Assembly (NCBI GenBank): GCA_001661245.1
Contig: KV454015.1
Span: 980,924-1,044,923, forward strand
From: Pachysolen tannophilus NRRL Y-2460
Lineage: Eukaryota
DNA length: 64,000 nucleotides
Direction: 5' to 3'
How positions within the stretch are numbered: the first letter of the stretch is position 1; every line of letters starts with the position of its first letter. The notes beneath the pieces were generated by a model that saw only the letters and a list, made by a program, of their open reading frames with translations, was not told where the DNA came from and did not search any database. This document shows positions 1 to 64,000 of this stretch, piece by piece. The position numbers and the translations under genes were made by a program.

Positions 1-233
1 TATATTGTTATTTTAATCCACTATTTGAAAGAAAAGAAATAAGTTTCTTATTAAGTATTGATGATCTATTTTATTTGCAATTCTATATAGTTTTATTTTG
101 TATTTTGTATTGTAAGATAGGCTTAGGCTTTTTTATATTGTCCAAATTGGTAAAAACCAAAAAAATAAAAAACAAAACGAAAAAGAAGGCAGAAATTTTA
201 AAAAGCAATTTAATTAAAGCTATATAAATTCAC

Positions 234-1481
234 TTATAAGGTTAAAGGTTTATTCTTTTCTCTAGCACTTTCACCATATTTTTTAATTCTGATAGCTTGG
301 ACACTAATAAATCCTGAAGCTTCTTGTGGTTGGAATCCAGTCAATTCATCCATTGAAGATTCTGTAGCATCGTATAATTTTTCTGTTGATGATGATCTAC
401 CTAAGATTATTAAAGAACCTTTGTAAGCTCTGGCTCTAACAACACCATTGACAGTTTCTTGTGATGGTTGGATCATGCTTCTAACATATTCACATTCTGG
501 TGTAAAATACATACCATTGTATAATAATTTCGAATATGTTGGTGTAACAAAAGTATCTCTAATAGATCTAACTTCACGGTCTAACGTTAAACCTTCAATA
601 TCGATGTGGGTACCACGTAATAAAGTTAAACCAGGTGTTTCATAACAACCTCTAGACTTAATACCAATGAATCTATTTTCAACAATATCAATTCTACCAA
701 CACCATTTCTTCTAGCAATTGCATTGGCAGTCAAGAAAATATCTACTGCATCTGTTACCTCTTTACCATCTTGTAAAACCAATTTAACAGGTTTACCCTT
801 TGAAAAGACAACAGTAAAATCTTCTGGAGTATTTGGAGCATCTTGTGGATCAACTGTTAATTTCCACATATCTTTTGGAGGAGTAGTATCTGGGTCTTCC
901 AAGATACCAGCTTCAAATGAGATATGAGCCAAGTTTTCATCTGTAGACCAAGGTTTTGCCTTTGTTTGAGCAACAGGAATATTTTTAGAAGCAGCATAAT
1001 CTAACAAATCTTTTCTTCCTGCAAATCTTTCAAAAAAAATTGGATCTCTCCATGGAGCAATAACAACAACATCCGGTTTCAAAGCATAAAAGGAAAGTTC
1101 AAATCTGACTTGATCATTACCCTTACCGGTACATCCATGAGAAACAGCAAAACAACCTTCATCTTCTGCAACTTTAATTTGAGCCTCTGCAATAACAGGT
1201 CTAGCTAAAGATGTACCTAATAAGTAAACATTTTCATAAATAGCATTTACTTGAATAGCTGGAAATAATACATCTTCAACAAATTGTTTTCTAACATCAA
1301 CAACAACAAATTTGGTAGCACCAATTTTCAAAGCTTTATCTCTTGCAGCATCAAAATCTTCTTCTTGACCAATGTTGGCCATGAAAGCAATGACTTCATA
1401 ACCTTGTTCTAATAACCAAGCCAAGATAACAGAGGTATCTAAACCACCGGAATATGCTAAACAAACTTTACCCTTCGACAT
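234..1481 (-). CDS. ARG1: Argininosuccinate synthase
   Basis: LAYSGGLDTS, HGCTGKGNDQVRFE and IGIKSRGCYETPG motifs; full-length 415 aa ORF. Confidence 0.98.
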   Translation of the reverse strand: MSKGKVCLAYSGGLDTSVILAWLLEQGYEVIAFMANIGQEEDFDAARDKALKIGATKFVVVDVRKQFVEDVLFPAIQVNAIYENVYLLGTSLARPVIAEAQIKVAEDEGCFAVSHGCTGKGNDQVRFELSFYALKPDVVVIAPWRDPIFFERFAGRKDLLDYAASKNIPVAQTKAKPWSTDENLAHISFEAGILEDPDTTPPKDMWKLTVDPQDAPNTPEDFTVVFSKGKPVKLVLQDGKEVTDAVDIFLTANAIARRNGVGRIDIVENRFIGIKSRGCYETPGLTLLRGTHIDIEGLTLDREVRSIRDTFVTPTYSKLLYNGMYFTPECEYVRSMIQPSQETVNGVVRARAYKGSLIILGRSSSTEKLYDATESSMDELTGFQPQEASGFISVQAIRIKKYGESAREKNKPLTL

Positions 1482-1882
1482 TATTCAATTGAATTGAAAT
1501 TTTTATTCTTTAAAACTGAATGAAATGATTGAGAAAAAAAAATTTTAAAAATTTAAAAATAAAAATAAAATTGTATTTTAACAAATATTACAGGAAACAA
1601 GTTGGTTTTATACAACACAGAAATTAAAAAATTTTTCACTTTTTTTTTTTCTTGGTTTTTTCAACGCATTTCTTATCGGAAAAACATCATACATTAATAG
1701 AATACACAGTTATACCAACATATTAATCACATAAAACGTCCACATTTTAAGCTAAAAAAAAAAATCTTTAGATCTAGTATATACACAGCTCCTTGATACA
1801 CTTCAAGCTCTTCTAATAACCTGATACCTTCTTCAACTCTATCTCTATCTAAATCACAAAGATTCATAGTTAACAAATATAG

Positions 1883-1889
1883 TGAGTCA
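1883..1889. promoter_or_regulatory. Gcn4-type site TGAGTCA upstream of ARG1
   Basis: Exact TGA(C/G)TCA about 400 bp upstream of the ARG1 ATG; ARG1 is a classic Gcn4 target in yeasts. Confidence 0.65.
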
Positions 1890-2302
1890 AAAAAAAAAAC
1901 ACAATAGTCGTGTGGAATCCAAACGTCCCAAAGAGGTAATTTTTTTATTGTTGGAGCGCGATATAAAATCAGTCATAATTACATTACATTACGCATAATT
2001 TTTTATGGACATAAATATAATTAATGAATTTCTCCACCAATATAAATTTGACTTCGGATATATGAGACACTATAATAAAGGGATGGATCTACATTTTGAA
2101 TATATTAAAATTTTTCTTTAATTATAAGCTAATTTTTTTTTTTTTTTTTTCTCAGGTATAGTATGTTAATGTCACTAATTGACATACTACGTTATTATGG
2201 GAATATAATAAAGAAAGAAAGAAAAAACAATAATAATCTTTAGTACCGATGTACTTTACTTAATAATAATAATAAGAAAGAAAAAAAAAACAAGTGTGCG
2301 GC

Positions 2303-3865
2303 TCATTCATTACTGATACTATTAGAATGTAACTTAACTACTTTAATCTCCGCAACATTTTTTTTACTTTGAGAGAAATCCTCGGAGAGTTCTGGAGTTT
2401 CTAAATCTTCTTGGTAGCTTGAAGAATCGTCTTGAGAGATTTCTGCTTCTTCACTAGTTTTCTTTGATGTGAGATAATAGAAAACCATCATTAACAGCCA
2501 AAGCATAATAAAACATCCAAATGCAAATGGCCAACCAATCTTCCATCTTGGTGCATTTCCACCTGTTTGGAAAACAAGTAATGGGGTCCAAATATAAGTT
2601 GAATAACCAATACTCATCATTGAACCAATGATAAATGCTCTAAATTCTCTATTTTGACTAAATTTAACATTTATCCAAGAATATAATAAAGGTGAAAGAC
2701 AACCTGTAAAACCAAAAGAATACCAAGCAACAAATTTTAAAGTATTTGAAACATCCCATACAATCATCACAATATAACCAAAAGAACAAAAAATTGAACA
2801 AACTGTAAATATACTCCATGGATGATAAATTGTAGCAAGACTTGTACCAATCCATGAACTTAATGCAGTTATAGCATAAATTCCAGATGGATAATTATTT
2901 ATCAGAGATTCACTAAACGTAACACCATTAGGAACACTTTTCAACCATAAAGCCATATATGAAATAGGAATAGACATTTGAATCATGAAAACGTAAATAG
3001 AAATACATAACCACCATTCATACCTTTTTAAACCTTTATATATGACTGTAGGTGTAATCCTAACAGGAGGTGCAGTTAATTTTCTCTCCAATGCAGTATT
3101 AATATCACTTTCTGATAATATAAGTTTAGATCTTGGACCATCTGGTAAACCTGGGAAAATCCAATATCCCAGAAACCCAACAGGTAAAGAAATAATTGCA
3201 TCAATTATGAAACCCCATGCCCATCCTGCCCTACCATCTTTCCCGTTAAGATTACTGTAAGCAGCAGTTTGAAGAACACCAGCAAATAAAGATCCTAAAG
3301 AATTACCTGTAAACCACAAACCAGCACGTTTAAATAATTCACTTTTAGTATACCATGATCCAAGTACAAAATGCGTTGCTCCAAAAACAGGGGCCTCGCA
3401 TATACCCATGAAAAATCTTATTACATACAAGTGATAAGGACTCTTTGCTTGTGATTGTAAAAGAGTCAATAACCCCCATAAAATTTCCAAAGTTGGTAAT
3501 CCATAACGAGTTATTTTAGGACGACTAAGAAGTAACAAAAGCGGCACTTGAGCAATAACGTAACCTATGAAAAACCAAGTAGTGACCCAATTTAATTGAT
3601 TTCCAACAAACCCTAAATCTTCTTCCATTCCTGTAACGTAAGCGTTAGTCAAATTTGATTGATCTAAATATTTGATAAAGAAAGTCAACATGGTCCATGG
3701 TAAAATTGTTCTATCAATTTTTTTCAACATCTTTTTCTCACTTTCACTTAAACTTGAAGGATACCAGTTGATAATATCATACAAAACAAGCCATGGCCGT
3801 CTCTGGATATATTTTCTATCATGTATAGATTTGCTATACAAATCTGATTCGGTAGTTATTGACAT
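2303..3865 (-). CDS. MFS permease, anion:cation symporter (Dal5) family, Seo1/Fen2/Liz1-like
   Basis: YLDQSNLTNAYVTGMEEDLGF, GSWYTKSELFKR and GRAGWAWGFIIDAIIS motifs; multiple hydrophobic segments. Confidence 0.9.
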   Translation of the reverse strand: MSITTESDLYSKSIHDRKYIQRRPWLVLYDIINWYPSSLSESEKKMLKKIDRTILPWTMLTFFIKYLDQSNLTNAYVTGMEEDLGFVGNQLNWVTTWFFIGYVIAQVPLLLLLSRPKITRYGLPTLEILWGLLTLLQSQAKSPYHLYVIRFFMGICEAPVFGATHFVLGSWYTKSELFKRAGLWFTGNSLGSLFAGVLQTAAYSNLNGKDGRAGWAWGFIIDAIISLPVGFLGYWIFPGLPDGPRSKLILSESDINTALERKLTAPPVRITPTVIYKGLKRYEWWLCISIYVFMIQMSIPISYMALWLKSVPNGVTFSESLINNYPSGIYAITALSSWIGTSLATIYHPWSIFTVCSIFCSFGYIVMIVWDVSNTLKFVAWYSFGFTGCLSPLLYSWINVKFSQNREFRAFIIGSMMSIGYSTYIWTPLLVFQTGGNAPRWKIGWPFAFGCFIMLWLLMMVFYYLTSKKTSEEAEISQDDSSSYQEDLETPELSEDFSQSKKNVAEIKVVKLHSNSISNE

Positions 3866-4070
3866 GATGTTTGAAGATTGAAGATAACGAACTTCTTCAT
3901 TTCTTACGACTGAAATGTAGACTTTTTATATTACAAGATTCGATAATATTTCACATGCACTCTCTTACTTTAGAAGCCTCTTTTTCACTTTGGTGAAACA
4001 AGGTTGTAAAGAAAATAAACTACACAACATATGCCACTTATTATTTCTAAATTAGATAATCTTTATTGTA

Positions 4071-4260
4071 CACAGTTTACCCCGTATATTGTATCAAGAA
4101 ATTTTTTTGATCTAGATAATAAATCAATTTAAAGATGACTTAACTAAGAATTATGCATATTGATGCAAGTTTATGCTATGTATTTATTGTGTGTGTGTAT
4201 ACATTATATTGAGTGGAAAATTTCTTTCTTGTGTAAGAGTGCTAAAAGAAACCACAGTTT
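4071..4260. promoter_or_regulatory. Two Met31/Met32-type sites in the divergent permease/dioxygenase promoter
   Basis: CACAGTTT at 4071-4078 (AAACTGTG on the minus strand) and CCACAGTTT at 4252-4260 (AAACTGTGG); a Cbf1-like TCACATG lies at 3951-3957. Confidence 0.55.
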
Positions 4261-4489
4261 TTGTTATTCCAATAATAGGCCAAACTTCAGTATCACGAAT
4301 TTAGCACGCTCCTCCATGCCAATTCACCAAATTCCAATGAACAATTTACCATCAGGGATTTCCATTATTTTGTTTGCCGAACAATTAAGCTTAAAATGTT
4401 TTCACATATAAAGTTAAAAGATTTTTCACTTTAAACTAAAAGAAAAGAAAAACCCTGTCTTACCATTCGACTATTTGAAATATTTGAAA

Positions 4490-5590
4490 ATGACGTCTCT
4501 TAATGAATTACCCCCTAGTTTATATAACCAGATCCCAGAAACTAAAGAAGATTTGGATTGGGCAGATCTAGTTACCATTGATCTTTCGTTATTTGGCACT
4601 CCAGAAGGGAAAAAACAGTTAGCACACGATTTAGAAAATGCTATTAAAGATCACGGTTTTTTTTATTTGAAAAATTTTGGGTTATCTCAAAAAGAAGTTG
4701 ATGATCAATTTGCCATTGCTCAAGCAGTATTTGCCTTGGATGTCAAAGAAAAGGAAAAATATCTAGCTGATTTAAGTTCTGGAGATTATAATAAGTTTAG
4801 ATTACCTGGTAATCGAATTGTTAACAATGGTATTAGGGATAACATTGAAACTTATAATATTGCTAGATTTAATTCTTTCTTTGATGAGCATCATAAATCT
4901 CACCCAAAAGTTATTTTGGATAATCGTAATGTGATTGAAAAATTTGCTAAATATTTACAACAAGAAGTTATTCAAAAGTTGATTGTCTTATTTGGTATTA
5001 TCTTGGAATTAGAAGATGAGGAACAATTAGCAAAACTTCATCAATATGAGGATCTTTCTGAAGAACATTTCCGTTATATGAAGTATTATAAGCGTGGCGA
5101 AGAGGAAAATAATAATTTAGATAATATTTGGAGTCATGGTCATACAGATCTTGGAACTTTAACCTTGTTATTTAGACAACCTGTTGCAGCATTACAAATT
5201 CAAAATAAATATGGAGAATGGAAATGGGTTAAACCACAACCAAATTCCATAACAGTGAACATTTGTGATACTCTTTCTTTCCTCACTGCCGGTTACTTAC
5301 CTTCAACTAAACATAGAGTTCATGCTCCTCCAAAAGATCAACAACAATATGATCGTATCGGTTTATTATATTTTGCTAGACCAAGAAATGATATCAAATT
5401 ACAAACCATTGATTCTCCAAAATTGAAAAGGTTAGGTTACACTAAAAATTTCTTTGAAGAGAAAGGTGAAGGTATTCCAAATGTTGGTGAATGGGTTGTG
5501 GCTAAACAAAAGTATTTCAATGTTAGAAAAGAAAACCACAATGATCCTCAACCAATAATCAGAGGTTACACAGAAGTTGTGATTAATTAG
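4490..5590 (+). CDS. 2-oxoglutarate/Fe(II)-dependent dioxygenase (DIOX_N + 2OG-FeII_Oxy type), 366 aa
   Basis: ATG at 4490 (the track starts at an upstream TTG); GFFYLKNFG, HTD...KHRV facial triad, and RIGLLYF. Confidence 0.9.
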   Translation: MTSLNELPPSLYNQIPETKEDLDWADLVTIDLSLFGTPEGKKQLAHDLENAIKDHGFFYLKNFGLSQKEVDDQFAIAQAVFALDVKEKEKYLADLSSGDYNKFRLPGNRIVNNGIRDNIETYNIARFNSFFDEHHKSHPKVILDNRNVIEKFAKYLQQEVIQKLIVLFGIILELEDEEQLAKLHQYEDLSEEHFRYMKYYKRGEEENNNLDNIWSHGHTDLGTLTLLFRQPVAALQIQNKYGEWKWVKPQPNSITVNICDTLSFLTAGYLPSTKHRVHAPPKDQQQYDRIGLLYFARPRNDIKLQTIDSPKLKRLGYTKNFFEEKGEGIPNVGEWVVAKQKYFNVRKENHNDPQPIIRGYTEVVIN

Positions 5591-6322
5591 AATTAGATAA
5601 AAATGTTCTTTTTTTTTATTTTTATTTTTATTTTTTGTCTTTTGTCTTTTGGCTACATCCGAATCTGCAGGTTTTAACGAGATACCGTAATTTCTTCAAC
5701 TAATTTATAGAAAGTTTTTAATTAAAAGTAATTGAAAAAGAATATACCTGGAAATATAAAGTCCGATAGAATTCATTATATATACGATAATTAATAAAAT
5801 TCAAGGCGTTTTTTTTTTTTTCTTTTTTATTTTACAAGTTAAGAGAAACTGAAGATGATCACATGGAAGACAGAAAATGGGTTAGATAGAAACAAAAAAC
5901 AAATCCAAAAATAAATTGTGTTAAAGTGTAAAAAGACTAGTAAGAGACAAAAAACAAAAACGAAAAAAAAAAGAACCTGAATAATAAAATTTTAATAAAA
6001 GATCTGAGAACTAAAATTCTATTCCAATACTATGAGAAAGCTAAGAAAATAAATAAAAATGAAAATAAAAAAAAGATGATATCAAATTCCATAATTACCA
6101 AAAACATAAACGAATTCATAGTACATTTCATTTCGTATATTGTAAATCTTCTATATTGAAGTTTCTTCTTTTCTTTTCATCTCATTTTCTGATAATTTTT
6201 AACTATCCAAATTATTTAACCAAAAGTCAATTTTTTTTTTCTTTTTTTTTTTTTTTCTTATTTTAGTTTATATATTTATTTTCTTTTATTTAAAAAAAAC
6301 ATTTAAATGTAGTTTATCCAAA

Positions 6323-7606
6323 TCAGTTTGCATAATTTTCCCATCCTGATGGTCTCTTTAAGTTATTAATGGTGAAAAATTTAGGGGTACAAGAATAACC
6401 TTTCCAAGTGAAATCATCTTGTGCTTTACACATACAATGACGTTCTTGTCTTATTTGTTGATCAATTGGACAGTTATGGAATGGAACATGGAAATATCCA
6501 ACATCGTCAAAGAAATGGATTTTATCTCTTGGTAAAAATAAAGCAGCAGCTATAGAATGAACTGGTGCATCACCCCATCTTTCATAGAAGAATCCACCAG
6601 CTTTATCCAAATATTCAAAATATTTTGTATACAGTTCACTTCTCCAAAGACTTAATGAAGCAATTTCAAAATTTGACCAAAAATGACAACCATTATAAGT
6701 TAATCCTCCATCATCTGAAATAAAATCCATCATATTATTTTCTGGTAAATATTGAGGATATTCTTTCATAAAATTTCTTGTTGTTTCCCATAAAGTTGGT
6801 ATTGTTTCTTTATATTCTGGTAATGAAATTGTAAAAGAATAAGCCTTGTTATTTTCACGCATAAATTTGAAAACATCATAATCAATATCACAATAAATAT
6901 CAATACTTGGTTCAACTCTCCAATAATATTCATATTCCATCATTAATTCATGACGCCAAAAAAATCCAGATTCATATCTACACATATGTCTATATGATAT
7001 TGAATCACCATAAATGATTTTTTTTTCTCTCATTTCTTGTCTAACTCTTGCAGCTTTTTCTGTATCAATCCATTCTGGGAATGACCATTGTTCTTTTGGA
7101 ATTAAACCATATTTAGTAGTACCTGAAACTAAAGCAGTTGTTGTTTTTTTAAATTCATCACTAAAGGGTTCATCATTTAAGAAAACCCAATCATATTTAA
7201 ATTTTCTATTAAATCTATCTTCAACTTGTCTAATAGATTTAACTAATTCCCAAAGATCTTGATTTCTTGCTAATGAAACAAAAGTAGCCTTTTCTGTACC
7301 ACCTTGGAAATTTACATTTGATCCAACAAATTCTTTTTTCAAATCTCCAGGAGTAGCTGGTGATTGAAGAGAAGAATCAGCTTTATTTTGTTGTAACAGT
7401 TCTTTCAGATCATCATTTTTTGATTCAGATTTCAGTTTTTCATCCACCGATATTCCATCTTTCGAACTTGAACTTGAACTTGAACTTGTTGATGTCAGCG
7501 GTAAAATATTAGAACCTGAACTCTTGGATAAAATATATCCACATAATATTAATGCCAAGGCAAATATTACAAACCTAAGAATACGTGTATGCGATCTAGC
7601 AACCAT
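6323..7606 (-). CDS. KTR1: Alpha-1,2-mannosyltransferase, KRE2/MNT1/KTR1 family (GT15)
   Basis: N-terminal TM anchor; [31 protein letters not shown] and [17 protein letters not shown]. Exact ortholog (KRE2 vs KTR1) is uncertain. Confidence 0.92.
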
Positions 7607-8519
7607 TATCCAGCAAAAAAATTTATTTCTTTTATTTTAATTTAAGCACTCAATAAATGTGTCTTTTTTTTTTTTCAATTCTAACAAAACCTTATAACAG
7701 CGCTTACTTTGAAAATAAATAAGAAGCAAAAAAGAATAAAAGATATATTATCACTAGCAAATATTTACTTTAAATAATAATATTATTTTACTTAAATAAG
7801 TTCTAAAGTTTCAAAGAGTTTAGCACTTTTTCTTTTTTGAATTTTTTGACTTTTTTGACTTTTTTTCCTTTTTCCTCCTTTTCTCAATAAAATAAGAAAA
7901 TAAAAAAAAAAAAAAAAAATTTAAAACTTTTTAATCCAATATATTAGTTCATAAAAAAGAATTGGATTTAAAGATAACACGTCTTAAAAAAAAAAGAAAT
8001 CAATAAATAAATATATAAATATATATATAAATATATTGATTACACTATTAAATTATTTAATGGGAAACTTTCTACCCTCCTTGTTTCCTTACAGAAAGAT
8101 TGAGAGAGATTTTTTCTGTTTTTTTGTTTTTCTTTCACGGTATTAAAAAATGTTAAAAAACTAAGGGAAGTAAGAAGAGGCTTGGAAAATTTTAATATTT
8201 TGATTTGAAAAAAAGAGGACAATAATAAACGAATTTCTTTATTGCATTAGTGACACGTAAAAAGATCTAGAAGACGTAAAAATATATAAAAAGACGTTGT
8301 TTTGTGTTCAATGAGTTTATAATTTTTTATTTGCTCCGCCGCCGCTGTTGTTTTCTTCTTCTCTTTTGCTTTTTCGTTCGTCAAATTTAAATATTTTCTG
8401 CCACTTCTTTTTTTTATGTAAGTCTTGGCAGAAATTTTTTTTCGTGGTTATACTTATCGCATATCGTGAAGCTGTAGAGCTGTAGAACAGTAGAACGGTG
8501 CGTCTAGTCTTTTAGTCTT

Positions 8520-8522
<3 letters not shown>

Positions 8523-8555
<33 letters not shown>
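8523..8555. repeat. (TA)n microsatellite
   Basis: Direct reading; similar TA tracts flank many genes in the window. Confidence 0.9.
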
Positions 8556-8558
<3 letters not shown>

Positions 8559-8571
8559 TATATTTATTTAT

Positions 8572-9462
8572 TTATTTAATAATACTATCTATAACATTAT
8601 GATTTGGTTTAAAACCTTGTTCTTCTAAAAATGTTAATATTTTAATATTTTTGGAATTTACTACAAATTCCCATAAATATTCATTATTAAAAATTGATTC
8701 AAATTCATAATGATTTTTTATTAAATATTTTGATATATTAAAATTTGAATTATTTAATGAATCAATTAATGGTATTAATGATTTTAATTTCCCCATTGGA
8801 GTATTACTTGCAGATATTAAATCTGTTATTGTTGATAATGAAGTATTAAATTTAAAAGCTTCAATTAATACTTGATCAATTTTTTCAAATTTTAAATTTC
8901 TTAATGATAAAAATTTAATTAATTTAATTTTTTCAATTGTAAATGGACCTTTTTTAAATTTTTTCGGGAAATCTAAATTTTTATTAAAACCAATTTTTTT
9001 CTCTAAATATTCTTCTTCTTCTTTAATTAAATTTAAATCTTTTATTAATAATATAATATTAAATTCTTGTGAAAATTTAAATAAAATTTCATAATTAATA
9101 AATTTATAATTTAATAATTCAATATTTAATGCAAATTCTTGATTCTTATTGTTTATACAATATATATTTGATTTAATAATTTTATTTATTAAAAAATTAT
9201 TATGTTTATTAATTACATTATGAAAATGTTTATTAACCAATGGTAAATTTGAACATTCTGAATATATAAATATCTTATGAATTAATTCAACTGGTAAAAG
9301 TTCTAATATATTATAATTAAATTTTAATGAATTTTTTTTATCCTTTACATTTCTTTGTACTCGCACTCTCACCACAGAATTTTTAGAAATAAGTTTTTCT
9401 TTAGATTTGGTTTTTGGTTTTTTCTTTAACCAAGTAGCACTTCCAGGATTTAAAAACCCCAT
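8572..9462 (-). CDS. Putative F-box-like protein, about 296 aa, extremely AT-rich
   Basis: Likely ATG at 9462 (MGFLNPG); F-box-like LELLPVELIHKIFIY...LPLVNKHF; the ORF stays open for about 890 nt despite the extreme AT content. Confidence 0.6.
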   Translation of the reverse strand: MGFLNPGSATWLKKKPKTKSKEKLISKNSVVRVRVQRNVKDKKNSLKFNYNILELLPVELIHKIFIYSECSNLPLVNKHFHNVINKHNNFLINKIIKSNIYCINNKNQEFALNIELLNYKFINYEILFKFSQEFNIILLIKDLNLIKEEEEYLEKKIGFNKNLDFPKKFKKGPFTIEKIKLIKFLSLRNLKFEKIDQVLIEAFKFNTSLSTITDLISASNTPMGKLKSLIPLIDSLNNSNFNISKYLIKNHYEFESIFNNEYLWEFVVNSKNIKILTFLEEQGFKPNHNVIDSIIK

Positions 9463-10202
9463 TAAATAAATTAATATTTTAAAATAAAAAATTAATTTGT
9501 AAAAAAAAATTGTTATATAAATGTTAAAAAAGAAAATGAAAATGAAAAAAGAAAAGTGCATTGCGCATTTGCATCTAAGTAAAGCGTACACTTAATGCGC
9601 ACTTCACTCTCTCTAAGTGCGCATTACTTTTAATCATTTTTTTACACACATTTTTATTTTATTACAATTTTTTAAATCACTATTTATTATTATTATTATT
9701 ATTATTATTGATCTACAAAAGGTTTGAGATATATATCTTAACAAGAAAGAAAAAAAAAACAACCTTACCAGGATTTGATATTTATAAAATTAATTGAAGT
9801 TTGAATGGAATTAAAATTCCCATTTCGTTAAGATTTACTTTCTCCTTTTATTATCTGTCTAATTTAATTTAATAAGAGTAATAAAATAGATGATGATCTG
9901 ACGATCTTGTTAAATGAACTCTCAATAAATTTTTGATTTCTTTTAGTATTAGACTAGAAACTTGAAATTTAGTTATTATTACTAGTCTATAAGATATCTC
10001 TTTAACAAAAATTATAAGACACAATTAAACAATAAAGAAAAAAATTTAAATCTAAATCTAAAACTAAAAATTTTCAACTATTTTTTTCATATTTTAACCT
10101 AGACGAAATGTGTGATAGCAATATCATAACATTTACATATGTAAAGAAAGAAAGATATAGCCTACTTTTTGAAAACTTTTATTTTTTTTTCTTTTTTTAT
10201 TA

Positions 10203-10204
<2 letters not shown>

Positions 10205-10252
<48 letters not shown>
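10205..10252. repeat. (ATT)n trinucleotide microsatellite
   Basis: Direct reading; a shorter ATT run lies at about 9683-9709. Confidence 0.9.
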
Positions 10253-10254
<2 letters not shown>

Positions 10255-10539
10255 TTTTCTTTCCTATCTTTAACTCTTTTATTCTTTTATCTTCTAAACC
10301 CTCTATTTAAAAAAAAAGCATTTTACAATCTTATTTAATACTTTGGTTATCGTTTTTACTTTTGTATTTTAAAAAAAAAATTTCTTTTTTCTCTTTATTT
10401 TTTTTTAAGGCGTGTCAAATTATTTCCGGAGATATATTTATTTTTCAGGGGTGTACTTTTAAATATAGCCAGCCATAAATATATCTTAAAATACTTTTAT
10501 TTTTTTTCTTTTTTATATGTGGATGGATTATAATAGAGG

Positions 10540-11769
10540 ATGCTAAGGTTGAATTCTGTTAGTTCTAGGATTCGGATCCTTGTATTTGCTGCATTTTTAA
10601 TAACTATTAGTTATACTTTTACTTCGATATTTTCTTCAGAAAGGTCGTCGTTGTCTTCCTCCTCATCATCAAATTCAAATTCAAATTCTCTTGGTAATAT
10701 TGTATCAAATCTGGTTAAAAATAATCAACCATTTGGGAAAAGTGGTGTTGATAATGTTGTTTCTGATACTAGTTTAACAAATTCAAATGAATATCAAAGA
10801 GAAAATGCTACTTTTGTTACATTATGTAGAAATTCTGATCTTTGGCAAATGATGAATGCAATAAAGAGAATAGAAGATAGATTTAATAGGAAATTTAAAT
10901 ATGATTGGGTTTTTTTAAATAATGAAGAATTTAGTGATCAATTTAAAAGATTAACATCATCATTAATAAGTGGTACAGCAAAATATGGAGTGATTTCATC
11001 TGATCATTGGTCATATCCAGATTTTATTGATCAAGAAAAACTGAAAAAATCAAGACAAGAAATGGAGAAAAAAGGTATTATATATGCAGGATTAGAAAGT
11101 TATAGACATATGTGTCGTTTTAATTCTGGGTTTTTTTATAAACATCCTTTAATGCTTCCATATAAATATTATTGGCGTGTTGAACCAGATATTAATATTT
11201 TTTGTGATGTTGATTATGATTTATTTAAATATATGCGTGAAAATAATAAAACTTATGGTTTTACAATTTCAATATATGAATTTAGACTGACAATTGAAAC
11301 TTTATGGTCTACTACAAAAGAATTTTTATCAAAATATCCAAAATTTGTTGCTCAAAATAATTTAATGAATTTTATTTCTGATGATAAAGGAAATGAATAT
11401 AATTTATGTCATTTTTGGTCAAATTTTGAAATTGCTGATATGGATTTTTGGCGTAGTGAAGCATATGAAAAATATTTCCAATATTTAGATAATTCTGGAG
11501 GTTTTTTTTATGAAAGATGGGGGGATGCTCCAGTACATTCTATAGCAGCTGCTCTATTTTTATCAAAAGATAAAATTCATTTCTTTGATGATGTAGGTTA
11601 TAATCATGGAGTATATTCAATGTGTCCTATTGATGAAAATTTAAGAATGGAAAAAAAATGTTATTGTGATCCAGAACAAGATTTTACATTTAGAGGATAT
11701 TCATGTGGTAAAAGATACTATGATGTTATGAATTTAAAGAAACCTGACAATTGGGAAAAATATACTTGA
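10540..11769 (+). CDS. Second KRE2/KTR family (GT15) mannosyltransferase
   Basis: Same GT15 motifs ([36 protein letters not shown]); aligns along its length with 6323-7606. Confidence 0.92.
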   Translation: MLRLNSVSSRIRILVFAAFLITISYTFTSIFSSERSSLSSSSSSNSNSNSLGNIVSNLVKNNQPFGKSGVDNVVSDTSLTNSNEYQRENATFVTLCRNSDLWQMMNAIKRIEDRFNRKFKYDWVFLNNEEFSDQFKRLTSSLISGTAKYGVISSDHWSYPDFIDQEKLKKSRQEMEKKGIIYAGLESYRHMCRFNSGFFYKHPLMLPYKYYWRVEPDINIFCDVDYDLFKYMRENNKTYGFTISIYEFRLTIETLWSTTKEFLSKYPKFVAQNNLMNFISDDKGNEYNLCHFWSNFEIADMDFWRSEAYEKYFQYLDNSGGFFYERWGDAPVHSIAAALFLSKDKIHFFDDVGYNHGVYSMCPIDENLRMEKKCYCDPEQDFTFRGYSCGKRYYDVMNLKKPDNWEKYT

Positions 11770-12110
11770 AGGGGTTAAACCAAAAAAATCAATTTAAAAA
11801 TTATAATAATAATAAAAAAAAAAAAAAAAGAAAAGGGTTTTGTAGATTATTTGATAAGCTATATAAAATATATTGTTTACTCAATTTACTGGAGTCTATC
11901 TTGTTATATATCATATTTAAGATTTAAAAAATATTACTAGATTATTTAAACAATCATAATAATACAACGGAATTAAAGCAAATAATTATTTTTTTATTAT
12001 CTATATATATATAGATATAATAAACCTCTTAGATGAAGTTTAAAAAAGTTTATTTTACTTTTTTTATATCCGTCTTTGTTACCTCATTTACCATTAATTC
12101 TCCTTTTGTT

Positions 12111-13179
12111 TTAAAATTGCAGTTGCAGTTGCTGTTGCTGTTGTTGCTGAGAACCTACACTATGAGTAGGAATTGGCTGACTATTTAAAGGATTAGTAAA
12201 CTCGTTAAACCATGGGTGTTGTAACAGTTGTCTAGCACTAATTCTCAGTTCTGGTCTCATTTGCAATAAACCTTGTAATAAATTTAACAGTAATGGATCA
12301 ATACCTGGAATTATAGATCTTAAATCTTGAGGAATAAAAACATTGAAATTATTTTTGAAATTTGGATATTGAGAAACACCTGGCCAAGTTCTTTCGTTTG
12401 GCGTCCCCATTATTCTGAAAATTTTTAATAATTGGTCATCATTCGAATTACCAGGAAACAAAGGTTTACCAGTAAACATCTCTGCTAATATACATCCAGC
12501 CGACCACATATCTATCGAAGTTGAATAATTACGCGATCCCATAAGTACATCAGGAGCACGATACCATAAAGTAACAACCTCATTACTAAAAGTGTTCACA
12601 GGTATACCAAAGGCACGCGCAAGCCCAAAATCACCAAGCTTCAATTCACCTTTATTATTAAGTAGCAAGTTTTGAGGTTTTAAATCTCTATGTAATACTC
12701 TGTTATCATGACAAAACATAATTCCTCTTAATAGCTGAAACATTAAAGATTTAACAATTTGTGGATCTAAAGCACCACTATTATTATAACCACTACTATC
12801 CATATACTGTTTCAAATCCTGATCCATATATTCAAAAACTAAAGTTAATTTGTTTTCCGTATGAATAACATCATACAAAGTAACCACATTTTCATGCTTA
12901 AGCTCTTTCATTAATGAAATTTCTCTTATCGCAGTAGATGGTGTACCTTCTTCAGAATCTAAAGAAATCTCCTTCATAGCAACAAGTTGACCAGTACCAC
13001 GGTTTCTACCTTTATAAACAGTAGCATAGGTACCTTCACCTAGTTTCTCTAACTGTTGAAATCTAAATTGAAATAAATACCAAAAAGAAGCAAGATAGAC
13101 GTGTTAGCTATTATACTTAAAACCCAAAAATTTGATATAATATTTATATATTTTAAAATACTCACTGAGAGGATGACAT
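12111..13179 (-). CDS. PHO85: Cyclin-dependent kinase Pho85; exons 13179-13166 and 13062-12111 (321 aa)
   Basis: Spliced N-terminus [33 protein letters not shown]; intron 13165-13063 with GTGAGT donor, AGCTAAC branch and TAG acceptor. Confidence 0.96.
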
Positions 13180-13464
13180 AGCATTAAATGACTAAATACA
13201 AATAATGTTATTTCCAAACCAATAATAAACGAAAAACCCTCAATGAATTCAATACAATTATTCAAAAATTCAATTAAAAATTCAAGTATTTTGAAACCAC
13301 TTTTTTTATCTTTGCAATTTTTAAATTTTTAAATTTTTTTTTTTTTTTTTGCTTCAAAATGGAAATTTTTTTCATCTTGAGATGGTTTATAAAGAGATTT
13401 TTAATAATTTACTTTTTTATCAACTGGCTGGATCAAACGAGGTTTTGAATTAGGTTAGGTTCTC

Positions 13465-15222
13465 ATGTCTTCATCACCTATGAGTGCAGCTACTGGGAGT
13501 GATGAAACTCCCAATATTATAAATGAGGAGTCGGTATTGGGTCCAGAGTGGTGTGGTGTATTTGAATCTACTGTTGATTTTAAACAAAATCATTTTGAAG
13601 TTGCCATGTCAAATTTGATAAAGCAGCCGAATATTAACTCAACTGTGATATTGAGAACTGATATCTTAAAAGAGATAGGATATGATAATGAACTGGAAGG
13701 AAACCCGGTTGTAAAAGATTTTTTGGATAAAGAGTTGATTAATAGTAAACCTGAATTAGAGTTACTGGATGGTACTACAAATAATGAGAGCAGTGTTTTG
13801 GAAAAAAATTTGGATGATTTAGAAATTAGAGAGATTCCATGTTCATTACCACTCATACCGAAATCTAAAATTGTTAGAAGAATAATACCGAGAAATCCTT
13901 TTAAAGATTTTATTATAAATCAAACATGTCTTGTATTGACCAATAATAACGAGCAATGTACTTTGGTTGTATATATTCCTCACATTGATAACGAACAAGA
14001 TTCTCCTTTTTATTTACCTCCAGTGTATGCAGTTGGTATATTGTTCATGAAGGATAAATTATCATTACATTATTTGCCTTTTAATTATACCGTTCCAGAG
14101 CTGTTAATAAAATTGAAAAAATTAGAACCTAGTGAAAGACCAATAAGAATTGCATTTAGATTGTTACAAACAGCTAAGAAACATTCTACAGGTGTGATGA
14201 ATGGATATCAAAAAAGAGTACAGCATGATTTGGTTGTTTCAAAAGTTCTGTTTCAAGATAGATATATATATCTTAAAAAAAAATATTGCAAAGAACTTGT
14301 TGAAAATTGGTGTGAATCTACTGATCCTAAAAAACATGTTTTTGAAGATATAGCAATTGCAGCTTTTTTAATAGAATTATGGATCAAAATTTATAATAAT
14401 TCTAAAGATTCCTTTGAATTTAGAGATTTAGGGTGTGGAAATGGATTATTGGTACATATTTTAACATTGGAAGGATATAAAGGAATTGGAATTGATGCAA
14501 GAGCTAGAAAATCATGGAAAAAAGCTTATCCTGTAGAAGTTCAACAGAAGTTAAAAGAACAAGTCGTCATACCGTCGGTATTACTCAGACCCCACCCTGT
14601 TTTTTGGAAAATGAATCCACATATCCAAGATAATGGAAGAATATTTCAAATACCTATAAATAATAACAATAATCATGGCAACCTGCATAACAGAAAAAAA
14701 TCTGAGAATGGAAATGATGATATTGATGTTCCAATAGTTGTACCTGATGGTAATGTACCTATAATGGCTTATTATTCTTCAGCAAACTTGTTACAATCAC
14801 CTCAGGTAAACACCGCAGAATTTCCAAAAAACACCTTTATTATAGGAAACCACTCGGACGAATTGACCTGCTGGATTCCATTATTAGGTTATCCTTTTAT
14901 GGTTATTCCATGTTGTTCACATGCATTGAATGGTGCGAGAGTGCGGTATACCCCGTCGATGAAAAAAAGAAATATCCCAGGTAGTTCATCAACATATGCA
15001 TCATTGTGTGACAAAGTAGAACAAATTTCTGAAATGGTGGGCTGGAAAGTACAACACGAGATGTTACGAATTCCTTCGACCAGAAATATGGCAATAATAG
15101 GATATGAAAAATTTAGAGGAAATTTTTATAATATTTACGATGTATTAGCTATGGAAGGATCTGCCGAAGGTTGGGTTGAAAATTCTATGGCATTGATGAA
15201 AAGAGCGCCTAGAAATCATTAA
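13465..15222 (+). CDS. TRM44: tRNA(Ser) Um44 2'-O-methyltransferase
   Basis: ESTDPKKHVFEDIAIAAFL, DLGCGNG, GNHSDELT, PCCSH and LRIPSTRN; divergent from PHO85 as in S. cerevisiae. Confidence 0.93.
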   Translation: MSSSPMSAATGSDETPNIINEESVLGPEWCGVFESTVDFKQNHFEVAMSNLIKQPNINSTVILRTDILKEIGYDNELEGNPVVKDFLDKELINSKPELELLDGTTNNESSVLEKNLDDLEIREIPCSLPLIPKSKIVRRIIPRNPFKDFIINQTCLVLTNNNEQCTLVVYIPHIDNEQDSPFYLPPVYAVGILFMKDKLSLHYLPFNYTVPELLIKLKKLEPSERPIRIAFRLLQTAKKHSTGVMNGYQKRVQHDLVVSKVLFQDRYIYLKKKYCKELVENWCESTDPKKHVFEDIAIAAFLIELWIKIYNNSKDSFEFRDLGCGNGLLVHILTLEGYKGIGIDARARKSWKKAYPVEVQQKLKEQVVIPSVLLRPHPVFWKMNPHIQDNGRIFQIPINNNNNHGNLHNRKKSENGNDDIDVPIVVPDGNVPIMAYYSSANLLQSPQVNTAEFPKNTFIIGNHSDELTCWIPLLGYPFMVIPCCSHALNGARVRYTPSMKKRNIPGSSSTYASLCDKVEQISEMVGWKVQHEMLRIPSTRNMAIIGYEKFRGNFYNIYDVLAMEGSAEGWVENSMALMKRAPRNH

Positions 15223-15328
15223 TCATGAAAAGCAAGTAACCAACCAACAATAGACATATAAATATAGTAAATAAATAAAAAGTCTATTACTTCATTTCTA
15301 TATAAACAACTAAACAGTAAACTAAGCT

Positions 15329-17563
15329 TTAATTTCTACCTTTGCTTGCCACCTTCTTTCTTTTTCTTTTCAGACCAATAAGCTTCTTCACATCATCACT
15401 AACACCTGACTTATCTTCAGAAACGTTTTCAACATGGTTATTCGAATTCTTCTGGCCTTTGTTCATATTACCTTTATTATGATTTTTCTTCTTTAGTTGT
15501 GTCTTTTGCTTTTTATTAGTGAAACCTTTAACATCATTATCTTCTTCTTCATTAGAATCACCACGTCTTCTCTTAGTAGCACTTTTTTCATCGTCATTTC
15601 TATTATTTTTAGCATTCAAAATTTTATTTGATCTTCTCTTTATAACTTGTGCATTTTCAATTGCAAACTCTACAATCAATCTTCTTTTAGTTGATCCTTC
15701 TAATTGAATATATTTTTTCTCTTCCTCATCTAGCCCTTCTAGGATTTCTTCTTGAGACACTTCATGTGCATTCAACCATCTCAATCCCATTAAAGCAGAT
15801 TTATGATCTCTAAATTCCAAGAACCCATATCCTCTCGATCTACCTGCGGTACCTGAACCTTTAACCTCCATTATGATTTTAGCTTGTCTTACAACACCTT
15901 TTTTCTTGGATTTCTTACTTTCCTCACCGTTTTCGTTTAGTTCTCCAAGGAAATGCTTATATTTAGTGGATCTTATAATCTCTTCTTTAGAAAGTGGATG
16001 TCTCTTACCTTCTTTTAGTTCCTTGCTGAATTCCACAACAGCTTTTCTTCCTAATGCTTTAAGCGATTTTTCTGTTAATGCTCTTGGTAAGTTTCTGAGT
16101 GCTAATCTTGTCAAAGATACATGTAAAGTTGGATTCTTGTTCAACTGTTGAACTCTTAATTTATAGGACTTTTCTCTAAGTTCTAAATCTGTCTTTGAAA
16201 TAAAAGATGATAACTTTGAATTCAGAGTAATTCTACCTTCATTTAACAAGAACAAATTACGTTTATCTCTTTCTCCTGGTGCTTTTCCTAATATTTCTGA
16301 TCTTCTTTCTGCATTTTTTGACGCTAAACCTTCAGCAGCTTGTCTATTAACTGTAGGTGTTATAGATAGGATACGTCCTTCGTATACATATAATGGAGAG
16401 ACATCATCTGAAATCAAAATTGATGTTGCATTGGCTTCAGGGGCATTACTAAGAACTTCATTATAAGTTTCTTCTTGGTAGAATGCAACAAATGCTGTAC
16501 CTTTTGCAAGTCCTGTAGTTTTATCAATGACAGGTAACGCATATTTAACTGGTCCAAATTGTTCAAAATGTTCTTTTAACGATTCTTCAGTAGCATCATA
16601 AGGGATATTTCTAATAAAAATAGAATAATTTTCCAATTTATTCTTTGGCTCGGGCTTCTTTTGTTCATCTTCATCATTTTCAATTTCAACCTTATCGAGA
16701 TCATTCAAATCTTCTAGTTCTTGTTCAGTTGCCTCTGTGTTTTCATCCAGATTATCATCATCTTTAGAATCAGACTCCTCTTCCATATCATTTTCGGATT
16801 CACTTGAAGATTCGTCCTCACCAGCATTACCATCATCATTATCTTTTTCTTCTTCCTTAATTTCTGGTTGGTTTTCTTTTACATATTCTTCCCATTTATT
16901 TTTTTCAATTGCAAAATCAACAGCAACTTCTCTACCGTCAATTTTTAAACCTGCACTTTCCTTGATAGCCTTTTCAGCACTAGCATTTTTCTTCATAGTG
17001 ATGAATGCGAATCCACTCATTCTACCACCATTTTTTCTTGGAATTATAACATCTGTTATAGCACCATATTTACTAAAAATTCTTGATAGTTGTTCCGGTT
17101 TCCTTATTGACCACGGCAAGTTTCTCACAATTAATCTTGCTTTTCTTTTCTCTACAGCTTCACCATGTGGCTCCTTAATAGCCGGCGAGCCTGATGATGT
17201 CTTTTCATGTTTACGATCTCTTCTATTGGCAATATCAACTCTCAATAATCTACCTTTCAATTTTGTCTTTCTTGATTTCTCCAATGCAAGTTTAGCATCA
17301 TCATCTAAAGCAAGTGAAACAAACCCAAAGCCTCTAGAGTTCTTCTCTCTATCAGTAACAACAACTGCATGCTTAACTGGACAAAACTGAGAAAAGAAAT
17401 CCGACAATTCTTCAGATGTAACATCAAACGGAATAGAACGTACAAATAATGTCTTCTTATCAACTAAATCATCTTGCGACGCACTTTTTTCTTTTATTTC
17501 AGAAACTGTTGACCTCTCCCCACCATTCGCATTCACAGAAATAAATTCTTCCTCTTCTGACAT
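15329..17563 (-). CDS. NOP4: Nucleolar multi-RRM protein Nop4
   Basis: Four RRMs ([37 protein letters not shown]), acidic linker and basic tail. Confidence 0.95.
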
Positions 17564-17658
17564 CTTACAAACTCACTATATTCCTAGTAAACAACGTCTC
17601 ACTGATAAAGAGATAAATTTCTCTTCTCTACTAATAATAATAAAAAAAAAAAAAAAAG

Positions 17659-17698
17659 TGAAAAATTTTTTTTTTTTTATTATTAGCTGCAAGATGAG
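17659..17698. promoter_or_regulatory. RRPE + PAC elements (ribosome biogenesis regulon) upstream of NOP4
   Basis: TGAAAAATTTT at 17659-17669 and GATGAG at 17693-17698. Confidence 0.7.
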
Positions 17699-17992
17699 AT
17701 CCAACCCAAAGAAAAGTAGTGTACAAAAACAACAATTTGCAGCAACTTTCCTCATACAAAATTGAATTTAATGGAACATATCGATATTGAAGAAAAGGTG
17801 TTTTGATATGGAGTTTTATGTTGTCAGATAATTTAGCAATTTAAGATAATGCACCAGTAGCAGCTATTAAATTAATCAATTTCAATACTTACATGTTTTT
17901 TCATTAAAGGCCGAAAGTCAACAGACCAAAATTTCTTCACACTGCGCACATAGATAGTTTAAAATTACCGGTTTAGGAAAACAAAAAAAAAG

Positions 17993-18055
17993 TGGTGTAA
18001 GTGGTGTGAATGGTGTAGATGGTGTAGATGGTGTGAGTGGTGTGAGTGGTGTATG
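17993..18055 (+). repeat. 9-bp minisatellite (TGGTGTnnn) x7
   Basis: tggtgtaag tggtgtgaa tggtgtaga tggtgtaga tggtgtgag tggtgtgag tggtgtatg. Confidence 0.9.
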
Positions 18056-18200
18056 ATGTTTTTATTTTCTTTATTTTTTCCGTAGTGTCTGGGGTTTATA
18101 CCACGTTAACAGTAAGAAATAATAACGAACAGCGCAAATACCATTTAATACTCATGAGGTTTCATGATCTGTATTCATTTTGTTCTGGAGTCAATTCATT

Positions 18201-19760
18201 ATGTCGACTTTAAAAGAAAGGAAAGAGGCATTTGTCTCTGATCTTACTGGTGGATCTGTTTTTGAGATTTATAAAGTCACTTCTGTGACTTTAGTTTCAT
18301 ATCTGTATTATTTGGCTTTACGTGATAAGAAAGTCATAAATGAAAATTCAATTTTTGCTCAAATAGCTGATTTTTATTTGAATTGGATTTTATTATTGTT
18401 AAGTGTTACTGTTTACAGTTCAAATACGGAGAGATTGGTGATTTCACTTATACCACTCTTATTTTTATTATTTTTATGTAATCCAAGTTCAAATGATGAA
18501 AAGACAAATATAACTCGCAAACAGAAAATTGTGAAAGTAAATTTAAAAGATTTAACGTTAAAGGAGTACTTACCGTATAAGGCTTTTATAACGGTTTATA
18601 GATCTCAGATGATGGTCATAACTTGTATTGCCATACTTGCTGTGGATTTTAAAACTTTCCCAAGAAGATTTGCTAAAGTAGAAAATTGGGGTACATCGTT
18701 AATGGATTTAGGTGTAGGATCTTTTGTATTTAGTATGGGATTGGTTAGTTGTAGAAATATTCTCAAGAAAAATTTTCAAAATGAAAAGACAAATGGGATT
18801 ATTAAATTGTTTCAAAAATCTATATGGGATACTATACCGGTATTAATCTTGGGTATAATTAGACTTATTAGTGTTAAATTGATTGGATACCAAGAACATG
18901 AATCAGAATATGGAACTCATTGGAATTTTTTTTTTACATTAGGTCTATTACCTTCTTTTGTAACGTTAATATCACCATTAACAAAGATTATTCCTAAGTT
19001 TTATTTAAGTATTATCATTGGTCTTGTTTATGAGTTGACCTTAATAAACACAGAGTTACTAAAATATATATTAGTTGCTCCAAGAGTCGATTTGATCAGT
19101 TCAAATAAAGAAGGAATATTTAGTTTTATTGGTTACCTTGCTATTTTTCTTTCAGGACAAAGCTGTGGACATTACGTATTACCAAGTATTCTAACTTTGA
19201 AAAACTTTCATGGTAAAGAAATCACCAAAAATGATATTTTAAAAACAAAAAATACAAATTCAATCTTTACAGTATCACCTGTAAAAGGACTACTTATTTC
19301 AACAATTATTTATCATTCATTGTACTATGTTATCAATGTTTGTTATACGTATTCAGTTAGCAGAAAATTAGCTAATTTCTTATACATATTATGGGTATGT
19401 GCCTATAATACAACTTTCTTGTTGGGTTATTTGTACGTTTCAAATTTTTTTTGTAAAGATGACTATAAATTTGAGTATATACTGGGAAATGATGATATTG
19501 TTTCTAATGACCATGAAGAAATAGAGACACTGATTGAGAAAATTTATTTTAAAAAAACACCGAAATCATTACATTCAGTTAATGCGAATAGTTTGTTAAT
19601 TTTTTTAGTTTCCAACTTATTAACAGGACTGGTGAATATGACTATAAATACTTTGGATTGTAACAACTACTATGCAATACTAATATTGATTATTTATTGC
19701 TCTACTTTAAGTGTTCTTGCAAATTTTCTTTATAAGTTTAACATAATCATTAAATTATAG
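18201..19760 (+). CDS. GWT1: GPI inositol acyltransferase
   Basis: ATG at 18201; MSTLKERKEAFVSDLTGG, ILAVDF, FPRRFAKVENWGTSLMDLGVGSF and EYGTHWNFFFTLG. Confidence 0.96.
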   Translation: MSTLKERKEAFVSDLTGGSVFEIYKVTSVTLVSYLYYLALRDKKVINENSIFAQIADFYLNWILLLLSVTVYSSNTERLVISLIPLLFLLFLCNPSSNDEKTNITRKQKIVKVNLKDLTLKEYLPYKAFITVYRSQMMVITCIAILAVDFKTFPRRFAKVENWGTSLMDLGVGSFVFSMGLVSCRNILKKNFQNEKTNGIIKLFQKSIWDTIPVLILGIIRLISVKLIGYQEHESEYGTHWNFFFTLGLLPSFVTLISPLTKIIPKFYLSIIIGLVYELTLINTELLKYILVAPRVDLISSNKEGIFSFIGYLAIFLSGQSCGHYVLPSILTLKNFHGKEITKNDILKTKNTNSIFTVSPVKGLLISTIIYHSLYYVINVCYTYSVSRKLANFLYILWVCAYNTTFLLGYLYVSNFFCKDDYKFEYILGNDDIVSNDHEEIETLIEKIYFKKTPKSLHSVNANSLLIFLVSNLLTGLVNMTINTLDCNNYYAILILIIYCSTLSVLANFLYKFNIIIKL

Positions 19761-19915
19761 ATATTAATGTATATAGAGCTCTATCAAATTAAAATTAAAT
19801 GTATATGATAAATATATATTTATATATTCATAAATGTATTGCTTTCAGTGTGTCTGTCATATGACTAATTAACCTTTCCCTTAAAACCCAATCCCTTCAT
19901 CATCATTAATTCTCC

Positions 19916-20446
19916 TCATATACTTAAAGTGTCAAATTTATTTTCCAATTCAATTTCTACCAAAAACTTTTTAACTTCATTTTGGAGCACAGAATAATTA
20001 TTAATACCAAATTTTTTCGAAGCCTCAATAGTTAAATATTCAATATTAACTATCCTCTCATTATGATCATTCACAACAATCAATCTGTTACTCAAAAACT
20101 TTTTAAAATTATTATTTATATAAATGGGTATCAATGGAACATCCTTTATGCAATGTGATTTCTTTAACTCTTTACCCCGTGTGGAAGCCGATTGATCTAC
20201 ATCCATCAAATCATCATCCTCATGCAATTCATTAAGTATCATGAATCTCAATATTATTTCTAACTCTTCCATAGACCTGCTCAAATTGAAAGAGTGTGAA
20301 TTGAAATAATCCAAAATATCAAAATAATTTTTATTTACCCATGCCGGATTATTCAAAAAGTTTTCAATATAATATAGTTCATAAAACTTTAATGGCGCCT
20401 TTAAAGTGCTATTCAAATGAAATATGGTCGGCGTGGTCAGTGTCAT
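19916..20446 (-). CDS. Hypothetical protein, 176 aa
   Basis: ATG-initiated ORF filling the GWT1-CHL4 interval with protein-like composition; family not recognised. Confidence 0.6.
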   Translation of the reverse strand: MTLTTPTIFHLNSTLKAPLKFYELYYIENFLNNPAWVNKNYFDILDYFNSHSFNLSRSMEELEIILRFMILNELHEDDDLMDVDQSASTRGKELKKSHCIKDVPLIPIYINNNFKKFLSNRLIVVNDHNERIVNIEYLTIEASKKFGINNYSVLQNEVKKFLVEIELENKFDTLSI

Positions 20447-20610
20447 GATTAATAAATCATCAACAGATTGTTAAATATCAGATAAAGGTATTTAAAAATA
20501 AGTTTGTTTACGTAACATGCAAAAAAAAAAATAAAAATACCAAAAAAATAAAAAAATATTATTATTATGCAAACAATTAGAATGAATTGAGTTAAATTTA
20601 CCTGATTTTT

Positions 20611-22059
20611 TCAGATTAAAGAGCCGCTACCAGTTTTTTTACTATTGCTATCAAATTCCACATTAACGTACTTATTTCCATTCTCTCCAGTTAGCCATCC
20701 GGGCATCTTTACAGGATCAAGTATTCCCTTTACTGCTAATTCATGTAGACCTCCAAATACGTCATTACCGTCCATTCTTATATCAATTGAAGGACCTTCA
20801 GCTTCTCGTCCATGCTCAATTTCCGGTTCCAGTTCCAGCTCCATCTCCAGAGCTAACTCTGTTGCTGGCTGAAGGTACTTCAATTTGAAATGCACAGATT
20901 GGACTGGTGCAATTGACTTATATGGATTAATCTTGGGTTCTTCCTGTTGCTCTTCGTTATCCTCTACATCATCGTTTTCTCCTTCTCCCTCATCATCTTC
21001 GTTCTTTGCTGCAATTGATTTTTTGATTTTCTTTCTCAATGGTCTATCATCTTCAAATAATCTTTCCGATTCTAAAGGAAGTTCCGTACCTTTAAACCTT
21101 AAGTTAGCTATTTTTCTTCTCTCAATTAAAGCCATATTCTCATTTTCATTTCCCACTACAGTTGAATCATCATATATCCTACTTTTATTAACTTCAAAAT
21201 GATCAGTAGTCTTTCCAAAGGGAGAAATATCAACAGTTCCATCAGCGTAAGGTGCCCAGCTACCCAAACAATTACTAAATCTAGAATTACCTTTGAATAA
21301 AAACATTGTTTCTAATGTTTTCACAGAACTTTCATCGTCATCTTTAAACAATCTCACTTGCCGTATTGAATTTGATAAACAATTTTCAATGGACTGTAAA
21401 ACTAATGATGAGACTAAATCATTTTCATTTTCAATAGAATGAATTATATGTGGTGAATTTAATGGGATAGCCAAGAAAAAGGGCCTTCTAGAAACTATTA
21501 TATGTTTATGTCTTTTACCACCACTATAAGCCGGACTGATTGAATAATCAAATACTTGAATTCTAATTAAAATCAATGGATAATGTGGATGTTTCGAAAT
21601 ATAAATATGAGATAAATATAAGTTTGACAAGTTTTTTATTAAATCATTCAAAAACTTTTGAGAGTTCAAATTTATTATAAAATTCTTGGAGTTATGTGTA
21701 GTCTTCGCAGTCATTGAACACCAATTATTGAAATTTAAAGGTTTATCAATTAAATTTTGAATATCAATTTGTGAAATTTGTAATAAATTTAAACCTTTAG
21801 ACCAATATTCAGATAATATGTTATCAATTAATTTCCTCTTGGATTTACTACTCGATAATTTTTGTTGCATCTCTAAAATCTCTTGATACACTTCATCTGG
21901 GTTTTTCAAAGGTCTCGTTATAGTTGACCATTTACACCAAAATAGACATAAATCAAAAAGTGAATTTCTATTTAACTTCAATAATATCTTGGAAGTAACC
22001 AACGGAATTGTTTGTGGAATATAAGTATTGGACAATATCCCTCTTCTATGAGGTGCCAT
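20611..22059 (-). CDS. CHL4: Kinetochore protein Chl4 / CENP-N
   Basis: ATG at 22059; YWSKGLNLLQISQID, ILIRIQVFD, LGSWAPYADGTVDISP and GNDVFGGLHELA motifs. Confidence 0.88.
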   Translation of the reverse strand: MAPHRRGILSNTYIPQTIPLVTSKILLKLNRNSLFDLCLFWCKWSTITRPLKNPDEVYQEILEMQQKLSSSKSKRKLIDNILSEYWSKGLNLLQISQIDIQNLIDKPLNFNNWCSMTAKTTHNSKNFIINLNSQKFLNDLIKNLSNLYLSHIYISKHPHYPLILIRIQVFDYSISPAYSGGKRHKHIIVSRRPFFLAIPLNSPHIIHSIENENDLVSSLVLQSIENCLSNSIRQVRLFKDDDESSVKTLETMFLFKGNSRFSNCLGSWAPYADGTVDISPFGKTTDHFEVNKSRIYDDSTVVGNENENMALIERRKIANLRFKGTELPLESERLFEDDRPLRKKIKKSIAAKNEDDEGEGENDDVEDNEEQQEEPKINPYKSIAPVQSVHFKLKYLQPATELALEMELELEPEIEHGREAEGPSIDIRMDGNDVFGGLHELAVKGILDPVKMPGWLTGENGNKYVNVEFDSNSKKTGSGSLI

Positions 22060-22198
22060 TTTCTCCAAAAAGCTTTAACCTCCTAGCTTTATATATATAT
22101 ATCTATATATATATAATTAAAAGTATAAATGAATTTAAATAAATTTCCATATATTTAACTTTTGTTTACTATTAAATTTTTTTTCCATAATAAAAAAT

Positions 22199-22204
22199 AC
22201 GCGT
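22199..22204. promoter_or_regulatory. MCB element (ACGCGT) upstream of CHL4
   Basis: Exact ACGCGT in AT-rich DNA about 140 bp upstream of the ATG. Confidence 0.5.
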
Positions 22205-22330
22205 TTATATACACAAACAATAATACCAATAAATTCTAAGAATGTATTGATGAATTGACTACAATATATATATAGATATATATAGATATAAATAGATATA
22301 AATAAAGATATAGATATAGATTGAGGTATC

Positions 22331-23494
22331 TCATTTTGGGTTGTTTCTCTTAATTTCTTCCAAGACTTGGTCCAAAAGTTTGGGGTACCAGATTCTACTT
22401 ACATCCTGATGGCTCTTTATTCTGTTCAACAATACAAACCAACCAATAGGTTTATCAACTTGTTCATTGGGTGAGAACTGAAACCCAATTTCACCACGAC
22501 GATATTTCAGCCAGATTCTATCTCTTTCATCTCTTTCCTTTAGCAATTTCTCTGGAACTTTTAGCAGTGTCTTATAAGAACTAATATCGATTGTTTGGAA
22601 AAGAGGAATAGATAATCGATCACCTTCACCGGGACCTGGGGTAAGGACTCTATGAATTGTACTTTTACAAACACCTTGAGTTATAGCTTCTAAAGTTTGA
22701 CCCACTGCAACCACTAAGGTGTCCTGTAAAGGTGGAACTTTTATCCATTCACCTGTATAACTTTCAACTTCCAATGAAGTATGATCTGTTGGTTGGAAAA
22801 TATAAGTAATGAAATCAGAATCTCTATGTTCACCAACTCCTTGATTGGTTTGAACTTTTGCCGTTTTATCTGATAATTTTTCTTTGATTATATCGTTTTT
22901 CAAATTAGGGTCAAGTTTATTAAAATCTGGATATTTTATAATCTTAAGTTTAACTTGTTGTCTTGGTTTTTGGAAAAATTTATCAAAAGAACCTTTTGGT
23001 AATTCTAAACTTTCTTCAATCAAATTAATAAACCATATACTAAAATCTGACATGCTATTCATATAATTTTCGAAAACAGGTCTAAATTTTGGAACTAATG
23101 AAGAATCTGGCCATAAATTTGGACCTTCAATATTTTTCCATAATTCATCATCATTTTGAACAACAGGTTCAGAAAGTTCCGTTGCTAAATCTATTTGTTC
23201 TCTCCAATCAACATTTCCAGCAGTAATCTCGTTTCCTAATTTTGTATAACCCAAGAAATGTTTTGATTTAGTCATTTCAACTTTCAATTTTTCTTCAAGT
23301 GGTAAATTGAAAAACTCATTAGATTCATTAACAACATCTCCAAAAAGCAGATTATCAACAGGAATATTCTTGACATAGAAAAACCCAATATCTAATAAAA
23401 ACTTCTTCAAATCCAGCAAAAAAATCGGTTTCGTAGAATCCGCAAAGGCTAAATTTAAATCTAATATCGGTAGTAAATCAGAACTAATTGACAT
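22331..23494 (-). CDS. 2OG/Fe(II) dioxygenase, isopenicillin N synthase-like superfamily
   Basis: LPILDL, GFFYVKN, DWREQID, GPNLWP, HRD...IHRV and RLSIPLF (R-x-S). Confidence 0.9.
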   Translation of the reverse strand: MSISSDLLPILDLNLAFADSTKPIFLLDLKKFLLDIGFFYVKNIPVDNLLFGDVVNESNEFFNLPLEEKLKVEMTKSKHFLGYTKLGNEITAGNVDWREQIDLATELSEPVVQNDDELWKNIEGPNLWPDSSLVPKFRPVFENYMNSMSDFSIWFINLIEESLELPKGSFDKFFQKPRQQVKLKIIKYPDFNKLDPNLKNDIIKEKLSDKTAKVQTNQGVGEHRDSDFITYIFQPTDHTSLEVESYTGEWIKVPPLQDTLVVAVGQTLEAITQGVCKSTIHRVLTPGPGEGDRLSIPLFQTIDISSYKTLLKVPEKLLKERDERDRIWLKYRRGEIGFQFSPNEQVDKPIGWFVLLNRIKSHQDVSRIWYPKLLDQVLEEIKRNNPK

Positions 23495-23752
23495 ATTTGA
23501 ACAACAAAATCTTCCAAGTTTTTAATTAAAAACTAACAAAATTACAATTAATCAATCATGTCATGCTACTCTACCTATCTTTATATATAGTAGAAACAAT
23601 TCACTCTCTCTCTCACTGTGGACCTTTTCTTTCATCTTATCATCATTGCGTAATAATTGATGACACCTTGAAATCGCCCCAATACAACATAATAACCCAA
23701 AGAAGCCATCAAATAAATAATAACTAATTAATTATACATATATTTATATAAT

Positions 23753-23787
<35 letters not shown>

Positions 23788-23821
23788 CTTGATAAATAGT
23801 GAAGTAATATTGTGATAAAGA

Positions 23822-24571
23822 ATGATGTCTCAGGGAGATCAGCTATTGCAGCAATTAAGACAGTATGATGAATTAAAACAGCAGAATAATAATAATAGTA
23901 CTTATAGTTTTTTCCAGCAACAGCCTCAAGCAATTGGTCATTATATACCCAACCAACATAATCCAATCCAAAATGATGAAAGGTCTGATGATGACTATAA
24001 GAAAATAGATAATGAAGAAGTTCAGGGGAAAATAGATGTGCAATATACTTCTTTGAAGATTTTGAATAATAAACCTAAATATGTACCACCAATTAATTTT
24101 GCTCTTGTTGAAGATGGAATATATAGATCAGGACATCCACAACCTATAAATTTCCCGTTTTTATCAAATTTGAAACTTAAGACTATAATATATTTAGGAG
24201 ATAAAGAAGATAATTATGATTATTATAAGTGGATAAAGCAACAAGGAATTCATTTCCATTATTTAAAAATGGAAACTTCAGTTGCTCCTTTAATATTTAA
24301 TGATCCAGAAGTAATAAAAGCTGCGTTAAACTTGATAATAAATATCGAGAATTATCCAATATTGATTCACTCGAATAAGGGGAAACATAGAATAGGTGTC
24401 TTAGTAGGTGTTATGAGGAAATTACTACAAGGATGGTGTTTGAGTGGAACATTTGATGAATATGATAAATTTTCCGGAGGAAAAGGTGAAGGTGATTTGG
24501 AATTTATTGAAATGTTTGAAACACCATTACAAATTGATGATTCAAAGAAACCGGGGTTTGTAAGATTATAG
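23822..24571 (+). CDS. OCA2: Oca2 pseudophosphatase (Siw14/Oca family)
   Basis: PPINF, IYRSGHP, LKTIIYLGDK and YPILIHSNKGKHRIG (catalytic Cys replaced by Ser), RKLLQGW. Confidence 0.85.
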   Translation: MMSQGDQLLQQLRQYDELKQQNNNNSTYSFFQQQPQAIGHYIPNQHNPIQNDERSDDDYKKIDNEEVQGKIDVQYTSLKILNNKPKYVPPINFALVEDGIYRSGHPQPINFPFLSNLKLKTIIYLGDKEDNYDYYKWIKQQGIHFHYLKMETSVAPLIFNDPEVIKAALNLIINIENYPILIHSNKGKHRIGVLVGVMRKLLQGWCLSGTFDEYDKFSGGKGEGDLEFIEMFETPLQIDDSKKPGFVRL

Positions 24572-24705
24572 GAGTTATAGTTACATATATATATATATAT
24601 CTTTTTGGATAACTGTACTCTATATATATTCATAAAATTAACTGAAAGCTATGAATTTCTAACAATAATATACAAAACTAAACTTTAAAACTTCTAATCT
24701 ATATC

Positions 24706-26268
24706 CTAACTAACATCAATAACCGTTGAACCAGTTATAACTGCATGTCCATCATTCCCGTCCGATGAAACATTATCTTGTACATGTATTTCTTGATTTC
24801 CTCTTTCATTATTATCTTCACTGGTTTCATCACTATTCTTGCCATGATTAAAATGTGCAGCATTTTTCTCCTTCATTACATCGTTTGCTGCACCATATTG
24901 GTTTGCAACATTGAAGGCTTCTGAATCTGCTGGAGGTGGTACACCCCACGATAAGAAATCTCTTCTAACTTCAACGTAATCATATGCAAATTCTCCAACT
25001 TGATCTTCATCAAGTCCTCTTTCCTCCAGCTCTTCAGAAACTCTTAGTTTCAAAAAAGGTATTCTCTCCATAATAAAACATATTATAGTTGTAACCACTG
25101 TACTATAACCAATGGCAAATAATATATAACATATTTGTTTGTAAATTGATCTATAATCATGAGTTATAAAACCACCTTCAGCATCTGTTTGACCATCATA
25201 ACCAATGATATCCGATGAGCCAAAGAAAGCATTGAACAATAATCCAACAACACCTGCAAGCCCATGTTCAGCCAAGATATCCAAAGAGTCATCAACTTTA
25301 AGTAAAAATTTAATCTTTGTCGAATAATTACAAATGATACCTGCAATAACACCTTGGATCACAGATCCATATAAAGTGATACAACCAGAAGAAGGAGTAG
25401 CTGCAACTAAGCCTGAAATACATCCAGAACATAAACCAACAGCACTCCATTTTTTTTCAATTCTCCAATCTAAAATTACCCAAGTTAATGCTCCAAAGGC
25501 AGCAGATAAATTTGTATTCATTATCAGATAAACAACTCTTAAAGAAGGGTAAATACATGAAAACCCATTAAAACCTAACCAACCAAAATATAAAAGCATG
25601 GTACCTAAGGTGACCATAGATACATTATGTGGTTTAAAATTTCCAATTCTTCTTTCTTTTCTTTTTCCCAAGAATGCAGAATAAACAAATCCACTTACAC
25701 CTGACAGAATTTCCACTGGACCACCACCAGCATAATCTAATACACCCCATTTAGCAGCCCAACCAGAATTTGTATTCCATACTGCACAAGCTATTGGACA
25801 ATAAACCAAAGTTGCCCATATAAAACAGAAAATCATTGATGGAATTAATCTTCCTCTTTCACATGTTGCTCCTACAATAATAGCTAAAGTAACACATAAA
25901 AACATCATTTGAAAAATGGCAAATGCCAATTCTGGATAATCTTCACCTCCTAAAACATTTTGAAACCCAAAATTATGTAAATTACCAATAAATCCATTCG
26001 TCGCAGTACTTGAAAAAGCCAACGAATAACCCCAAAAATACCATTGAAACATTCCAACAAATCCTGCCAATATACATACTTGAATTAATGATAATGCTGA
26101 AGATCTTCTTGCTAAACCTGAGTATAAATATCCTAAAGCCGGTATCATTATGAAAACCATTGCACAACCAACAGCTAATAATATAATAGCTCCATCATTA
26201 TAAGTTTCTTCCCATACTTTTCTCTTTGCTAGTATTTCTACTAAAATTGAAGTTTTACTAGTAGACAT
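24706..26268 (-). CDS. MEP1: Ammonium permease, Mep1/Mep3 type
   Basis: ATG at 26268; YSGLARR, QWYFWGYSLAFS, DYAGGGPVE, GLVAATP and GLDEDQVGEFAYDYVEVRRD. Confidence 0.92.
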   Translation of the reverse strand: MSTSKTSILVEILAKRKVWEETYNDGAIILLAVGCAMVFIMIPALGYLYSGLARRSSALSLIQVCILAGFVGMFQWYFWGYSLAFSSTATNGFIGNLHNFGFQNVLGGEDYPELAFAIFQMMFLCVTLAIIVGATCERGRLIPSMIFCFIWATLVYCPIACAVWNTNSGWAAKWGVLDYAGGGPVEILSGVSGFVYSAFLGKRKERRIGNFKPHNVSMVTLGTMLLYFGWLGFNGFSCIYPSLRVVYLIMNTNLSAAFGALTWVILDWRIEKKWSAVGLCSGCISGLVAATPSSGCITLYGSVIQGVIAGIICNYSTKIKFLLKVDDSLDILAEHGLAGVVGLLFNAFFGSSDIIGYDGQTDAEGGFITHDYRSIYKQICYILFAIGYSTVVTTIICFIMERIPFLKLRVSEELEERGLDEDQVGEFAYDYVEVRRDFLSWGVPPPADSEAFNVANQYGAANDVMKEKNAAHFNHGKNSDETSEDNNERGNQEIHVQDNVSSDGNDGHAVITGSTVIDVS

Positions 26269-27199
26269 TTTCAAAAAAAATTATAATTCTTATAAGCTTG
26301 CTTTATTGCTTTAAACCAACTATCATGAACAATTTTACTACTGAACAAAAAAATTGAAAAACTTGGAAAACTCTCTTTTTTTTATATATATATATAGATA
26401 TATTAAATAAGATAAACTATTTCAAGTTCCCAATTTTTCTTTAACCAAAATTTTCGAGTAGAGAATCTTGTTATTTTATAAATTCTTAAAGATGATCAGT
26501 AAAGTGATGACAAGAAATACGTTTCTTAAAGAATATGCAGAGATATGTACATTGGAAAAAAAAAAAAAGAAAAGCAAAAGAAGAAAAAAAAAAAAAAAAA
26601 AACAGAAAAGAAAAATTTTTTGCTCGGTACGGTTAATTCAGATTATATAATCATTTACTAAGACTACATACGGTATAATATATCAATAGAAATATTATTG
26701 CTAGGTTGAATTAACTATTTCTTAAGCGAGATATTATTGACCTTTAAATTTAAGACTAAACGAGAAAATACTACTGTCTAGGAGTACAATGTCTCATGAT
26801 TCAGATCGAAAAGTAATTGGGATTAACGGTACTATTTGTAGTTAAAAAAAATGTTTAATACCGTATTTTTAAAAATTAATACTCATTAATCTATATGAGT
26901 ATATATTATTTACTATATACTGAAGCATAATCAGAAAATGGCTCACGTTTGAAAAAATAAGATAACAAAGTCGTTATCAGTCCACAAACAATAAGCTTTC
27001 ATAAATAAAATCAATCCAATTCAATTTTTTTTTTTTTTTTCAGCCAGTTTCATGGTTTTCAATAGTATAACCAATTAAAAAAAATAGATGCTCGGTTTCT
27101 GAAGGCATCTTTTCCGTGGAAAGGAAAAAAATACAAAGAAAAGCCACTTGAAACTTACATTATTTCACTTTTTTTTGGTTGGCATTTATAACCATTTCA

Positions 27200-27700
27200 G
27201 GCACACCTGGTGTTATTGGTATTCAATATAGTAAGCGTTCTCGCTAATTATGTAATACGATGGCATTTCCGAAATGCCATCGTAAGGAATTGTTTGTTTC
27301 TACCGGGGGTTTTGCCCGCCGTAGACTAACGGCTTTGGCCCATAAAGCCGCTGCGCTGAATTAGAAAAAAAATTAATTTTTTATTTTTTTTTTTGCTTTT
27401 GTTTTGTTCCGGTTATTAAGAGCATCTCAAATTAAAACAAGCCGCAATATTAGAGGCTCGCTAGTACTTAACTTTAGAAGCTAAAATAGTTTAATTAGGG
27501 CTTTGGCTTGGCCCGTTGTTTGGTTCCATTTTTAGGCCCGTTTTTTTGAGATTGTGGCCTGGACTCACTTAAAGTAGATCCAAGACTGCGGGGTACGCGA
27601 TGGAGACAGTAGCGGCAGCGGTAGTTGAACGGTAGTAAAAATTTGGGTAAAAAAAAAAATTTTAGGATTTTGGCCTACAGTTTAACGGTTTTCTATTTAA
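27200..27700. other. GC-rich, hairpin-rich non-coding island (candidate ncRNA or regulatory element)
   Basis: 14-bp inverted repeat at 27256-27284 plus shorter stems at 27318-27350; no ORF; boundaries approximate. Confidence 0.3.
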
Positions 27701-28177
27701 TTGAATTCGAGAGTTTGACAAGACAAAAATTGTCTATTTTACTTTAGGCGTGTGATCCAATAAAAAGATGTAATTGACTTAACTCTTTTTTTAAAAGCAC
27801 TACTTAATAGATAGAGGCAAAAAAAATTTGATTAATCTTTTTTTTTATCTTGTGGGTAATTTATCAAGAGTTATTTTGTAATTTTTCAAAACAGTTGTTC
27901 AAAAGTACTACATACACATATGATGAAATATTATTTTGTCTGTACTGTTCATTGAAGAATAGATGAGAAGAATTGTAATCAATCTTGTTTATCTACTTTA
28001 TTGTTCAACATTTTGTGTTTCATGAGGTATACCTTTAGAACTCTTAATTGTATGGTTAAAGAATTTGCGGGCTGTAAGATAAGTACGATAAGTTATCAAA
28101 AAAAAGAGGCATATTAATAATTTAATTTTTAAATATATATATATATATATATATACTTCATACCATTAGTTTATATC

Positions 28178-29335
28178 ATGTCTAGCGACTTATATCTGTC
28201 ATTAAAAGAAGATGTTCAAAAACTTTCTTCGAATAAATCTTTAGATGAATGTTTTGTTGAGAGTGCTAAATTATTAAATGTTTTGAAAAAAGCTGAAAAG
28301 GAGTTATCAAATGATCAAGATGATATTTTTAAATCATTACCTAAATATATTAATAATTGGAATGATGAAGTTACTAAAAAGGAAAAATCTATAAATCATT
28401 CGATTAGAAGATATAATAAAACTATGGATAAATTTGATTCATTTGATATTGATGAAATTTATAAATATAAAATACCAATTGAAGATAATCAAAAAAATAA
28501 AAAATTAATTGATAGAGCTATTATAATGCATTTACTTAGAAATGGAAATTTTACGGTTGCTCAAACTTTACAAGAACAAACTGGGTTGATGGTACCGAAA
28601 GAATTGATTGATAAATTTAAAGAATTATACGATATCTTAAATTCATTAATTAACGAATCAAATTTGGATAAAGCAATAGATTGGTGTAATAAAAATAAAT
28701 TAGAGTTAAATGAGGTTGGATCTGATTTGGGCTTTAATTTACATAAATTGAAATTTATAAAATTATATCAAAATGAAGAAGATCCTTTTAAAGCTTATAA
28801 TTACGCAAAGGAAAATTTCCCCAATTATGGTCATTCACATTTAGATACAATTTCTAAATTAGTTTCAGATATAATGATTCATAATGAGTCGTCATCTGTG
28901 GATTTTTACAATGACTCTATATTAAAGATTTCTCAGCAATTATCCAGGGTTTTCTGTTCCTTATTAGGATTATCATCAGAATCACCATTATATTCAACTT
29001 TATTGGCAAGTTTTTTTGCTTTGCCAAATTTTATTAAATTTAATAATGTATCAAAGAAAACAAAGAGATTAGATTGGACTACTAAAAATGAATTACTGTT
29101 TGAAGTTTTATTACCTAATTTCTTACAATACCATTCGGTGTTCATTTGTCCTGTTTCAAAAGAAGAAACTACCATTGATAACCCTCCGCTTGTATTACCT
29201 TGTAAGCATATCTTGTCAAAGGAAAGTGTGATGAAACTTTCAAGAAGAAATTCGAATAGCACTTTCAAATGTCCATATTGTCCTTCTATAACTAGGTACT
29301 CGGAGACTAAAATGGTTAAATTTGTCAATATATAA
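28178..29335 (+). CDS. RMD5: GID complex RING subunit Rmd5/Gid2
   Basis: LisH/CTLH-like AIIMHLLRNG, SSESPLY, HSVFICPVSKEETT, LPCKH and FKCPYCP. Confidence 0.92.
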   Translation: MSSDLYLSLKEDVQKLSSNKSLDECFVESAKLLNVLKKAEKELSNDQDDIFKSLPKYINNWNDEVTKKEKSINHSIRRYNKTMDKFDSFDIDEIYKYKIPIEDNQKNKKLIDRAIIMHLLRNGNFTVAQTLQEQTGLMVPKELIDKFKELYDILNSLINESNLDKAIDWCNKNKLELNEVGSDLGFNLHKLKFIKLYQNEEDPFKAYNYAKENFPNYGHSHLDTISKLVSDIMIHNESSSVDFYNDSILKISQQLSRVFCSLLGLSSESPLYSTLLASFFALPNFIKFNNVSKKTKRLDWTTKNELLFEVLLPNFLQYHSVFICPVSKEETTIDNPPLVLPCKHILSKESVMKLSRRNSNSTFKCPYCPSITRYSETKMVKFVNI

Positions 29336-29695
29336 TATAATTTTACTATGAAATGAATTGGATATTTGTTTTTTTTTTCTTTTTAATGTTTTGTTTCGGG
29401 TTTTTTATTTAAATTAGGTTAGAATGTTTTCTGAATACCTGGAGGTTAATCTACAAGCTCATCAGAGTTTTTAATTTATAATATTAGTTGAATTGTAGTT
29501 GCAGTTAATTAGTTATACTGGTAAATTGGTAGTAATTACTCTTAAGGGCTTTAAAAATCTCTGGGGGCGCCAAACTCTTTTTTGGCTGTAAAGATAAAAA
29601 GAACAACCCACAATCCACAATCAAACTAGAAATATAAATTATATTTTGTTTAATCAATTTGTTAATTAAGACGACTATTGAAGATATTATTCAAG

Positions 29696-32254
29696 ATGAA
29701 GAGTCAATTGTTAACTATTCCTAGTAAAAATACTGATAATTTGGACTGGATTCATCCTTTAAGAAATTATTTAATTAAGACATACGGTAATTATCAGGAT
29801 TTCAATGAAGAGATAAATACGTTCAATAAATTAAGATCTGATGCTAAAGGCGTAAATAAAGATTTAACTGGAAGAGATATACTCTATCGTTACTATGGTC
29901 AATTGGAATTATTTGACTTAAGAATTCCTGTTGATGCAAATGGTGGAGTGAATATTAACTTTACTTGGTATGATGCTTTTAAAGAATCAAAAGAGTACAC
30001 ACAGCATTCTTTGGCTTTTGAGAAAGCAGGTGTTTTGTTCAACTTAGCTAGTGTATTATCACACATTGCTTCCGACGCATCAGATAAGGGAAATGATTAT
30101 AAAACTTGTTATAGTTGTTTACAATATGCTGCTGGTGTATTGTTATTTATAAGTGAGAATTTCTTACATGCACCTTCTCTGGATTTAAAACAAGAAACGG
30201 TAAAGGCTTTAGAAAAATTAATGTTAGCTCAAGCACAGGAGGTATTTGTATTAAAATTACTTGATGGAGAAACTTATAAGAATTCTTTAGTGGCAAGATT
30301 ATCGAAATCGACTTCAAATTTTTATAATTCAACTAATGAGTTATTGGAAAACTTGATAACAGAAGTTGGAATTCCATATCAATGGTTAAATCATTGTAAG
30401 GCAGAAGCTAAGTACTTTAATGCATTGGCTTATTATCATCAGGCATTAAATTTAAAAGACCTACAAAAAATTGGAGAAGCAATTTCTTTTATGAAAGAAT
30501 CACAAGAAGAAATTAAAGAAATACAATCTAATTATACTTACCATACATTAACTACGTTAAAGGAGAACATCAAAACTTTATCAGAAAAAATCAAACTGGA
30601 ATTACCTGTTTTAGAGAAAGATAATGATTATATTTACCACGAAACAATTCCACTGTTTGCTTCATTACTGGAAATCAAAGCGTTAGACAGCTGTAAAGCA
30701 GTACCGATCAATGAACAGGGAATTGATAAAGTTGTAGGGAATGATATTTTTGAAAAAATTATTCCACTTTCTATTCATGAACAAAGTTCAAAATATTCAG
30801 AGGAAAAAGCCAAGTTACTAAGACAAGAAGATGAGAAAATTGTAGTTAGCGATGAAGAATTAAAGTCGATTTTGGAATACTTGAACTTACCGAAAGCCTT
30901 AGTTGATATAAAAGAGATGTTAAAGGCTGAGAGCGAGGAAATTTATGATGATGATAATGACATCTTAGATCCTAGAATAAAAGATTTAGCATTTGAGGTG
31001 TCTTCTAACTCAATTGATCCTCAAAAATTGGAAAGTTTGAAGTCAAAAATTTATTCAAATTTGCAAAAAATTGAAAATGCTTTAAGTAATATTAAACCAA
31101 ATGGTGATCCGAACATTAGTGAAAATATTGTTAATATCAGAGAGAAATTGATCAATAGCAAAAAATCACTATTACAGGCTGGAGAACAGGATGCAAAGAT
31201 TGAAAGTTTGATCAAACCATATCGACAACAATATGACATGTTAAGATTAGGGCCTAATAATCCTCAGTTGCTTTCATTTTTCCGGAATGGCAGTGATAAA
31301 GCAAAAGAGGAACCTAGTTTGCTAGATATTGATAATTCAGATTTAGGATCCGATCGAGAAATTGAAATATTAATTAATGAAGTTGAAGGCATGATTCAAG
31401 ATTTGTATAATTTGAAAAAAGGAAGGCATAACGTTTATTCAGAATTTCAAGAAAAAGTTCATAACGACGATATTTCAAATATTTTAATATTGAACAAAAG
31501 TAATATATCAAATATTGAAAATGAGCTATTCCAGCAAGAGTTATTAAAATTTGAACCTTTAAGAAATCAAATTGAGGCTAATTTGAAAAAGCAAGATACA
31601 TATATCAAAAATTTGAAACTTAAAATGTCTATACTTATGAAAAATCGTAAAATTTTGAAAATGTCCAATAGCAGTTTTGTCATGTCTAAGAAAATTACAA
31701 ATTTCTTGAAAATCCAAGAAAACGATATATTGAAAAGATATTTGAATGGTTTGAATCTGGCATTGAAATTCTATTCAGATTTATCAATATTTGTTGAAGA
31801 AGTTGAAGTTGATGTTAATGGATTAGTAAGTGAGTCAAAGTCTTCTGCATCTAATAGTAACTGGGATATTTTGAATAACTTCCAACGATTAAGTGTAGGA
31901 AGTAATAGTAATGTGTCACCGGCAGCATCAAGATCGCCATCAACATGGAATAACAACAACAATACAACTCGAGATTACCAATCTCTGAATTACAACCCAT
32001 CAGCCCCATCTCAGCCACCGTTGCTACCTCCAAAACCTAATCGGACAGGAAGCACTACAAGTGATAACATGCTGAATTATTACCGTCAACTGCAGCCACA
32101 GCAGTTACAACAACCGCAGCAGCAAGTTCCTTCTTTTGGATTAGAGGCTTTAGATAATCAAACTCATTATCAGCAAGGAAAACCCTCTGCCGGCTCTATC
32201 TACGATAATCCACCAAGTTTTGATCCAACGATTTACTCAAAATATGGTAACTAA
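29696..32254 (+). CDS. BRO1: ESCRT-associated Bro1 (Bro1 domain, V domain, Pro-rich tail)
   Basis: ATG at 29696; YYGQLE, FTWYDAF, SLAFEKA, LEKDNDYIYH, YSEEKAKLLR, PPLLPPKP and C-terminal YSKY. Confidence 0.92.
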   Translation: MKSQLLTIPSKNTDNLDWIHPLRNYLIKTYGNYQDFNEEINTFNKLRSDAKGVNKDLTGRDILYRYYGQLELFDLRIPVDANGGVNINFTWYDAFKESKEYTQHSLAFEKAGVLFNLASVLSHIASDASDKGNDYKTCYSCLQYAAGVLLFISENFLHAPSLDLKQETVKALEKLMLAQAQEVFVLKLLDGETYKNSLVARLSKSTSNFYNSTNELLENLITEVGIPYQWLNHCKAEAKYFNALAYYHQALNLKDLQKIGEAISFMKESQEEIKEIQSNYTYHTLTTLKENIKTLSEKIKLELPVLEKDNDYIYHETIPLFASLLEIKALDSCKAVPINEQGIDKVVGNDIFEKIIPLSIHEQSSKYSEEKAKLLRQEDEKIVVSDEELKSILEYLNLPKALVDIKEMLKAESEEIYDDDNDILDPRIKDLAFEVSSNSIDPQKLESLKSKIYSNLQKIENALSNIKPNGDPNISENIVNIREKLINSKKSLLQAGEQDAKIESLIKPYRQQYDMLRLGPNNPQLLSFFRNGSDKAKEEPSLLDIDNSDLGSDREIEILINEVEGMIQDLYNLKKGRHNVYSEFQEKVHNDDISNILILNKSNISNIENELFQQELLKFEPLRNQIEANLKKQDTYIKNLKLKMSILMKNRKILKMSNSSFVMSKKITNFLKIQENDILKRYLNGLNLALKFYSDLSIFVEEVEVDVNGLVSESKSSASNSNWDILNNFQRLSVGSNSNVSPAASRSPSTWNNNNNTTRDYQSLNYNPSAPSQPPLLPPKPNRTGSTTSDNMLNYYRQLQPQQLQQPQQQVPSFGLEALDNQTHYQQGKPSAGSIYDNPPSFDPTIYSKYGN

Positions 32255-32518
32255 GTGTATCCATTTAATTTTACTTTTTCGTTCCTAAATAGTAGATCCA
32301 ATGTATCTTATGATTATATATCAGCAAATACTATCTATATATGTAGAATTACAATCAAGGTTCTACCAAGTTACTAATTAGCAATTGTCTACGGTAACGT
32401 TAAAAAAANAAAAAAGTAAAAGAAATTTAAATGTCCATTGAATATGAGAGGTTGCCTCAACGTAAACAAGGCTAGCAGATTACATATATATATATATATA
32501 TATATATTTATCAGTTAA

Positions 32519-33205
32519 NNNNNNNNNNNNNNNNNNNNNNNNNNNNNNNNNNNNNNNNNNNNNNNNNNNNNNNNNNNNNNNNNNNNNNNNNNNNNNNNNN
32601 NNNNNNNNNNNNNNNNNNNNNNNNNNNNNNNNNNNNNNNNNNNNNNNNNNNNNNNNNNNNNNNNNNNNNNNNNNNNNNNNNNNNNNNNNNNNNNNNNNNN
32701 NNNNNNNNNNNNNNNNNNNNNNNNNNNNNNNNNNNNNNNNNNNNNNNNNNNNNNNNNNNNNNNNNNNNNNNNNNNNNNNNNNNNNNNNNNNNNNNNNNNN
32801 NNNNNNNNNNNNNNNNNNNNNNNNNNNNNNNNNNNNNNNNNNNNNNNNNNNNNNNNNNNNNNNNNNNNNNNNNNNNNNNNNNNNNNNNNNNNNNNNNNNN
32901 NNNNNNNNNNNNNNNNNNNNNNNNNNNNNNNNNNNNNNNNNNNNNNNNNNNNNNNNNNNNNNNNNNNNNNNNNNNNNNNNNNNNNNNNNNNNNNNNNNNN
33001 NNNNNNNNNNNNNNNNNNNNNNNNNNNNNNNNNNNNNNNNNNNNNNNNNNNNNNNNNNNNNNNNNNNNNNNNNNNNNNNNNNNNNNNNNNNNNNNNNNNN
33101 NNNNNNNNNNNNNNNNNNNNNNNNNNNNNNNNNNNNNNNNNNNNNNNNNNNNNNNNNNNNNNNNNNNNNNNNNNNNNNNNNNNNNNNNNNNNNNNNNNNN
33201 NNNNN
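32519..33205. other. Assembly gap (N run)
   Basis: Run of Ns. Confidence 1.
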
Positions 33206-33251
33206 CATTTATATTAAGTTTTAGTAGTACTAACATTTTCTTATTTAATAG

Positions 33252-33895
33252 TTCAACGTAAGATAGTTATCTTAGGTGATGGTGCTTGTGGTAAGACTTC
33301 TTTGTTAAATGTTTTCACAAGAGGTTATTTTCCCCAAGTTTATGAGCCTACTGTTTTTGAAAATTATATTCATGATATATTTATTGATGGTCAACAATTA
33401 CAATTATCTTTATGGGATACAGCGGGTCAAGAAGAATTTGATAGGTTAAGGTCCTTGTCTTATAGTGATACGCATTGTATTATGCTTTGTTTTTCAATTG
33501 ACTCTATGGATTCTTTAGAAAATGTGGAAAATAAATGGGTTGGAGAAATTTTGGAACATTGTGAAGGTGTTAAATTAGTCTTGGTAGCTTTAAAATGTGA
33601 TCTAAGAATGGAAGATGAAGGTGAAGACACTGAAGAAATTCAAAATAATATAATACCAGAAAACAACTTGAATGGCTCTCAGAAAAAAAGGAAAAGATTG
33701 GTATCATATGAAGAAGGTTTAGCTGTTGCCAAGAGAATAGGCGCATTGAGATATTTAGAATGTTCAGCAAAGAAAAATAGAGGTGTGAATGAGGTCTTTA
33801 CCGAAGCAGCAAGATGTGCATTAGCAGGAAAGCTGAAAGGTGCTGGTGGTGGTCTGGAAGATACCGATGATGGTAAAAAATGTGTTATTATGTGA
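33252..33895 (+). CDS. RHO3: Rho3 GTPase, final exon (5' exon lies in the gap)
   Basis: TACTAAC at 33228-33234 and TAG acceptor ending at 33251; QRKIVILGDGACGKTSLL, YEPTVFENY, WDTAGQEEFDRLR and CAAX CVIM. Confidence 0.95.
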
Positions 33896-34722
33896 AAATG
33901 AAGAAAAAGTTTGTGTTTGGGTGTGTGGGGTTTGTGTGTCTGTGTGTGTCTCTGTGAGTGTGTGTTTCTCTATCTGCATTTGGATTTTGTTTGTCGCTTT
34001 TATAAAAAAACAGCAACTCCAAAATAGGAGTGTTAATTCATTTGAACTGTTATTACTGTCATTGAGATATCTCCTTTTTTTTAAAAGAAAAAAAAAAAAA
34101 AAAAAAAAAAAAAATTATCAAGAAAAAATGGTCTACATATTATTATTATTATATTTAGCACATTTCTGCTATTAAAGTATTTGTCTTTCTTTTATTTTTT
34201 TTTAGAAAAAATTTTATTGTCTTTCTTTTAAACTCCAGTTTTTTAATATCTCGCTGGTCACTTCTTAATTATAATTTTTGTGTATTTTTACTTTTTATTT
34301 AAAAAAGATTTTAGAATATATATATCTATTTTATAGACGTTTACAGAGTTGTTTTTTTTTTTTTGCGGGATGTCACCGCCCATTTGTCTGCCTAAATGTT
34401 TACTAGATCCGGTTTGAATTCTGCGGGAAAACACCGGAGAATTCTCCGGTTAATTTTTTTTATTTTTCTATTTTTTTTAAGGTTTTCAAATGCAATGCAA
34501 AGTTACATTTTTGTTTACAAAAACGAAAAAACGGCTTCAATGAGATCAAAAGTATTTAATACCAATACTTAAAATCAAAAGTACTAAAAATATTAAAAGC
34601 TCTATAAACCAATTTTTTAAAAGTAAAGAAGGGCTTATATAAGTTTGGAGTTTATACTTGGACTTGTAATTTTGAAGTAAGATTTTAGTAAGTTATTGGT
34701 GAGAATATATAAATATTGAATA

Positions 34723-35817
34723 ATGAGCTTTCCAACTTTAAGTATAGGTAGAGATCTGGAAACTGTAACGTTATCAAGTTTAACCACCACAACAGAGTTT
34801 TCCGGTGTTTCAAGCACAAGCGATCTTATAGATTCATCAACTACTTCTATTTCTATTCCTGTTGGAGGGTTAAAAGAACTGTTGAAGTTTTCTTCTCGGA
34901 CACAAACATCATCATCAACTGCATCGGAGTCCAATACATATACTTACACGACTCCGATAATAGGTGTACCTCCATCGGATAATAATCCTTTTATCTTGAG
35001 AACAAATAGTACTTCAGGAACAGTGTTTATTTGTTTTGGTGCTATTTCTGGTTTTATTCTTATTGCAACATTTATATCATATATGTATAATTCTTGGAGA
35101 GCAAATAGGGTTACTAAAAAAGGTGCATATGGAAGTGGTAGTAAAGATACAAAAACTAAAATTCAAAATAATGATGAATTTGAAACGAAATTAAATTTAC
35201 AATCTGAATATAATTTAAATCCTCTTCTGTCAAGATATGAAGATTATTATAGTTGGAATAATAATAATAATAATAATAATAATATCAGTAATAATAATAA
35301 TAGATTTTTCATTTCTGGACTGCGACCACAGATGTCAAGTAATCATCATACAAGACAAAATTCCAATTTTTCAGGAGCATCGACCACTTATTACCCACCA
35401 AATAAAAATGATATAACAAAAATGTTTATATCACCTACAGGAGAAGTTATTAACGTTCGTAATAATAGTTCATATCATTTCCAACAAGATTCAAATATTT
35501 CAATGCCTGAAAGACCTTCTTCAACTCCAGTACTACTATCATCTTCCAATATTGCATTTGGAGGAAGTAATAGTTCAATAAACACTTTTCATCATCAGTT
35601 ACAAACTCAGCATAATAGATCTTTTTCATATATTTCACCTACTCAATATCATATTAATGATACTTCTCCAATTCCAGGTATTATTACAAATTTTTCAAAA
35701 CAACAGCAGCGACAGCAAAAAGGTAGAAAAGCTAGAAGTACTATTCCTAGTATGTTCTTAGATAACATATTGGATTCAAATGATCAATCAAAAACAAACA
35801 GCATAGACAATGAGTAG
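34723..35817 (+). CDS. Single-pass membrane protein, PRM5/YNL058C/CSI2-like
   Basis: Ser/Thr-rich N-terminus, NNPFI...GTVFICFGAI TM segment and C-terminal PSMFLD; follows RHO3 as PRM5 does in S. cerevisiae. Confidence 0.7.
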   Translation: MSFPTLSIGRDLETVTLSSLTTTTEFSGVSSTSDLIDSSTTSISIPVGGLKELLKFSSRTQTSSSTASESNTYTYTTPIIGVPPSDNNPFILRTNSTSGTVFICFGAISGFILIATFISYMYNSWRANRVTKKGAYGSGSKDTKTKIQNNDEFETKLNLQSEYNLNPLLSRYEDYYSWNNNNNNNNNISNNNNRFFISGLRPQMSSNHHTRQNSNFSGASTTYYPPNKNDITKMFISPTGEVINVRNNSSYHFQQDSNISMPERPSSTPVLLSSSNIAFGGSNSSINTFHHQLQTQHNRSFSYISPTQYHINDTSPIPGIITNFSKQQQRQQKGRKARSTIPSMFLDNILDSNDQSKTNSIDNE

Positions 35818-36059
35818 AAAGTCAGAATAAGTAATTGAAAAGACTTTGTATATTTTTTTTTTTTCACTTTCATTTTCAATTTCATTTTACTTTTATAATA
35901 AAAGTTCGAAACTATTGTATTGTTTTATACACTGTAATTAAGTACGCTTTTTGTATACATAATTGAAAAAAATACTTGACATTTTTTTTTTTATTTTTTA
36001 AAATGAAAATACAAGTTTTAATCAGTATTTTAATGGACTTGTTATATAACTGGTGAGAA

Positions 36060-36974
36060 ATGGAAAAGTTCACTAACTGGAGAGATAAATCAACTGGGAT
36101 ATCACCTTTTTTACAACCAAATAATAGTCGAGTCAATAAGAGTTCCAGTTTATTGGCCAAAATTTTTTTCATCACAACAGGCTCGATAACTCTGATAATC
36201 AAATTACCAATATTAATAATTTTATTATTTTTATTCTTAATTTTGAAAAAAATAGGGCTTGGTAAACCAATATTAAGAGTTTTATTATTGCTAGTTTTCA
36301 ATTTGAATGAAATTGATGTTTCTGTTAATAATGTCAAAAAATCTCAAAAAAAATTGATTGAGTTTAATCTTCCAGATAAAAATGATATCTGCGTTGTGAA
36401 TTATTCTTCACCATTAGATTGTCTAATTTTATATTTAATCTCCAAGGGACAACATGATAAAATGGTTTATTTGATTAGTGACAACTCGGGGAACTTGAGG
36501 GAATATTCAATGTTAAGTTTTATGAACCATGCCCTTTCTAAACCAATATTGTTTAAAGATTCAAATAATGGTATTATTGAAAATTTGGATCAATATAAAG
36601 ATAAGATTGTCTTTATCTTTCCTGAAGGAACCACTTCTAATAATAAATCCATATTACCATTTAATAAGAATTTAATAAAAATATCCAATACTACAAGCAG
36701 AAAAATCAAGATTATCAATTTAAATAAATCAAATATATACATTACAAGTATGCCAATGACTTTCTTACGTTTCAACACATATAATTTGATGAATTTTAAT
36801 GAATTTGGTAAATATAAAGTTAAAATATTTGTTGAAGAACTGGAAACTGCATGGTCAGTAATAAGAAAGATTTTGACCAATAACAATAAGTTGAAATTGG
36901 TTGGTGAGGAGTTGAATATCGAAAGCAAAGTCAGGTTTATTGATGCATTTGAGAAAAATAAGGATAAGATATAA
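36060..36974 (+). CDS. VPS66: Lysophosphatidic acid acyltransferase Loa1/Vps66
   Basis: MEKFTNWRDKSTGISPFL, NYSSPLD and FPEGTTSN. Confidence 0.9.
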   Translation: MEKFTNWRDKSTGISPFLQPNNSRVNKSSSLLAKIFFITTGSITLIIKLPILIILLFLFLILKKIGLGKPILRVLLLLVFNLNEIDVSVNNVKKSQKKLIEFNLPDKNDICVVNYSSPLDCLILYLISKGQHDKMVYLISDNSGNLREYSMLSFMNHALSKPILFKDSNNGIIENLDQYKDKIVFIFPEGTTSNNKSILPFNKNLIKISNTTSRKIKIINLNKSNIYITSMPMTFLRFNTYNLMNFNEFGKYKVKIFVEELETAWSVIRKILTNNNKLKLVGEELNIESKVRFIDAFEKNKDKI

Positions 36975-37115
36975 ATTAATACTGTTGTTCCTCCTACTTT
37001 ATAAGGTTGTATTTAGACAAAAAATTGGGAATTAAATAGTTCATTTTAAAATATAGTAGTATTAAACAATAATAGTAGAAAATCATTTTGTATGATATAA
37101 ATATATAAATATATA

Positions 37116-37149
<34 letters not shown>

Positions 37150-37164
37150 AATTTGAGCGAAGAC

Positions 37165-38523
37165 ATGATACTTTTACCTATAGGGCTTGTTCCAGTACAA
37201 GTTAGGGAAGTCAGCAGTTCAATTCCTTTAGATATTATAAATAAACGGTTGTCATTGATCGATAATAGTGATTTAATTAAATATGTTAGTAATTTGAGTG
37301 ACTATATTAATTTAATTTTCATGTATTATAAGAATAGTTTAGGAAGTATAGACAAGATAAAAAATGATAGAACTATATTTTGTTTGAATCAGGCTCCATG
37401 GAAGGAGCTACTGAATAGTAAAAAAAAACCATTGACGAGTAGTACTAGTTGGTCATTAAGACAGGAATTGGTTTTGTCGGTAATATCGTTATCATTAACT
37501 TATAATCAGCTATCTTCAAATTTGATTTACAAGATTATCAAATACGGGACTAACGATAATGGGTTGATAAAGAAAAGTGAAGAAACTCAATTGTGGAATA
37601 TGTCAAATAATTACTTGAAAAATTCCCTTTTACACCTTAAGTTTTTAATTGACAATGATATTATTGATGAAAATGATCAGATAATGGAAACTTCATTGAG
37701 ATTCTTAAATTTTATCGATCATCTAATTGAATCATCATTACAGTTATCAATGTTAATAAAGTTGAATCATTTGGAGCTAGTCAAGATTTTAGAAGATAAT
37801 TGGAATTTTAACATTAGTTCTCAAACAAATTTCAGTATATTGCTAAAAGTAAGTATATATGTATATGATCAATTAACCTTATTGGAGAATTTCAACATTA
37901 ATCCCGAGATAAATCAGTTTTTAAAAATTATAAAAACTTATGTCAAAATTTATGTCTGTTATTATTTATCATTGGAAAATTATCAAAAGGACAATTTAGG
38001 ATTAAGCATTGGTTTAATTAACTACGTGAATGAATTACTATTGAAAAATAAAAACAATTTTTTTGAAGTTCATGAGCAAGATAGAAATAACAAAACCAGT
38101 AAACTTAAGGCAAGTAATTTTATAAATAAGTTAAAGGACTCAAAGAAAAGTAACGGTGGTAGCTCTGGGAGCAGTATCATTAAGAATGAAAATTCTACAT
38201 TATTGATTAAAAGAATTATACAGGAAAAAGATCAAAAGATAAATAAAGATTTCAATATATACTTATCAGCATGTTGTCTAATGGATTTGAATAATTTGAT
38301 AAAGCTTATTAACGTTGTTAATTTGAAGTTATTAAAGGAAAATGAAAACATAAATTTTGATCTGATTTCAGATAAATCTCAAGTCATGCAATTTTTAACT
38401 GAAAATTTACCATCTGGGAGGAAAGTACCTTTAAGTATTGACCAAAATTGGATCCCTAGTTGCTTTAAAGACAACAATGATCTGAATGAAATTGGAGAAA
38501 TTTCAGCAGAAGGTTATTATTGA
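37165..38523 (+). CDS. RIM23: PalC/Rim23 (YGR122W-like) Bro1-domain pH-signalling protein
   Basis: ATG at 37165; KENENINFD and LPSGR motifs plus C-terminal GYY di-aromatic end typical of PalC; near MEP1 and VPS66 as in ancestral yeast gene order. Confidence 0.65.
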   Translation: MILLPIGLVPVQVREVSSSIPLDIINKRLSLIDNSDLIKYVSNLSDYINLIFMYYKNSLGSIDKIKNDRTIFCLNQAPWKELLNSKKKPLTSSTSWSLRQELVLSVISLSLTYNQLSSNLIYKIIKYGTNDNGLIKKSEETQLWNMSNNYLKNSLLHLKFLIDNDIIDENDQIMETSLRFLNFIDHLIESSLQLSMLIKLNHLELVKILEDNWNFNISSQTNFSILLKVSIYVYDQLTLLENFNINPEINQFLKIIKTYVKIYVCYYLSLENYQKDNLGLSIGLINYVNELLLKNKNNFFEVHEQDRNNKTSKLKASNFINKLKDSKKSNGGSSGSSIIKNENSTLLIKRIIQEKDQKINKDFNIYLSACCLMDLNNLIKLINVVNLKLLKENENINFDLISDKSQVMQFLTENLPSGRKVPLSIDQNWIPSCFKDNNDLNEIGEISAEGYY

Positions 38524-38654
38524 ATTTATAGTGTCTACCAATTGTAATGATATATATGCTTATATTAACGAGTTACGATACAGTTAAGACCAAGATGTAA
38601 CCTGTAAAGTAGAAGTAGAAGGTAAAAAAGCAAAAGATAAAACAAAAAAGAAAG

Positions 38655-38687
<33 letters not shown>

Positions 38688-38813
38688 TATCCAACGAGCA
38701 AATATCCCTTCAGAAAATAAGATCTGTAAATAACGATAAGAATGATATTAATGTCATAAAAATGCATTAATTAAGAAGAGGAACAAAGCCCATTTAAAGC
38801 AATAAATAGACTT

Positions 38814-40157
38814 TTATAATCCCGATAATTCTTCTTCTTCAGTTGCTGTTTTCCTTTGTTGTAAAACTAAAGGTTTACCAATGATTCTTTCATAGATGTC
38901 TTTAACGTCATCAGTAGTTGCTTCGAAATGAGAAGAAGGATCATAAGACTTTGAAATGTATACATTGTCATCTTTCCCATTAGAAATTGGCTCGTATAAT
39001 TCTGCAATACCCATTAATACATCTTCGGTAGGTCCAATTATCTTAAAAGCTGGTTCCAATTCAACATGTGGTTTATCTGTTTCAATGATGGTTGAAATAA
39101 TAGCCAAATAATGACCTTTTGAACAAACATTATGAGCTGATGAGACAACTGCAATATATATATCATTTTTTCTTCCAACTTGATTTTGTGGGATAATAAT
39201 TTGTAAAGAATCCAAATTATTGGTATTTGGAATTGGATGATTCAAAATACACATTGCTCTAATTACTTTTTGACCAGTTTTTTTAACTTTATTAGGGAAA
39301 TAAGTTGGGTCAGCAATAACAATTGGAGCTTTTGCAGTACCTTCCTTTGTCTTAACACCTTTAAATTTACCATCATCTTCAAAGAAAACTTCTTCAATTG
39401 GAGTATCTAACATATAAGTACCACCATAAATTGCAGATAATCTTGCAAAACCTTGTGGTAATTCTCCTAAACCATATAAAGGATAAATATACGGAGATTT
39501 CCCATATCTTGCAACTGATTGTAAATATAAAACTATTCTATTATATGTTTCTCTTGCTGGTTGTTTTAAATAATCATCATTTGACCATAAAGCCATAGCA
39601 TGCCCTATAAAATCCTTGGTACCAGCCTCTAAACCAAATTTATAATAAATTTCATCCATAGTTTCATTATCAAAATCCATATTTTTATGAGTAGAAACAT
39701 CATTTTCATCATATTTCAGAATAAATTCCAAAAAATTTCTCATTCTTCTTTTTTCAAAAATACCCATTAATGAAGAATTAATTGCTTCAGCGGCTGTTGA
39801 TGGAACTTTAGCAATTTTCCCATTACGATATACATAAGACCCAGAAATCTGTTTAAACTCAATGTACCTCGTAACATCCGTATGGACAAGTATATTTGTC
39901 AATTCGCCATTTGCCATTAAAAATTTCGGAATTAAATCAACACACCAATCTCTATCTCTACCTAAAGATTCATCAGGTTTTTTTGAAGGTTTAAATTTAG
40001 AATACAACTGGCTCAAATTCAACGAAGCACTCTCACCACCATAAAAATCTTGCCTATCAATGTGTAATACCTTCTTACCTTCAACAGAAAGTAACCCTGA
40101 TAAGATACATTCAGTTAGACCTGTACCAAGAACAATAACATCATAGTTTTCATCCAT
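38814..40157 (-). CDS. GDI1: Rab GDP-dissociation inhibitor
   Basis: YDVIVLGTGLTECILSG, DLIPKFLMANG and YPLYGLGELPQGFARLSAIYGG. Confidence 0.98.
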   Translation of the reverse strand: MDENYDVIVLGTGLTECILSGLLSVEGKKVLHIDRQDFYGGESASLNLSQLYSKFKPSKKPDESLGRDRDWCVDLIPKFLMANGELTNILVHTDVTRYIEFKQISGSYVYRNGKIAKVPSTAAEAINSSLMGIFEKRRMRNFLEFILKYDENDVSTHKNMDFDNETMDEIYYKFGLEAGTKDFIGHAMALWSNDDYLKQPARETYNRIVLYLQSVARYGKSPYIYPLYGLGELPQGFARLSAIYGGTYMLDTPIEEVFFEDDGKFKGVKTKEGTAKAPIVIADPTYFPNKVKKTGQKVIRAMCILNHPIPNTNNLDSLQIIIPQNQVGRKNDIYIAVVSSAHNVCSKGHYLAIISTIIETDKPHVELEPAFKIIGPTEDVLMGIAELYEPISNGKDDNVYISKSYDPSSHFEATTDDVKDIYERIIGKPLVLQQRKTATEEEELSGL

Positions 40158-40556
40158 CTTTCTTGCTTTCCTTCTTTCTTTTTTTTTTTTTTCCAGCTTA
40201 TTTTTTTTTCCAAGCTACTCTTCAATCTTTTTCAAATAAATCCTAAACAACAATGAATTGGATTAACAACGATTCAGAAGCATAGATATGATTATATATA
40301 TATATATATAGATCTATATACACACTTAATTCAAATAATATATAATATTATAATATTACATTGATTGTTGTCTACTTTATGACCCGTTGATAGCAAAAAA
40401 AACAATTGGAAAAAAAAACCAAAAAAAAAACCAAAAAGGGAAATTACAGCAGATAATTTTTATTATAATAATTATTTCCTAAAGTGGTAATCAAACATTA
40501 TCCATATATATAAAAGTACTTAGTTCAACAGAGTAGTAGCAGTTGATCAGAACAGA

Positions 40557-43500
40557 TCAAAGATAAAGAGAACCAGCAGAGACTATGTCTCTATGTACTA
40601 GTTCGATTGATTTTTCCATTTTTTCTTCCAAGGCAACGTTTCCTATAGTTCTTGCAGCGGCAACCATTTGTCTCAACATTTCTTCTAACCTTTTGAACAT
40701 TCTAATTAAGGAACCTTCATATACATCAGTCATTTTACAAATTTGGGTAAAAGTAGCTCCTTTACACCAAGAATAGACAACTTCCATTAACTCAGGTCTA
40801 AAGCTTTCTATGTATTCTTTTTCAACAATGTCAATTTTGGAATCTTTTGAAATTTTTGCAATTTTACCAGCCATTTCTTGCATTTGTTTTAAAGGTTCAG
40901 AAAGTTCTGGTTTTAATCTTGGAGTTTCTTTTGAACGTTCTTCAAATACAAAACATGATAATAATGCAGCACATTGTTCTGGGGTGAGTTCATTGAAGGT
41001 ACCATTGAAAATCAATTCAGTTAATAATAATTCATCACCTGTACTTATTTCACATGCAACTCTTCCTTTCAACTCAATAATATCTGTTTGAGTTGTAAAA
41101 CCTAATCTTCTCAAGACTCTTTTACGGTGCCTTAAATCATCCAACTGAATAACAGCTTGAGCTTCAATTATCTTATTTTGAGTAGCTTTTATTTCTTCTT
41201 GAATTGATAATTTATCGCTATAGTCTTTATATAATTGTTCTAGACGTGGAGATTGAGATAATGGACTAGATAATAATTTGGATTCTAAAACCTCAATTTT
41301 TCTTAATAATATCTTGAAATCTTTATCGTCAATCTTCATATTTTCAATTGGGTCTAATAAAGGTATTCCATCGGGGTACCGGCGTTGGACTTCATGTAAA
41401 GTCTTTGTCAATGTCTTTTTTTGTGCTGAATTCTTAAGATCTTTTGGTAAATATAACCTAACATTACTTATTTTCAAAATTGAATCCAAAGTAATTGGTA
41501 TAATCTCAGATCTAACTTTTTCATCCTTTTTAGCTGCTCTAATTCCATCTGCTAAAATTGGATTAAACATTCTAATTAAATTAACAGGTGAATCTGCGTA
41601 CATAGTCGTGACAAATACTTCAACAATGTACGATTGGTGATCTGTATATGATTGTGATGGATTTCTCTTATTCACCCTCTTGTTACAACCTATTACAACA
41701 CACCATCCATATTCTTTAATCTGAATCACTCTTCCACCTTGTAAGAAAGGTAAGACATGTCCAGGATGTGTTATGACATGACAAACATCTTCACCGTATG
41801 TGTCTAATTGTTTTCTTAAATCATAATATTCCTTAATAGAACCTTCATCTTCTATTTCTAATAATGATGCTTTTTTCTCTAAATCGGTAATTTTCTGTTC
41901 TAATACTGGTACAGAGGCAGCATTTTGAAATTGATAAAATGAATGTTCTAACATAAACTCAGGTGAAATTCCTTCCACTCTCATCAAATTCAATATCATG
42001 TTATATCCCAAATGGAAAGCGGAATCTAATCTATCCGCTTGACCTTTAACCATCCCTTTGGCGACTTGAGGCTCCATTTTTTCATCAATCATCATAATGA
42101 CAATACCACGATCATCTAAACCTCTACGCCCAGCACGACCAGACATTTGAATATATTCACCACCAGAAACCCAGCGAAACCCTTTACCATCCCATTTTCT
42201 AACTGATGTGAATACAACAGTCTTTGCAGGCATATTAAGACCAATGGAAAAAGTTTCAGTTGCAAATAATACTTTTAAAAAACCTTCTTGGAATAAAATT
42301 TCAATAATCTCTTTCAAGATTGGAAGTAATCCAGAGTGATGAATACCGACACCACGGCATAAAAGTGGTAAAATATGTTTGATTTGAGGTAATTCACTAT
42401 CTGCTTCTGGTAATAGAGCTATAGCATTGTTGAAAATCTTGGTTAATGCCTCTCTTTCTTCATCGGTATTGAAATCCAATTTGGACATTTTCAAAGCCAA
42501 TGATTCACAGTCACGTTTACTAAATGAAAACACTATTACTGGGTTATATTTTTTAATCCAAATCATTTTAACAATTTTGTAAATATCAGATTTGCCATCT
42601 TTGTTATTTCCTCCTTTAAAAGTCTGTCCTTTTTTACCCTTGAAATCTGCTGAGTTTGGATCATCGCCTTGATTATCAGAAATAGATGCCATAGCTTTTT
42701 GAAAATTCTCCTCTCTAAATGAACCTTTTTCATCTACTACTAAATGAATACCATCACCATTAGCTGGAAACAAATAATGTTGCAAAGGAGTTGGACGGAA
42801 ATCAGTATAAACAACATGACAAGGTTGAGAATGGGTCTTACATATCCATTCAGCAAATTCCATAGCATTTGGAATTGTTGCAGATAAAAATACATAGTGA
42901 ACCTTATCTGGTAGTAAGATAATGGTTTCTTCCCACACAACACCACGTTCTTTATCTCTCATATAGTGAACTTCATCAAATATAACCCAAGCAACTTCTC
43001 TCATAACTTCTGAACCTCTGTATAACATACTTCTTAAAATTTCCGTTGTCATGACTAAACAGCCAGCATCAGGATTAATAGTCACATCACCGGTCATCAA
43101 TCCAACATCTCCAAACTCAGCTAATAACTCTCTATATTTTTGATTACTTAAAGCCTTTATTGGAGATGTATAGATTACTCTTTGTTTTTCTCTCAATGAT
43201 TGAGCTATAGCGTATTCAGCAACAACAGTCTTACCAGCGGAGGTATGAGCCGAAACTAATACTGATTCATTACGGTCAATACATGAAATAGAAGTATCTT
43301 GGAAAGGATCCAACGTAAAAGGGTATGTCCTTGCTTCATTTTGTCTCTTATGTTGCCCTATTGGAACATATGGGTAATCAGGTGGAACAGCAACTTGATG
43401 TCTAACTTGATGAGTTAACTTAACTTGTCCCACCGGTTTAGATGAATCGCTAACTTTATTTAATAAACCGTTCGATTCTACAACTTCTCTTGATGCTTCA

Positions 43501-43775
43501 ATTTCTAAAGAATCAGCAACCAACGGTACAATTTTTTCCTTTTGCTTATTATCCTTCTTCTCTTTCTTTGTTCCATTCGTTTCCTTTTTAGATACTTTAG
43601 CATTTTTCTTCTTTTCTTCATCTTCTTCAACTAAAGTCTGCGATGCAGGACGTTTTTTATTATTCTCATTTACATTACTCGACTCCAGGTTTGACTTTGA
43701 TTGCCCTTTAACTTCAGCAACCGATGATGGAGCCTCATCAAACACTGAAAAGAGATCATCCTCCTCTAAATCCAT
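40557..43775 (-). CDS. MTR4: DExH RNA helicase Mtr4 (TRAMP/exosome)
   Basis: [25 protein letters not shown] and C-terminal [11 protein letters not shown]. Confidence 0.98.
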
Positions 43776-43874
43776 TTTGAAAATCGATTAGTTTCTCTTT
43801 ATATCCTGTATATATTTTATATCAATTATATATATATATATATGTATATATATTGCTTCAAAAAAATTTTTAAG

Positions 43875-43890
43875 TGAAAAAAATTTTTCA
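43875..43890. promoter_or_regulatory. RRPE element upstream of MTR4
   Basis: AAAATTTTTCA at 43880-43890 (TGAAAAATTTT on the minus strand). Confidence 0.6.
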
Positions 43891-44009
43891 AGTTGTAAAT
43901 GAAAGCATTTTACCAAAACATAATTTATTTTAAAAGAAAGATATATTATTATATGACTTTGAATGGTTAGTGGTAGATGTACCTATATATTCTATAAATG
44001 TCTTAGCTT

Positions 44010-45590
44010 TTAATTGCAGTTGCCAACTTCGTATTTCCCATTAGGAGCATCAATTAATTTTAAGTACTTGTTACAATCTGGGACCTCATCTTCTACATGG
44101 CCAATAATCAATACACATCCTTTATTCCAATCTTCCATGATCAGCTTACATTTTTCTATTGTTTCTTCATTCATAGCACTAAATGCTTCATCCAAGATTA
44201 AAATCTTTGGGTCTTTAACTATTGCTCTTAGGAATAATACAAGTTTCTGATCCGAAACTTGCAATTCTCCAAATTTTTTAGTTGGATCTAATTTGAAAAA
44301 ATTAATCATTTGGTTAATTTTATCAATTTCATCTTTTTTCAAGTTTGTTGGTGGTAAATAGTTACCTACAGTAAATCCATTTCCAATTGTTTCGAAAACA
44401 GTTCTATTTCTAGGGAAAATGGCATGTAATTCAGGTGATGTGAAACCAATATCATTATTAGTATCAAAATAGTTTGTTTTACCAGTTTTTCTTGGCTCTC
44501 CAAAGATTGAAATTTTATTATTCCAGGATTGTGGGTGATCCAAAGTGAGAAGTGAAAGTAATGTAGTCTTACCAGAGCCATTATTACCTCTAATATGCCA
44601 TTTCTCACCATCATGAACTTTCCAAGTTAAATTTTTTAAAATAGGTTTACCACCATAAACAACATCAATTCCATCAATTTCAATTATTTCTCCTCCATTT
44701 GTTGGATTAAAATTTCTAGAATTATTGGTTTTTTTATTTAATTTAGTTAATTTCTTTAATTCCAAAACTTGTTTTTTCTCATTTTGTTCATTAAAATGTT
44801 GTTCAAGTAATCTACCAAGTTTATTTTCCAAGTTTTCTCGTAAACCATAAACATCAAGTCCATTTTCATTAACAATTGCAACATGATCAATCCATTCTGG
44901 AACTTTATCATGAATTCTTAATCCAATAATAATACTTCTTGTCTTTGAAGCATTCAGCAATACATCAGAAACAGTTTTAGTAGCTGTGGGATCTAAACCT
45001 AAAAATGGATCATCAATAATTAAAATTTTGGTATCTTTATATAAAGCTTTAGCTATTCTAGCTCTTCTAAATTGTCCATTACTCAACCCATTAATAAACT
45101 TGTCTTCTAAACCTTTTAAATTCAAATCGGTAACCAATTTATTAAACTTATTCTTATCAATCTTATGAGATGAATTATATGAAAGATTACAAACAAAGTC
45201 TGTCATTTTCTCATCAATTTCTAAATCTTTAAAAGTTTCATATCTAGCACCTAAATGCGTAAATCCACCATTTCCTGAACCATCAGCTGCTTTACCATAA
45301 TTATTATTTGTAAATTGCAATAACTCAATCACAGAATTCGGCCAAGTATTATGTTCCAAGAACGGATAAGCTCTAGCTTTCAAAGGATGGGGTATAAAAT
45401 GACCTGCTAATATCTTTAAAAATATAGACTTTGATGAACCTATTATAGCATAATTTTCACCTTTATTCACATGAAATGTCACCGGATTCTTATATACCAA
45501 CTCCCCACTCTTAAGCAAATTTCTCTGTGAATGAATACCCAATGCCTTCTTGAAAAATGCATTTTCAATCGAGATAATCCTCTTACTCAT
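44010..45590 (-). CDS. Soluble twin-ABC ATPase, YDR061W/ModF-like
   Basis: ATG at 45590; LSNGQFRRARIA, IIDDPFLGLD, GNNGSGKT and LILDEAFS; no TM segments. Confidence 0.85.
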   Translation of the reverse strand: MSKRIISIENAFFKKALGIHSQRNLLKSGELVYKNPVTFHVNKGENYAIIGSSKSIFLKILAGHFIPHPLKARAYPFLEHNTWPNSVIELLQFTNNNYGKAADGSGNGGFTHLGARYETFKDLEIDEKMTDFVCNLSYNSSHKIDKNKFNKLVTDLNLKGLEDKFINGLSNGQFRRARIAKALYKDTKILIIDDPFLGLDPTATKTVSDVLLNASKTRSIIIGLRIHDKVPEWIDHVAIVNENGLDVYGLRENLENKLGRLLEQHFNEQNEKKQVLELKKLTKLNKKTNNSRNFNPTNGGEIIEIDGIDVVYGGKPILKNLTWKVHDGEKWHIRGNNGSGKTTLLSLLTLDHPQSWNNKISIFGEPRKTGKTNYFDTNNDIGFTSPELHAIFPRNRTVFETIGNGFTVGNYLPPTNLKKDEIDKINQMINFFKLDPTKKFGELQVSDQKLVLFLRAIVKDPKILILDEAFSAMNEETIEKCKLIMEDWNKGCVLIIGHVEDEVPDCNKYLKLIDAPNGKYEVGNCN

Positions 45591-46026
45591 GGCCAATAAT
45601 ACCTTGTAATTCCGTATTTCCCTGGTATATGAAATATATATATATATATATTTATATATAAATATGGCTTGGTAAATTTAGCTTATACCTTTTTAAGCGA
45701 AACGTCAAAAAAGCAGCGGCAGAACAGTTTAATTGATTTATTTAAATCAATAGAAGAATAAAGAATAGTGGAGAAAAAAAGCTTTAGAAGGCACCACTAG
45801 TATTTCTTATATCCATCCTCATTAGATTTATTGTTATTGATCTTTATAATTGTGGGGATTTTTTTTTTTATTTTCTTTTGATTTGATTTGAATTGGTTTG
45901 GTTTGGGTTATATTGATATTATTACTTTTAATTTTCAATATTGAGAGTTTTCTAAGTTTTTGATCATATTTTTTTCATAATTAAATGTCCATTCCTTCGT
46001 TTTTGTTCAATAGCATTGTTTAAGTA

Positions 46027-49000
46027 ATGTCGACTATTAACAATGGCCATCGGAAGCCAAAGAGAAACATTACGTATATTTTGGGGCCTACTCAACTTCA
46101 TAAAGGACATTTTTTAGGCGTTATTTCGTTACAATTTAATGAAGCTACAAATACTTTATATTCTGGAGGAAGAGATGGTGTTGTTTCTACTTGGAATTCA
46201 CACGAAGATTTTGATCAAAATATTCTCGGCTCTGGAAGCAAAGAAGATGATTATTCCAATTTGAATGATTTTAATACAATAAATGAATATGTAAAATCTA
46301 ATTATGATAATGAAAACGAATTGTTATTTTTGGAAAAACAAATACGGAAAGGTTTAAATTTTTATCAACCAAGATTTGGAAATTATTCTATAGATAAAAA
46401 TGTTCAATTACATTCGGATTGGATTAATGATATCAAATTGTTGAATGATAATAAGTCTTTAGTTTCTTGTTCTTCCGATCTATCTATTAAGCTTTGGGAT
46501 TCCACTTCAACAAATGAGATTTCAACAATAGGCCACCATACAGATTATGTTAAATGTCTCGCTTATAACAGAATGAACCCACATCAGATAATTTCTGGAG
46601 GTTTAGATAAGACAATAAACTTGTGGGATTTAAATGAAAAAAAATCGATTTATACTTTAACAGATCCTAACAATGAAAGAGGTTCCATTTATGCATTATC
46701 TTCTATAAATTCAATGATTGCTTCTGGAGGACCAGAACAAAAGATTAAAGTATTTGATACCAGATTAGGTGGTCAGAAACCAATAAAGACTTTATTGGGT
46801 CATCAGGGCAATATTAGAAGCGTAATTTTGAAAAATGATTATTTATTATCAGGTTCAGCAGATTCTACAATAAGATTATGGTGTCTTAGAACTAATAGAT
46901 TATTAAGAACTTTTGATATGCATGATTCTTCAATTTGGTGTCTTGAATGTCCAGAAAATGAAAATAATAATAGTGATATGTTCAATGTTTTCTATTCTGG
47001 TGATAAAAATGGATTAATAATCAAAACTGATTTGAAAAATACAAATTATGGATCCAATACAGCTGATGATTCCATGATAACGAGCAAATTAAACGATAAT
47101 TTAGGAATTTCGACTATTATAGCATCTGATGAACTTTCTGCGAACGATAACGACCCAAGGGTTTCGAAAAACACTACATCAGCACCATCTAATGGTGTTT
47201 TATCATTAGCCTTCGGAGATAATTCGATATGGTCATCTTCTGCAGCTATAACATCATCAGCTACCATAAATACAAATAACTCATTTATTAGAAGGTGGGG
47301 TGTTCCAAACTCAAACAAGTTGTTAGCATATCAGTCGATTAAATTACTGAAAAATATCAGTCTCTTAAACCAGGATACTAATGATAATACCAATTCAGTT
47401 GCATCATCTTTGAATGAAAACCAAGTATCGGCAAGTGGAGTTTCATTGAAAACAAATAATCTTCAGCATGATGATTTATATGATTTGATATCACACTTAT
47501 CAAATGATACTTCTAATTACGACTTAAGTACTCAATTGGATGATCTGTTATCTGCTAGAGGAAATAGCCCAAATACGATCCAAAATACACAAATTGATGA
47601 AACAGTTGATAATGATGATTTTGAAATGTTTTCATCTCCATTTCTTTCAACTTCTGGTGGTCCTTGTTTGGAATTTATTAGTGCTGTTCCACTTTACGAT
47701 GATGATGATAATCAAGCGGAACCAACTGATGAGGAAGATTTTAAAATTGAAATTGTACATGATTTGACACAACCCAACAGAATCAAATCGATTCCTATAA
47801 ATGACCATCCACTTCAAATTATTAATGGACAAAATGGTTTAATAAAACATAGACTCTTAAATAATAGAAGAATTGTTGTTACTATGGATACCGCAGGTAC
47901 AATTCAACTTTGGGACTTGATCAAATGTTGTGTTTCGGAAACAATTGATATGGAAGATTTAATCACGAACAATATAAATGATGAAAAGTTGGAATTACAA
48001 TTTGATGAGGTTATTAATAATTACCAAACCAACGAAACTTTACCTATGTGGTGCAAGGTAGAAACGAAACTGGGTAAATTATTCATTACTATGGATGAAA
48101 GTACTTTTAGTAATACTGAAATTTATCTTGATCAATTTTTAAAATTCTTTCCTGAATTAGAAACTGAATACAAGTCAAAGACAGCTGATGATGCTGCTTT
48201 TGAGATATTAAAGGAAAGTACCAGGGTAAATCTTGGTAGATTAGTTTTAAAGAATTTGCTAAGTAAATTCATTAAATTAGAAGTAATAGATGATGAAATA
48301 TATAGAGAGAAGAAAATTACAGAATTAGGTGGAGTTCCTGGTAAGCTGTTGTTATCAAAGTTGGCATCAAGTACAAATATACATTCTGTGGTAGGTTCGA
48401 CCACCACAGGTTCGACCACCCCATCGGCTGCAAATAGTAAGCAGGCAGTTGAAGAACCCAAGAAAGAACTGGGCTCTCTTCTGAACACTACTTCAATGGA
48501 ACATCAAAAACCAGCAAGACCATCACCTATTGGTAAAAAATCTTCTGAAGAGTTGCTTGCGGGCTCATCATCGTCTTTAACAACAAAGAAAAAATTCAAA
48601 CTTTTTGGTAGAAAATCTTCATTGTCAACATCTGTTACTTCTTCAGCAGGTAAGAATTCACTGATGACTAGACCTACAGCTAATAGTGGTGGCAGCGGAA
48701 CTAGTGTCAGCGGTGGAAGTGGTGGCAGTGATGACTCTACAGGAAAGAATGGTATTCACTCTAATAATGGTAATATTGGTTTAAGCATTGAAGACTCTAC
48801 TGCTGCTGTTATTCAAAGTTTGAGACAAAAATATAATACGTACCCTGCAACAAAATTACAAGAAACAGAATTGAAAATTGATAATTTAGAATCTCCTTTT
48901 ATTAATCTTAAAAATGAAAAAGATATTTTAATAATAGTCAACGAGATTCAAAGCGATGGTGGTAAAATTGAATTATTCCACAATAAGATATTTGAATATT

Positions 49001-49431
49001 TATCTAAAGAAGATAAAGATAATACATCTTTAAGATTTTTTGAAAAAATATTACCTAAATGGATAGGTGAAGCGGTATTGTTGAATAAATATCCTGAAAT
49101 ACAATATAATAAGATCAATTTTGTTATTGATCAATATAAAAATGAAAATCCATCTACACCTCAAGTACCAGAAATGCCACCTATTACGAAGACTAGTAAT
49201 AGGTTAAACGCAGCAAGTGTCTTGAGAATAAAAAAAATATTAAATTTTATCATTGATAGATTTGATTATAAACCACCAGAAGCCAATGAGACTGGATTCA
49301 AGCCAGAAGAATTTATTGAACTCCTATGTCAAGATCAGGTCTTACCCTTAGACATGACTCTAGGAACTGTAAAGGCCAGAATATGGAAAAAGAATAGCGA
49401 CGTTGTTTTGTACTATAGACGAAAAGTTTAA
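46027..49431 (+). CDS. DUF1: WD40 deubiquitinase-associated factor Duf1 (WDR48/UAF1 homolog)
   Basis: LYSGGRDG, HSDWINDI, SCSSDLSIKLW, HTDYVKCL and C-terminal ELLCQDQVLP...TLGTVK...VVLYYR. Confidence 0.88.
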   Translation: MSTINNGHRKPKRNITYILGPTQLHKGHFLGVISLQFNEATNTLYSGGRDGVVSTWNSHEDFDQNILGSGSKEDDYSNLNDFNTINEYVKSNYDNENELLFLEKQIRKGLNFYQPRFGNYSIDKNVQLHSDWINDIKLLNDNKSLVSCSSDLSIKLWDSTSTNEISTIGHHTDYVKCLAYNRMNPHQIISGGLDKTINLWDLNEKKSIYTLTDPNNERGSIYALSSINSMIASGGPEQKIKVFDTRLGGQKPIKTLLGHQGNIRSVILKNDYLLSGSADSTIRLWCLRTNRLLRTFDMHDSSIWCLECPENENNNSDMFNVFYSGDKNGLIIKTDLKNTNYGSNTADDSMITSKLNDNLGISTIIASDELSANDNDPRVSKNTTSAPSNGVLSLAFGDNSIWSSSAAITSSATINTNNSFIRRWGVPNSNKLLAYQSIKLLKNISLLNQDTNDNTNSVASSLNENQVSASGVSLKTNNLQHDDLYDLISHLSNDTSNYDLSTQLDDLLSARGNSPNTIQNTQIDETVDNDDFEMFSSPFLSTSGGPCLEFISAVPLYDDDDNQAEPTDEEDFKIEIVHDLTQPNRIKSIPINDHPLQIINGQNGLIKHRLLNNRRIVVTMDTAGTIQLWDLIKCCVSETIDMEDLITNNINDEKLELQFDEVINNYQTNETLPMWCKVETKLGKLFITMDESTFSNTEIYLDQFLKFFPELETEYKSKTADDAAFEILKESTRVNLGRLVLKNLLSKFIKLEVIDDEIYREKKITELGGVPGKLLLSKLASSTNIHSVVGSTTTGSTTPSAANSKQAVEEPKKELGSLLNTTSMEHQKPARPSPIGKKSSEELLAGSSSSLTTKKKFKLFGRKSSLSTSVTSSAGKNSLMTRPTANSGGSGTSVSGGSGGSDDSTGKNGIHSNNGNIGLSIEDSTAAVIQSLRQKYNTYPATKLQETELKIDNLESPFINLKNEKDILIIVNEIQSDGGKIELFHNKIFEYLSKEDKDNTSLRFFEKILPKWIGEAVLLNKYPEIQYNKINFVIDQYKNENPSTPQVPEMPPITKTSNRLNAASVLRIKKILNFIIDRFDYKPPEANETGFKPEEFIELLCQDQVLPLDMTLGTVKARIWKKNSDVVLYYRRKV

Positions 49432-49496
49432 AAGAAAAGTTTTTGGGGTTGGAATTTTTTTTAATTTTTATTTTTTTTTAAAGCAAAAGTATATGG

Positions 49497-49552
<56 letters not shown>

Positions 49553-49854
49553 NNNNNNNNNNNNNNNNNNNNNNNNNNNNNNNNNNNNNNNNNNNNNNNN
49601 NNNNNNNNNNNNNNNNNNNNNNNNNNNNNNNNNNNNNNNNNNNNNNNNNNNNNNNNNNNNNNNNNNNNNNNNNNNNNNNNNNNNNNNNNNNNNNNNNNNN
49701 NNNNNNNNNNNNNNNNNNNNNNNNNNNNNNNNNNNNNNNNNNNNNNNNNNNNNNNNNNNNNNNNNNNNNNNNNNNNNNNNNNNNNNNNNNNNNNNNNNNN
49801 NNNNNNNNNNNNNNNNNNNNNNNNNNNNNNNNNNNNNNNNNNNNNNNNNNNNNN
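49553..49854. other. Assembly gap flanked by poly-T
   Basis: Run of Ns between long T homopolymers. Confidence 1.
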
Positions 49855-50080
49855 TTTTTTTTTTTTTTTTTTTTTTTTGATTTTTTTTTCTTATATCATC
49901 TTATATCTTCACTATTATTATCTTAGTTTATGATTTTACCATCATTCCAGCTATTATTATCAACATTTCTTACAGGTTTATCTCTCTTTTATATCGTTTT
50001 TATTATAGGAACATTTGACCAAAATAAATTAGATCGTGTATCACGTATCAAAAATGTAATTGAAAAAAAAAAATTGAAAA

Positions 50081-50186
50081 TTGAAAATTTTACGGAAAAA
50101 AAACTATGATTCTATCTTTTATAATAAGAACGACAACGATTAGATTGGCAGTAGGTGACGATATTTAGTAGTTAGTTCTCATCAGC
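50081..50186. promoter_or_regulatory. RRPE-like + PAC elements upstream of RPB5
   Basis: TGAAAATTTT at 50081-50090 and CTCATC at 50178-50183 (GATGAG on the minus strand). Confidence 0.6.
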
Positions 50187-50289
50187 AGATAGGGATAGCT
50201 TAACTTTGGTACATAAAGGTATATCACTAGTTAGTTTTTTTTTATCATCTTTTTTTTGTTTTTGTTGTGGGGGAAAGTTAGAACTCAAG

Positions 50290-50934
50290 ATGGAAGATAC
50301 AGATAGAACAGTCTCCAAGTTATGGAGAGCTTATAAAACGGTTAAAGAGATGGTTAAAGATAGAGGTTATTTTATTACTCAAGAAGAAATAGATATTTCG
50401 TTGGAAGAGTTTAGATCCAATATTTGTGATAGTATGGGTATTCCTCAAAGGAAGAAAATGTGTTTTCAAGCTCAACCAACTGCTGAAGCTTTAGAAAAAT
50501 TTGAAGATTTAGGTGCTCTTTGGGTAGAATTTTGTGAAGAACCATCTGTAGGAGTTAAGACAATGAGAAATTTTATCTTACATATCAATGATAGGAATTT
50601 TACCACAGGGATATTTATTTATCAATCTGGGATTACACCTTCTGCTAATAAGTTGATTCCAAGTATTGAAGGTGCTTCTATTGAAACATTTGAAGAAGGT
50701 AGTTTAGTCGTTAATATTACTCATCATGAATTAGTTCCAAAACATATTCGTCTTTCAAAAGAAGAAAAGAAAAGTTTGTTAGAAAGATATAGATTGAAAG
50801 AATCACAGTTACCAAGAATTCAAAAAGAAGACCCTGTGGCTCGTTATCTCGGCTTGAAACGTGGACAAGTTGTAAAAATCATTAGAAGATCAGAAACATC
50901 TGGTCGTTACGCAAGTTATAGAATTTGTTTATAA
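50290..50934 (+). CDS. RPB5: RNA polymerase I/II/III shared subunit Rpb5
   Basis: ATG at 50290; [18 protein letters not shown] and [13 protein letters not shown]. Confidence 0.98.
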
Positions 50935-51061
50935 TTAAAACAGCTTTAAATTTATTTTTTTTCTTGTTTTTTGTTCTATTTTATTTTTTTTGTTAATTTT
51001 TTTTTTTTTTTATCATCAGTCTTCAACAAAAATTCAAATCAAATGTATTATAGTTTTCTTA

Positions 51062-51841
51062 TTAATTGTCAATTGTAGCAGCTATGACACTATCTTGGAT
51101 ACCATTCCACCATTTTACATTTTTCAAGTTAACTTTCCCATTTGGTGAAACTTCAACACCTTGGCTTCCCAAAAATACAGGACCAACTGTTATAATTAAA
51201 GAATCTACTATAACAGGTTTGAATGTTAATAATTTGTTAATTACTGTAGCTCCACCTTCAACCATTACTGAATTGATCTTTTCAGATCTTAAAAAATGCA
51301 AGATATCTAACCAAGAAATTTTACCATCATCTAAAGAAATTGGTAATTGAATAATTTTAACTTGTGTTTGTTGTACAAACTTTTCATGTTCAGATCCTAA
51401 TTTCACATGGTCTCCAATTATTATCCAGGCAGGTAAACCTTTGTTTTCCAAGTATAATTTATGTAATTTCGAATTTTGATAATCATTGAACCATTTGAAA
51501 TTTGGATCCACCACTACTGGACGTATACTATGAACATCATCACCCACTTGTGAAACATACCTGCAATTCAATCCAGGATCATCAGCAACCACCGTTTTCA
51601 CACCAACTAATATAGCATCATGCTTCGACCGGATATAATGTGTCATTGTCTTGGTTTCCAGATGTGATATAACCGTTTGAACACCAGAACTTAGTGAAAT
51701 TCTTGAATCCAATGACTGCGCATATGTTAAAGTGACAAATGGTCTTGAAAAATCACCATCTTTTTTCCACTGAGTCTCATGAGGAAGATATGAACAAAGA
51801 AATGGAACCAAAGTTTCCGGTAGTGGGATCAATTCAGACAT
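51062..51841 (-). CDS. RIB7: Riboflavin pathway pyrimidine nucleotide reductase
   Basis: PFVTLTYAQSLD, HDAILVG, DDPGLNCR and SVMVEGGA; convergent with RPB5 as in S. cerevisiae. Confidence 0.95.
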   Translation of the reverse strand: MSELIPLPETLVPFLCSYLPHETQWKKDGDFSRPFVTLTYAQSLDSRISLSSGVQTVISHLETKTMTHYIRSKHDAILVGVKTVVADDPGLNCRYVSQVGDDVHSIRPVVVDPNFKWFNDYQNSKLHKLYLENKGLPAWIIIGDHVKLGSEHEKFVQQTQVKIIQLPISLDDGKISWLDILHFLRSEKINSVMVEGGATVINKLLTFKPVIVDSLIITVGPVFLGSQGVEVSPNGKVNLKNVKWWNGIQDSVIAATIDN

Positions 51842-51876
51842 ATTTCTCTTTTATAAATAATGTAATTGTATTATAT

Positions 51877-51882
51877 ACGCGT
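51877..51882. promoter_or_regulatory. MCB element (ACGCGT) in the RIB7/MHF1 divergent promoter
   Basis: Exact ACGCGT about 150 bp upstream of the MHF1 ATG. Confidence 0.45.
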
Positions 51883-52027
51883 AATTGAGTGTGTGTGTTT
51901 TTTTTTTTCTAACATTTTAATGCATTTTTTTTGTTTTGGAATTTTTATTTTTTAATTCTTTTACAATTTGATTCAGTTAAATCTTTCAATTTCATATTGG
52001 CGGAAGATCGAGGAGTAGAAGAAAACT

Positions 52028-52873
52028 ATGAAGCTGCTAACTAAAGAAGAAAGAGAAACAGCTAGTGTATGTATTATTTTTTTAATGTTTTAGAGTTGTT
52101 ATTTGTTATTTGGAGAAAGGTGATTAGAGGAGAAATTGAAAATGTTATTATTTACTAACAATTGAATTAAATTTTGATATTTGATACGAGTAGCATCTCA
52201 AGGCGAATATTTGGTTAACGGTATCTCAAATTTTAGAACAAGAAACTAAGAATTTGAATAATGAAGCAAATAAGGGTAATGATATAACAGCGACTCCTAG
52301 GTTTACTGCTGCATTAGTAGAATTGGTATATAATCAGTGTTGTAAGTTATTTCCTTTTTGTTCTTTGATGTCAAGAAATCAAATCTTGAAATACTAACGG
52401 TGTTAACAGTATCATTAGGAGAAGATTTGGAAGCATTCTCGAGGTAAGTGGAAACTAAAACTATCACAAAGATCCATATCTATATGTATTTCATTTTTTT
52501 ATAAAACTAACTAAAAATTGTGTTTAATAGACATGCAAAGAAAAAGACAATTCAACCTGAGGATTTGTTCATGGTTACAAGAAGAAATGATGTTTTAACA
52601 ACAGTGCTACAAGACTATGCAATAGAATTGGATCAACGAGCAATAGAAGAATCTAAGGACCAAAGAACCAAAGGAAATGAAACAAGGAAATTGAAAAAAA
52701 TGAAAAAGATAAATCACAATGGCGGACAGAGTTCCGATACAAGTATAGTGATAGACGATGAAGATGACAAAATGAAAGATCAAGAACCAACTCCAGATCC
52801 CGAAAACGACATCGAAAACGAGATTGAAGATGAAATCGATGATGACTTTGATGATGAAGAGTTGTTCAAATAA
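52028..52873 (+). CDS. MHF1: Histone-fold protein Mhf1/CENP-S; exons 52028-52066, 52194-52341, 52410-52443, 52531-52873 (187 aa)
   Basis: Three GT-AG introns with branch points keep frame and give HLKANIWLTV...TPRFTAALVELVYNQ...LGEDLEAFSRHAKKKTIQPEDLFMVTRRN, the CENP-S signature. Confidence 0.9.
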
Positions 52874-53120
52874 TTGTTCAGCTTCCCTATTAAATAATAA
52901 ACTGTATGGTCGTGTGTGTATTTACCCAATTCCATTTTAGGAAATTTTTAATTTTTTTTTTTAATTTTTTTCCAAATTTTCAAAATTTTTCAAATTTCGA
53001 CGTTTCGTAACTTTTTAACAGTATTTAGATATTAACGGTACCAAAGAATAGTTCTGTAGTTTTTGATTGAATGTTGTTTTGAAGGATATCAGAAGGTCTA
53101 ATAAAAGAAAGAAAGGAAAA

Positions 53121-54041
53121 ATGTTTTTCAAGACAATAGTGAGCAAAAGTAAAACTGAGATAACATCCTTAACTTCATTAGGGTTTAGAAGAGGAATATT
53201 TTATTCCTCAAGTTTATTTCAACAAAATTCAAAGACAGCTCTTATTCCAGCATTTACAGATATTATTAATAGGCCATCGAACTCGCAGCATAATTTAATA
53301 CCAGAGTATGAACAGGTGAGAGTTACACCAACTTCGCCAACTTTTTTTGCATCTAATCCACCTCATGAATTGAATATGTTAAAGTTGAATGAAGTTTTGA
53401 ATAAATATATTTCATTTCCATATGATGCATCCCAAAATAAATCAGGGTCTTGGATCTCAATGAAGGAATACGCCATGATTGGTGGTGGTTCCAGATTGAA
53501 AATTGTTCATCATCAAGAATTGGTCAGTTTGTTGAATAGAATTGCAGCTATAGATCCACAATTACAAAATGATGAAATTACAAATGCTTTACAACCTTTT
53601 AAAAAACAAGATAATTCAACTTCAAGTACTTTGATTAGGAAGCAGTTGGATGAATTTGGACGTGCTGTATGTGTAGGAAGAAGAAAGGCATCAAGTGCAA
53701 AAGTTTATTTGGTAAAAGGTTCTGGTGAATTTTTGGTTAACAATAAATCATTAAATGAAGTTTTCCCTAGTTTAGCAGATAGATTGAAAATATTATTCCC
53801 TTTGAAAGTTGTTGATGCTGAAGGAAGTTACAATGTCTTTGCCAAGGTAAGAGGTGGTGGAACTACAGGTCAGGCTGGCGCTATTGTATCTGCTATTGCT
53901 CAAGGTTTGATAATACATAATCCTTTACTTAAGGCAAGATTGTACAAGGCCGGTTGTATGACAAAAGACCATAGAGTTGTAGAAAGAAAGAAGGCTGGTA
54001 AGAGAAAGGCTAGAAAATCACCAACTTGGGTCAAACGTTAA
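53121..54041 (+). CDS. MRPS9: Mitochondrial ribosomal protein uS9m
   Basis: ATG at 53121; GRRKASSAKV, GGGTTGQAGAI and VERKKAGKRKARKSPTWVKR. Confidence 0.95.
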   Translation: MFFKTIVSKSKTEITSLTSLGFRRGIFYSSSLFQQNSKTALIPAFTDIINRPSNSQHNLIPEYEQVRVTPTSPTFFASNPPHELNMLKLNEVLNKYISFPYDASQNKSGSWISMKEYAMIGGGSRLKIVHHQELVSLLNRIAAIDPQLQNDEITNALQPFKKQDNSTSSTLIRKQLDEFGRAVCVGRRKASSAKVYLVKGSGEFLVNNKSLNEVFPSLADRLKILFPLKVVDAEGSYNVFAKVRGGGTTGQAGAIVSAIAQGLIIHNPLLKARLYKAGCMTKDHRVVERKKAGKRKARKSPTWVKR

Positions 54042-54242
54042 TATGTCTGTCTCTATGTAAACACACATATATATATATATATAAATATTACTGGCCTATA
54101 TAATAACTTGTAAATACATATATTATCATACAAAAATAATGTTTTTTTTTTTCCTCTTTGAAGTGCATAGTAATTATTAGTTTGAAACTTTTTAATCTCT
54201 ATTTTCCAAAAAAAAACAACTGATTTATTTGAACAAATAGCT

Positions 54243-54823
54243 ATGACTTGTCGAAGCAACAAGTGGGTTCAGAACTTGATATGCAAAAGATGTTTTAGTG
54301 TCCAATCAGGTTTATTCAATAATAACTCTCAAGGGTTGAAGAATAATTTGCGCAAAAGAAGAATATTAAATGAACCCGTATTGTCTTTAGATGAAGTAAG
54401 TAAATCATTGAAATTGTTCCTGGTGTTTTCTCTAAATTGTATTTTCATATTATAATAATGGCAGCTAACAAGTTTTTTTTTTATTGTTTAACATTAGTTC
54501 ATCTTGAGAAATCAAATAAAGACGTTGTATAGAAGGATAATAAGATCATGTAAGCGTATGTAATTTTCACATTTTGAAATGTTATGAGAACTAATATACT
54601 GATTAATAATTTTCTAGTAATTGGTGACAAATCAACAAGTTTGGAGCTAATGACATATACAAAAGAAGAATTTAGAATTCATGATAGTGTTAAAGATCAT
54701 GATCTTCGAAAATACTTGTTATCAAAAGGTTTGAAATCATATAGAGATTTTATGAAGAATTTAGTTGGATTAAATCCAGAATTTTCCAAAATTTTAGTAA
54801 AGGAAGATGAATTCAAAATATAA
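54243..54823 (+). CDS. Mitochondrial LYR-motif protein (LYRM2-like); exons 54243-54395, 54498-54555, 54618-54823 (138 aa)
   Basis: Two in-frame introns join SLDE-FILRNQIKTLYRRIIRS-...KEEFR...RKYLLSKG; Arg-rich presequence-like N-terminus. Confidence 0.8.
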
Positions 54824-54904
54824 AAGATAGAATGAAATGCGTTCACTTCAATTTATTTATTCAATAACTTATTTATTTATTTATTTACATATTAAGAAAA
54901 ATTG

Positions 54905-57418
54905 CTAAAGTTTCCTCAAGATTCCAACCGATGACTCTGAGGATTCTTTAATGCTCTGGAAAATTCCCTCAATAAAACTTTCTGTGATTTCGAAATCAAT
55001 CTTTGGATTATTAAGAAACCAATTTTTAATCGTAAGCTTCAAATCTTTTGTGACTTCGGATCTCTTGGCTTTAATTAAAACTGAATTATCTCTTAATTTA
55101 TCAATTAATTTTTTATTTAAATCTGAAATTTTCTTGTTCGCTTCCTTGTTAATTTGCTTTTTATAAACTTGTTGGAAAGATTGTATGGATTTAAAAGTAT
55201 CGTAGACGTTTATAAAATTGTGATTTAACCTCCATGTCATTAACGTAGTTGCATTATCAACTGAAAGAAATTGATTCAAAAAATTGTTAATCAATGACTC
55301 TAATTTCAATAAAGAAGATGATTCATTTTGTAAAACAAAAATTGCCAACTCTCTAATAACCCTTAATTGCCATAATTCCACTTCAGTAAAATTATTATTA
55401 ACCTTAAGAGCCTGTTCAATATTTTGTAAGTATATTTGAGAATTATCTTGTTGCTCATCTCCTAAAATCAAAAATTCTTTAGATAACATAGTTCTTAAAT
55501 AAATGCAAGTCTGCAATGGCCCAATTTTAATGACTTTATCAACAACCTCTATGGAATCTAATATAGAGCAATCCCATAATATTTTAAAGTCCCTATTATC
55601 TGATAATTTTTCATCTAAATCTAAGCTCCTTTGTAATTCCTGTGATGAGTCCTTAGAAAGCTTATAGCTTATTCTCAATTTATCAAGAATTGCATTAACA
55701 TTTGTTTGTTTATTATGTTTATTAATTTTGTACATTTCATAGTAATTCAAATATTTTGCCAACGAATTACTAAATCTTAATCCAAACTCTAAGAATCCAT
55801 TTGTTTTGCTGAAAGACTGTTTTTCGTAGGTCTTTTGCAAGAAATACGAAGTTTCAAAATCGCTGTTATCATAAACCAGTTGAGATTTTGTCAAATCCTT
55901 CAAAGCACCAGCCGAAGGTTGTAAAGAACTAATTCTTGTAAATATATAATGTGACAATGTATCCTGTTGGATAAACTTAATTTTCAATGAATCATAATGA
56001 AGTCTAGCAAGAGAGTAACAGTTTAATGCAGAATATAATTGTACCAACCAAAGTCTTAGATGATATTCATGAACGTCTCTTTCCACTGCCTTCTCTAATA
56101 TAACAATACACTTGAAAAGTTCTGAAATTTCATCCTGTTTGGACAATGCAATAATTATTTGAACTCCAATCAATAAAAATTCATCTCCTGCAAAATAGTC
56201 TGTCTTTTCTTTAACATTCAATAAATACTTCGTTGCTTTATAATAAGTCAAATTCTCTTGTAAAAACTCAAAATTGGTTAGTTTATCTTGATGTAAATAA
56301 AATTTAAACTTCATATAATTTACCATTAATATTAAATCATTATCTGTTGGTTTCCTTTGCATTTGTAAAACCTCTTCAATTTTTCTGGAGGAAATTTGCT
56401 TCAGTAAAATGTTCATAAATTTTTCACTTTCTAATATCAACAAAAATGGCTTCAAATCCGGGAAACAGCATAATTTAGTTCCAAATATATCCAAGTAACT
56501 TTCGAAATATCTTTCCAAATGGTCCAACTGTTGATTATGCTTTATGAGCTCTAAATAAGCCAATTGTCTGTTTCTCGATGCTATTGGGAAATTATCAATA
56601 ATTTTCAAGGTTTGATCTAATTTACCAAGATTAGAAGCAGCCTTTATTAAATTACTCCAAACATTCCAATCGTCAATTCGATGTACGTTTAGGAAACTGT
56701 CACAAATATCAAATAGTTCGTTCCAATTTTCCAGATCATTCAATGATTTCAATAAGATCAACTGTAATTCTAAATCTCTTTCCTGGTTTAAAAATTCCTT
56801 GATAACATCTGCGGCTTGTTGGAAATGACCATTTTTCATTAACAAACTAACATAAATATAATATTCTTGGGAATTTTTTAAAGGTTTACAGTCTTCAATC
56901 ATCTTCAACCCCAATTTGGGGAATAAATATTTCTGATTCTTGGTCAACTTTTCTAAACCAGAAGCAATTAACAAATTCAATGAGCACCACAATTTCAAAC
57001 CATTTGTACTGTTATCTCCTTTCTGAACCAACAGCATCGAAGATTTCTGTAAACTCAAAATATCAAAATTTTTCAAACTTAAGTCAAACCATGACTGGAT
57101 AAGATTTAAACTCGAATATTTTTTACATGCATTCTCATATACTTCAATTGATTCATTGTATAACCCAACTTTCTTAAATATTAAATTTAAAAGCTCTAAA
57201 GTACTGAGATCACTAGGAATCTTTGCCATCAATTCTTTTGAATTCCTGATAGCCTCTTCCTTTGATCCATTCAATAATAAAATATAGTTATTTAATGCAT
57301 AATAGTAGCTACTATTGGGATACCTTTTCATCTGCTTTGAGCATAACAGTTGAGCAGATTTATAAGAGCCAGCATCAATGGCATTAAATATCAACTCATT
57401 ATTCCGGTTATCAGACAT
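54905..57418 (-). CDS. MDM20: NatB auxiliary subunit Mdm20 (Naa25)
   Basis: TPR-like N-terminus, FGTKLCCFPDL, LRLWLVQLY, LKIKFIQQDTLSH and DNRDF. Confidence 0.88.
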   Translation of the reverse strand: MSDNRNNELIFNAIDAGSYKSAQLLCSKQMKRYPNSSYYYALNNYILLLNGSKEEAIRNSKELMAKIPSDLSTLELLNLIFKKVGLYNESIEVYENACKKYSSLNLIQSWFDLSLKNFDILSLQKSSMLLVQKGDNSTNGLKLWCSLNLLIASGLEKLTKNQKYLFPKLGLKMIEDCKPLKNSQEYYIYVSLLMKNGHFQQAADVIKEFLNQERDLELQLILLKSLNDLENWNELFDICDSFLNVHRIDDWNVWSNLIKAASNLGKLDQTLKIIDNFPIASRNRQLAYLELIKHNQQLDHLERYFESYLDIFGTKLCCFPDLKPFLLILESEKFMNILLKQISSRKIEEVLQMQRKPTDNDLILMVNYMKFKFYLHQDKLTNFEFLQENLTYYKATKYLLNVKEKTDYFAGDEFLLIGVQIIIALSKQDEISELFKCIVILEKAVERDVHEYHLRLWLVQLYSALNCYSLARLHYDSLKIKFIQQDTLSHYIFTRISSLQPSAGALKDLTKSQLVYDNSDFETSYFLQKTYEKQSFSKTNGFLEFGLRFSNSLAKYLNYYEMYKINKHNKQTNVNAILDKLRISYKLSKDSSQELQRSLDLDEKLSDNRDFKILWDCSILDSIEVVDKVIKIGPLQTCIYLRTMLSKEFLILGDEQQDNSQIYLQNIEQALKVNNNFTEVELWQLRVIRELAIFVLQNESSSLLKLESLINNFLNQFLSVDNATTLMTWRLNHNFINVYDTFKSIQSFQQVYKKQINKEANKKISDLNKKLIDKLRDNSVLIKAKRSEVTKDLKLTIKNWFLNNPKIDFEITESFIEGIFQSIKESSESSVGILRKL

Positions 57419-57606
57419 CTCACGAAGTCTTCTACTATTAAAAATTGAACAATAATTTATAATTCTTCTCTACAAGCAAGTTCTTTTCTCCTCTAATTTT
57501 TCGGTATCAAATTTTTTTTTGTTTAATTTTTCGTTTATTAAAAGTGAAAAAAAAAAAAATTTCCAAAATGGTAAAACAGAAATATTTCAGACAAAACTAT
57601 ATGAGT

Positions 57607-59274
57607 TCAAACACCAAAAGTGTAATCACCATTGATCCATCTGTTGACCATATCTAACGAGTTTTCTGGTTGGTCATGTGGAACCATATGACCAGCATCA
57701 AAGACTCTTAAAAAGGTGAAATTGCCGTATGATTTGACTTCACCTGCAAAGGTATTGTTATCTAAAGTATACCATGGTTGTAAACTCTTTGCAAGGTATT
57801 CATCATGACCAGACCACTCGAGAGCATCAGACCAAGCATGGTTTCCTAACCAGTTGCAAATGTAGTCTTTGTCACCTGCATAGAGCAAAACAGGAACATT
57901 TTTCTCTAATATTTCAGCAACATATCCTTGGAATGGTTTCATCTCATCACCTGTGAGAAAGAAATCCCTAAAAACAGATTCATCACAACTTACATATTTT
58001 TCAACTTCTGCACCTAATGCCTCCATGACTTCTGGTTTATTTAAAAACTGAGTAGAATAATCCATATCCAGGTAACATCCATCACTATTTTCATCGCATT
58101 TCTTTCTAATATCGTAAACGTTTAATCCAGTCTTGTCATAGGGACTCATGATTTTACTCTCGCAATAAATATTTGCAGGTACACATGCAAAGACACTCTC
58201 AGTATTATAACAAGATTGAATCAACCGTGCACATCTTGGGTAAACTTCTTCTAAGTTTTCACAATCTTCATCAGAAATAACTTGTTTATAACCGCCTTCA
58301 CCACAAGCCATAGGTTGATAATATTTATACTGTATTAAACTATCAGTTATACCATTTCCAATTAATACAGAGCTTAATTGGAAACTTCTATCAGCATGGT
58401 TGATAATCTCCGAAGCTATACCAGGAATGTAATGGCCTGCATAAGATTCACCAGCGATGTGAAACTTATTATTTAAAAATTCAGGAAATTTTTGGAAAAA
58501 TAACTCTAAAAATACATAAACATCTCTAGATGCTGCTGTAGTCGTACCTATCTTTGATGAACCAGAACCAGCATAAGAATATCCAACTCCAACTGGTTGT
58601 TCTAAGAAAATAACTGAAGCGTTAGAATTCCATGAATAAGGATTAAATTGAGGCTTAATTTCTGCATCAATAGTTGAAGAACCCAATTCAAAGAACAAAC
58701 CAGTCATACTACTACAACCTGGGCCACCATTTAACCATAAGATTAATGGGTCATTCTTAGGGTCATTTCTAGATTCAAAAAACCAATAAAAGAAATGCTT
58801 ATCTTGATCCTTAATATCTAAATAACCCGAGTATTGCTCAACGGTATCAATACCTAAAATTTCAGGCTTGGCTTTCTTAACTCTTAAAGTATAATTTTCA
58901 AATAATTCACTTTTCTTGTTGTTAACAAACTCCCACAAGGTTTTGGCCCTGTTTTCACTAAATTTACTTAAATTTGGTTTTTGAACAGCACTAACATAAT
59001 TCTTTGAATAATTATCAATTACATTTTTAATCTTTTCGTGAGAAACAGTTAATTCCATTTCTTTCCAAGTTTCTAATATTTCATCATTCAATTCATGATA
59101 ATTGCCACCATAAAGTTCACTAGCTCTTTCTAACAAGGATGAAGAATAAGGTTTAACGCTATCAAAGTTTAATAATTGTTGAACTCTATCATTTAAATTA
59201 TCTAAAAACAGTGAAGAAACAGAGCAAGTAACAACCAAAGATGTTCCCAATAAGGTCAAGGTATTAAACTTCAT
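57607..59274 (-). CDS. Serine carboxypeptidase Y-like (S10), Prc1/Atg42(YBR139W) type
   Basis: Signal peptide; [25 protein letters not shown] and AGHMVP. Proximity to RPB5/RIB7/MRPS9 favours the YBR139W/ATG42 lineage. Confidence 0.93.
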
Positions 59275-59448
59275 GTTGAAATCGACTCAATTTGTTATTT
59301 GAATTATTAATAACTCATCTAATTCGTATATATAAATAACAGATGATAAATTTGTTTAACGGTTTTACCGATAAGCCAGCCAGATTGGATATTGCAGAGT
59401 TACCGCAAAATGTCTAACAATTTCCTAAAAGGGAAAATGGTACATCTT

Positions 59449-59558
59449 ACACCATTTACACTATTTGCACCATACACACCACACACACCACATACACCAC
59501 ATACACCACATACACCACTTCCTGCACCACATGCACCATCTTTACACTTCCTACACCA
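59449..59558 (-). repeat. Degenerate 9-bp minisatellite (TGGTGTnnn on the minus strand), about 11 units
   Basis: acacca/gcacca cores spaced every 9 bp, e.g. (acaccacat)x3 at 59485-59511. Confidence 0.85.
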
Positions 59559-60121
59559 TTTGTAACATGTACTTTGAATCAAATTCTATATCTCTTTAAA
59601 TTCAATTTTAATCTCTACATGTTACTAAATCAGAAAAAAAAAGTTTCGTATCATCTATATTTCTCAGGAGATTTCAAGTTTCTTTTTTTTATCTACTTTC
59701 TGTGAATGATATTGACTGACTTTAGAATGAACTTTAAAGTAGAAACTAAAGTAGAAATAGTTTTCTTCACATAAGGCTTGCTCATCTCATTATCACCATT
59801 AACTTCTTTACATATTTCTCTAGAAAGCCCAATGTTAAAGCAATAGCAGTTCAAGGAAAAGTTTCCACTTTTATTCAACAGAGAATCAATGACATATTTC
59901 AACATCGTACCTTCTGTAACTAATGTCGTTGCACTTTGAAGCGATAAAAGTAGTTATTTAAGGATCAAAATATTCAAGCTATGTTTATTATATATCAAAT
60001 TCTTTTCTCTACGCGATCACTTTAAACGCTATAGTTTTAAACGATATAAATATATATATATATATAGATATATAGATATATATAAGTATATGTATATATA
60101 TGTATGGTATAGCTTGAGATC

Positions 60122-60952
60122 ATGCTGCAGACTGATTATGAGAATGGAACAGTAACACTAAACAAATTGGAGAAAATATTGGAACCCTACCGGTTATTAA
60201 TAACTGGTAATTCATCAAATAAATCGAGTAAACTTTTAACGCCAAAACACGCTTCACAGTTAAATCTAACAATTATAGAATTGTTGATGGATAGACCATG
60301 TGATAAAGATTCTTTGAAATATTTGAGCAGGTTTTTAACTCCAGAAATTTATAATGAAATAGTGAATGAAAGAATTATAAATCATTTTTGTGGATGGCCA
60401 TTGTGTGATAAATATGATCCAGTAAAGATAAAACCAAACTTGAATAAGATTAAAAATAATTTGAAGTTCTTGTCAGGGTATTTCAAGTCTTCTTACTGTT
60501 GTAAATCACATTGTCAGTTTAGTGAATTTTATTTGAAGCAGTTATCAGACGAAGCATTATTTTTGAGGTTGAATCTATTTGAATATCCTTTTAATCATCC
60601 AAGATCATTTGAACGAAATTTAATTATATTGGAAGATTTTTTAAATGAATTAAAGAAAGCTGAAAATAAAGATAAGATGTTGGTGGATATTATAGAAGAA
60701 ATGAATAATTTGAACATAGATGACAAGCGATATCCTGTAAGAGATGAATCAAGGGAAGCAGAATTGGTGGAATTATTACAGAATATTCAAATTATTGAGA
60801 AAACAGATCAAGAAATACGAGTTATAAATGAAGAAAATAACACAAAATTAGACGATGAATATGTAAACCTAAATAATGCTACTCATAATGATAATGTGGA
60901 GATAACAGATGAAATAAGGGCAAAAAACATTGAAGGTTATATAACTAAATAG
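60122..60952 (+). CDS. RTR1: RNA Pol II CTD phosphatase Rtr1/RPAP2
   Basis: YNEIVNER...CGWPLC and YCCKSH...S Zn-binding motif; adjacent to RRG1 and near RPS13 like RTR2 in S. cerevisiae. Confidence 0.85.
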   Translation: MLQTDYENGTVTLNKLEKILEPYRLLITGNSSNKSSKLLTPKHASQLNLTIIELLMDRPCDKDSLKYLSRFLTPEIYNEIVNERIINHFCGWPLCDKYDPVKIKPNLNKIKNNLKFLSGYFKSSYCCKSHCQFSEFYLKQLSDEALFLRLNLFEYPFNHPRSFERNLIILEDFLNELKKAENKDKMLVDIIEEMNNLNIDDKRYPVRDESREAELVELLQNIQIIEKTDQEIRVINEENNTKLDDEYVNLNNATHNDNVEITDEIRAKNIEGYITK

Positions 60953-61055
60953 CTGTATCAACTACAATAAATTCTTACACGTGAATAATAAAATATATGC
61001 ATATACAAGCCAATTATTTTTAGATTAAGACATTAAAATCTCTTCATATAAATAA

Positions 61056-62312
61056 TTATATACTTTTAAGCTCTAAAGAGGTCTTTCCTTGATCATTACT
61101 ATCATCACCGATTTCCCAACAAAATTCTTTCTCGTCTAATTCATCTTCAAAGTTGATATTATCCAAGATTTTACTTATTTCATTATCAAAGCCAAATTTG
61201 GACATAATTTTGCTCAAATGATATTCTTTATTAAAATTATTAAACACATTTGTCTTAAGAATTGAGTCATTATTTTGGTCTATAAATTCTACTAGTTTTG
61301 CAAAATTTTCTTTTTTCAAACGATGATATTCGTTAACCTCTATTTGAACTTTATCCTTCAATAAGATCATTAATTTATTATGATTGTTTATTTCTTCTAA
61401 ATTCTTGGCGCTTTCTTTATAGAAAAATGAGGGAAAAGGTTCCAAAAAATCTGTAAATTTAATTTTACTGTAATTTTCTTCTTCCTCAGAAAAACTTTTG
61501 AAATCATTTCTTCTTAAAGTTTCTTCCCATATATCTTCCCATTGGTAATAATTAAAAAATTCTATTTTAAATTTTTCAGTTGCTTGAATACTTTCAACTA
61601 TTTGCATGTGCTTTTGAACTTTTTTATGAATAAATTTCCCAGAATCTTTACCAACCATCCCCCAAGGAGCTTTCAAAGTTATTATTGGGGTTGATACTGA
61701 TCTACTCGAAATAACTTTAATTTCATATGGTTTTGAATTTTCGCCAAACAATTTTTCAAATCTGTTAAAAATTTTTGAAGTCTTCAATGCCAAGGTTTTC
61801 AAAACTAATATTTTAGAGATATAAGTATCATCTAATTTTGATTTTTTGGGGATTTTTAGGTCCAATTTCAACTGATTTAAGTAATTGTCTAAATAAGATT
61901 TCAACTTTTGATGACTTTTAAATTTTAGATCCAAATCTTTTGAATCTTTCATATAATTTGGATTCAGTTCATTTATACTTGGCCTCTTCTTAACGTTAAT
62001 AATATCTTTTCTATCTTGATAAATTTTATGATATTTCTTCATCACTTCAGAAATTCTGCTATAACTCAGATCCTTGTCAAGTTCAGTATGATATTCAAAT
62101 AACAATTTTTCAAAATCATAACAGTTTCTTAAATTATCATATATATGAAAGCTCGATTTCAAATTTCTATTCGCTTTAAACTCTTTCCTTACAATGTATA
62201 AAATTTCTTCATTTATAGTTGAAGGTAAGTGAATTGAATGTCGTAAAAGGGTTCTGTATAATACCAATACCGCTGCCTTATGCATCAGGCTCTCTCGAAG
62301 AGGTAAAACCAT
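61056..62312 (-). CDS. RRG1: Required-for-respiratory-growth protein Rrg1-like (N-terminal LYR-like motif)
   Basis: HKAAVLVLYRTLLR...IVRKEFK; position between the RTR homolog and RPS13 matches YDR065W. Confidence 0.6.
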   Translation of the reverse strand: MVLPLRESLMHKAAVLVLYRTLLRHSIHLPSTINEEILYIVRKEFKANRNLKSSFHIYDNLRNCYDFEKLLFEYHTELDKDLSYSRISEVMKKYHKIYQDRKDIINVKKRPSINELNPNYMKDSKDLDLKFKSHQKLKSYLDNYLNQLKLDLKIPKKSKLDDTYISKILVLKTLALKTSKIFNRFEKLFGENSKPYEIKVISSRSVSTPIITLKAPWGMVGKDSGKFIHKKVQKHMQIVESIQATEKFKIEFFNYYQWEDIWEETLRRNDFKSFSEEEENYSKIKFTDFLEPFPSFFYKESAKNLEEINNHNKLMILLKDKVQIEVNEYHRLKKENFAKLVEFIDQNNDSILKTNVFNNFNKEYHLSKIMSKFGFDNEISKILDNINFEDELDEKEFCWEIGDDSNDQGKTSLELKSI

Positions 62313-62656
62313 TCTATGTTTCTCTCAGGCACATCATTCATATAAGTATCTAAATGAACACAAGCACCATCCATTTAAACCGCAAGAAGTTTCGTCTATC
62401 TAATTTACTACTGCTGCTGTAGTAAATGAGCTTGAAAAAAAATCGATCTTCTCCAAAAAGCCAAATTTTTCTCCGCTTCTTCTCTTTAGTTTTCCGTTAC
62501 GGAGAAGCAAGTAGAAGTTTTATTGATAAGTCGGAGAAGATTGTTTTTTTGTGAGGAAGTTCTTAGTGTCTTCTTCACCTATAAACAAAGTTATAGTTAT
62601 AGATAATTTGTAAACTTGTTGCTCAGTTAATGATTTAAAGACTGTATATCAGAAAA

Positions 62657-63282
62657 ATGGTGAGTGATTATTTTTTCATTGTTTAAAATATTGGGTAGGA
62701 ATTATACTAATAACTAATTGTGTTGTAATTTAGTCGCCTCAAATACCTTCAAAGAGTATTCCTTTGACATTAAAGTTGAAGAATAATTCATATACTTTTT
62801 TCTTATTGTCAAGCATAAATGATACCATCAAAGATTTGAAAATACAATTGGCGGAGATGGTTAATGAATCTGGAGGGTATATAAGAGATTCAAAACCTGA
62901 GATTATGAGCGATGGTATAAGTAAAGGACGGGATACAGAAGATGGTGTGGATGATGAAATAGAGATTCCCAAACCTTCGTTTGATCTTGCCTCATCTGAT
63001 GAAGAAGTAGAGGAAGGAGATGAAGACGTTAAGATGAATGAAGATGAAAGCTCTACTAAAGATATTAAGAAAGGAGTTAGAGTAAAACCTGAAGATTTAA
63101 AAATTGCAATTTCGAAAAACAAATCAAATTTTTATGATTATAAGAGTATTTTAATTTTGGACAACGATAAGGAAATATTAAATAATGTTGAAAATATTCA
63201 AGAAAATGGAATATTATTTTTCGGTTTACAAGATGAAGAAATTGTAGTTGTTGAACCGTTTGATGATAGAGATCAAACTTAA
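62657..63282 (+). CDS. Uncharacterised acidic protein, possibly ubiquitin-like; exons 62657-62659 (ATG only) and 62734-63282 (183 aa)
   Basis: aaaaATG followed by a GTGAGT donor, TACTAAT at 62705-62711 and TAG at 62731-62733; exon 2 is in frame with the track ORF. Confidence 0.75.
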
Positions 63283-63376
63283 TTTTGTAAAAATCTAGTG
63301 TTAGAGAAAAAAATCATTTTTTATTGTTATTACCAATATATATATAAAAAAAAACATAAAAAGCACATTTAGCAAC

Positions 63377-63811
63377 TTAGTTAACCAAAGCTGAAGCAGT
63401 TGCAGATTCGTACTTCCAGTTTGGAGGTAAAACTGAAACAGTTCTGTAGTATCTAGCTAATCTGTGGATTCTTGATTCGATTAAAATTAATCTGAATTTA
63501 GAATCTTTGTCTTTTCTATTTCTGTCTAAATGTTTTCTAACAGAGACAGCTTTCTTGATTAAGTAGTATAAATCTTCTGGAATTTCTGGAGCTAAACCAT
63601 TTGACTTTAAGATTCTTAAAATCTTGTTACCAGTGATAACTTTAGCTTGAGTAACACCGTGAGAATCTCTTAATTGAACACCAATTTGAGAAGGAGTTAA
63701 ACCTTTTCTAGCGTATTTGATGATTTGTTCAACAACAGCTTCTTGGGACAATTTGAACCAAGCTGGAGCATTTCTTGAATATGGAATGGCACTCGATGAG
63801 ATACCTTTACC
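63377..63811 (-). CDS. RPS13: 40S ribosomal protein uS15/S13, exon 2 (exon 1 is outside the window)
   Basis: CAG acceptor at 63814-63812, TACTAAC at 63840-63834; [20 protein letters not shown]...[13 protein letters not shown]. Confidence 0.97.
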
Positions 63812-64000
63812 CTGTAATAAAAAAAAAATAAAAGTTAGTAAACTTATTTTAAAAATGAAAAACCTACTTGAATATAAATATATTACCTATAGAGTAAAGC
63901 TTAGCAATTTGGAAACAACCATTTTCGCAACAACAACAACAGCAAAAAAGGTTGTTGAACTCATTACTGAGTCAGCTCCCTGCCAAGTCAATATCTTGCA

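Follow-up and report, generated by a model that had tools for sequence, protein, structure and literature searches.

Organic sulfur use by fungi is poorly mapped. Jlp1 is named as the sole verified sulfonate-desulfurising enzyme in the available portion of PMC5857272, which also records that growth on sulfonates persists in jlp1 deletants. In Neurospora crassa, the CYS-3 targets include permease and TauD-dioxygenase genes with consecutive locus numbers, such as suc-2 (NCU07819) with mfs-29 (NCU07820) and tdo-4 (NCU07610) with NCU07609, according to the excerpts of PMC8550094 at hand. The same excerpts name no DIOX_N-type enzyme in the main text; in the accessible parts of the supplements, none of the enzyme terms sought occurred in those of PMC8550094, those of PMC6695392 gave a TauD entry only, and no such oxygenase was among the displayed entries of a table of methionine-repressed T. 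reesei genes. The silence of the N. crassa main text and of the T. reesei table may count against the sulfur reading of the pair described below. C. albicans Seo13 is needed for growth on glutathione. Seo1 and Seo13 are listed as C. albicans Met32 targets in the part of PMC13170222 consulted. That an uncharacterised DIOX_N oxygenase can be a Met32 target is already published for Candida orf19.541: C. albicans CR_04500C/orf19.541 is Met32-bound with a log2FC of 5.0 on Met/Cys starvation (PMC13170222, same part), and its C. parapsilosis orthologue CPAR2_104530 has a logFC of 4.6, and of 0.03 in the DUAL column, taken to be the met4/met28 double mutant (available supplement of PMC11502921). The names An12g09490/09480/09500 and 'orf19.541' gave no literature match in a limited search, which leaves room for a description of the pair elsewhere, and 'flavonol synthase' was not found in the limited collection of Cryptococcus/Cys3/sulfur literature.

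The locus considered here lies in a 64-kb window (the whole stretch of DNA analysed) from Pachysolen tannophilus, a CUG-Ala budding yeast in which all three CTG codons of the permease are rendered as Ala in the stored protein. Its features are the following.

2303..3865, minus strand: MFS permease of 520 aa (open reading frame; Pfam MFS_1, 5.5e-29)
3866..4489, no strand: divergent promoter, 624 bp, read directly
3951..3957, plus strand: TCACATG, at chance-level frequency and not credible as a Cbf1 site
4071..4078, minus strand: weaker Met31/32-like site AAACTGTG, T next, GG core absent
4248..4262, minus strand: strong Met31/Met32-type site AAAAACTGTGGTTTC, 15/15 to MAAAACTGTGGYKBH
4490..5590, plus strand: sulfur-poor Fe(II)/2OG-type oxygenase of the IPNS-like (DIOX_N) branch, 366 aa (Pfam)
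22331-23494: second DIOX_N gene, orthologue of C. albicans orf19.541

The permease and oxygenase genes, both intron-free, are divergent and head-to-head, with the 624-bp promoter between them, which agrees with the common promoter of about 620 bp proposed in the first-pass annotation. Together they form a conserved pair that, judged from its sequence, looks built for scavenging sulfur compounds under sulfur scarcity.

The claim that the two genes form a unit is borne out by the recurrence of both pairing and orientation in other fungi. By the order of accessions or locus tags, the genes are adjacent in four named Pezizomycotina, namely Penicillium taxi (N7495_004310/004311), P. expansum (KAJ5498191/KAJ5498192), Xylariaceae sp. 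FL0016 (KAI1335466/KAI1335467) and Anthostomella pinea (Uu.00g145680/145690). DNA sequence shows the head-to-head pair in two metagenomic filamentous fungi, one represented by locus L002 (640 bp between starts) and the other by L004, L005 and L006 (694 bp). For a close yeast relative, permease and oxygenase map to contigs of matching length (11791 bp and 5975 bp), which makes their adjacency there probable. The oxygenase is present in L002, L004, L005 and L006, 4 of the 68 permease loci, and in none of those whose permease is at paralogue level (<=42% identity). Two loci with an orthologue-like permease lack it, L034 (56% identity, with 4.7 kb of upstream sequence) and L064 (49%), which counts against the sulfur reading. 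Fistulina hepatica is the only Basidiomycota species in both match lists, its two genes being on contigs of different sizes. The flanking genes are unlike among the Pachysolen window, L002 and L004, and no further conserved neighbour of the pair was found across these three contexts.

The inferred trees of the two genes are concordant. In both, the yeast sequence groups with one relative on a deep branch next to a starred Pezizomycotina clade, which in the oxygenase tree includes all four named adjacency cases; both were built with a 'quick' method with SH-aLRT support only, and the yeast stems are long (0.74 and 1.14). Transfer from a filamentous fungus was considered because all named close relatives belong to Pezizomycotina or Basidiomycota. 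The yeast clade falls outside the starred clades of both groups in both trees, so neither tree supports a donor from inside the sampled crown groups. The yeast pair may have come by ancient descent with many losses or by an old transfer. The best explanation of these comparisons would be an evolutionarily old, self-contained two-gene unit with a promoter of about 620-700 bp.

The shared promoter is where the pair would be tied to sulfur. The oligonucleotide AAACTGTG occurs only twice in the 64 kb (2.55 expected window-wide), at 4071-4078 (-) and 4253-4260 (-), and both copies are in this promoter; the Poisson chance of at least two falling within one 624-bp stretch is about 3e-4, a post hoc figure, and AACTGTG is found twice there against 0.06 expected from window density. 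The second copy is part of AAAAACTGTGGTTTC at 4248-4262 (-), which has zero mismatches to MAAAACTGTGGYKBH, the Candida parapsilosis Met32 MEME motif given in the excerpts of PMC11502921, and is the sole such match in the 64 kb (0.01 expected). By our own comparison it would also match the C. albicans Met32 ChEC motif RBTGTGGYKB, as printed in the part of PMC13170222 available. The distance from this site to the ATG downstream of it is 228 bp for the oxygenase and 383 bp for the permease. The other copy, 206 bp upstream of the permease ATG, reads AAACTGTGT and is without the GG core because T comes after AAACTGTG. The promoter thus holds the Met31/32 core CTGTGG in its extended form AAACTGTGG at 4248-4262 (15/15) together with a weaker site, and of the two Met31/32 motifs first proposed, only that at 4248-4262 stands as a bona fide Met32-type site. 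That no more than one promoter site is a full Met32 match, with no Cbf1 site besides, counts against the sulfur reading.

A Cbf1-type role for TCACATG, listed in the first-pass annotation among the promoter motifs, did not survive: the window has 8 copies of the heptamer, 7.36 being expected, and CACGTG is absent from the promoter, its one match window-wide being at 60978, so that a Cbf1-like element is unsupported. The Cbf1 site TCACGTG applies to class 1 and 2 genes of the Met4/Met32 regulon only, and its absence would suit a Met32-only (class 3) gene, as these classes are defined in the excerpts of PMC11502921. As for other elements, GATAA is not enriched (4 against 3.0 expected), the 624 bp contain neither GATAAG nor the Gcn4 site TGACTC, and TATAAA is found at 4407 (+) and, on the minus strand, at 3925 (TTTATA on the plus strand), each 60-85 bp upstream of the ATG of its own gene. 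In the moulds, the promoters of L002 and L004 have no exact CYS-3 consensus ATGRYRYCAT, and ATBRCGCCATC is not enriched in either (21 against 19.4 expected, and 15 against 17.1), a result that weighs against the sulfur reading; the two CGCCATC cores in the L004 intergenic region are only suggestive.

The amino acid composition of the oxygenase points in the same direction as the promoter. One internal Met (RYMK, M197) and one Cys (NICD, C259), the counts originally reported, amount to 0.55% Met+Cys, the second lowest value among the 32 open reading frames of the window, for which the pooled figure is 2.67%. These two residues are themselves conserved, M197 in 30/30 and C259 in 26/30 aligned homologues. 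The depletion holds beyond Pachysolen, with a median of 0.82% and a maximum of 2.2% in 120 homologues, against a median of 1.6% among 12 relatives sharing 40-50% identity and of 2.6% among 38 paralogues under 40% (Mann-Whitney p = 7e-14, ignoring phylogeny). Low sulfur content thus marks the whole oxygenase orthogroup and not its distant paralogues. The permease, with 3.7% Met+Cys, is not sulfur-poor, which counts against the sulfur reading.

That the enzyme is of DIOX_N and not of TauD/Jlp1 type proved correct: it matches DIOX_N (PF14226; 2.8e-16, 60.7 bits against a gathering cut-off of 27.3) and 2OG-FeII_Oxy (PF03171; 2.6e-14, 53.8 bits against 23), and no Pfam match to TauD (PF02668) appears at E <= 0.001. 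The orthogroup has a mean column identity of 62% across Dikarya (30 aligned sequences), the yeast protein being 50-56% identical to its filamentous-fungal homologues. The HxD...H iron triad (H218, D220, H275) is invariant in all 30, as are R289 and G291. The Ser position of RxS, the 2OG C5-carboxylate motif, is an invariant Gly in 30/30 (RxG, with R289 kept), at a place where PDB alignments show Ser (DRLSFPFF, PRYSTPFF), and use of 2OG by this enzyme is therefore not certain, a further point against the sulfur reading. Its AlphaFold model (pLDDT 89) is predicted to adopt the double-stranded beta-helix fold and has 309 PDB matches at E <= 0.001, all among the matches listed being of 2OG/IPNS type; the top one is N. 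crassa thymine-7-hydroxylase (PDB 5c3p; TM 0.72-0.81, 20% identity). No close relative of characterised function turned up, the strongest match to PDB sequences having E 1e-15, in keeping with the earlier description of an enzyme without assigned function. Membership of the orf19.541/Isp7-like orthogroup was rejected for it, at 25% identity to orf19.541 (CR_04500C; E 3e-12) against 47% (E 9e-113) for the gene at 22331-23494, which has no adjacent permease and is flanked by a CHL4-like gene and a tyrosine phosphatase-family gene.

The permease had been called Seo1/Fen2-like, of which the related MFS family stands and identity with SEO1 or FEN2 does not. The named proteins nearest to it, 42-49% identical, come from Pezizomycotina and Basidiomycota; one further relative reaches 66%, and the automatic names of its relatives (JGI, NCBI) are of ACS/pantothenate-transporter type or vitamin H transporter, which counts against the sulfur reading; Protein Atlas entries give the same family labels and nothing further. 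A tentative ACS/Dal5 placement comes from such source names ('ACS family pantothenate transporter-like', 'Seo1', 'liz1') and MFS_1. Within budding yeasts, the closest matches found carry the SEO1 label, and orthology to them is ruled out by 30-33% identity and by a tree in which the permease forms a separate deep branch, with the SEO1 clade beyond a branch of length 1.79 at 100% support. Among the proteins compared, with the SEO1-labelled ones as the budding-yeast reference, it belongs to a separate subgroup of related MFS permeases.

The gene pair and its conservation, the promoter motif, the catalytic residues and the orthogroup-specific low sulfur content were computed here, and from them we infer the sulfur regulation, the direction of transport, the sulfur in the substrate and the chemistry. 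On the main reading, to which we give roughly an even chance (about 0.5), the pair would be a Met32-controlled unit for import and oxidation of some anionic organosulfur substrate. Under sulfur limitation, Met32 would bring Met4 to 4248-4262, possibly aided by the weaker site at 4071-4078, and both genes would be switched on from their shared promoter; the permease would take in an anionic organosulfur compound, and the oxygenase would oxidise it, allowing its sulfur to enter assimilation. Every dispensable Met and Cys would have been purged from the oxygenase, keeping its cost low at times of sulfur scarcity. Of the sulfur module first proposed, the unit, the Met32-type site and the sulfur-poor DIOX_N enzyme are retained, and TCACATG and the SEO1/FEN2 identity are dropped.

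It is rather doubtful, though worth weighing, that the pair instead imports and oxidises a sulfur-free nutrient (a nitrogen source, vitamin precursor or organic acid), the Met32-like site being fortuitous or secondary, in parallel with thymine-7-hydroxylase in pyrimidine salvage or with nitrogen-regulated S. pombe relatives. The top structural match is indeed a nutrient-salvage enzyme, albeit with a likeness at fold level only, and the pantothenate and vitamin H names of the permease relatives and the unenriched CYS-3 motif of L002 and L004 would suit such a role. So would the S. pombe DIOX_N-type genes isp7 and SPCC1494.01, induced by nitrogen limitation in the portion seen of a table of PMC4614384, which by analogy may also count against the sulfur reading. 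A fortuitous site is hard to reconcile with a perfect 15-mer, expected 0.01 times per 64 kb, sitting exactly in this promoter, nitrogen control finds no echo in its GATAA, GATAAG and TGACTC counts, and nothing in this reading explains why Met and Cys were lost from this orthogroup in particular.

Two further alternatives are weaker. DIOX_N enzymes commonly tailor secondary metabolites, and the pair might take up or expel a toxic or xenobiotic anion, or some secondary metabolite of fungi or plants, and inactivate it by oxidation, with no nutritional end. The PDB matches include TropC, SpoC, UcsF, T6ODM and HSL1, the L002 pair adjoins NLR-type genes and the genomic context varies among loci; yet biosynthetic or cluster genes are missing from all three contexts, the 50-56% identity between yeast and filamentous proteins is atypical of tailoring enzymes, and both the Met32 motif and the sulfur sparing would go unaccounted for, making this an unlikely role. 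S. pombe Isp7 is reportedly a regulator-type oxygenase, and there is a similarly slight prospect that the pair's enzyme is an Isp7-like regulator or sensor, modifying a protein or small signal that controls uptake by the permease. Conservation as strong as that seen across Dikarya (62% mean column identity) suggests a single, fixed partner or substrate, and CGD describes orf19.541 as similar to Isp7 (PMC13170222, supplement, part available). Against this, the pair's oxygenase shares no more than 25% identity with the orf19.541 group, and sulfur sparing suggests an abundant protein, which is atypical of regulators.

If the sulfur reading is correct, fungi would have a second oxygenase family, unrelated to that of Jlp1, that is under the sulfur regulon and comes with its own permease, a concrete candidate for the missing activities. 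Met+Cys content, running from 0.8% in the pair's orthogroup through 1.9% in the known Met32-target orthogroup to 2.6% in other paralogues, could serve across one superfamily as a cheap computational marker for sulfur-starvation proteins. It is tempting to go further and see in the pair an ancient two-gene sulfur-scavenging unit built on an enzyme class with no known link to the release of sulfur, in which an RxG IPNS-like oxygenase acts on an anionic organosulfur compound from its own dedicated permease, at least as old as the split of budding yeasts and filamentous ascomycetes, kept (or regained whole by transfer) in one small budding-yeast lineage, and placed there under the yeast zinc-finger Met32 and not the moulds' bZIP CYS-3/MetR. 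On that view, the removal of Met and Cys throughout the family would rank among the clearest eukaryotic cases of sulfur sparing outside S. cerevisiae. All of this holding together is possible, and we propose it tentatively.

Compared with known systems, the oxygenase shares with N. crassa thymine-7-hydroxylase (5c3p) the double-stranded beta-helix and the N-terminal DIOX_N domain, and that enzyme's function in fungal nutrient salvage resembles the role proposed here; it differs in the low identity (20%), in the RxG of the oxygenase and in the lack of pyrimidine-related genes near the pair. SEO1 of S. cerevisiae and Seo13 of C. albicans are MFS permeases like that of the pair, with no orthology to it. 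With orf19.541 and CPAR2_104530 the oxygenase has in common the DIOX_N plus 2OG-FeII_Oxy architecture and a rather low Met+Cys content (1.3% in C. albicans, orthogroup median 1.9%), but these proteins belong to another orthogroup, and their sulfur induction and Met32 binding are measured. The permease plus TauD/Jlp1 modules (SOA1/JLP1 in S. cerevisiae, SOA1/JLP11/12 in C. albicans and those of N. crassa) likewise join an MFS protein to an Fe(II)/2OG oxygenase. They sit under Met32 or CYS-3, according to the available parts of PMC8550094 and PMC13170222, whereas the regulation of the pair is read from its motif, and they employ a PF02668 enzyme where the Pachysolen pair has a DIOX_N/IPNS-like one (PF14226 and PF03171).

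The gene pair discussed here lies in an AT-rich window (28.8% GC), where a permease and an oxygenase gene stand head-to-head with their start codons 624 bp apart. Together with two neighbours and a second oxygenase gene, they are:

234-1481, minus strand: argininosuccinate synthase
2303-3865, minus strand: MFS permease, 520 aa
4490-5590, plus strand: oxygenase with DIOX_N and 2OG-FeII_Oxy domains, 366 aa
6323-7606, minus strand: KTR-type mannosyltransferase
22331-23494, minus strand: second DIOX_N/2OG-FeII_Oxy gene, 387 aa, Met+Cys 1.04%

The stored permease protein differs from its standard-code translation at exactly three CTG codons (232, 321 and 457), all changed from Leu to Ala, which makes the host a budding yeast reading CUG as alanine (table 26); translations made after this comparison used that table. 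Elsewhere in the window, the mannosyltransferase gene has a Glyco_transf_15 (KTR/KRE2-type alpha-1,2-mannosyltransferase) paralogue 3 kb away (10540-11769, plus strand), with an ORF without Pfam match (8572-9561) between the two. In a protein-kinase ORF (12111-12977, minus strand) the Pkinase match starts at residue 2 of the ORF and at position 30 of the profile; an intron and a short initial exon probably lie upstream, and the called ATG is unlikely to be the real start. A long (AT)n/(TATA)n microsatellite (23720-23790) lies just upstream of a tyrosine-phosphatase-family gene (23822-24571).

The observation of the first-pass annotation is real, and the pair is a genuine conserved unit. The pairing recurs in other fungi, in four named filamentous ascomycetes by adjacent accessions or locus tags (oxygenase and permease, respectively: Penicillium taxi, N7495_004310 and N7495_004311; P. 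expansum, KAJ5498192 and KAJ5498191; Xylariaceae sp. FL0016, KAI1335467 and KAI1335466; Anthostomella pinea, Uu.00g145680 and Uu.00g145690) and, head-to-head, at four metagenome loci. In a collection of 5.8 billion proteins each of the two has a single closer relative (69% identical for the oxygenase, 66% for the permease); members of the two clusters of this close yeast relative occur on contigs of equal size (11791 bp and 5975 bp), and we infer that its two genes share these contigs. The next relatives of both proteins, at 42-56% identity, belong to Pezizomycotina and Basidiomycota.

A search of JGI metagenome contigs that started from the permease alignment gave 68 loci, and tblastn over all of them found an oxygenase of the same orthogroup in exactly four, L002, L004, L005 and L006, of which the last three score identically and probably represent a single organism recovered in three samples. 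Each of the four has the oxygenase directly upstream of the permease on the opposite strand, with an intergenic distance, read directly from the start codons, of 640 bp (L002) and 694 bp (L004). Among the 68, no locus with a paralogue-level permease (at most 42% identity) carries the oxygenase. Three loci with orthologue-like permeases (L001, L009 and L021) end too soon on the side where it would lie for its presence to be judged, and none was found in L034 (permease 56% identical, 4.7 kb of upstream sequence searched) or L064 (49%). Since the flanking genes differ in each context (ARG1 and KTR in the window, Fig1 and NLR-type genes in L002, a secretory lipase and an RCC1/BTB protein in L004), the conserved unit is only the two genes and their shared promoter. 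A permease-like MFS domain and an FMO-like flavin monooxygenase are combined in a Protein Atlas cluster of 118 ascomycete proteins, which may be genuine fusions or may come from another permease-oxygenase pair whose gene models were merged.

Quick-method gene trees give both proteins the same history, the yeast copies forming a separate deep lineage nested in no sampled group. In the permease tree (55 rows) the Pachysolen tannophilus protein and its closest relative pair with support 100 (stem 1.14) and share an unresolved fork with Atractiella and a Pezizomycotina clade (26 rows, support 98), and a branch of length 1.79 (support 100) separates SEO1-labelled proteins from the permease. In the oxygenase tree (51 rows) the yeast pair (support 100, stem 0.74) is one branch of an unresolved fork of three, the others being a Basidiomycota-dominated clade and a Pezizomycotina clade that holds all four adjacency cases (both 100). 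This fits a gene pair already present in the last shared ancestor of filamentous ascomycetes and budding yeasts and then lost from almost all of the latter; an old transfer of both genes from an unsampled donor would fit as well. The oxygenases of three Pezizomycotina, Thelonectria, Microdochium and Bisporella, are nested among the Tremellomycetes of the Basidiomycota clade as a group of their own (support 100), which could be an old paralogue or an inter-phylum transfer.

By its Pfam domains the oxygenase is assigned to the IPNS-like branch. All 30 homologues in an alignment keep the iron triad H218/D220/H275 and R289, and where the usual RxS motif has its Ser they share an invariant Gly; two aligned PDB relatives have Ser at this position. 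The AlphaFold model built from this alignment is confident (pLDDT 89); its best structural match is N. crassa thymine-7-hydroxylase (TM 0.72-0.81, 20% identity), further top matches being an uncharacterised Caulobacter protein, plant and fungal 2OG oxygenases, and IPNS. The closest solved structure by sequence search has an E of 1e-15. Together these results make the fold and metal site clear.

The oxygenase was earlier described as having one internal Met and one Cys, and this count is right (0.55%), against 2.67% Met+Cys pooled over 32 window ORFs, among which it is second lowest. The low content is common to its orthogroup, not limited to Pachysolen tannophilus, and fades steadily with distance:

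Met+Cys content of oxygenase relatives
Best homologues, 49-69% identical (n = 120): median 0.82%, maximum 2.2%
Full-length relatives, 40-50% identity (n = 12): median 1.6%
Relatives below 40% identity (n = 38): median 2.6%, two of them not exceeding 0.82%

The relatives at or below 50% identity are 50 representatives of at least 300 aa chosen from 150 listed, shorter fragments being excluded; the Mann-Whitney p for Met+Cys is 7e-14, uncorrected for shared ancestry. The remaining sulfur residues occupy conserved positions (M197 in 30 of 30 sequences, C259 in 26 of 30). The simplest reading of this composition would be long-standing selection for low sulfur cost in the orthogroup. The permease, at 3.7% (family median 4.0%), is not sulfur-poor.

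The shared promoter, in which Met31/Met32 sites had been proposed, holds both window copies of AAACTGTG (2.55 expected window-wide); the Poisson chance that a specified stretch of 624 bp holds at least two is about 3e-4, a figure that is post hoc because the first-pass annotation had already picked the region. The site at 4248-4262 (minus strand), AAAAACTGTGGTTTC, agrees at 15 of 15 positions with MAAAACTGTGGYKBH, a motif that PMC11502921 derives by MEME from sulfur-responsive promoters of Candida parapsilosis. It is the sole perfect match in the window (0.01 expected); when as many as two mismatches are tolerated the count is 11, no excess over the 7.9 expected. Read by eye, the site also satisfies RBTGTGGYKB, given in PMC13170222 as the C. 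albicans Met32 ChEC-seq motif. The site at 4071-4078, AAACTGTGT, is weaker because it misses the GG core, and TCACATG, also put forward as a promoter element, falls to chance level (8 window matches against 7.4 expected). CACGTG is absent from the 624 bp, and by the promoter classes used for C. parapsilosis (PMC11502921) this one would count as Met32-only, not Cbf1. As checks for rival nutrient control, GATAA was counted four times in the promoter, no enrichment over the 3.0 expected, and neither GATAAG nor the Gcn4 core TGACTC occurs there. An 82-aa ORF inside the promoter (4163-4411, plus strand) overlaps the Met32 site and was treated as spurious, nothing but its openness supporting it.

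A precedent exists in Candida. In PMC13170222, C. albicans CR_04500C (orf19.541, an uncharacterised '2-OG-Fe(II) oxygenase') is Met32-bound and induced on Met/Cys starvation (log2FC 5.0), and in PMC11502921 its C. parapsilosis orthologue CPAR2_104530 has a logFC of 4.6, falling to 0.03 in column DUAL, taken to be the met4/met28 double mutant, and appears in the motif table with motif position +902. IPNS-like oxygenases are thus already in the yeast sulfur regulon, at transcript level. The orthologue of CR_04500C in the window is, by alignment, the second DIOX_N gene (47% identity over full length, E 9e-113), whose 327-bp promoter (23495-23821) holds a single CTGTGG core (23616-23621, within CACTGTGGAC) and no extended Met32 motif. 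The paired oxygenase, 25% identical to CR_04500C, is not its orthologue.

The Met32 site, the orthogroup-specific sulfur-sparing composition and the Candida precedent are three independent lines, which make it a well-motivated reading that the pair would be a Met32-controlled unit importing and oxidising an organosulfur substrate; we give this a probability of about 0.5. Against it, CYS-3 motifs are not enriched in the filamentous-fungal promoters (L002 and L004), CGCCATC cores in L004 numbering five in 13.9 kb (1.8 expected) with only two in the intergenic region. According to PMC4614384, nitrogen limitation induces S. pombe isp7 and SPCC1494.01, placed by annotation in the same broad family, and the permease's relatives bear automatic names that suggest vitamin transporters. 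Nor is a DIOX_N enzyme mentioned in the accessible parts of the N. crassa sulfur-starvation paper (PMC8550094) or of a table that lists methionine-repressed genes in T. reesei. Separately, several fungal loci from metagenomes carry the exact CYS-3 consensus (ATGRYRYCAT) at 250-390 bp upstream of related MFS permease genes (L034, 4341-4350; L010, L011 and L012, about 5620-5767), which fits frequent sulfur control of such permeases.

Among known systems, the N. crassa CYS-3 targets (PMC8550094) include permease and TauD-dioxygenase genes with consecutive locus numbers, so that the architecture of the module is of a known kind, but the pair described here uses a different oxygenase branch from known permease-plus-oxygenase sulfur modules. 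The CR_04500C group is of the same IPNS-like type but of a different lineage, and to it this work adds a second IPNS-like lineage, more sulfur-poor and linked to a permease.

Follow-up and report, generated by a model that had tools for sequence, protein, structure and literature searches.

How is the codon CUG read in the yeast that carries this locus? We addressed this in a window of 64,000 nt, the whole stretch of DNA analysed, from Pachysolen tannophilus NRRL Y-2460 (GCA_001661245.1, contig KV454015.1, positions 980,924-1,044,923 of the forward strand), which has a low G+C content of 29%. A sequence-only reading had proposed that CTG specifies alanine here and had named ten codons, all ten of which lie in frame, with coordinates and neighbouring residues correctly given (Table 1). 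The range it covered contains 36 in-frame CTGs, and the 10 it named were mostly alanine-favouring ones. Across the window, the 35 open reading frames (ORFs) of at least 120 aa used for all CTG counts hold 83 in-frame CTGs (about 2.4 per ORF), and 26 of them (74%) carry at least one.

CTG sites compared with leucine codons

Reading CTG as alanine instead of leucine raised the scores of 18 Pfam domain matches by 30.3 bits in total, and reading it as serine raised them by 24.9 bits. As a control, recoding the true leucine codon CTA to alanine cost 28.2 bits; per site, alanine gained 0.82 bits over leucine at 37 CTG sites and lost 1.01 bits at 28 CTA sites. The columns of homologue alignments point the same way. 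Among the 12 CTG sites whose columns were at least 50% occupied, leucine was the commonest residue at two (Gwt1 residues 35 and 477), as against 160 of 252 sites for the other five leucine codons. This tabulation of consensus residues, which the sequence-only reading had suggested as a check, put alanine first in four columns and serine in none. When 15 leucine-codon sites were drawn at random 20,000 times, no draw reached the Ala-minus-Leu score of CTG, and at 18 CTG sites aligned to the nearest solved homologue there were three alanines, three serines, no leucine and 12 other residues.

These results bear on the possibility that the window uses the standard code, with CUG read as leucine and the odd columns arising by chance or fast evolution. 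Leu or Ile/Leu columns do hold two of the CTG sites of Gwt1 and one of the MFS protein, and MFS_1, GWT1 and Peptidase_S10 score best with leucine, by 2.4, 0.6 and 0.1 bits over alanine. The column of Gwt1 residue 477 (80% Leu) is the most leucine-conserved of those that hold a CTG, and had rightly been flagged as ambiguous. A second site flagged in this way, Mep residue 188, carries Thr and Asn, and no leucine, in the two Mep2 structures listed. The summed Pfam scores, the column counts, the solved homologues and the resampling all run against the standard code; judged by these statistics, CTG is shown not to behave as a leucine codon. At that level the standard-code reading is already refuted, and we consider it vanishingly improbable.

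Table 1. In-frame CTG codons compared with homologues; the last column marks those named in the sequence-only reading.
Protein	CTG residue	Position	Strand	ORF	Residues at the aligned site	Named earlier
KTR-type mannosyltransferase a	325	6632..6634	-	6323-7606	A 49/138 family representatives, E 19, Q 17	yes
KTR-type mannosyltransferase b	168	11041..11043	+	10540-11769	A 94/138, S 2/138; Ala in paralogue a	yes
KTR b	250	11287..11289	+	10540-11769	variable: E 30, A 17, K 17, S 8 of 138; Glu in paralogue a	yes
Pho85	251	12225..12227	-	12111-12977	Ala in all 5 alignments listed (three distinct kinases)	yes
Pho85	244	12246..12248	-	12111-12977	Met, Gln, Gln in three distinct solved kinases; uninformative	
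Pho85	230	12288..12290	-	12111-12977	Asp (gapped region), Gly, Gly; uninformative	yes
Gwt1	35	18303..18305	+	18201-19760	membrane-helix, Leu-type column: L 70, F 25, A 6, S 1 of 119	
Gwt1	477	19629..19631	+	18201-19760	L 95, V 12, A 2, S 1 of 119	yes
2OG-Fe(II) dioxygenase	27	23414..23416	-	22331-23494	Ala in 9ovh, Glu in thymine dioxygenase	yes
Ammonium transporter Mep	188	25705..25707	-	24706-26268	Thr in 5aex Mep2, Asn in other Mep2 chains listed	yes
Mep	248	25525..25527	-	24706-26268	Ser in 5aex Mep2, Ala in other Mep2 chains listed	yes
Mep	414	25027..25029	-	24706-26268	Glu in both Mep2 structures	yes
MFS transporter	457	2495..2497	-	2303-3865	A 24, L 14, I 11, V 10, S 4 of 91	
MFS transporter	321	2903..2905	-	2303-3865	Q 44, L 14, K 14, A 1 of 91	
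MFS transporter	232	3170..3172	-	2303-3865	I 30, L 28, A 11, S 1 of 91	
Bro1, five CTGs		30179..31759	+	29696-32254	columns among 119 homologues	
Bro1	162	30179	+	29696-32254	T32 S30 A12	
Bro1	301	30596	+	29696-32254	E58	
Bro1	320	30653	+	29696-32254	A42 S32	
Bro1	325	30668	+	29696-32254	P39 S26 A23; Leu 2/119	
Bro1	688	31757	+	29696-32254	K37 R29 S26	
Rab GDP-dissociation inhibitor	147	39717..39719	-	38814-40157	Ser in yeast Gdi1 chains (3cph, 1ukv), Ala in 1gnd GDI chain	
Carboxypeptidase Y	402	58069..58071	-	57607-59274	Pro in carboxypeptidase Y (1wpx)	

Alanine and serine at the CTG sites

The choice between alanine and serine is closer. Summed over the 18 Pfam matches alanine leads serine by 5.4 bits, but serine scores above alanine in 10 of them, by small margins, and below it in six, with two ties. 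Per site, the Ala-minus-Ser difference is +0.15 bits for CTG, compared with +0.60 for the true alanine codon GCA and -0.52 for the true serine codon TCA. We also built profiles from the homologues of five proteins with the query excluded, which gave 15 alignable CTG sites, and scored them under three profile weightings. With --eset 15, alanine scored 5.2 bits, glutamine -1.7, serine -3.1 and leucine -10.1; with --enone, alanine scored 3.9, serine -8.1 and leucine -15.2. Under the default hmmbuild weighting glutamine (5.9 bits) exceeded alanine (4.3 bits), so that alanine ranks first among the 20 amino acids in two of three weightings and second in the third. Its lead over serine at the 15 sites is 8.2 to 12.0 bits. 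Applied to other codons, the same test returned the standard amino acid in 53/55 and 52/53. Alanine is shown to be the best single assignment for CTG in the window, as the sequence-only reading had it.

The CTG sites are nevertheless atypical for alanine codons, judging by their scores. Fifteen random GCN sites fall to or below the Ala-minus-Ser sum of CTG in only 2% of resamples, and to or below its Ala-minus-Leu sum in 0.01%. In columns at least 50% occupied, the commonest residue at serine codons is S at 84 and A at 20 of 205 sites, and at GCN codons A at 57 and S at 11 of 98.

Individual proteins differ in what they contribute. The two KTR paralogues supply the reciprocal evidence originally claimed for them: the CTG at residue 325 of copy a faces alanine in copy b, as well as alanine in Kre2 (1s4n) and Gln or Pro in two Ktr4 structures, and residue 168 of copy b is, by its column, the window's strongest alanine-specific site. 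In Pho85, whose ORF makes up most of exon 2, the CTG at residue 251 was likewise correctly read as an alanine site. The five alignments listed comprise the yeast Pho85 chain 2pk9, one CDK5 and three almost identical chains labelled 'cell division control protein 2 homolog'; the Pfam Pkinase scores are 217.8 with leucine, 215.9 with serine and 219.3 with alanine. Other sites put forward for alanine fare less well. KTR b residue 250 and Mep residue 414 face glutamate, the former in a variable column, and Pho85 residue 230 is uninformative. Dioxygenase residue 27 finds alanine in one of its two comparisons but glutamate in the other, and DIOX_N, which spans residues 27 and 49, scores 96.0 with leucine, 101.5 with serine and 101.3 with alanine. 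For Mep residue 248 the earlier claim cited Mep1 and Mep3, which lie outside our comparison; the two Mep2 structures listed have serine and alanine there and do not bear the claim out. In Bro1, leucine is outside the eight commonest symbols in four of the five columns, and the five sites lean slightly toward serine.

Such sites feed the alternative that CUG is read as serine (NCBI table 12) by a serine-type tRNA(CAG), as in Serinales or Ascoideales. Besides the count of Pfam matches, it can draw on BRO1, where serine is ahead by 1.8 bits, on the seven Bro1 sites, which sum slightly toward serine, and on the nearest solved homologues, in which serine equals alanine. It also has history on its side, since specialists once placed Pachysolen there from alignments (PMC4986446). 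Yet both summed scores favour alanine, and when 15 serine-codon sites were drawn at random 20,000 times, the Ala-minus-Ser sum of CTG was never attained. Serine is the commonest residue in no CTG column, and some CTGs lie in membrane-helix columns where it occurs in 1/119 or 1/91 sequences. Inside the window, then, the lead of alanine over serine is real but modest, being small and uneven; the sequence-only reading had the right residue ahead and overstated how clearly the window by itself tells the two apart.

Lineage and public protein records

Evidence from outside the window settles the choice of alanine over serine, namely the public records, the position of the lineage and the published tRNA and mass spectrometry data for P. 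tannophilus. The nearest named relatives of the window are Pichiales, whose Bro1 and Gwt1 proteins are 42 to 53% identical to its own; the best Ascoidea match to Gwt1 is 43% identical, lower than the Pichiales matches. In a tree of Bro1 and Gwt1 (1257 columns, LG+G4), the window and six Pichiales group together (UFBoot 100), Pichiales without the window have a support of 64, and the three Serinales cluster by themselves (support 93), apart from the window. The tree thus shows the window's lineage as sister to Pichiales. This agrees with reports that the alanine clade is a deep sister of the Pichiales clade, and fits the order Alaninales (PMC5951914, PMC11182611). The sample comprised no named Alaninales, so we infer Alaninales membership from position alone; nor did the tree include an Ascoideales species.

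Translations under table 26 are identical to public NCBI/UniRef proteins in five of five cases, and none of five translations under table 1 or table 12 had an exact match in that collection. Three further stored proteins, Bro1, Gwt1 and MFS, have alanine at 15 of 15 CTG sites. Public databases store the proteins of this genome as translated with table 26. Public annotation reflects the depositors' assumption and not ribosome behaviour. For the serine reading, the position outside Serinales and the records, in which the table-12 translations of two of two proteins are missing and the table-26 versions present, add to the scores above, and we regard it as very unlikely.

Proposed decoding of CUG by an alanine tRNA

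We propose that the window comes from a CUG-Ala budding yeast of the order Alaninales (Pachysolen, Nakazawaea, Peterozyma) that uses NCBI table 26 as its nuclear code and reads CUG with an alanine-identity tRNA(CAG), and we hold this to be almost certain. For P. tannophilus, mass spectrometry and the identity of the tRNA showed that CUG has been reassigned to alanine (PMC4937558): the tRNA(CAG) has G3:U70 and A73, and of the 907 CUG positions with full support, 97.2% were alanine by LC-MS/MS. No tRNA genes were detected in the 64-kb window by ARAGORN or Rfam. By the literature, a tRNA of alanine identity with anticodon CAG would decode CUG in this lineage, and all 83 in-frame CTGs of the 35 ORFs would encode alanine in the peptides. 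Most CTG codons lie where constraint is weak, and a smaller number in leucine-type hydrophobic columns, because CTG is one base step from leucine codons (TTG, CTA, CTC, CTT) and from no alanine codon.

The codons in leucine-type columns could also be explained by mixed decoding, mainly alanine with a meaningful leucine share, like the reported Ser/Leu mixture of another yeast, Ascoidea asiatica (PMC6041473), a precedent for dual CUG decoding. Leucine-type columns are indeed commoner at CTG (2/12) than at GCN sites (2/98). Mutation by the single steps just named is the simpler account of this excess, the residues other than alanine at P. tannophilus CUG positions are reported to be no commoner than for AUG (PMC4937558), and a leucine share lies beyond what sequence data can show; we judge mixed decoding highly improbable. 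It is also very doubtful that the excess of CTG in leucine-dominated membrane-helix columns goes beyond a mutational trace and reflects residual leucine insertion or selection for sites that accept either residue.

Decoding as alanine agrees with the described CUG-Ala system (PMC4937558, PMC5951914, PMC11182611) in that CTG avoids leucine columns and fits alanine best. The density of CTG is similar, at the values given above for the window and 16,824 CUG codons in 5288 proteins (3.2 per protein, 80% of genes affected) reported for P. tannophilus (PMC4937558). Low G+C, a position sister to Pichiales and public proteins with alanine at CTG are further likenesses. We found no difference; the window is known from sequence, and the system is defined by tRNA and peptides. 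The CUG-Ser codes (table 12; Serinales such as Candida and Debaryomyces, and Ascoideales) have moved the same codon off leucine, and there too CTGs are rare and mostly at weakly conserved polar sites. They assign a different amino acid and use a tRNA of another origin, and the window stands apart from Serinales, with CTG sites unlike serine-codon sites. Standard-code Pichiales (Komagataella, Kuraishia, Ogataea, Brettanomyces) are the closest named relatives, but CUG is described as leucine there (Leu2 clade, PMC5951914), whereas the window's CTG sites are not leucine-like.

The CUG-to-alanine code of this window is thus confirmed as correct and, as the sequence-only reading itself said, already known. 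In 2014 the group that documented it had at first placed Pachysolen among the CUG-Ser yeasts with nothing but alignments to go by (PMC4986446), which shows that evidence of this sort can mislead. The same caution applies here: 64 kb of alignment evidence rejects leucine easily and splits alanine from serine weakly, the trap that specialists met with Pachysolen. In practical terms, and as had been pointed out for the ORF track, a standard or bacterial table puts leucine for alanine at 83 residues in 26 of 35 ORFs. The reading of CTG also narrows the source as had been expected, pointing to Alaninales and so placing it in a small, well-defined yeast order.

CTG codons in the window and their Pfam scores

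In the window, which has a G+C content of 29%, 35 usable ORFs reach 120 amino acids or more (ATG starts, standard code; 15,518 codons in total), and Pfam identifies most of them as ordinary yeast housekeeping genes. Among those named are two KTR mannosyltransferases (here KTR-a and KTR-b), Pho85, Trm44-like and Nop4-like proteins, Gwt1, Chl4, a 2OG dioxygenase, Mep, Bro1, GDI, Mtr4 and carboxypeptidase Y. CTG occurs 83 times across the 35 ORFs (5.35 per 1000 codons) and is present in 26 of them. The ten CTG codons listed by the sequence-only reading, which took CTG to encode alanine, are all in frame, with the coordinates and neighboring residues it reported. No tRNA genes were found in the window by ARAGORN or by Rfam at gathering thresholds. 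There are three runs of N, one of which interrupts a Rho/Ras-type GTPase gene; only the C-terminal part of that gene is readable, corresponding to Pfam Ras profile positions 76–159.

Coordinates of features discussed in the text
Feature	Position	Strand	Remark
MFS transporter ORF	2303-3865	-	
KTR-a ORF	6323-7606	-	
ORF between KTR-a and KTR-b	8572-9561		329 aa
KTR-b ORF	10540-11769	+	
Pho85 ORF	12111-12977	-	
Pho85 poly-Gln tail	12120-12128	-	two CTGs
PHO85 first exon and intron	13063-13179	-	14-base exon, ~103-base intron
PHO85 ATG	13179-13177	-	
PHO85 intron GTGAGT	13165-13160	-	
PHO85 intron terminal TAG	13063	-	
Gwt1 ORF	18201-19760	+	
Gwt1 CTG, residue 35	18303-18305	+	
Gwt1 CTG, residue 477	19629-19631	+	
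Chl4 acidic loop	20830-20850		three CTGs in seven codons
2OG dioxygenase ORF	22331-23494	-	
Mep ORF	24706-26268	-	
Bro1 ORF	29696-32254	+	
N run	32409		1 base
N run	32519-33205		687 bases; interrupts GTPase gene
GTPase, readable part	33482-33895		
GDI ORF	38814-40157	-	
N run	49553-49854		302 bases

Several gene structures deserve separate mention. PHO85 begins with a short first exon followed by an intron that contains a branch-point-like TAGCTAAC, so the ORF track omits about the first 34 residues of the spliced protein. The two KTR genes are on opposite strands, separated by 3 kb, and a gap-free alignment of their catalytic domains spans ~320 residues. Among named homologues, the MFS transporter is closest to proteins from Pezizomycotina and Basidiomycota that resemble pantothenate or vitamin H transporters (45–49% identity); one further relative stands at 65%, and matches in budding yeasts are much weaker (~30%). 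For a gene of a budding yeast such a distribution is unusual.

The 26 CTG-bearing ORFs were scored against Pfam with CTG read as Leu (table 1), Ser (table 12) or Ala (table 26), and deliberate misreadings in 16 ORFs served as controls (GCA as Ser, TCA as Ala and CTA as Ala, where the true residues are Ala, Ser and Leu); sums run over 18 domain hits, and sites are counted within domain envelopes. Changing CTG from Leu to Ala gained 30.3 bits over 37 sites (+0.82 bits per site), and changing it from Leu to Ser gained 24.9 bits over 37 sites. The control changes all cost bits: CTA from Leu to Ala, −28.2 (28 sites, −1.01 per site); GCA from Ala to Ser, −57.9 (96 sites, −0.60 per site); and TCA from Ser to Ala, −79.9 (153 sites, −0.52 per site). 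Alanine outscored leucine in 14 of the 18 hits, with one tie and three hits favoring leucine (MFS_1, GWT1 and Peptidase_S10). These scores argue that CTG is not leucine in the window.

The Pfam comparison of alanine with serine is close. Alanine leads by 5.4 bits summed over the 18 hits, yet serine is ahead in 10 of them and alanine in six, with two ties. Serine's wins are narrow and fall at polar sites that vary; those of alanine are larger, as in Pkinase (+3.4), MFS_1 (+2.2), KTR-a (+1.9), KTR-b (+1.7) and GWT1 (+1.6). The Ala-minus-Ser difference at CTG, +0.15 bits per site, is intermediate: codons that truly encode Ala give +0.60, and those that truly encode Ser give −0.52.

Profiles, alignment columns and individual sites

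Deep alignments were made for Bro1, Gwt1 and the KTR proteins, which carry more CTG sites within Pfam domains than the other proteins, and for the MFS protein, since Pfam preferred leucine there; they cover five of the 26 CTG-bearing ORFs. The profiles comprised 119 homologues each for Bro1 and Gwt1, 138 of 150 representatives of the KTR family, serving both paralogues (12 outside the range of 300 to 700 residues were removed), and, for MFS, 91 among the best 100 homologues listed (the two weakest were omitted by rank and seven shorter than 400 residues removed). Each profile was built without the query, and each query codon was scored against its own column. Across the five proteins, 15 of 23 CTG sites fell on profile positions.

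With the --eset 15 weighting, CTG ranked Ala first (5.2 bits), followed by Gln (−1.7), Ser (−3.1), Thr (−6.9) and Leu (−10.1), and 53 of 55 other codons received their standard amino acid; with --enone the order was Ala (3.9), Ser (−8.1) and Leu (−15.2), with 52 of 53 other codons standard. The hmmbuild default gave Gln 5.9, Ala 4.3, Ser −0.1 and Leu −8.2 bits (51 of 55 standard) and was set aside because its profiles were too flat, placing Gln above Ala and misassigning four of 55 control codons. All three weightings are given here, but the conclusions rest on the two sharper ones.

When 15 random sites were drawn 20,000 times under --eset 15, none of the 20,000 resamples of Ser codons reached the Ala-minus-Ser sum observed for CTG (+8.2 bits), and none of the 20,000 of Leu codons reached its Ala-minus-Leu sum (+15.3 bits). 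For GCN codons, just 2% of draws gave an Ala-minus-Ser sum as low as that of CTG or lower, and 0.01% did so for Ala-minus-Leu. CTG sites thus resemble neither Leu nor Ser sites; among Ala sites they form an atypical subset under weak constraint. A tally of the alignment columns agrees with both.

Residues in columns at least 50% occupied, by query codon
Query codon	Columns	Commonest A/S/L/other	Mean A/S/L fraction
CTG	12	4/0/2/6	0.18/0.08/0.18
Ala (GCN)	98	57/11/2/28	0.45/0.13/0.03
Ser (six codons)	205	20/84/10/91	0.12/0.30/0.05
Leu (five other codons)	252	6/6/160/80	0.03/0.03/0.49

Four individual sites speak for alanine specifically. Two of them, KTR-b 168 (A in 94 and S in 2 of 138 sequences) and KTR-a 325 (A in 49 of 138), form the reciprocal pair on which the sequence-only reading had drawn, and each does face Ala in the other copy. 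The CDK-motif alanine it had invoked at Pho85 251 is likewise present in the yeast Pho85 chain and two other kinases shown. The fourth is MFS 457, with Ala in 24, Leu in 14 and Ser in 4 of 91 sequences. Other sites run counter to a simple picture: Gwt1 35 and 477 occupy membrane-helix columns dominated by Leu (70 and 95 of 119, respectively), the MFS 232 column has Ile in 30, Leu in 28 and Ala in 11 of 91 sequences, and the Bro1 columns are polar and variable, with a slight lean toward Ser.

In the best alignments of eight proteins to their nearest solved homologues, 18 of 28 CTG sites were aligned and 10 lay beyond the alignments; the partners were E at four sites, A and S at three each, P at two, D, M, T, Y, N and R at one each, and L at none. 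This tally excludes leucine and leaves alanine and serine tied. Two expectations of the sequence-only reading for Mep did not hold in the Mep2 structures examined: Leu (as in S. cerevisiae) had been given for 25705 and Ala (as in Mep1/3) for 25525, and these structures have Thr and Asn at the first and Ser and Ala at the second. From the solved-homologue and site tallies, the ten sites of the sequence-only reading are thus a selection favorable to alanine.

Surroundings and possible origin of CTG codons

Residues around CTG are more hydrophilic than those around Ala, Ser or Leu codons. Over four residues on either side, mean Kyte-Doolittle hydropathy is −0.83 for CTG, against −0.22 for Ala, −0.34 for Ser and −0.39 for Leu (Mann-Whitney p = 5e-5, 5e-4 and 3e-3, respectively; 81 scorable in-frame CTG sites). 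This measure cannot tell Ala and Ser apart, and shows only how unusual a subset the CTG sites are. CTG is one base from the Leu codons TTG, CTA, CTC and CTT and from GTG, ATG, CCG, CAG and CGG, and two changes away from every Ala codon. With CTG read as alanine, new CTGs would mostly replace leucine or other residues at tolerant sites. Judging from the codon table, such an origin would fit the hydrophilic surroundings, the low column conservation and the fact that Leu-type columns are over-represented (2 of 12 CTG sites vs 2 of 98 GCN sites).

CTGs also cluster in low-complexity stretches, such as the poly-Gln tail at the C terminus of Pho85 (the Gln codon CAG is one step from CTG) and the acidic loop of Chl4.

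Public records, lineage and literature

Table-26 translations of KTR-a, KTR-b, Mep, the dioxygenase and GDI all match public protein entries exactly (5 of 5; sources NCBI and UniRef), whereas none of five translations of these genes under table 1 or 12 is present in the public protein collection. The stored Bro1, Gwt1 and MFS proteins have Ala at 15 of 15 CTG sites. CUG = Ala is therefore the code already used in this genome's deposited annotation.

A maximum-likelihood tree of Bro1 and Gwt1 (15 taxa, 1257 columns, LG+G4) places the window sister to six Pichiales (UFBoot 100), with three Serinales as a separate clade (support 93); the closest named relatives share only 42 to 53% identity. Order labels follow PMC11182611 and PMC5951914 and, for some species, general taxonomic usage. 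According to the latter, the Ala clade consists of Pachysolen, Nakazawaea and Peterozyma, and is separated from the Leu2 clade (Komagataella, Kuraishia, Ogataea, Pichia) by a deep split inside the family Pichiaceae. The former gives this clade the name Alaninales and treats the CUG-Ala code as one of its diagnostic characters, a scheme that NCBI taxonomy also uses.

In P. tannophilus, as PMC4937558 shows, CUG is translated as Ala by a tRNA(CAG) with G3:U70 and A73, and LC-MS/MS found Ala at 97.2% of 907 fully supported CUG positions. It counts 16,824 CUG codons in 5288 proteins, with 80% of genes affected, a density close to that of the window. The same group had earlier placed Pachysolen in CUG-Ser on alignments alone (PMC4986446), which parallels the weak separation of Ala from Ser seen here.

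The observation on CTG codons is confirmed, and the reading of CUG as alanine is supported by window statistics, lineage and public annotation, and in our confidence in it the latter two weigh as much as the first. The sequence-only reading had itself called the phenomenon not new; since this reassignment was known before and the genome's records already use it, the finding has practical but no scientific novelty value.
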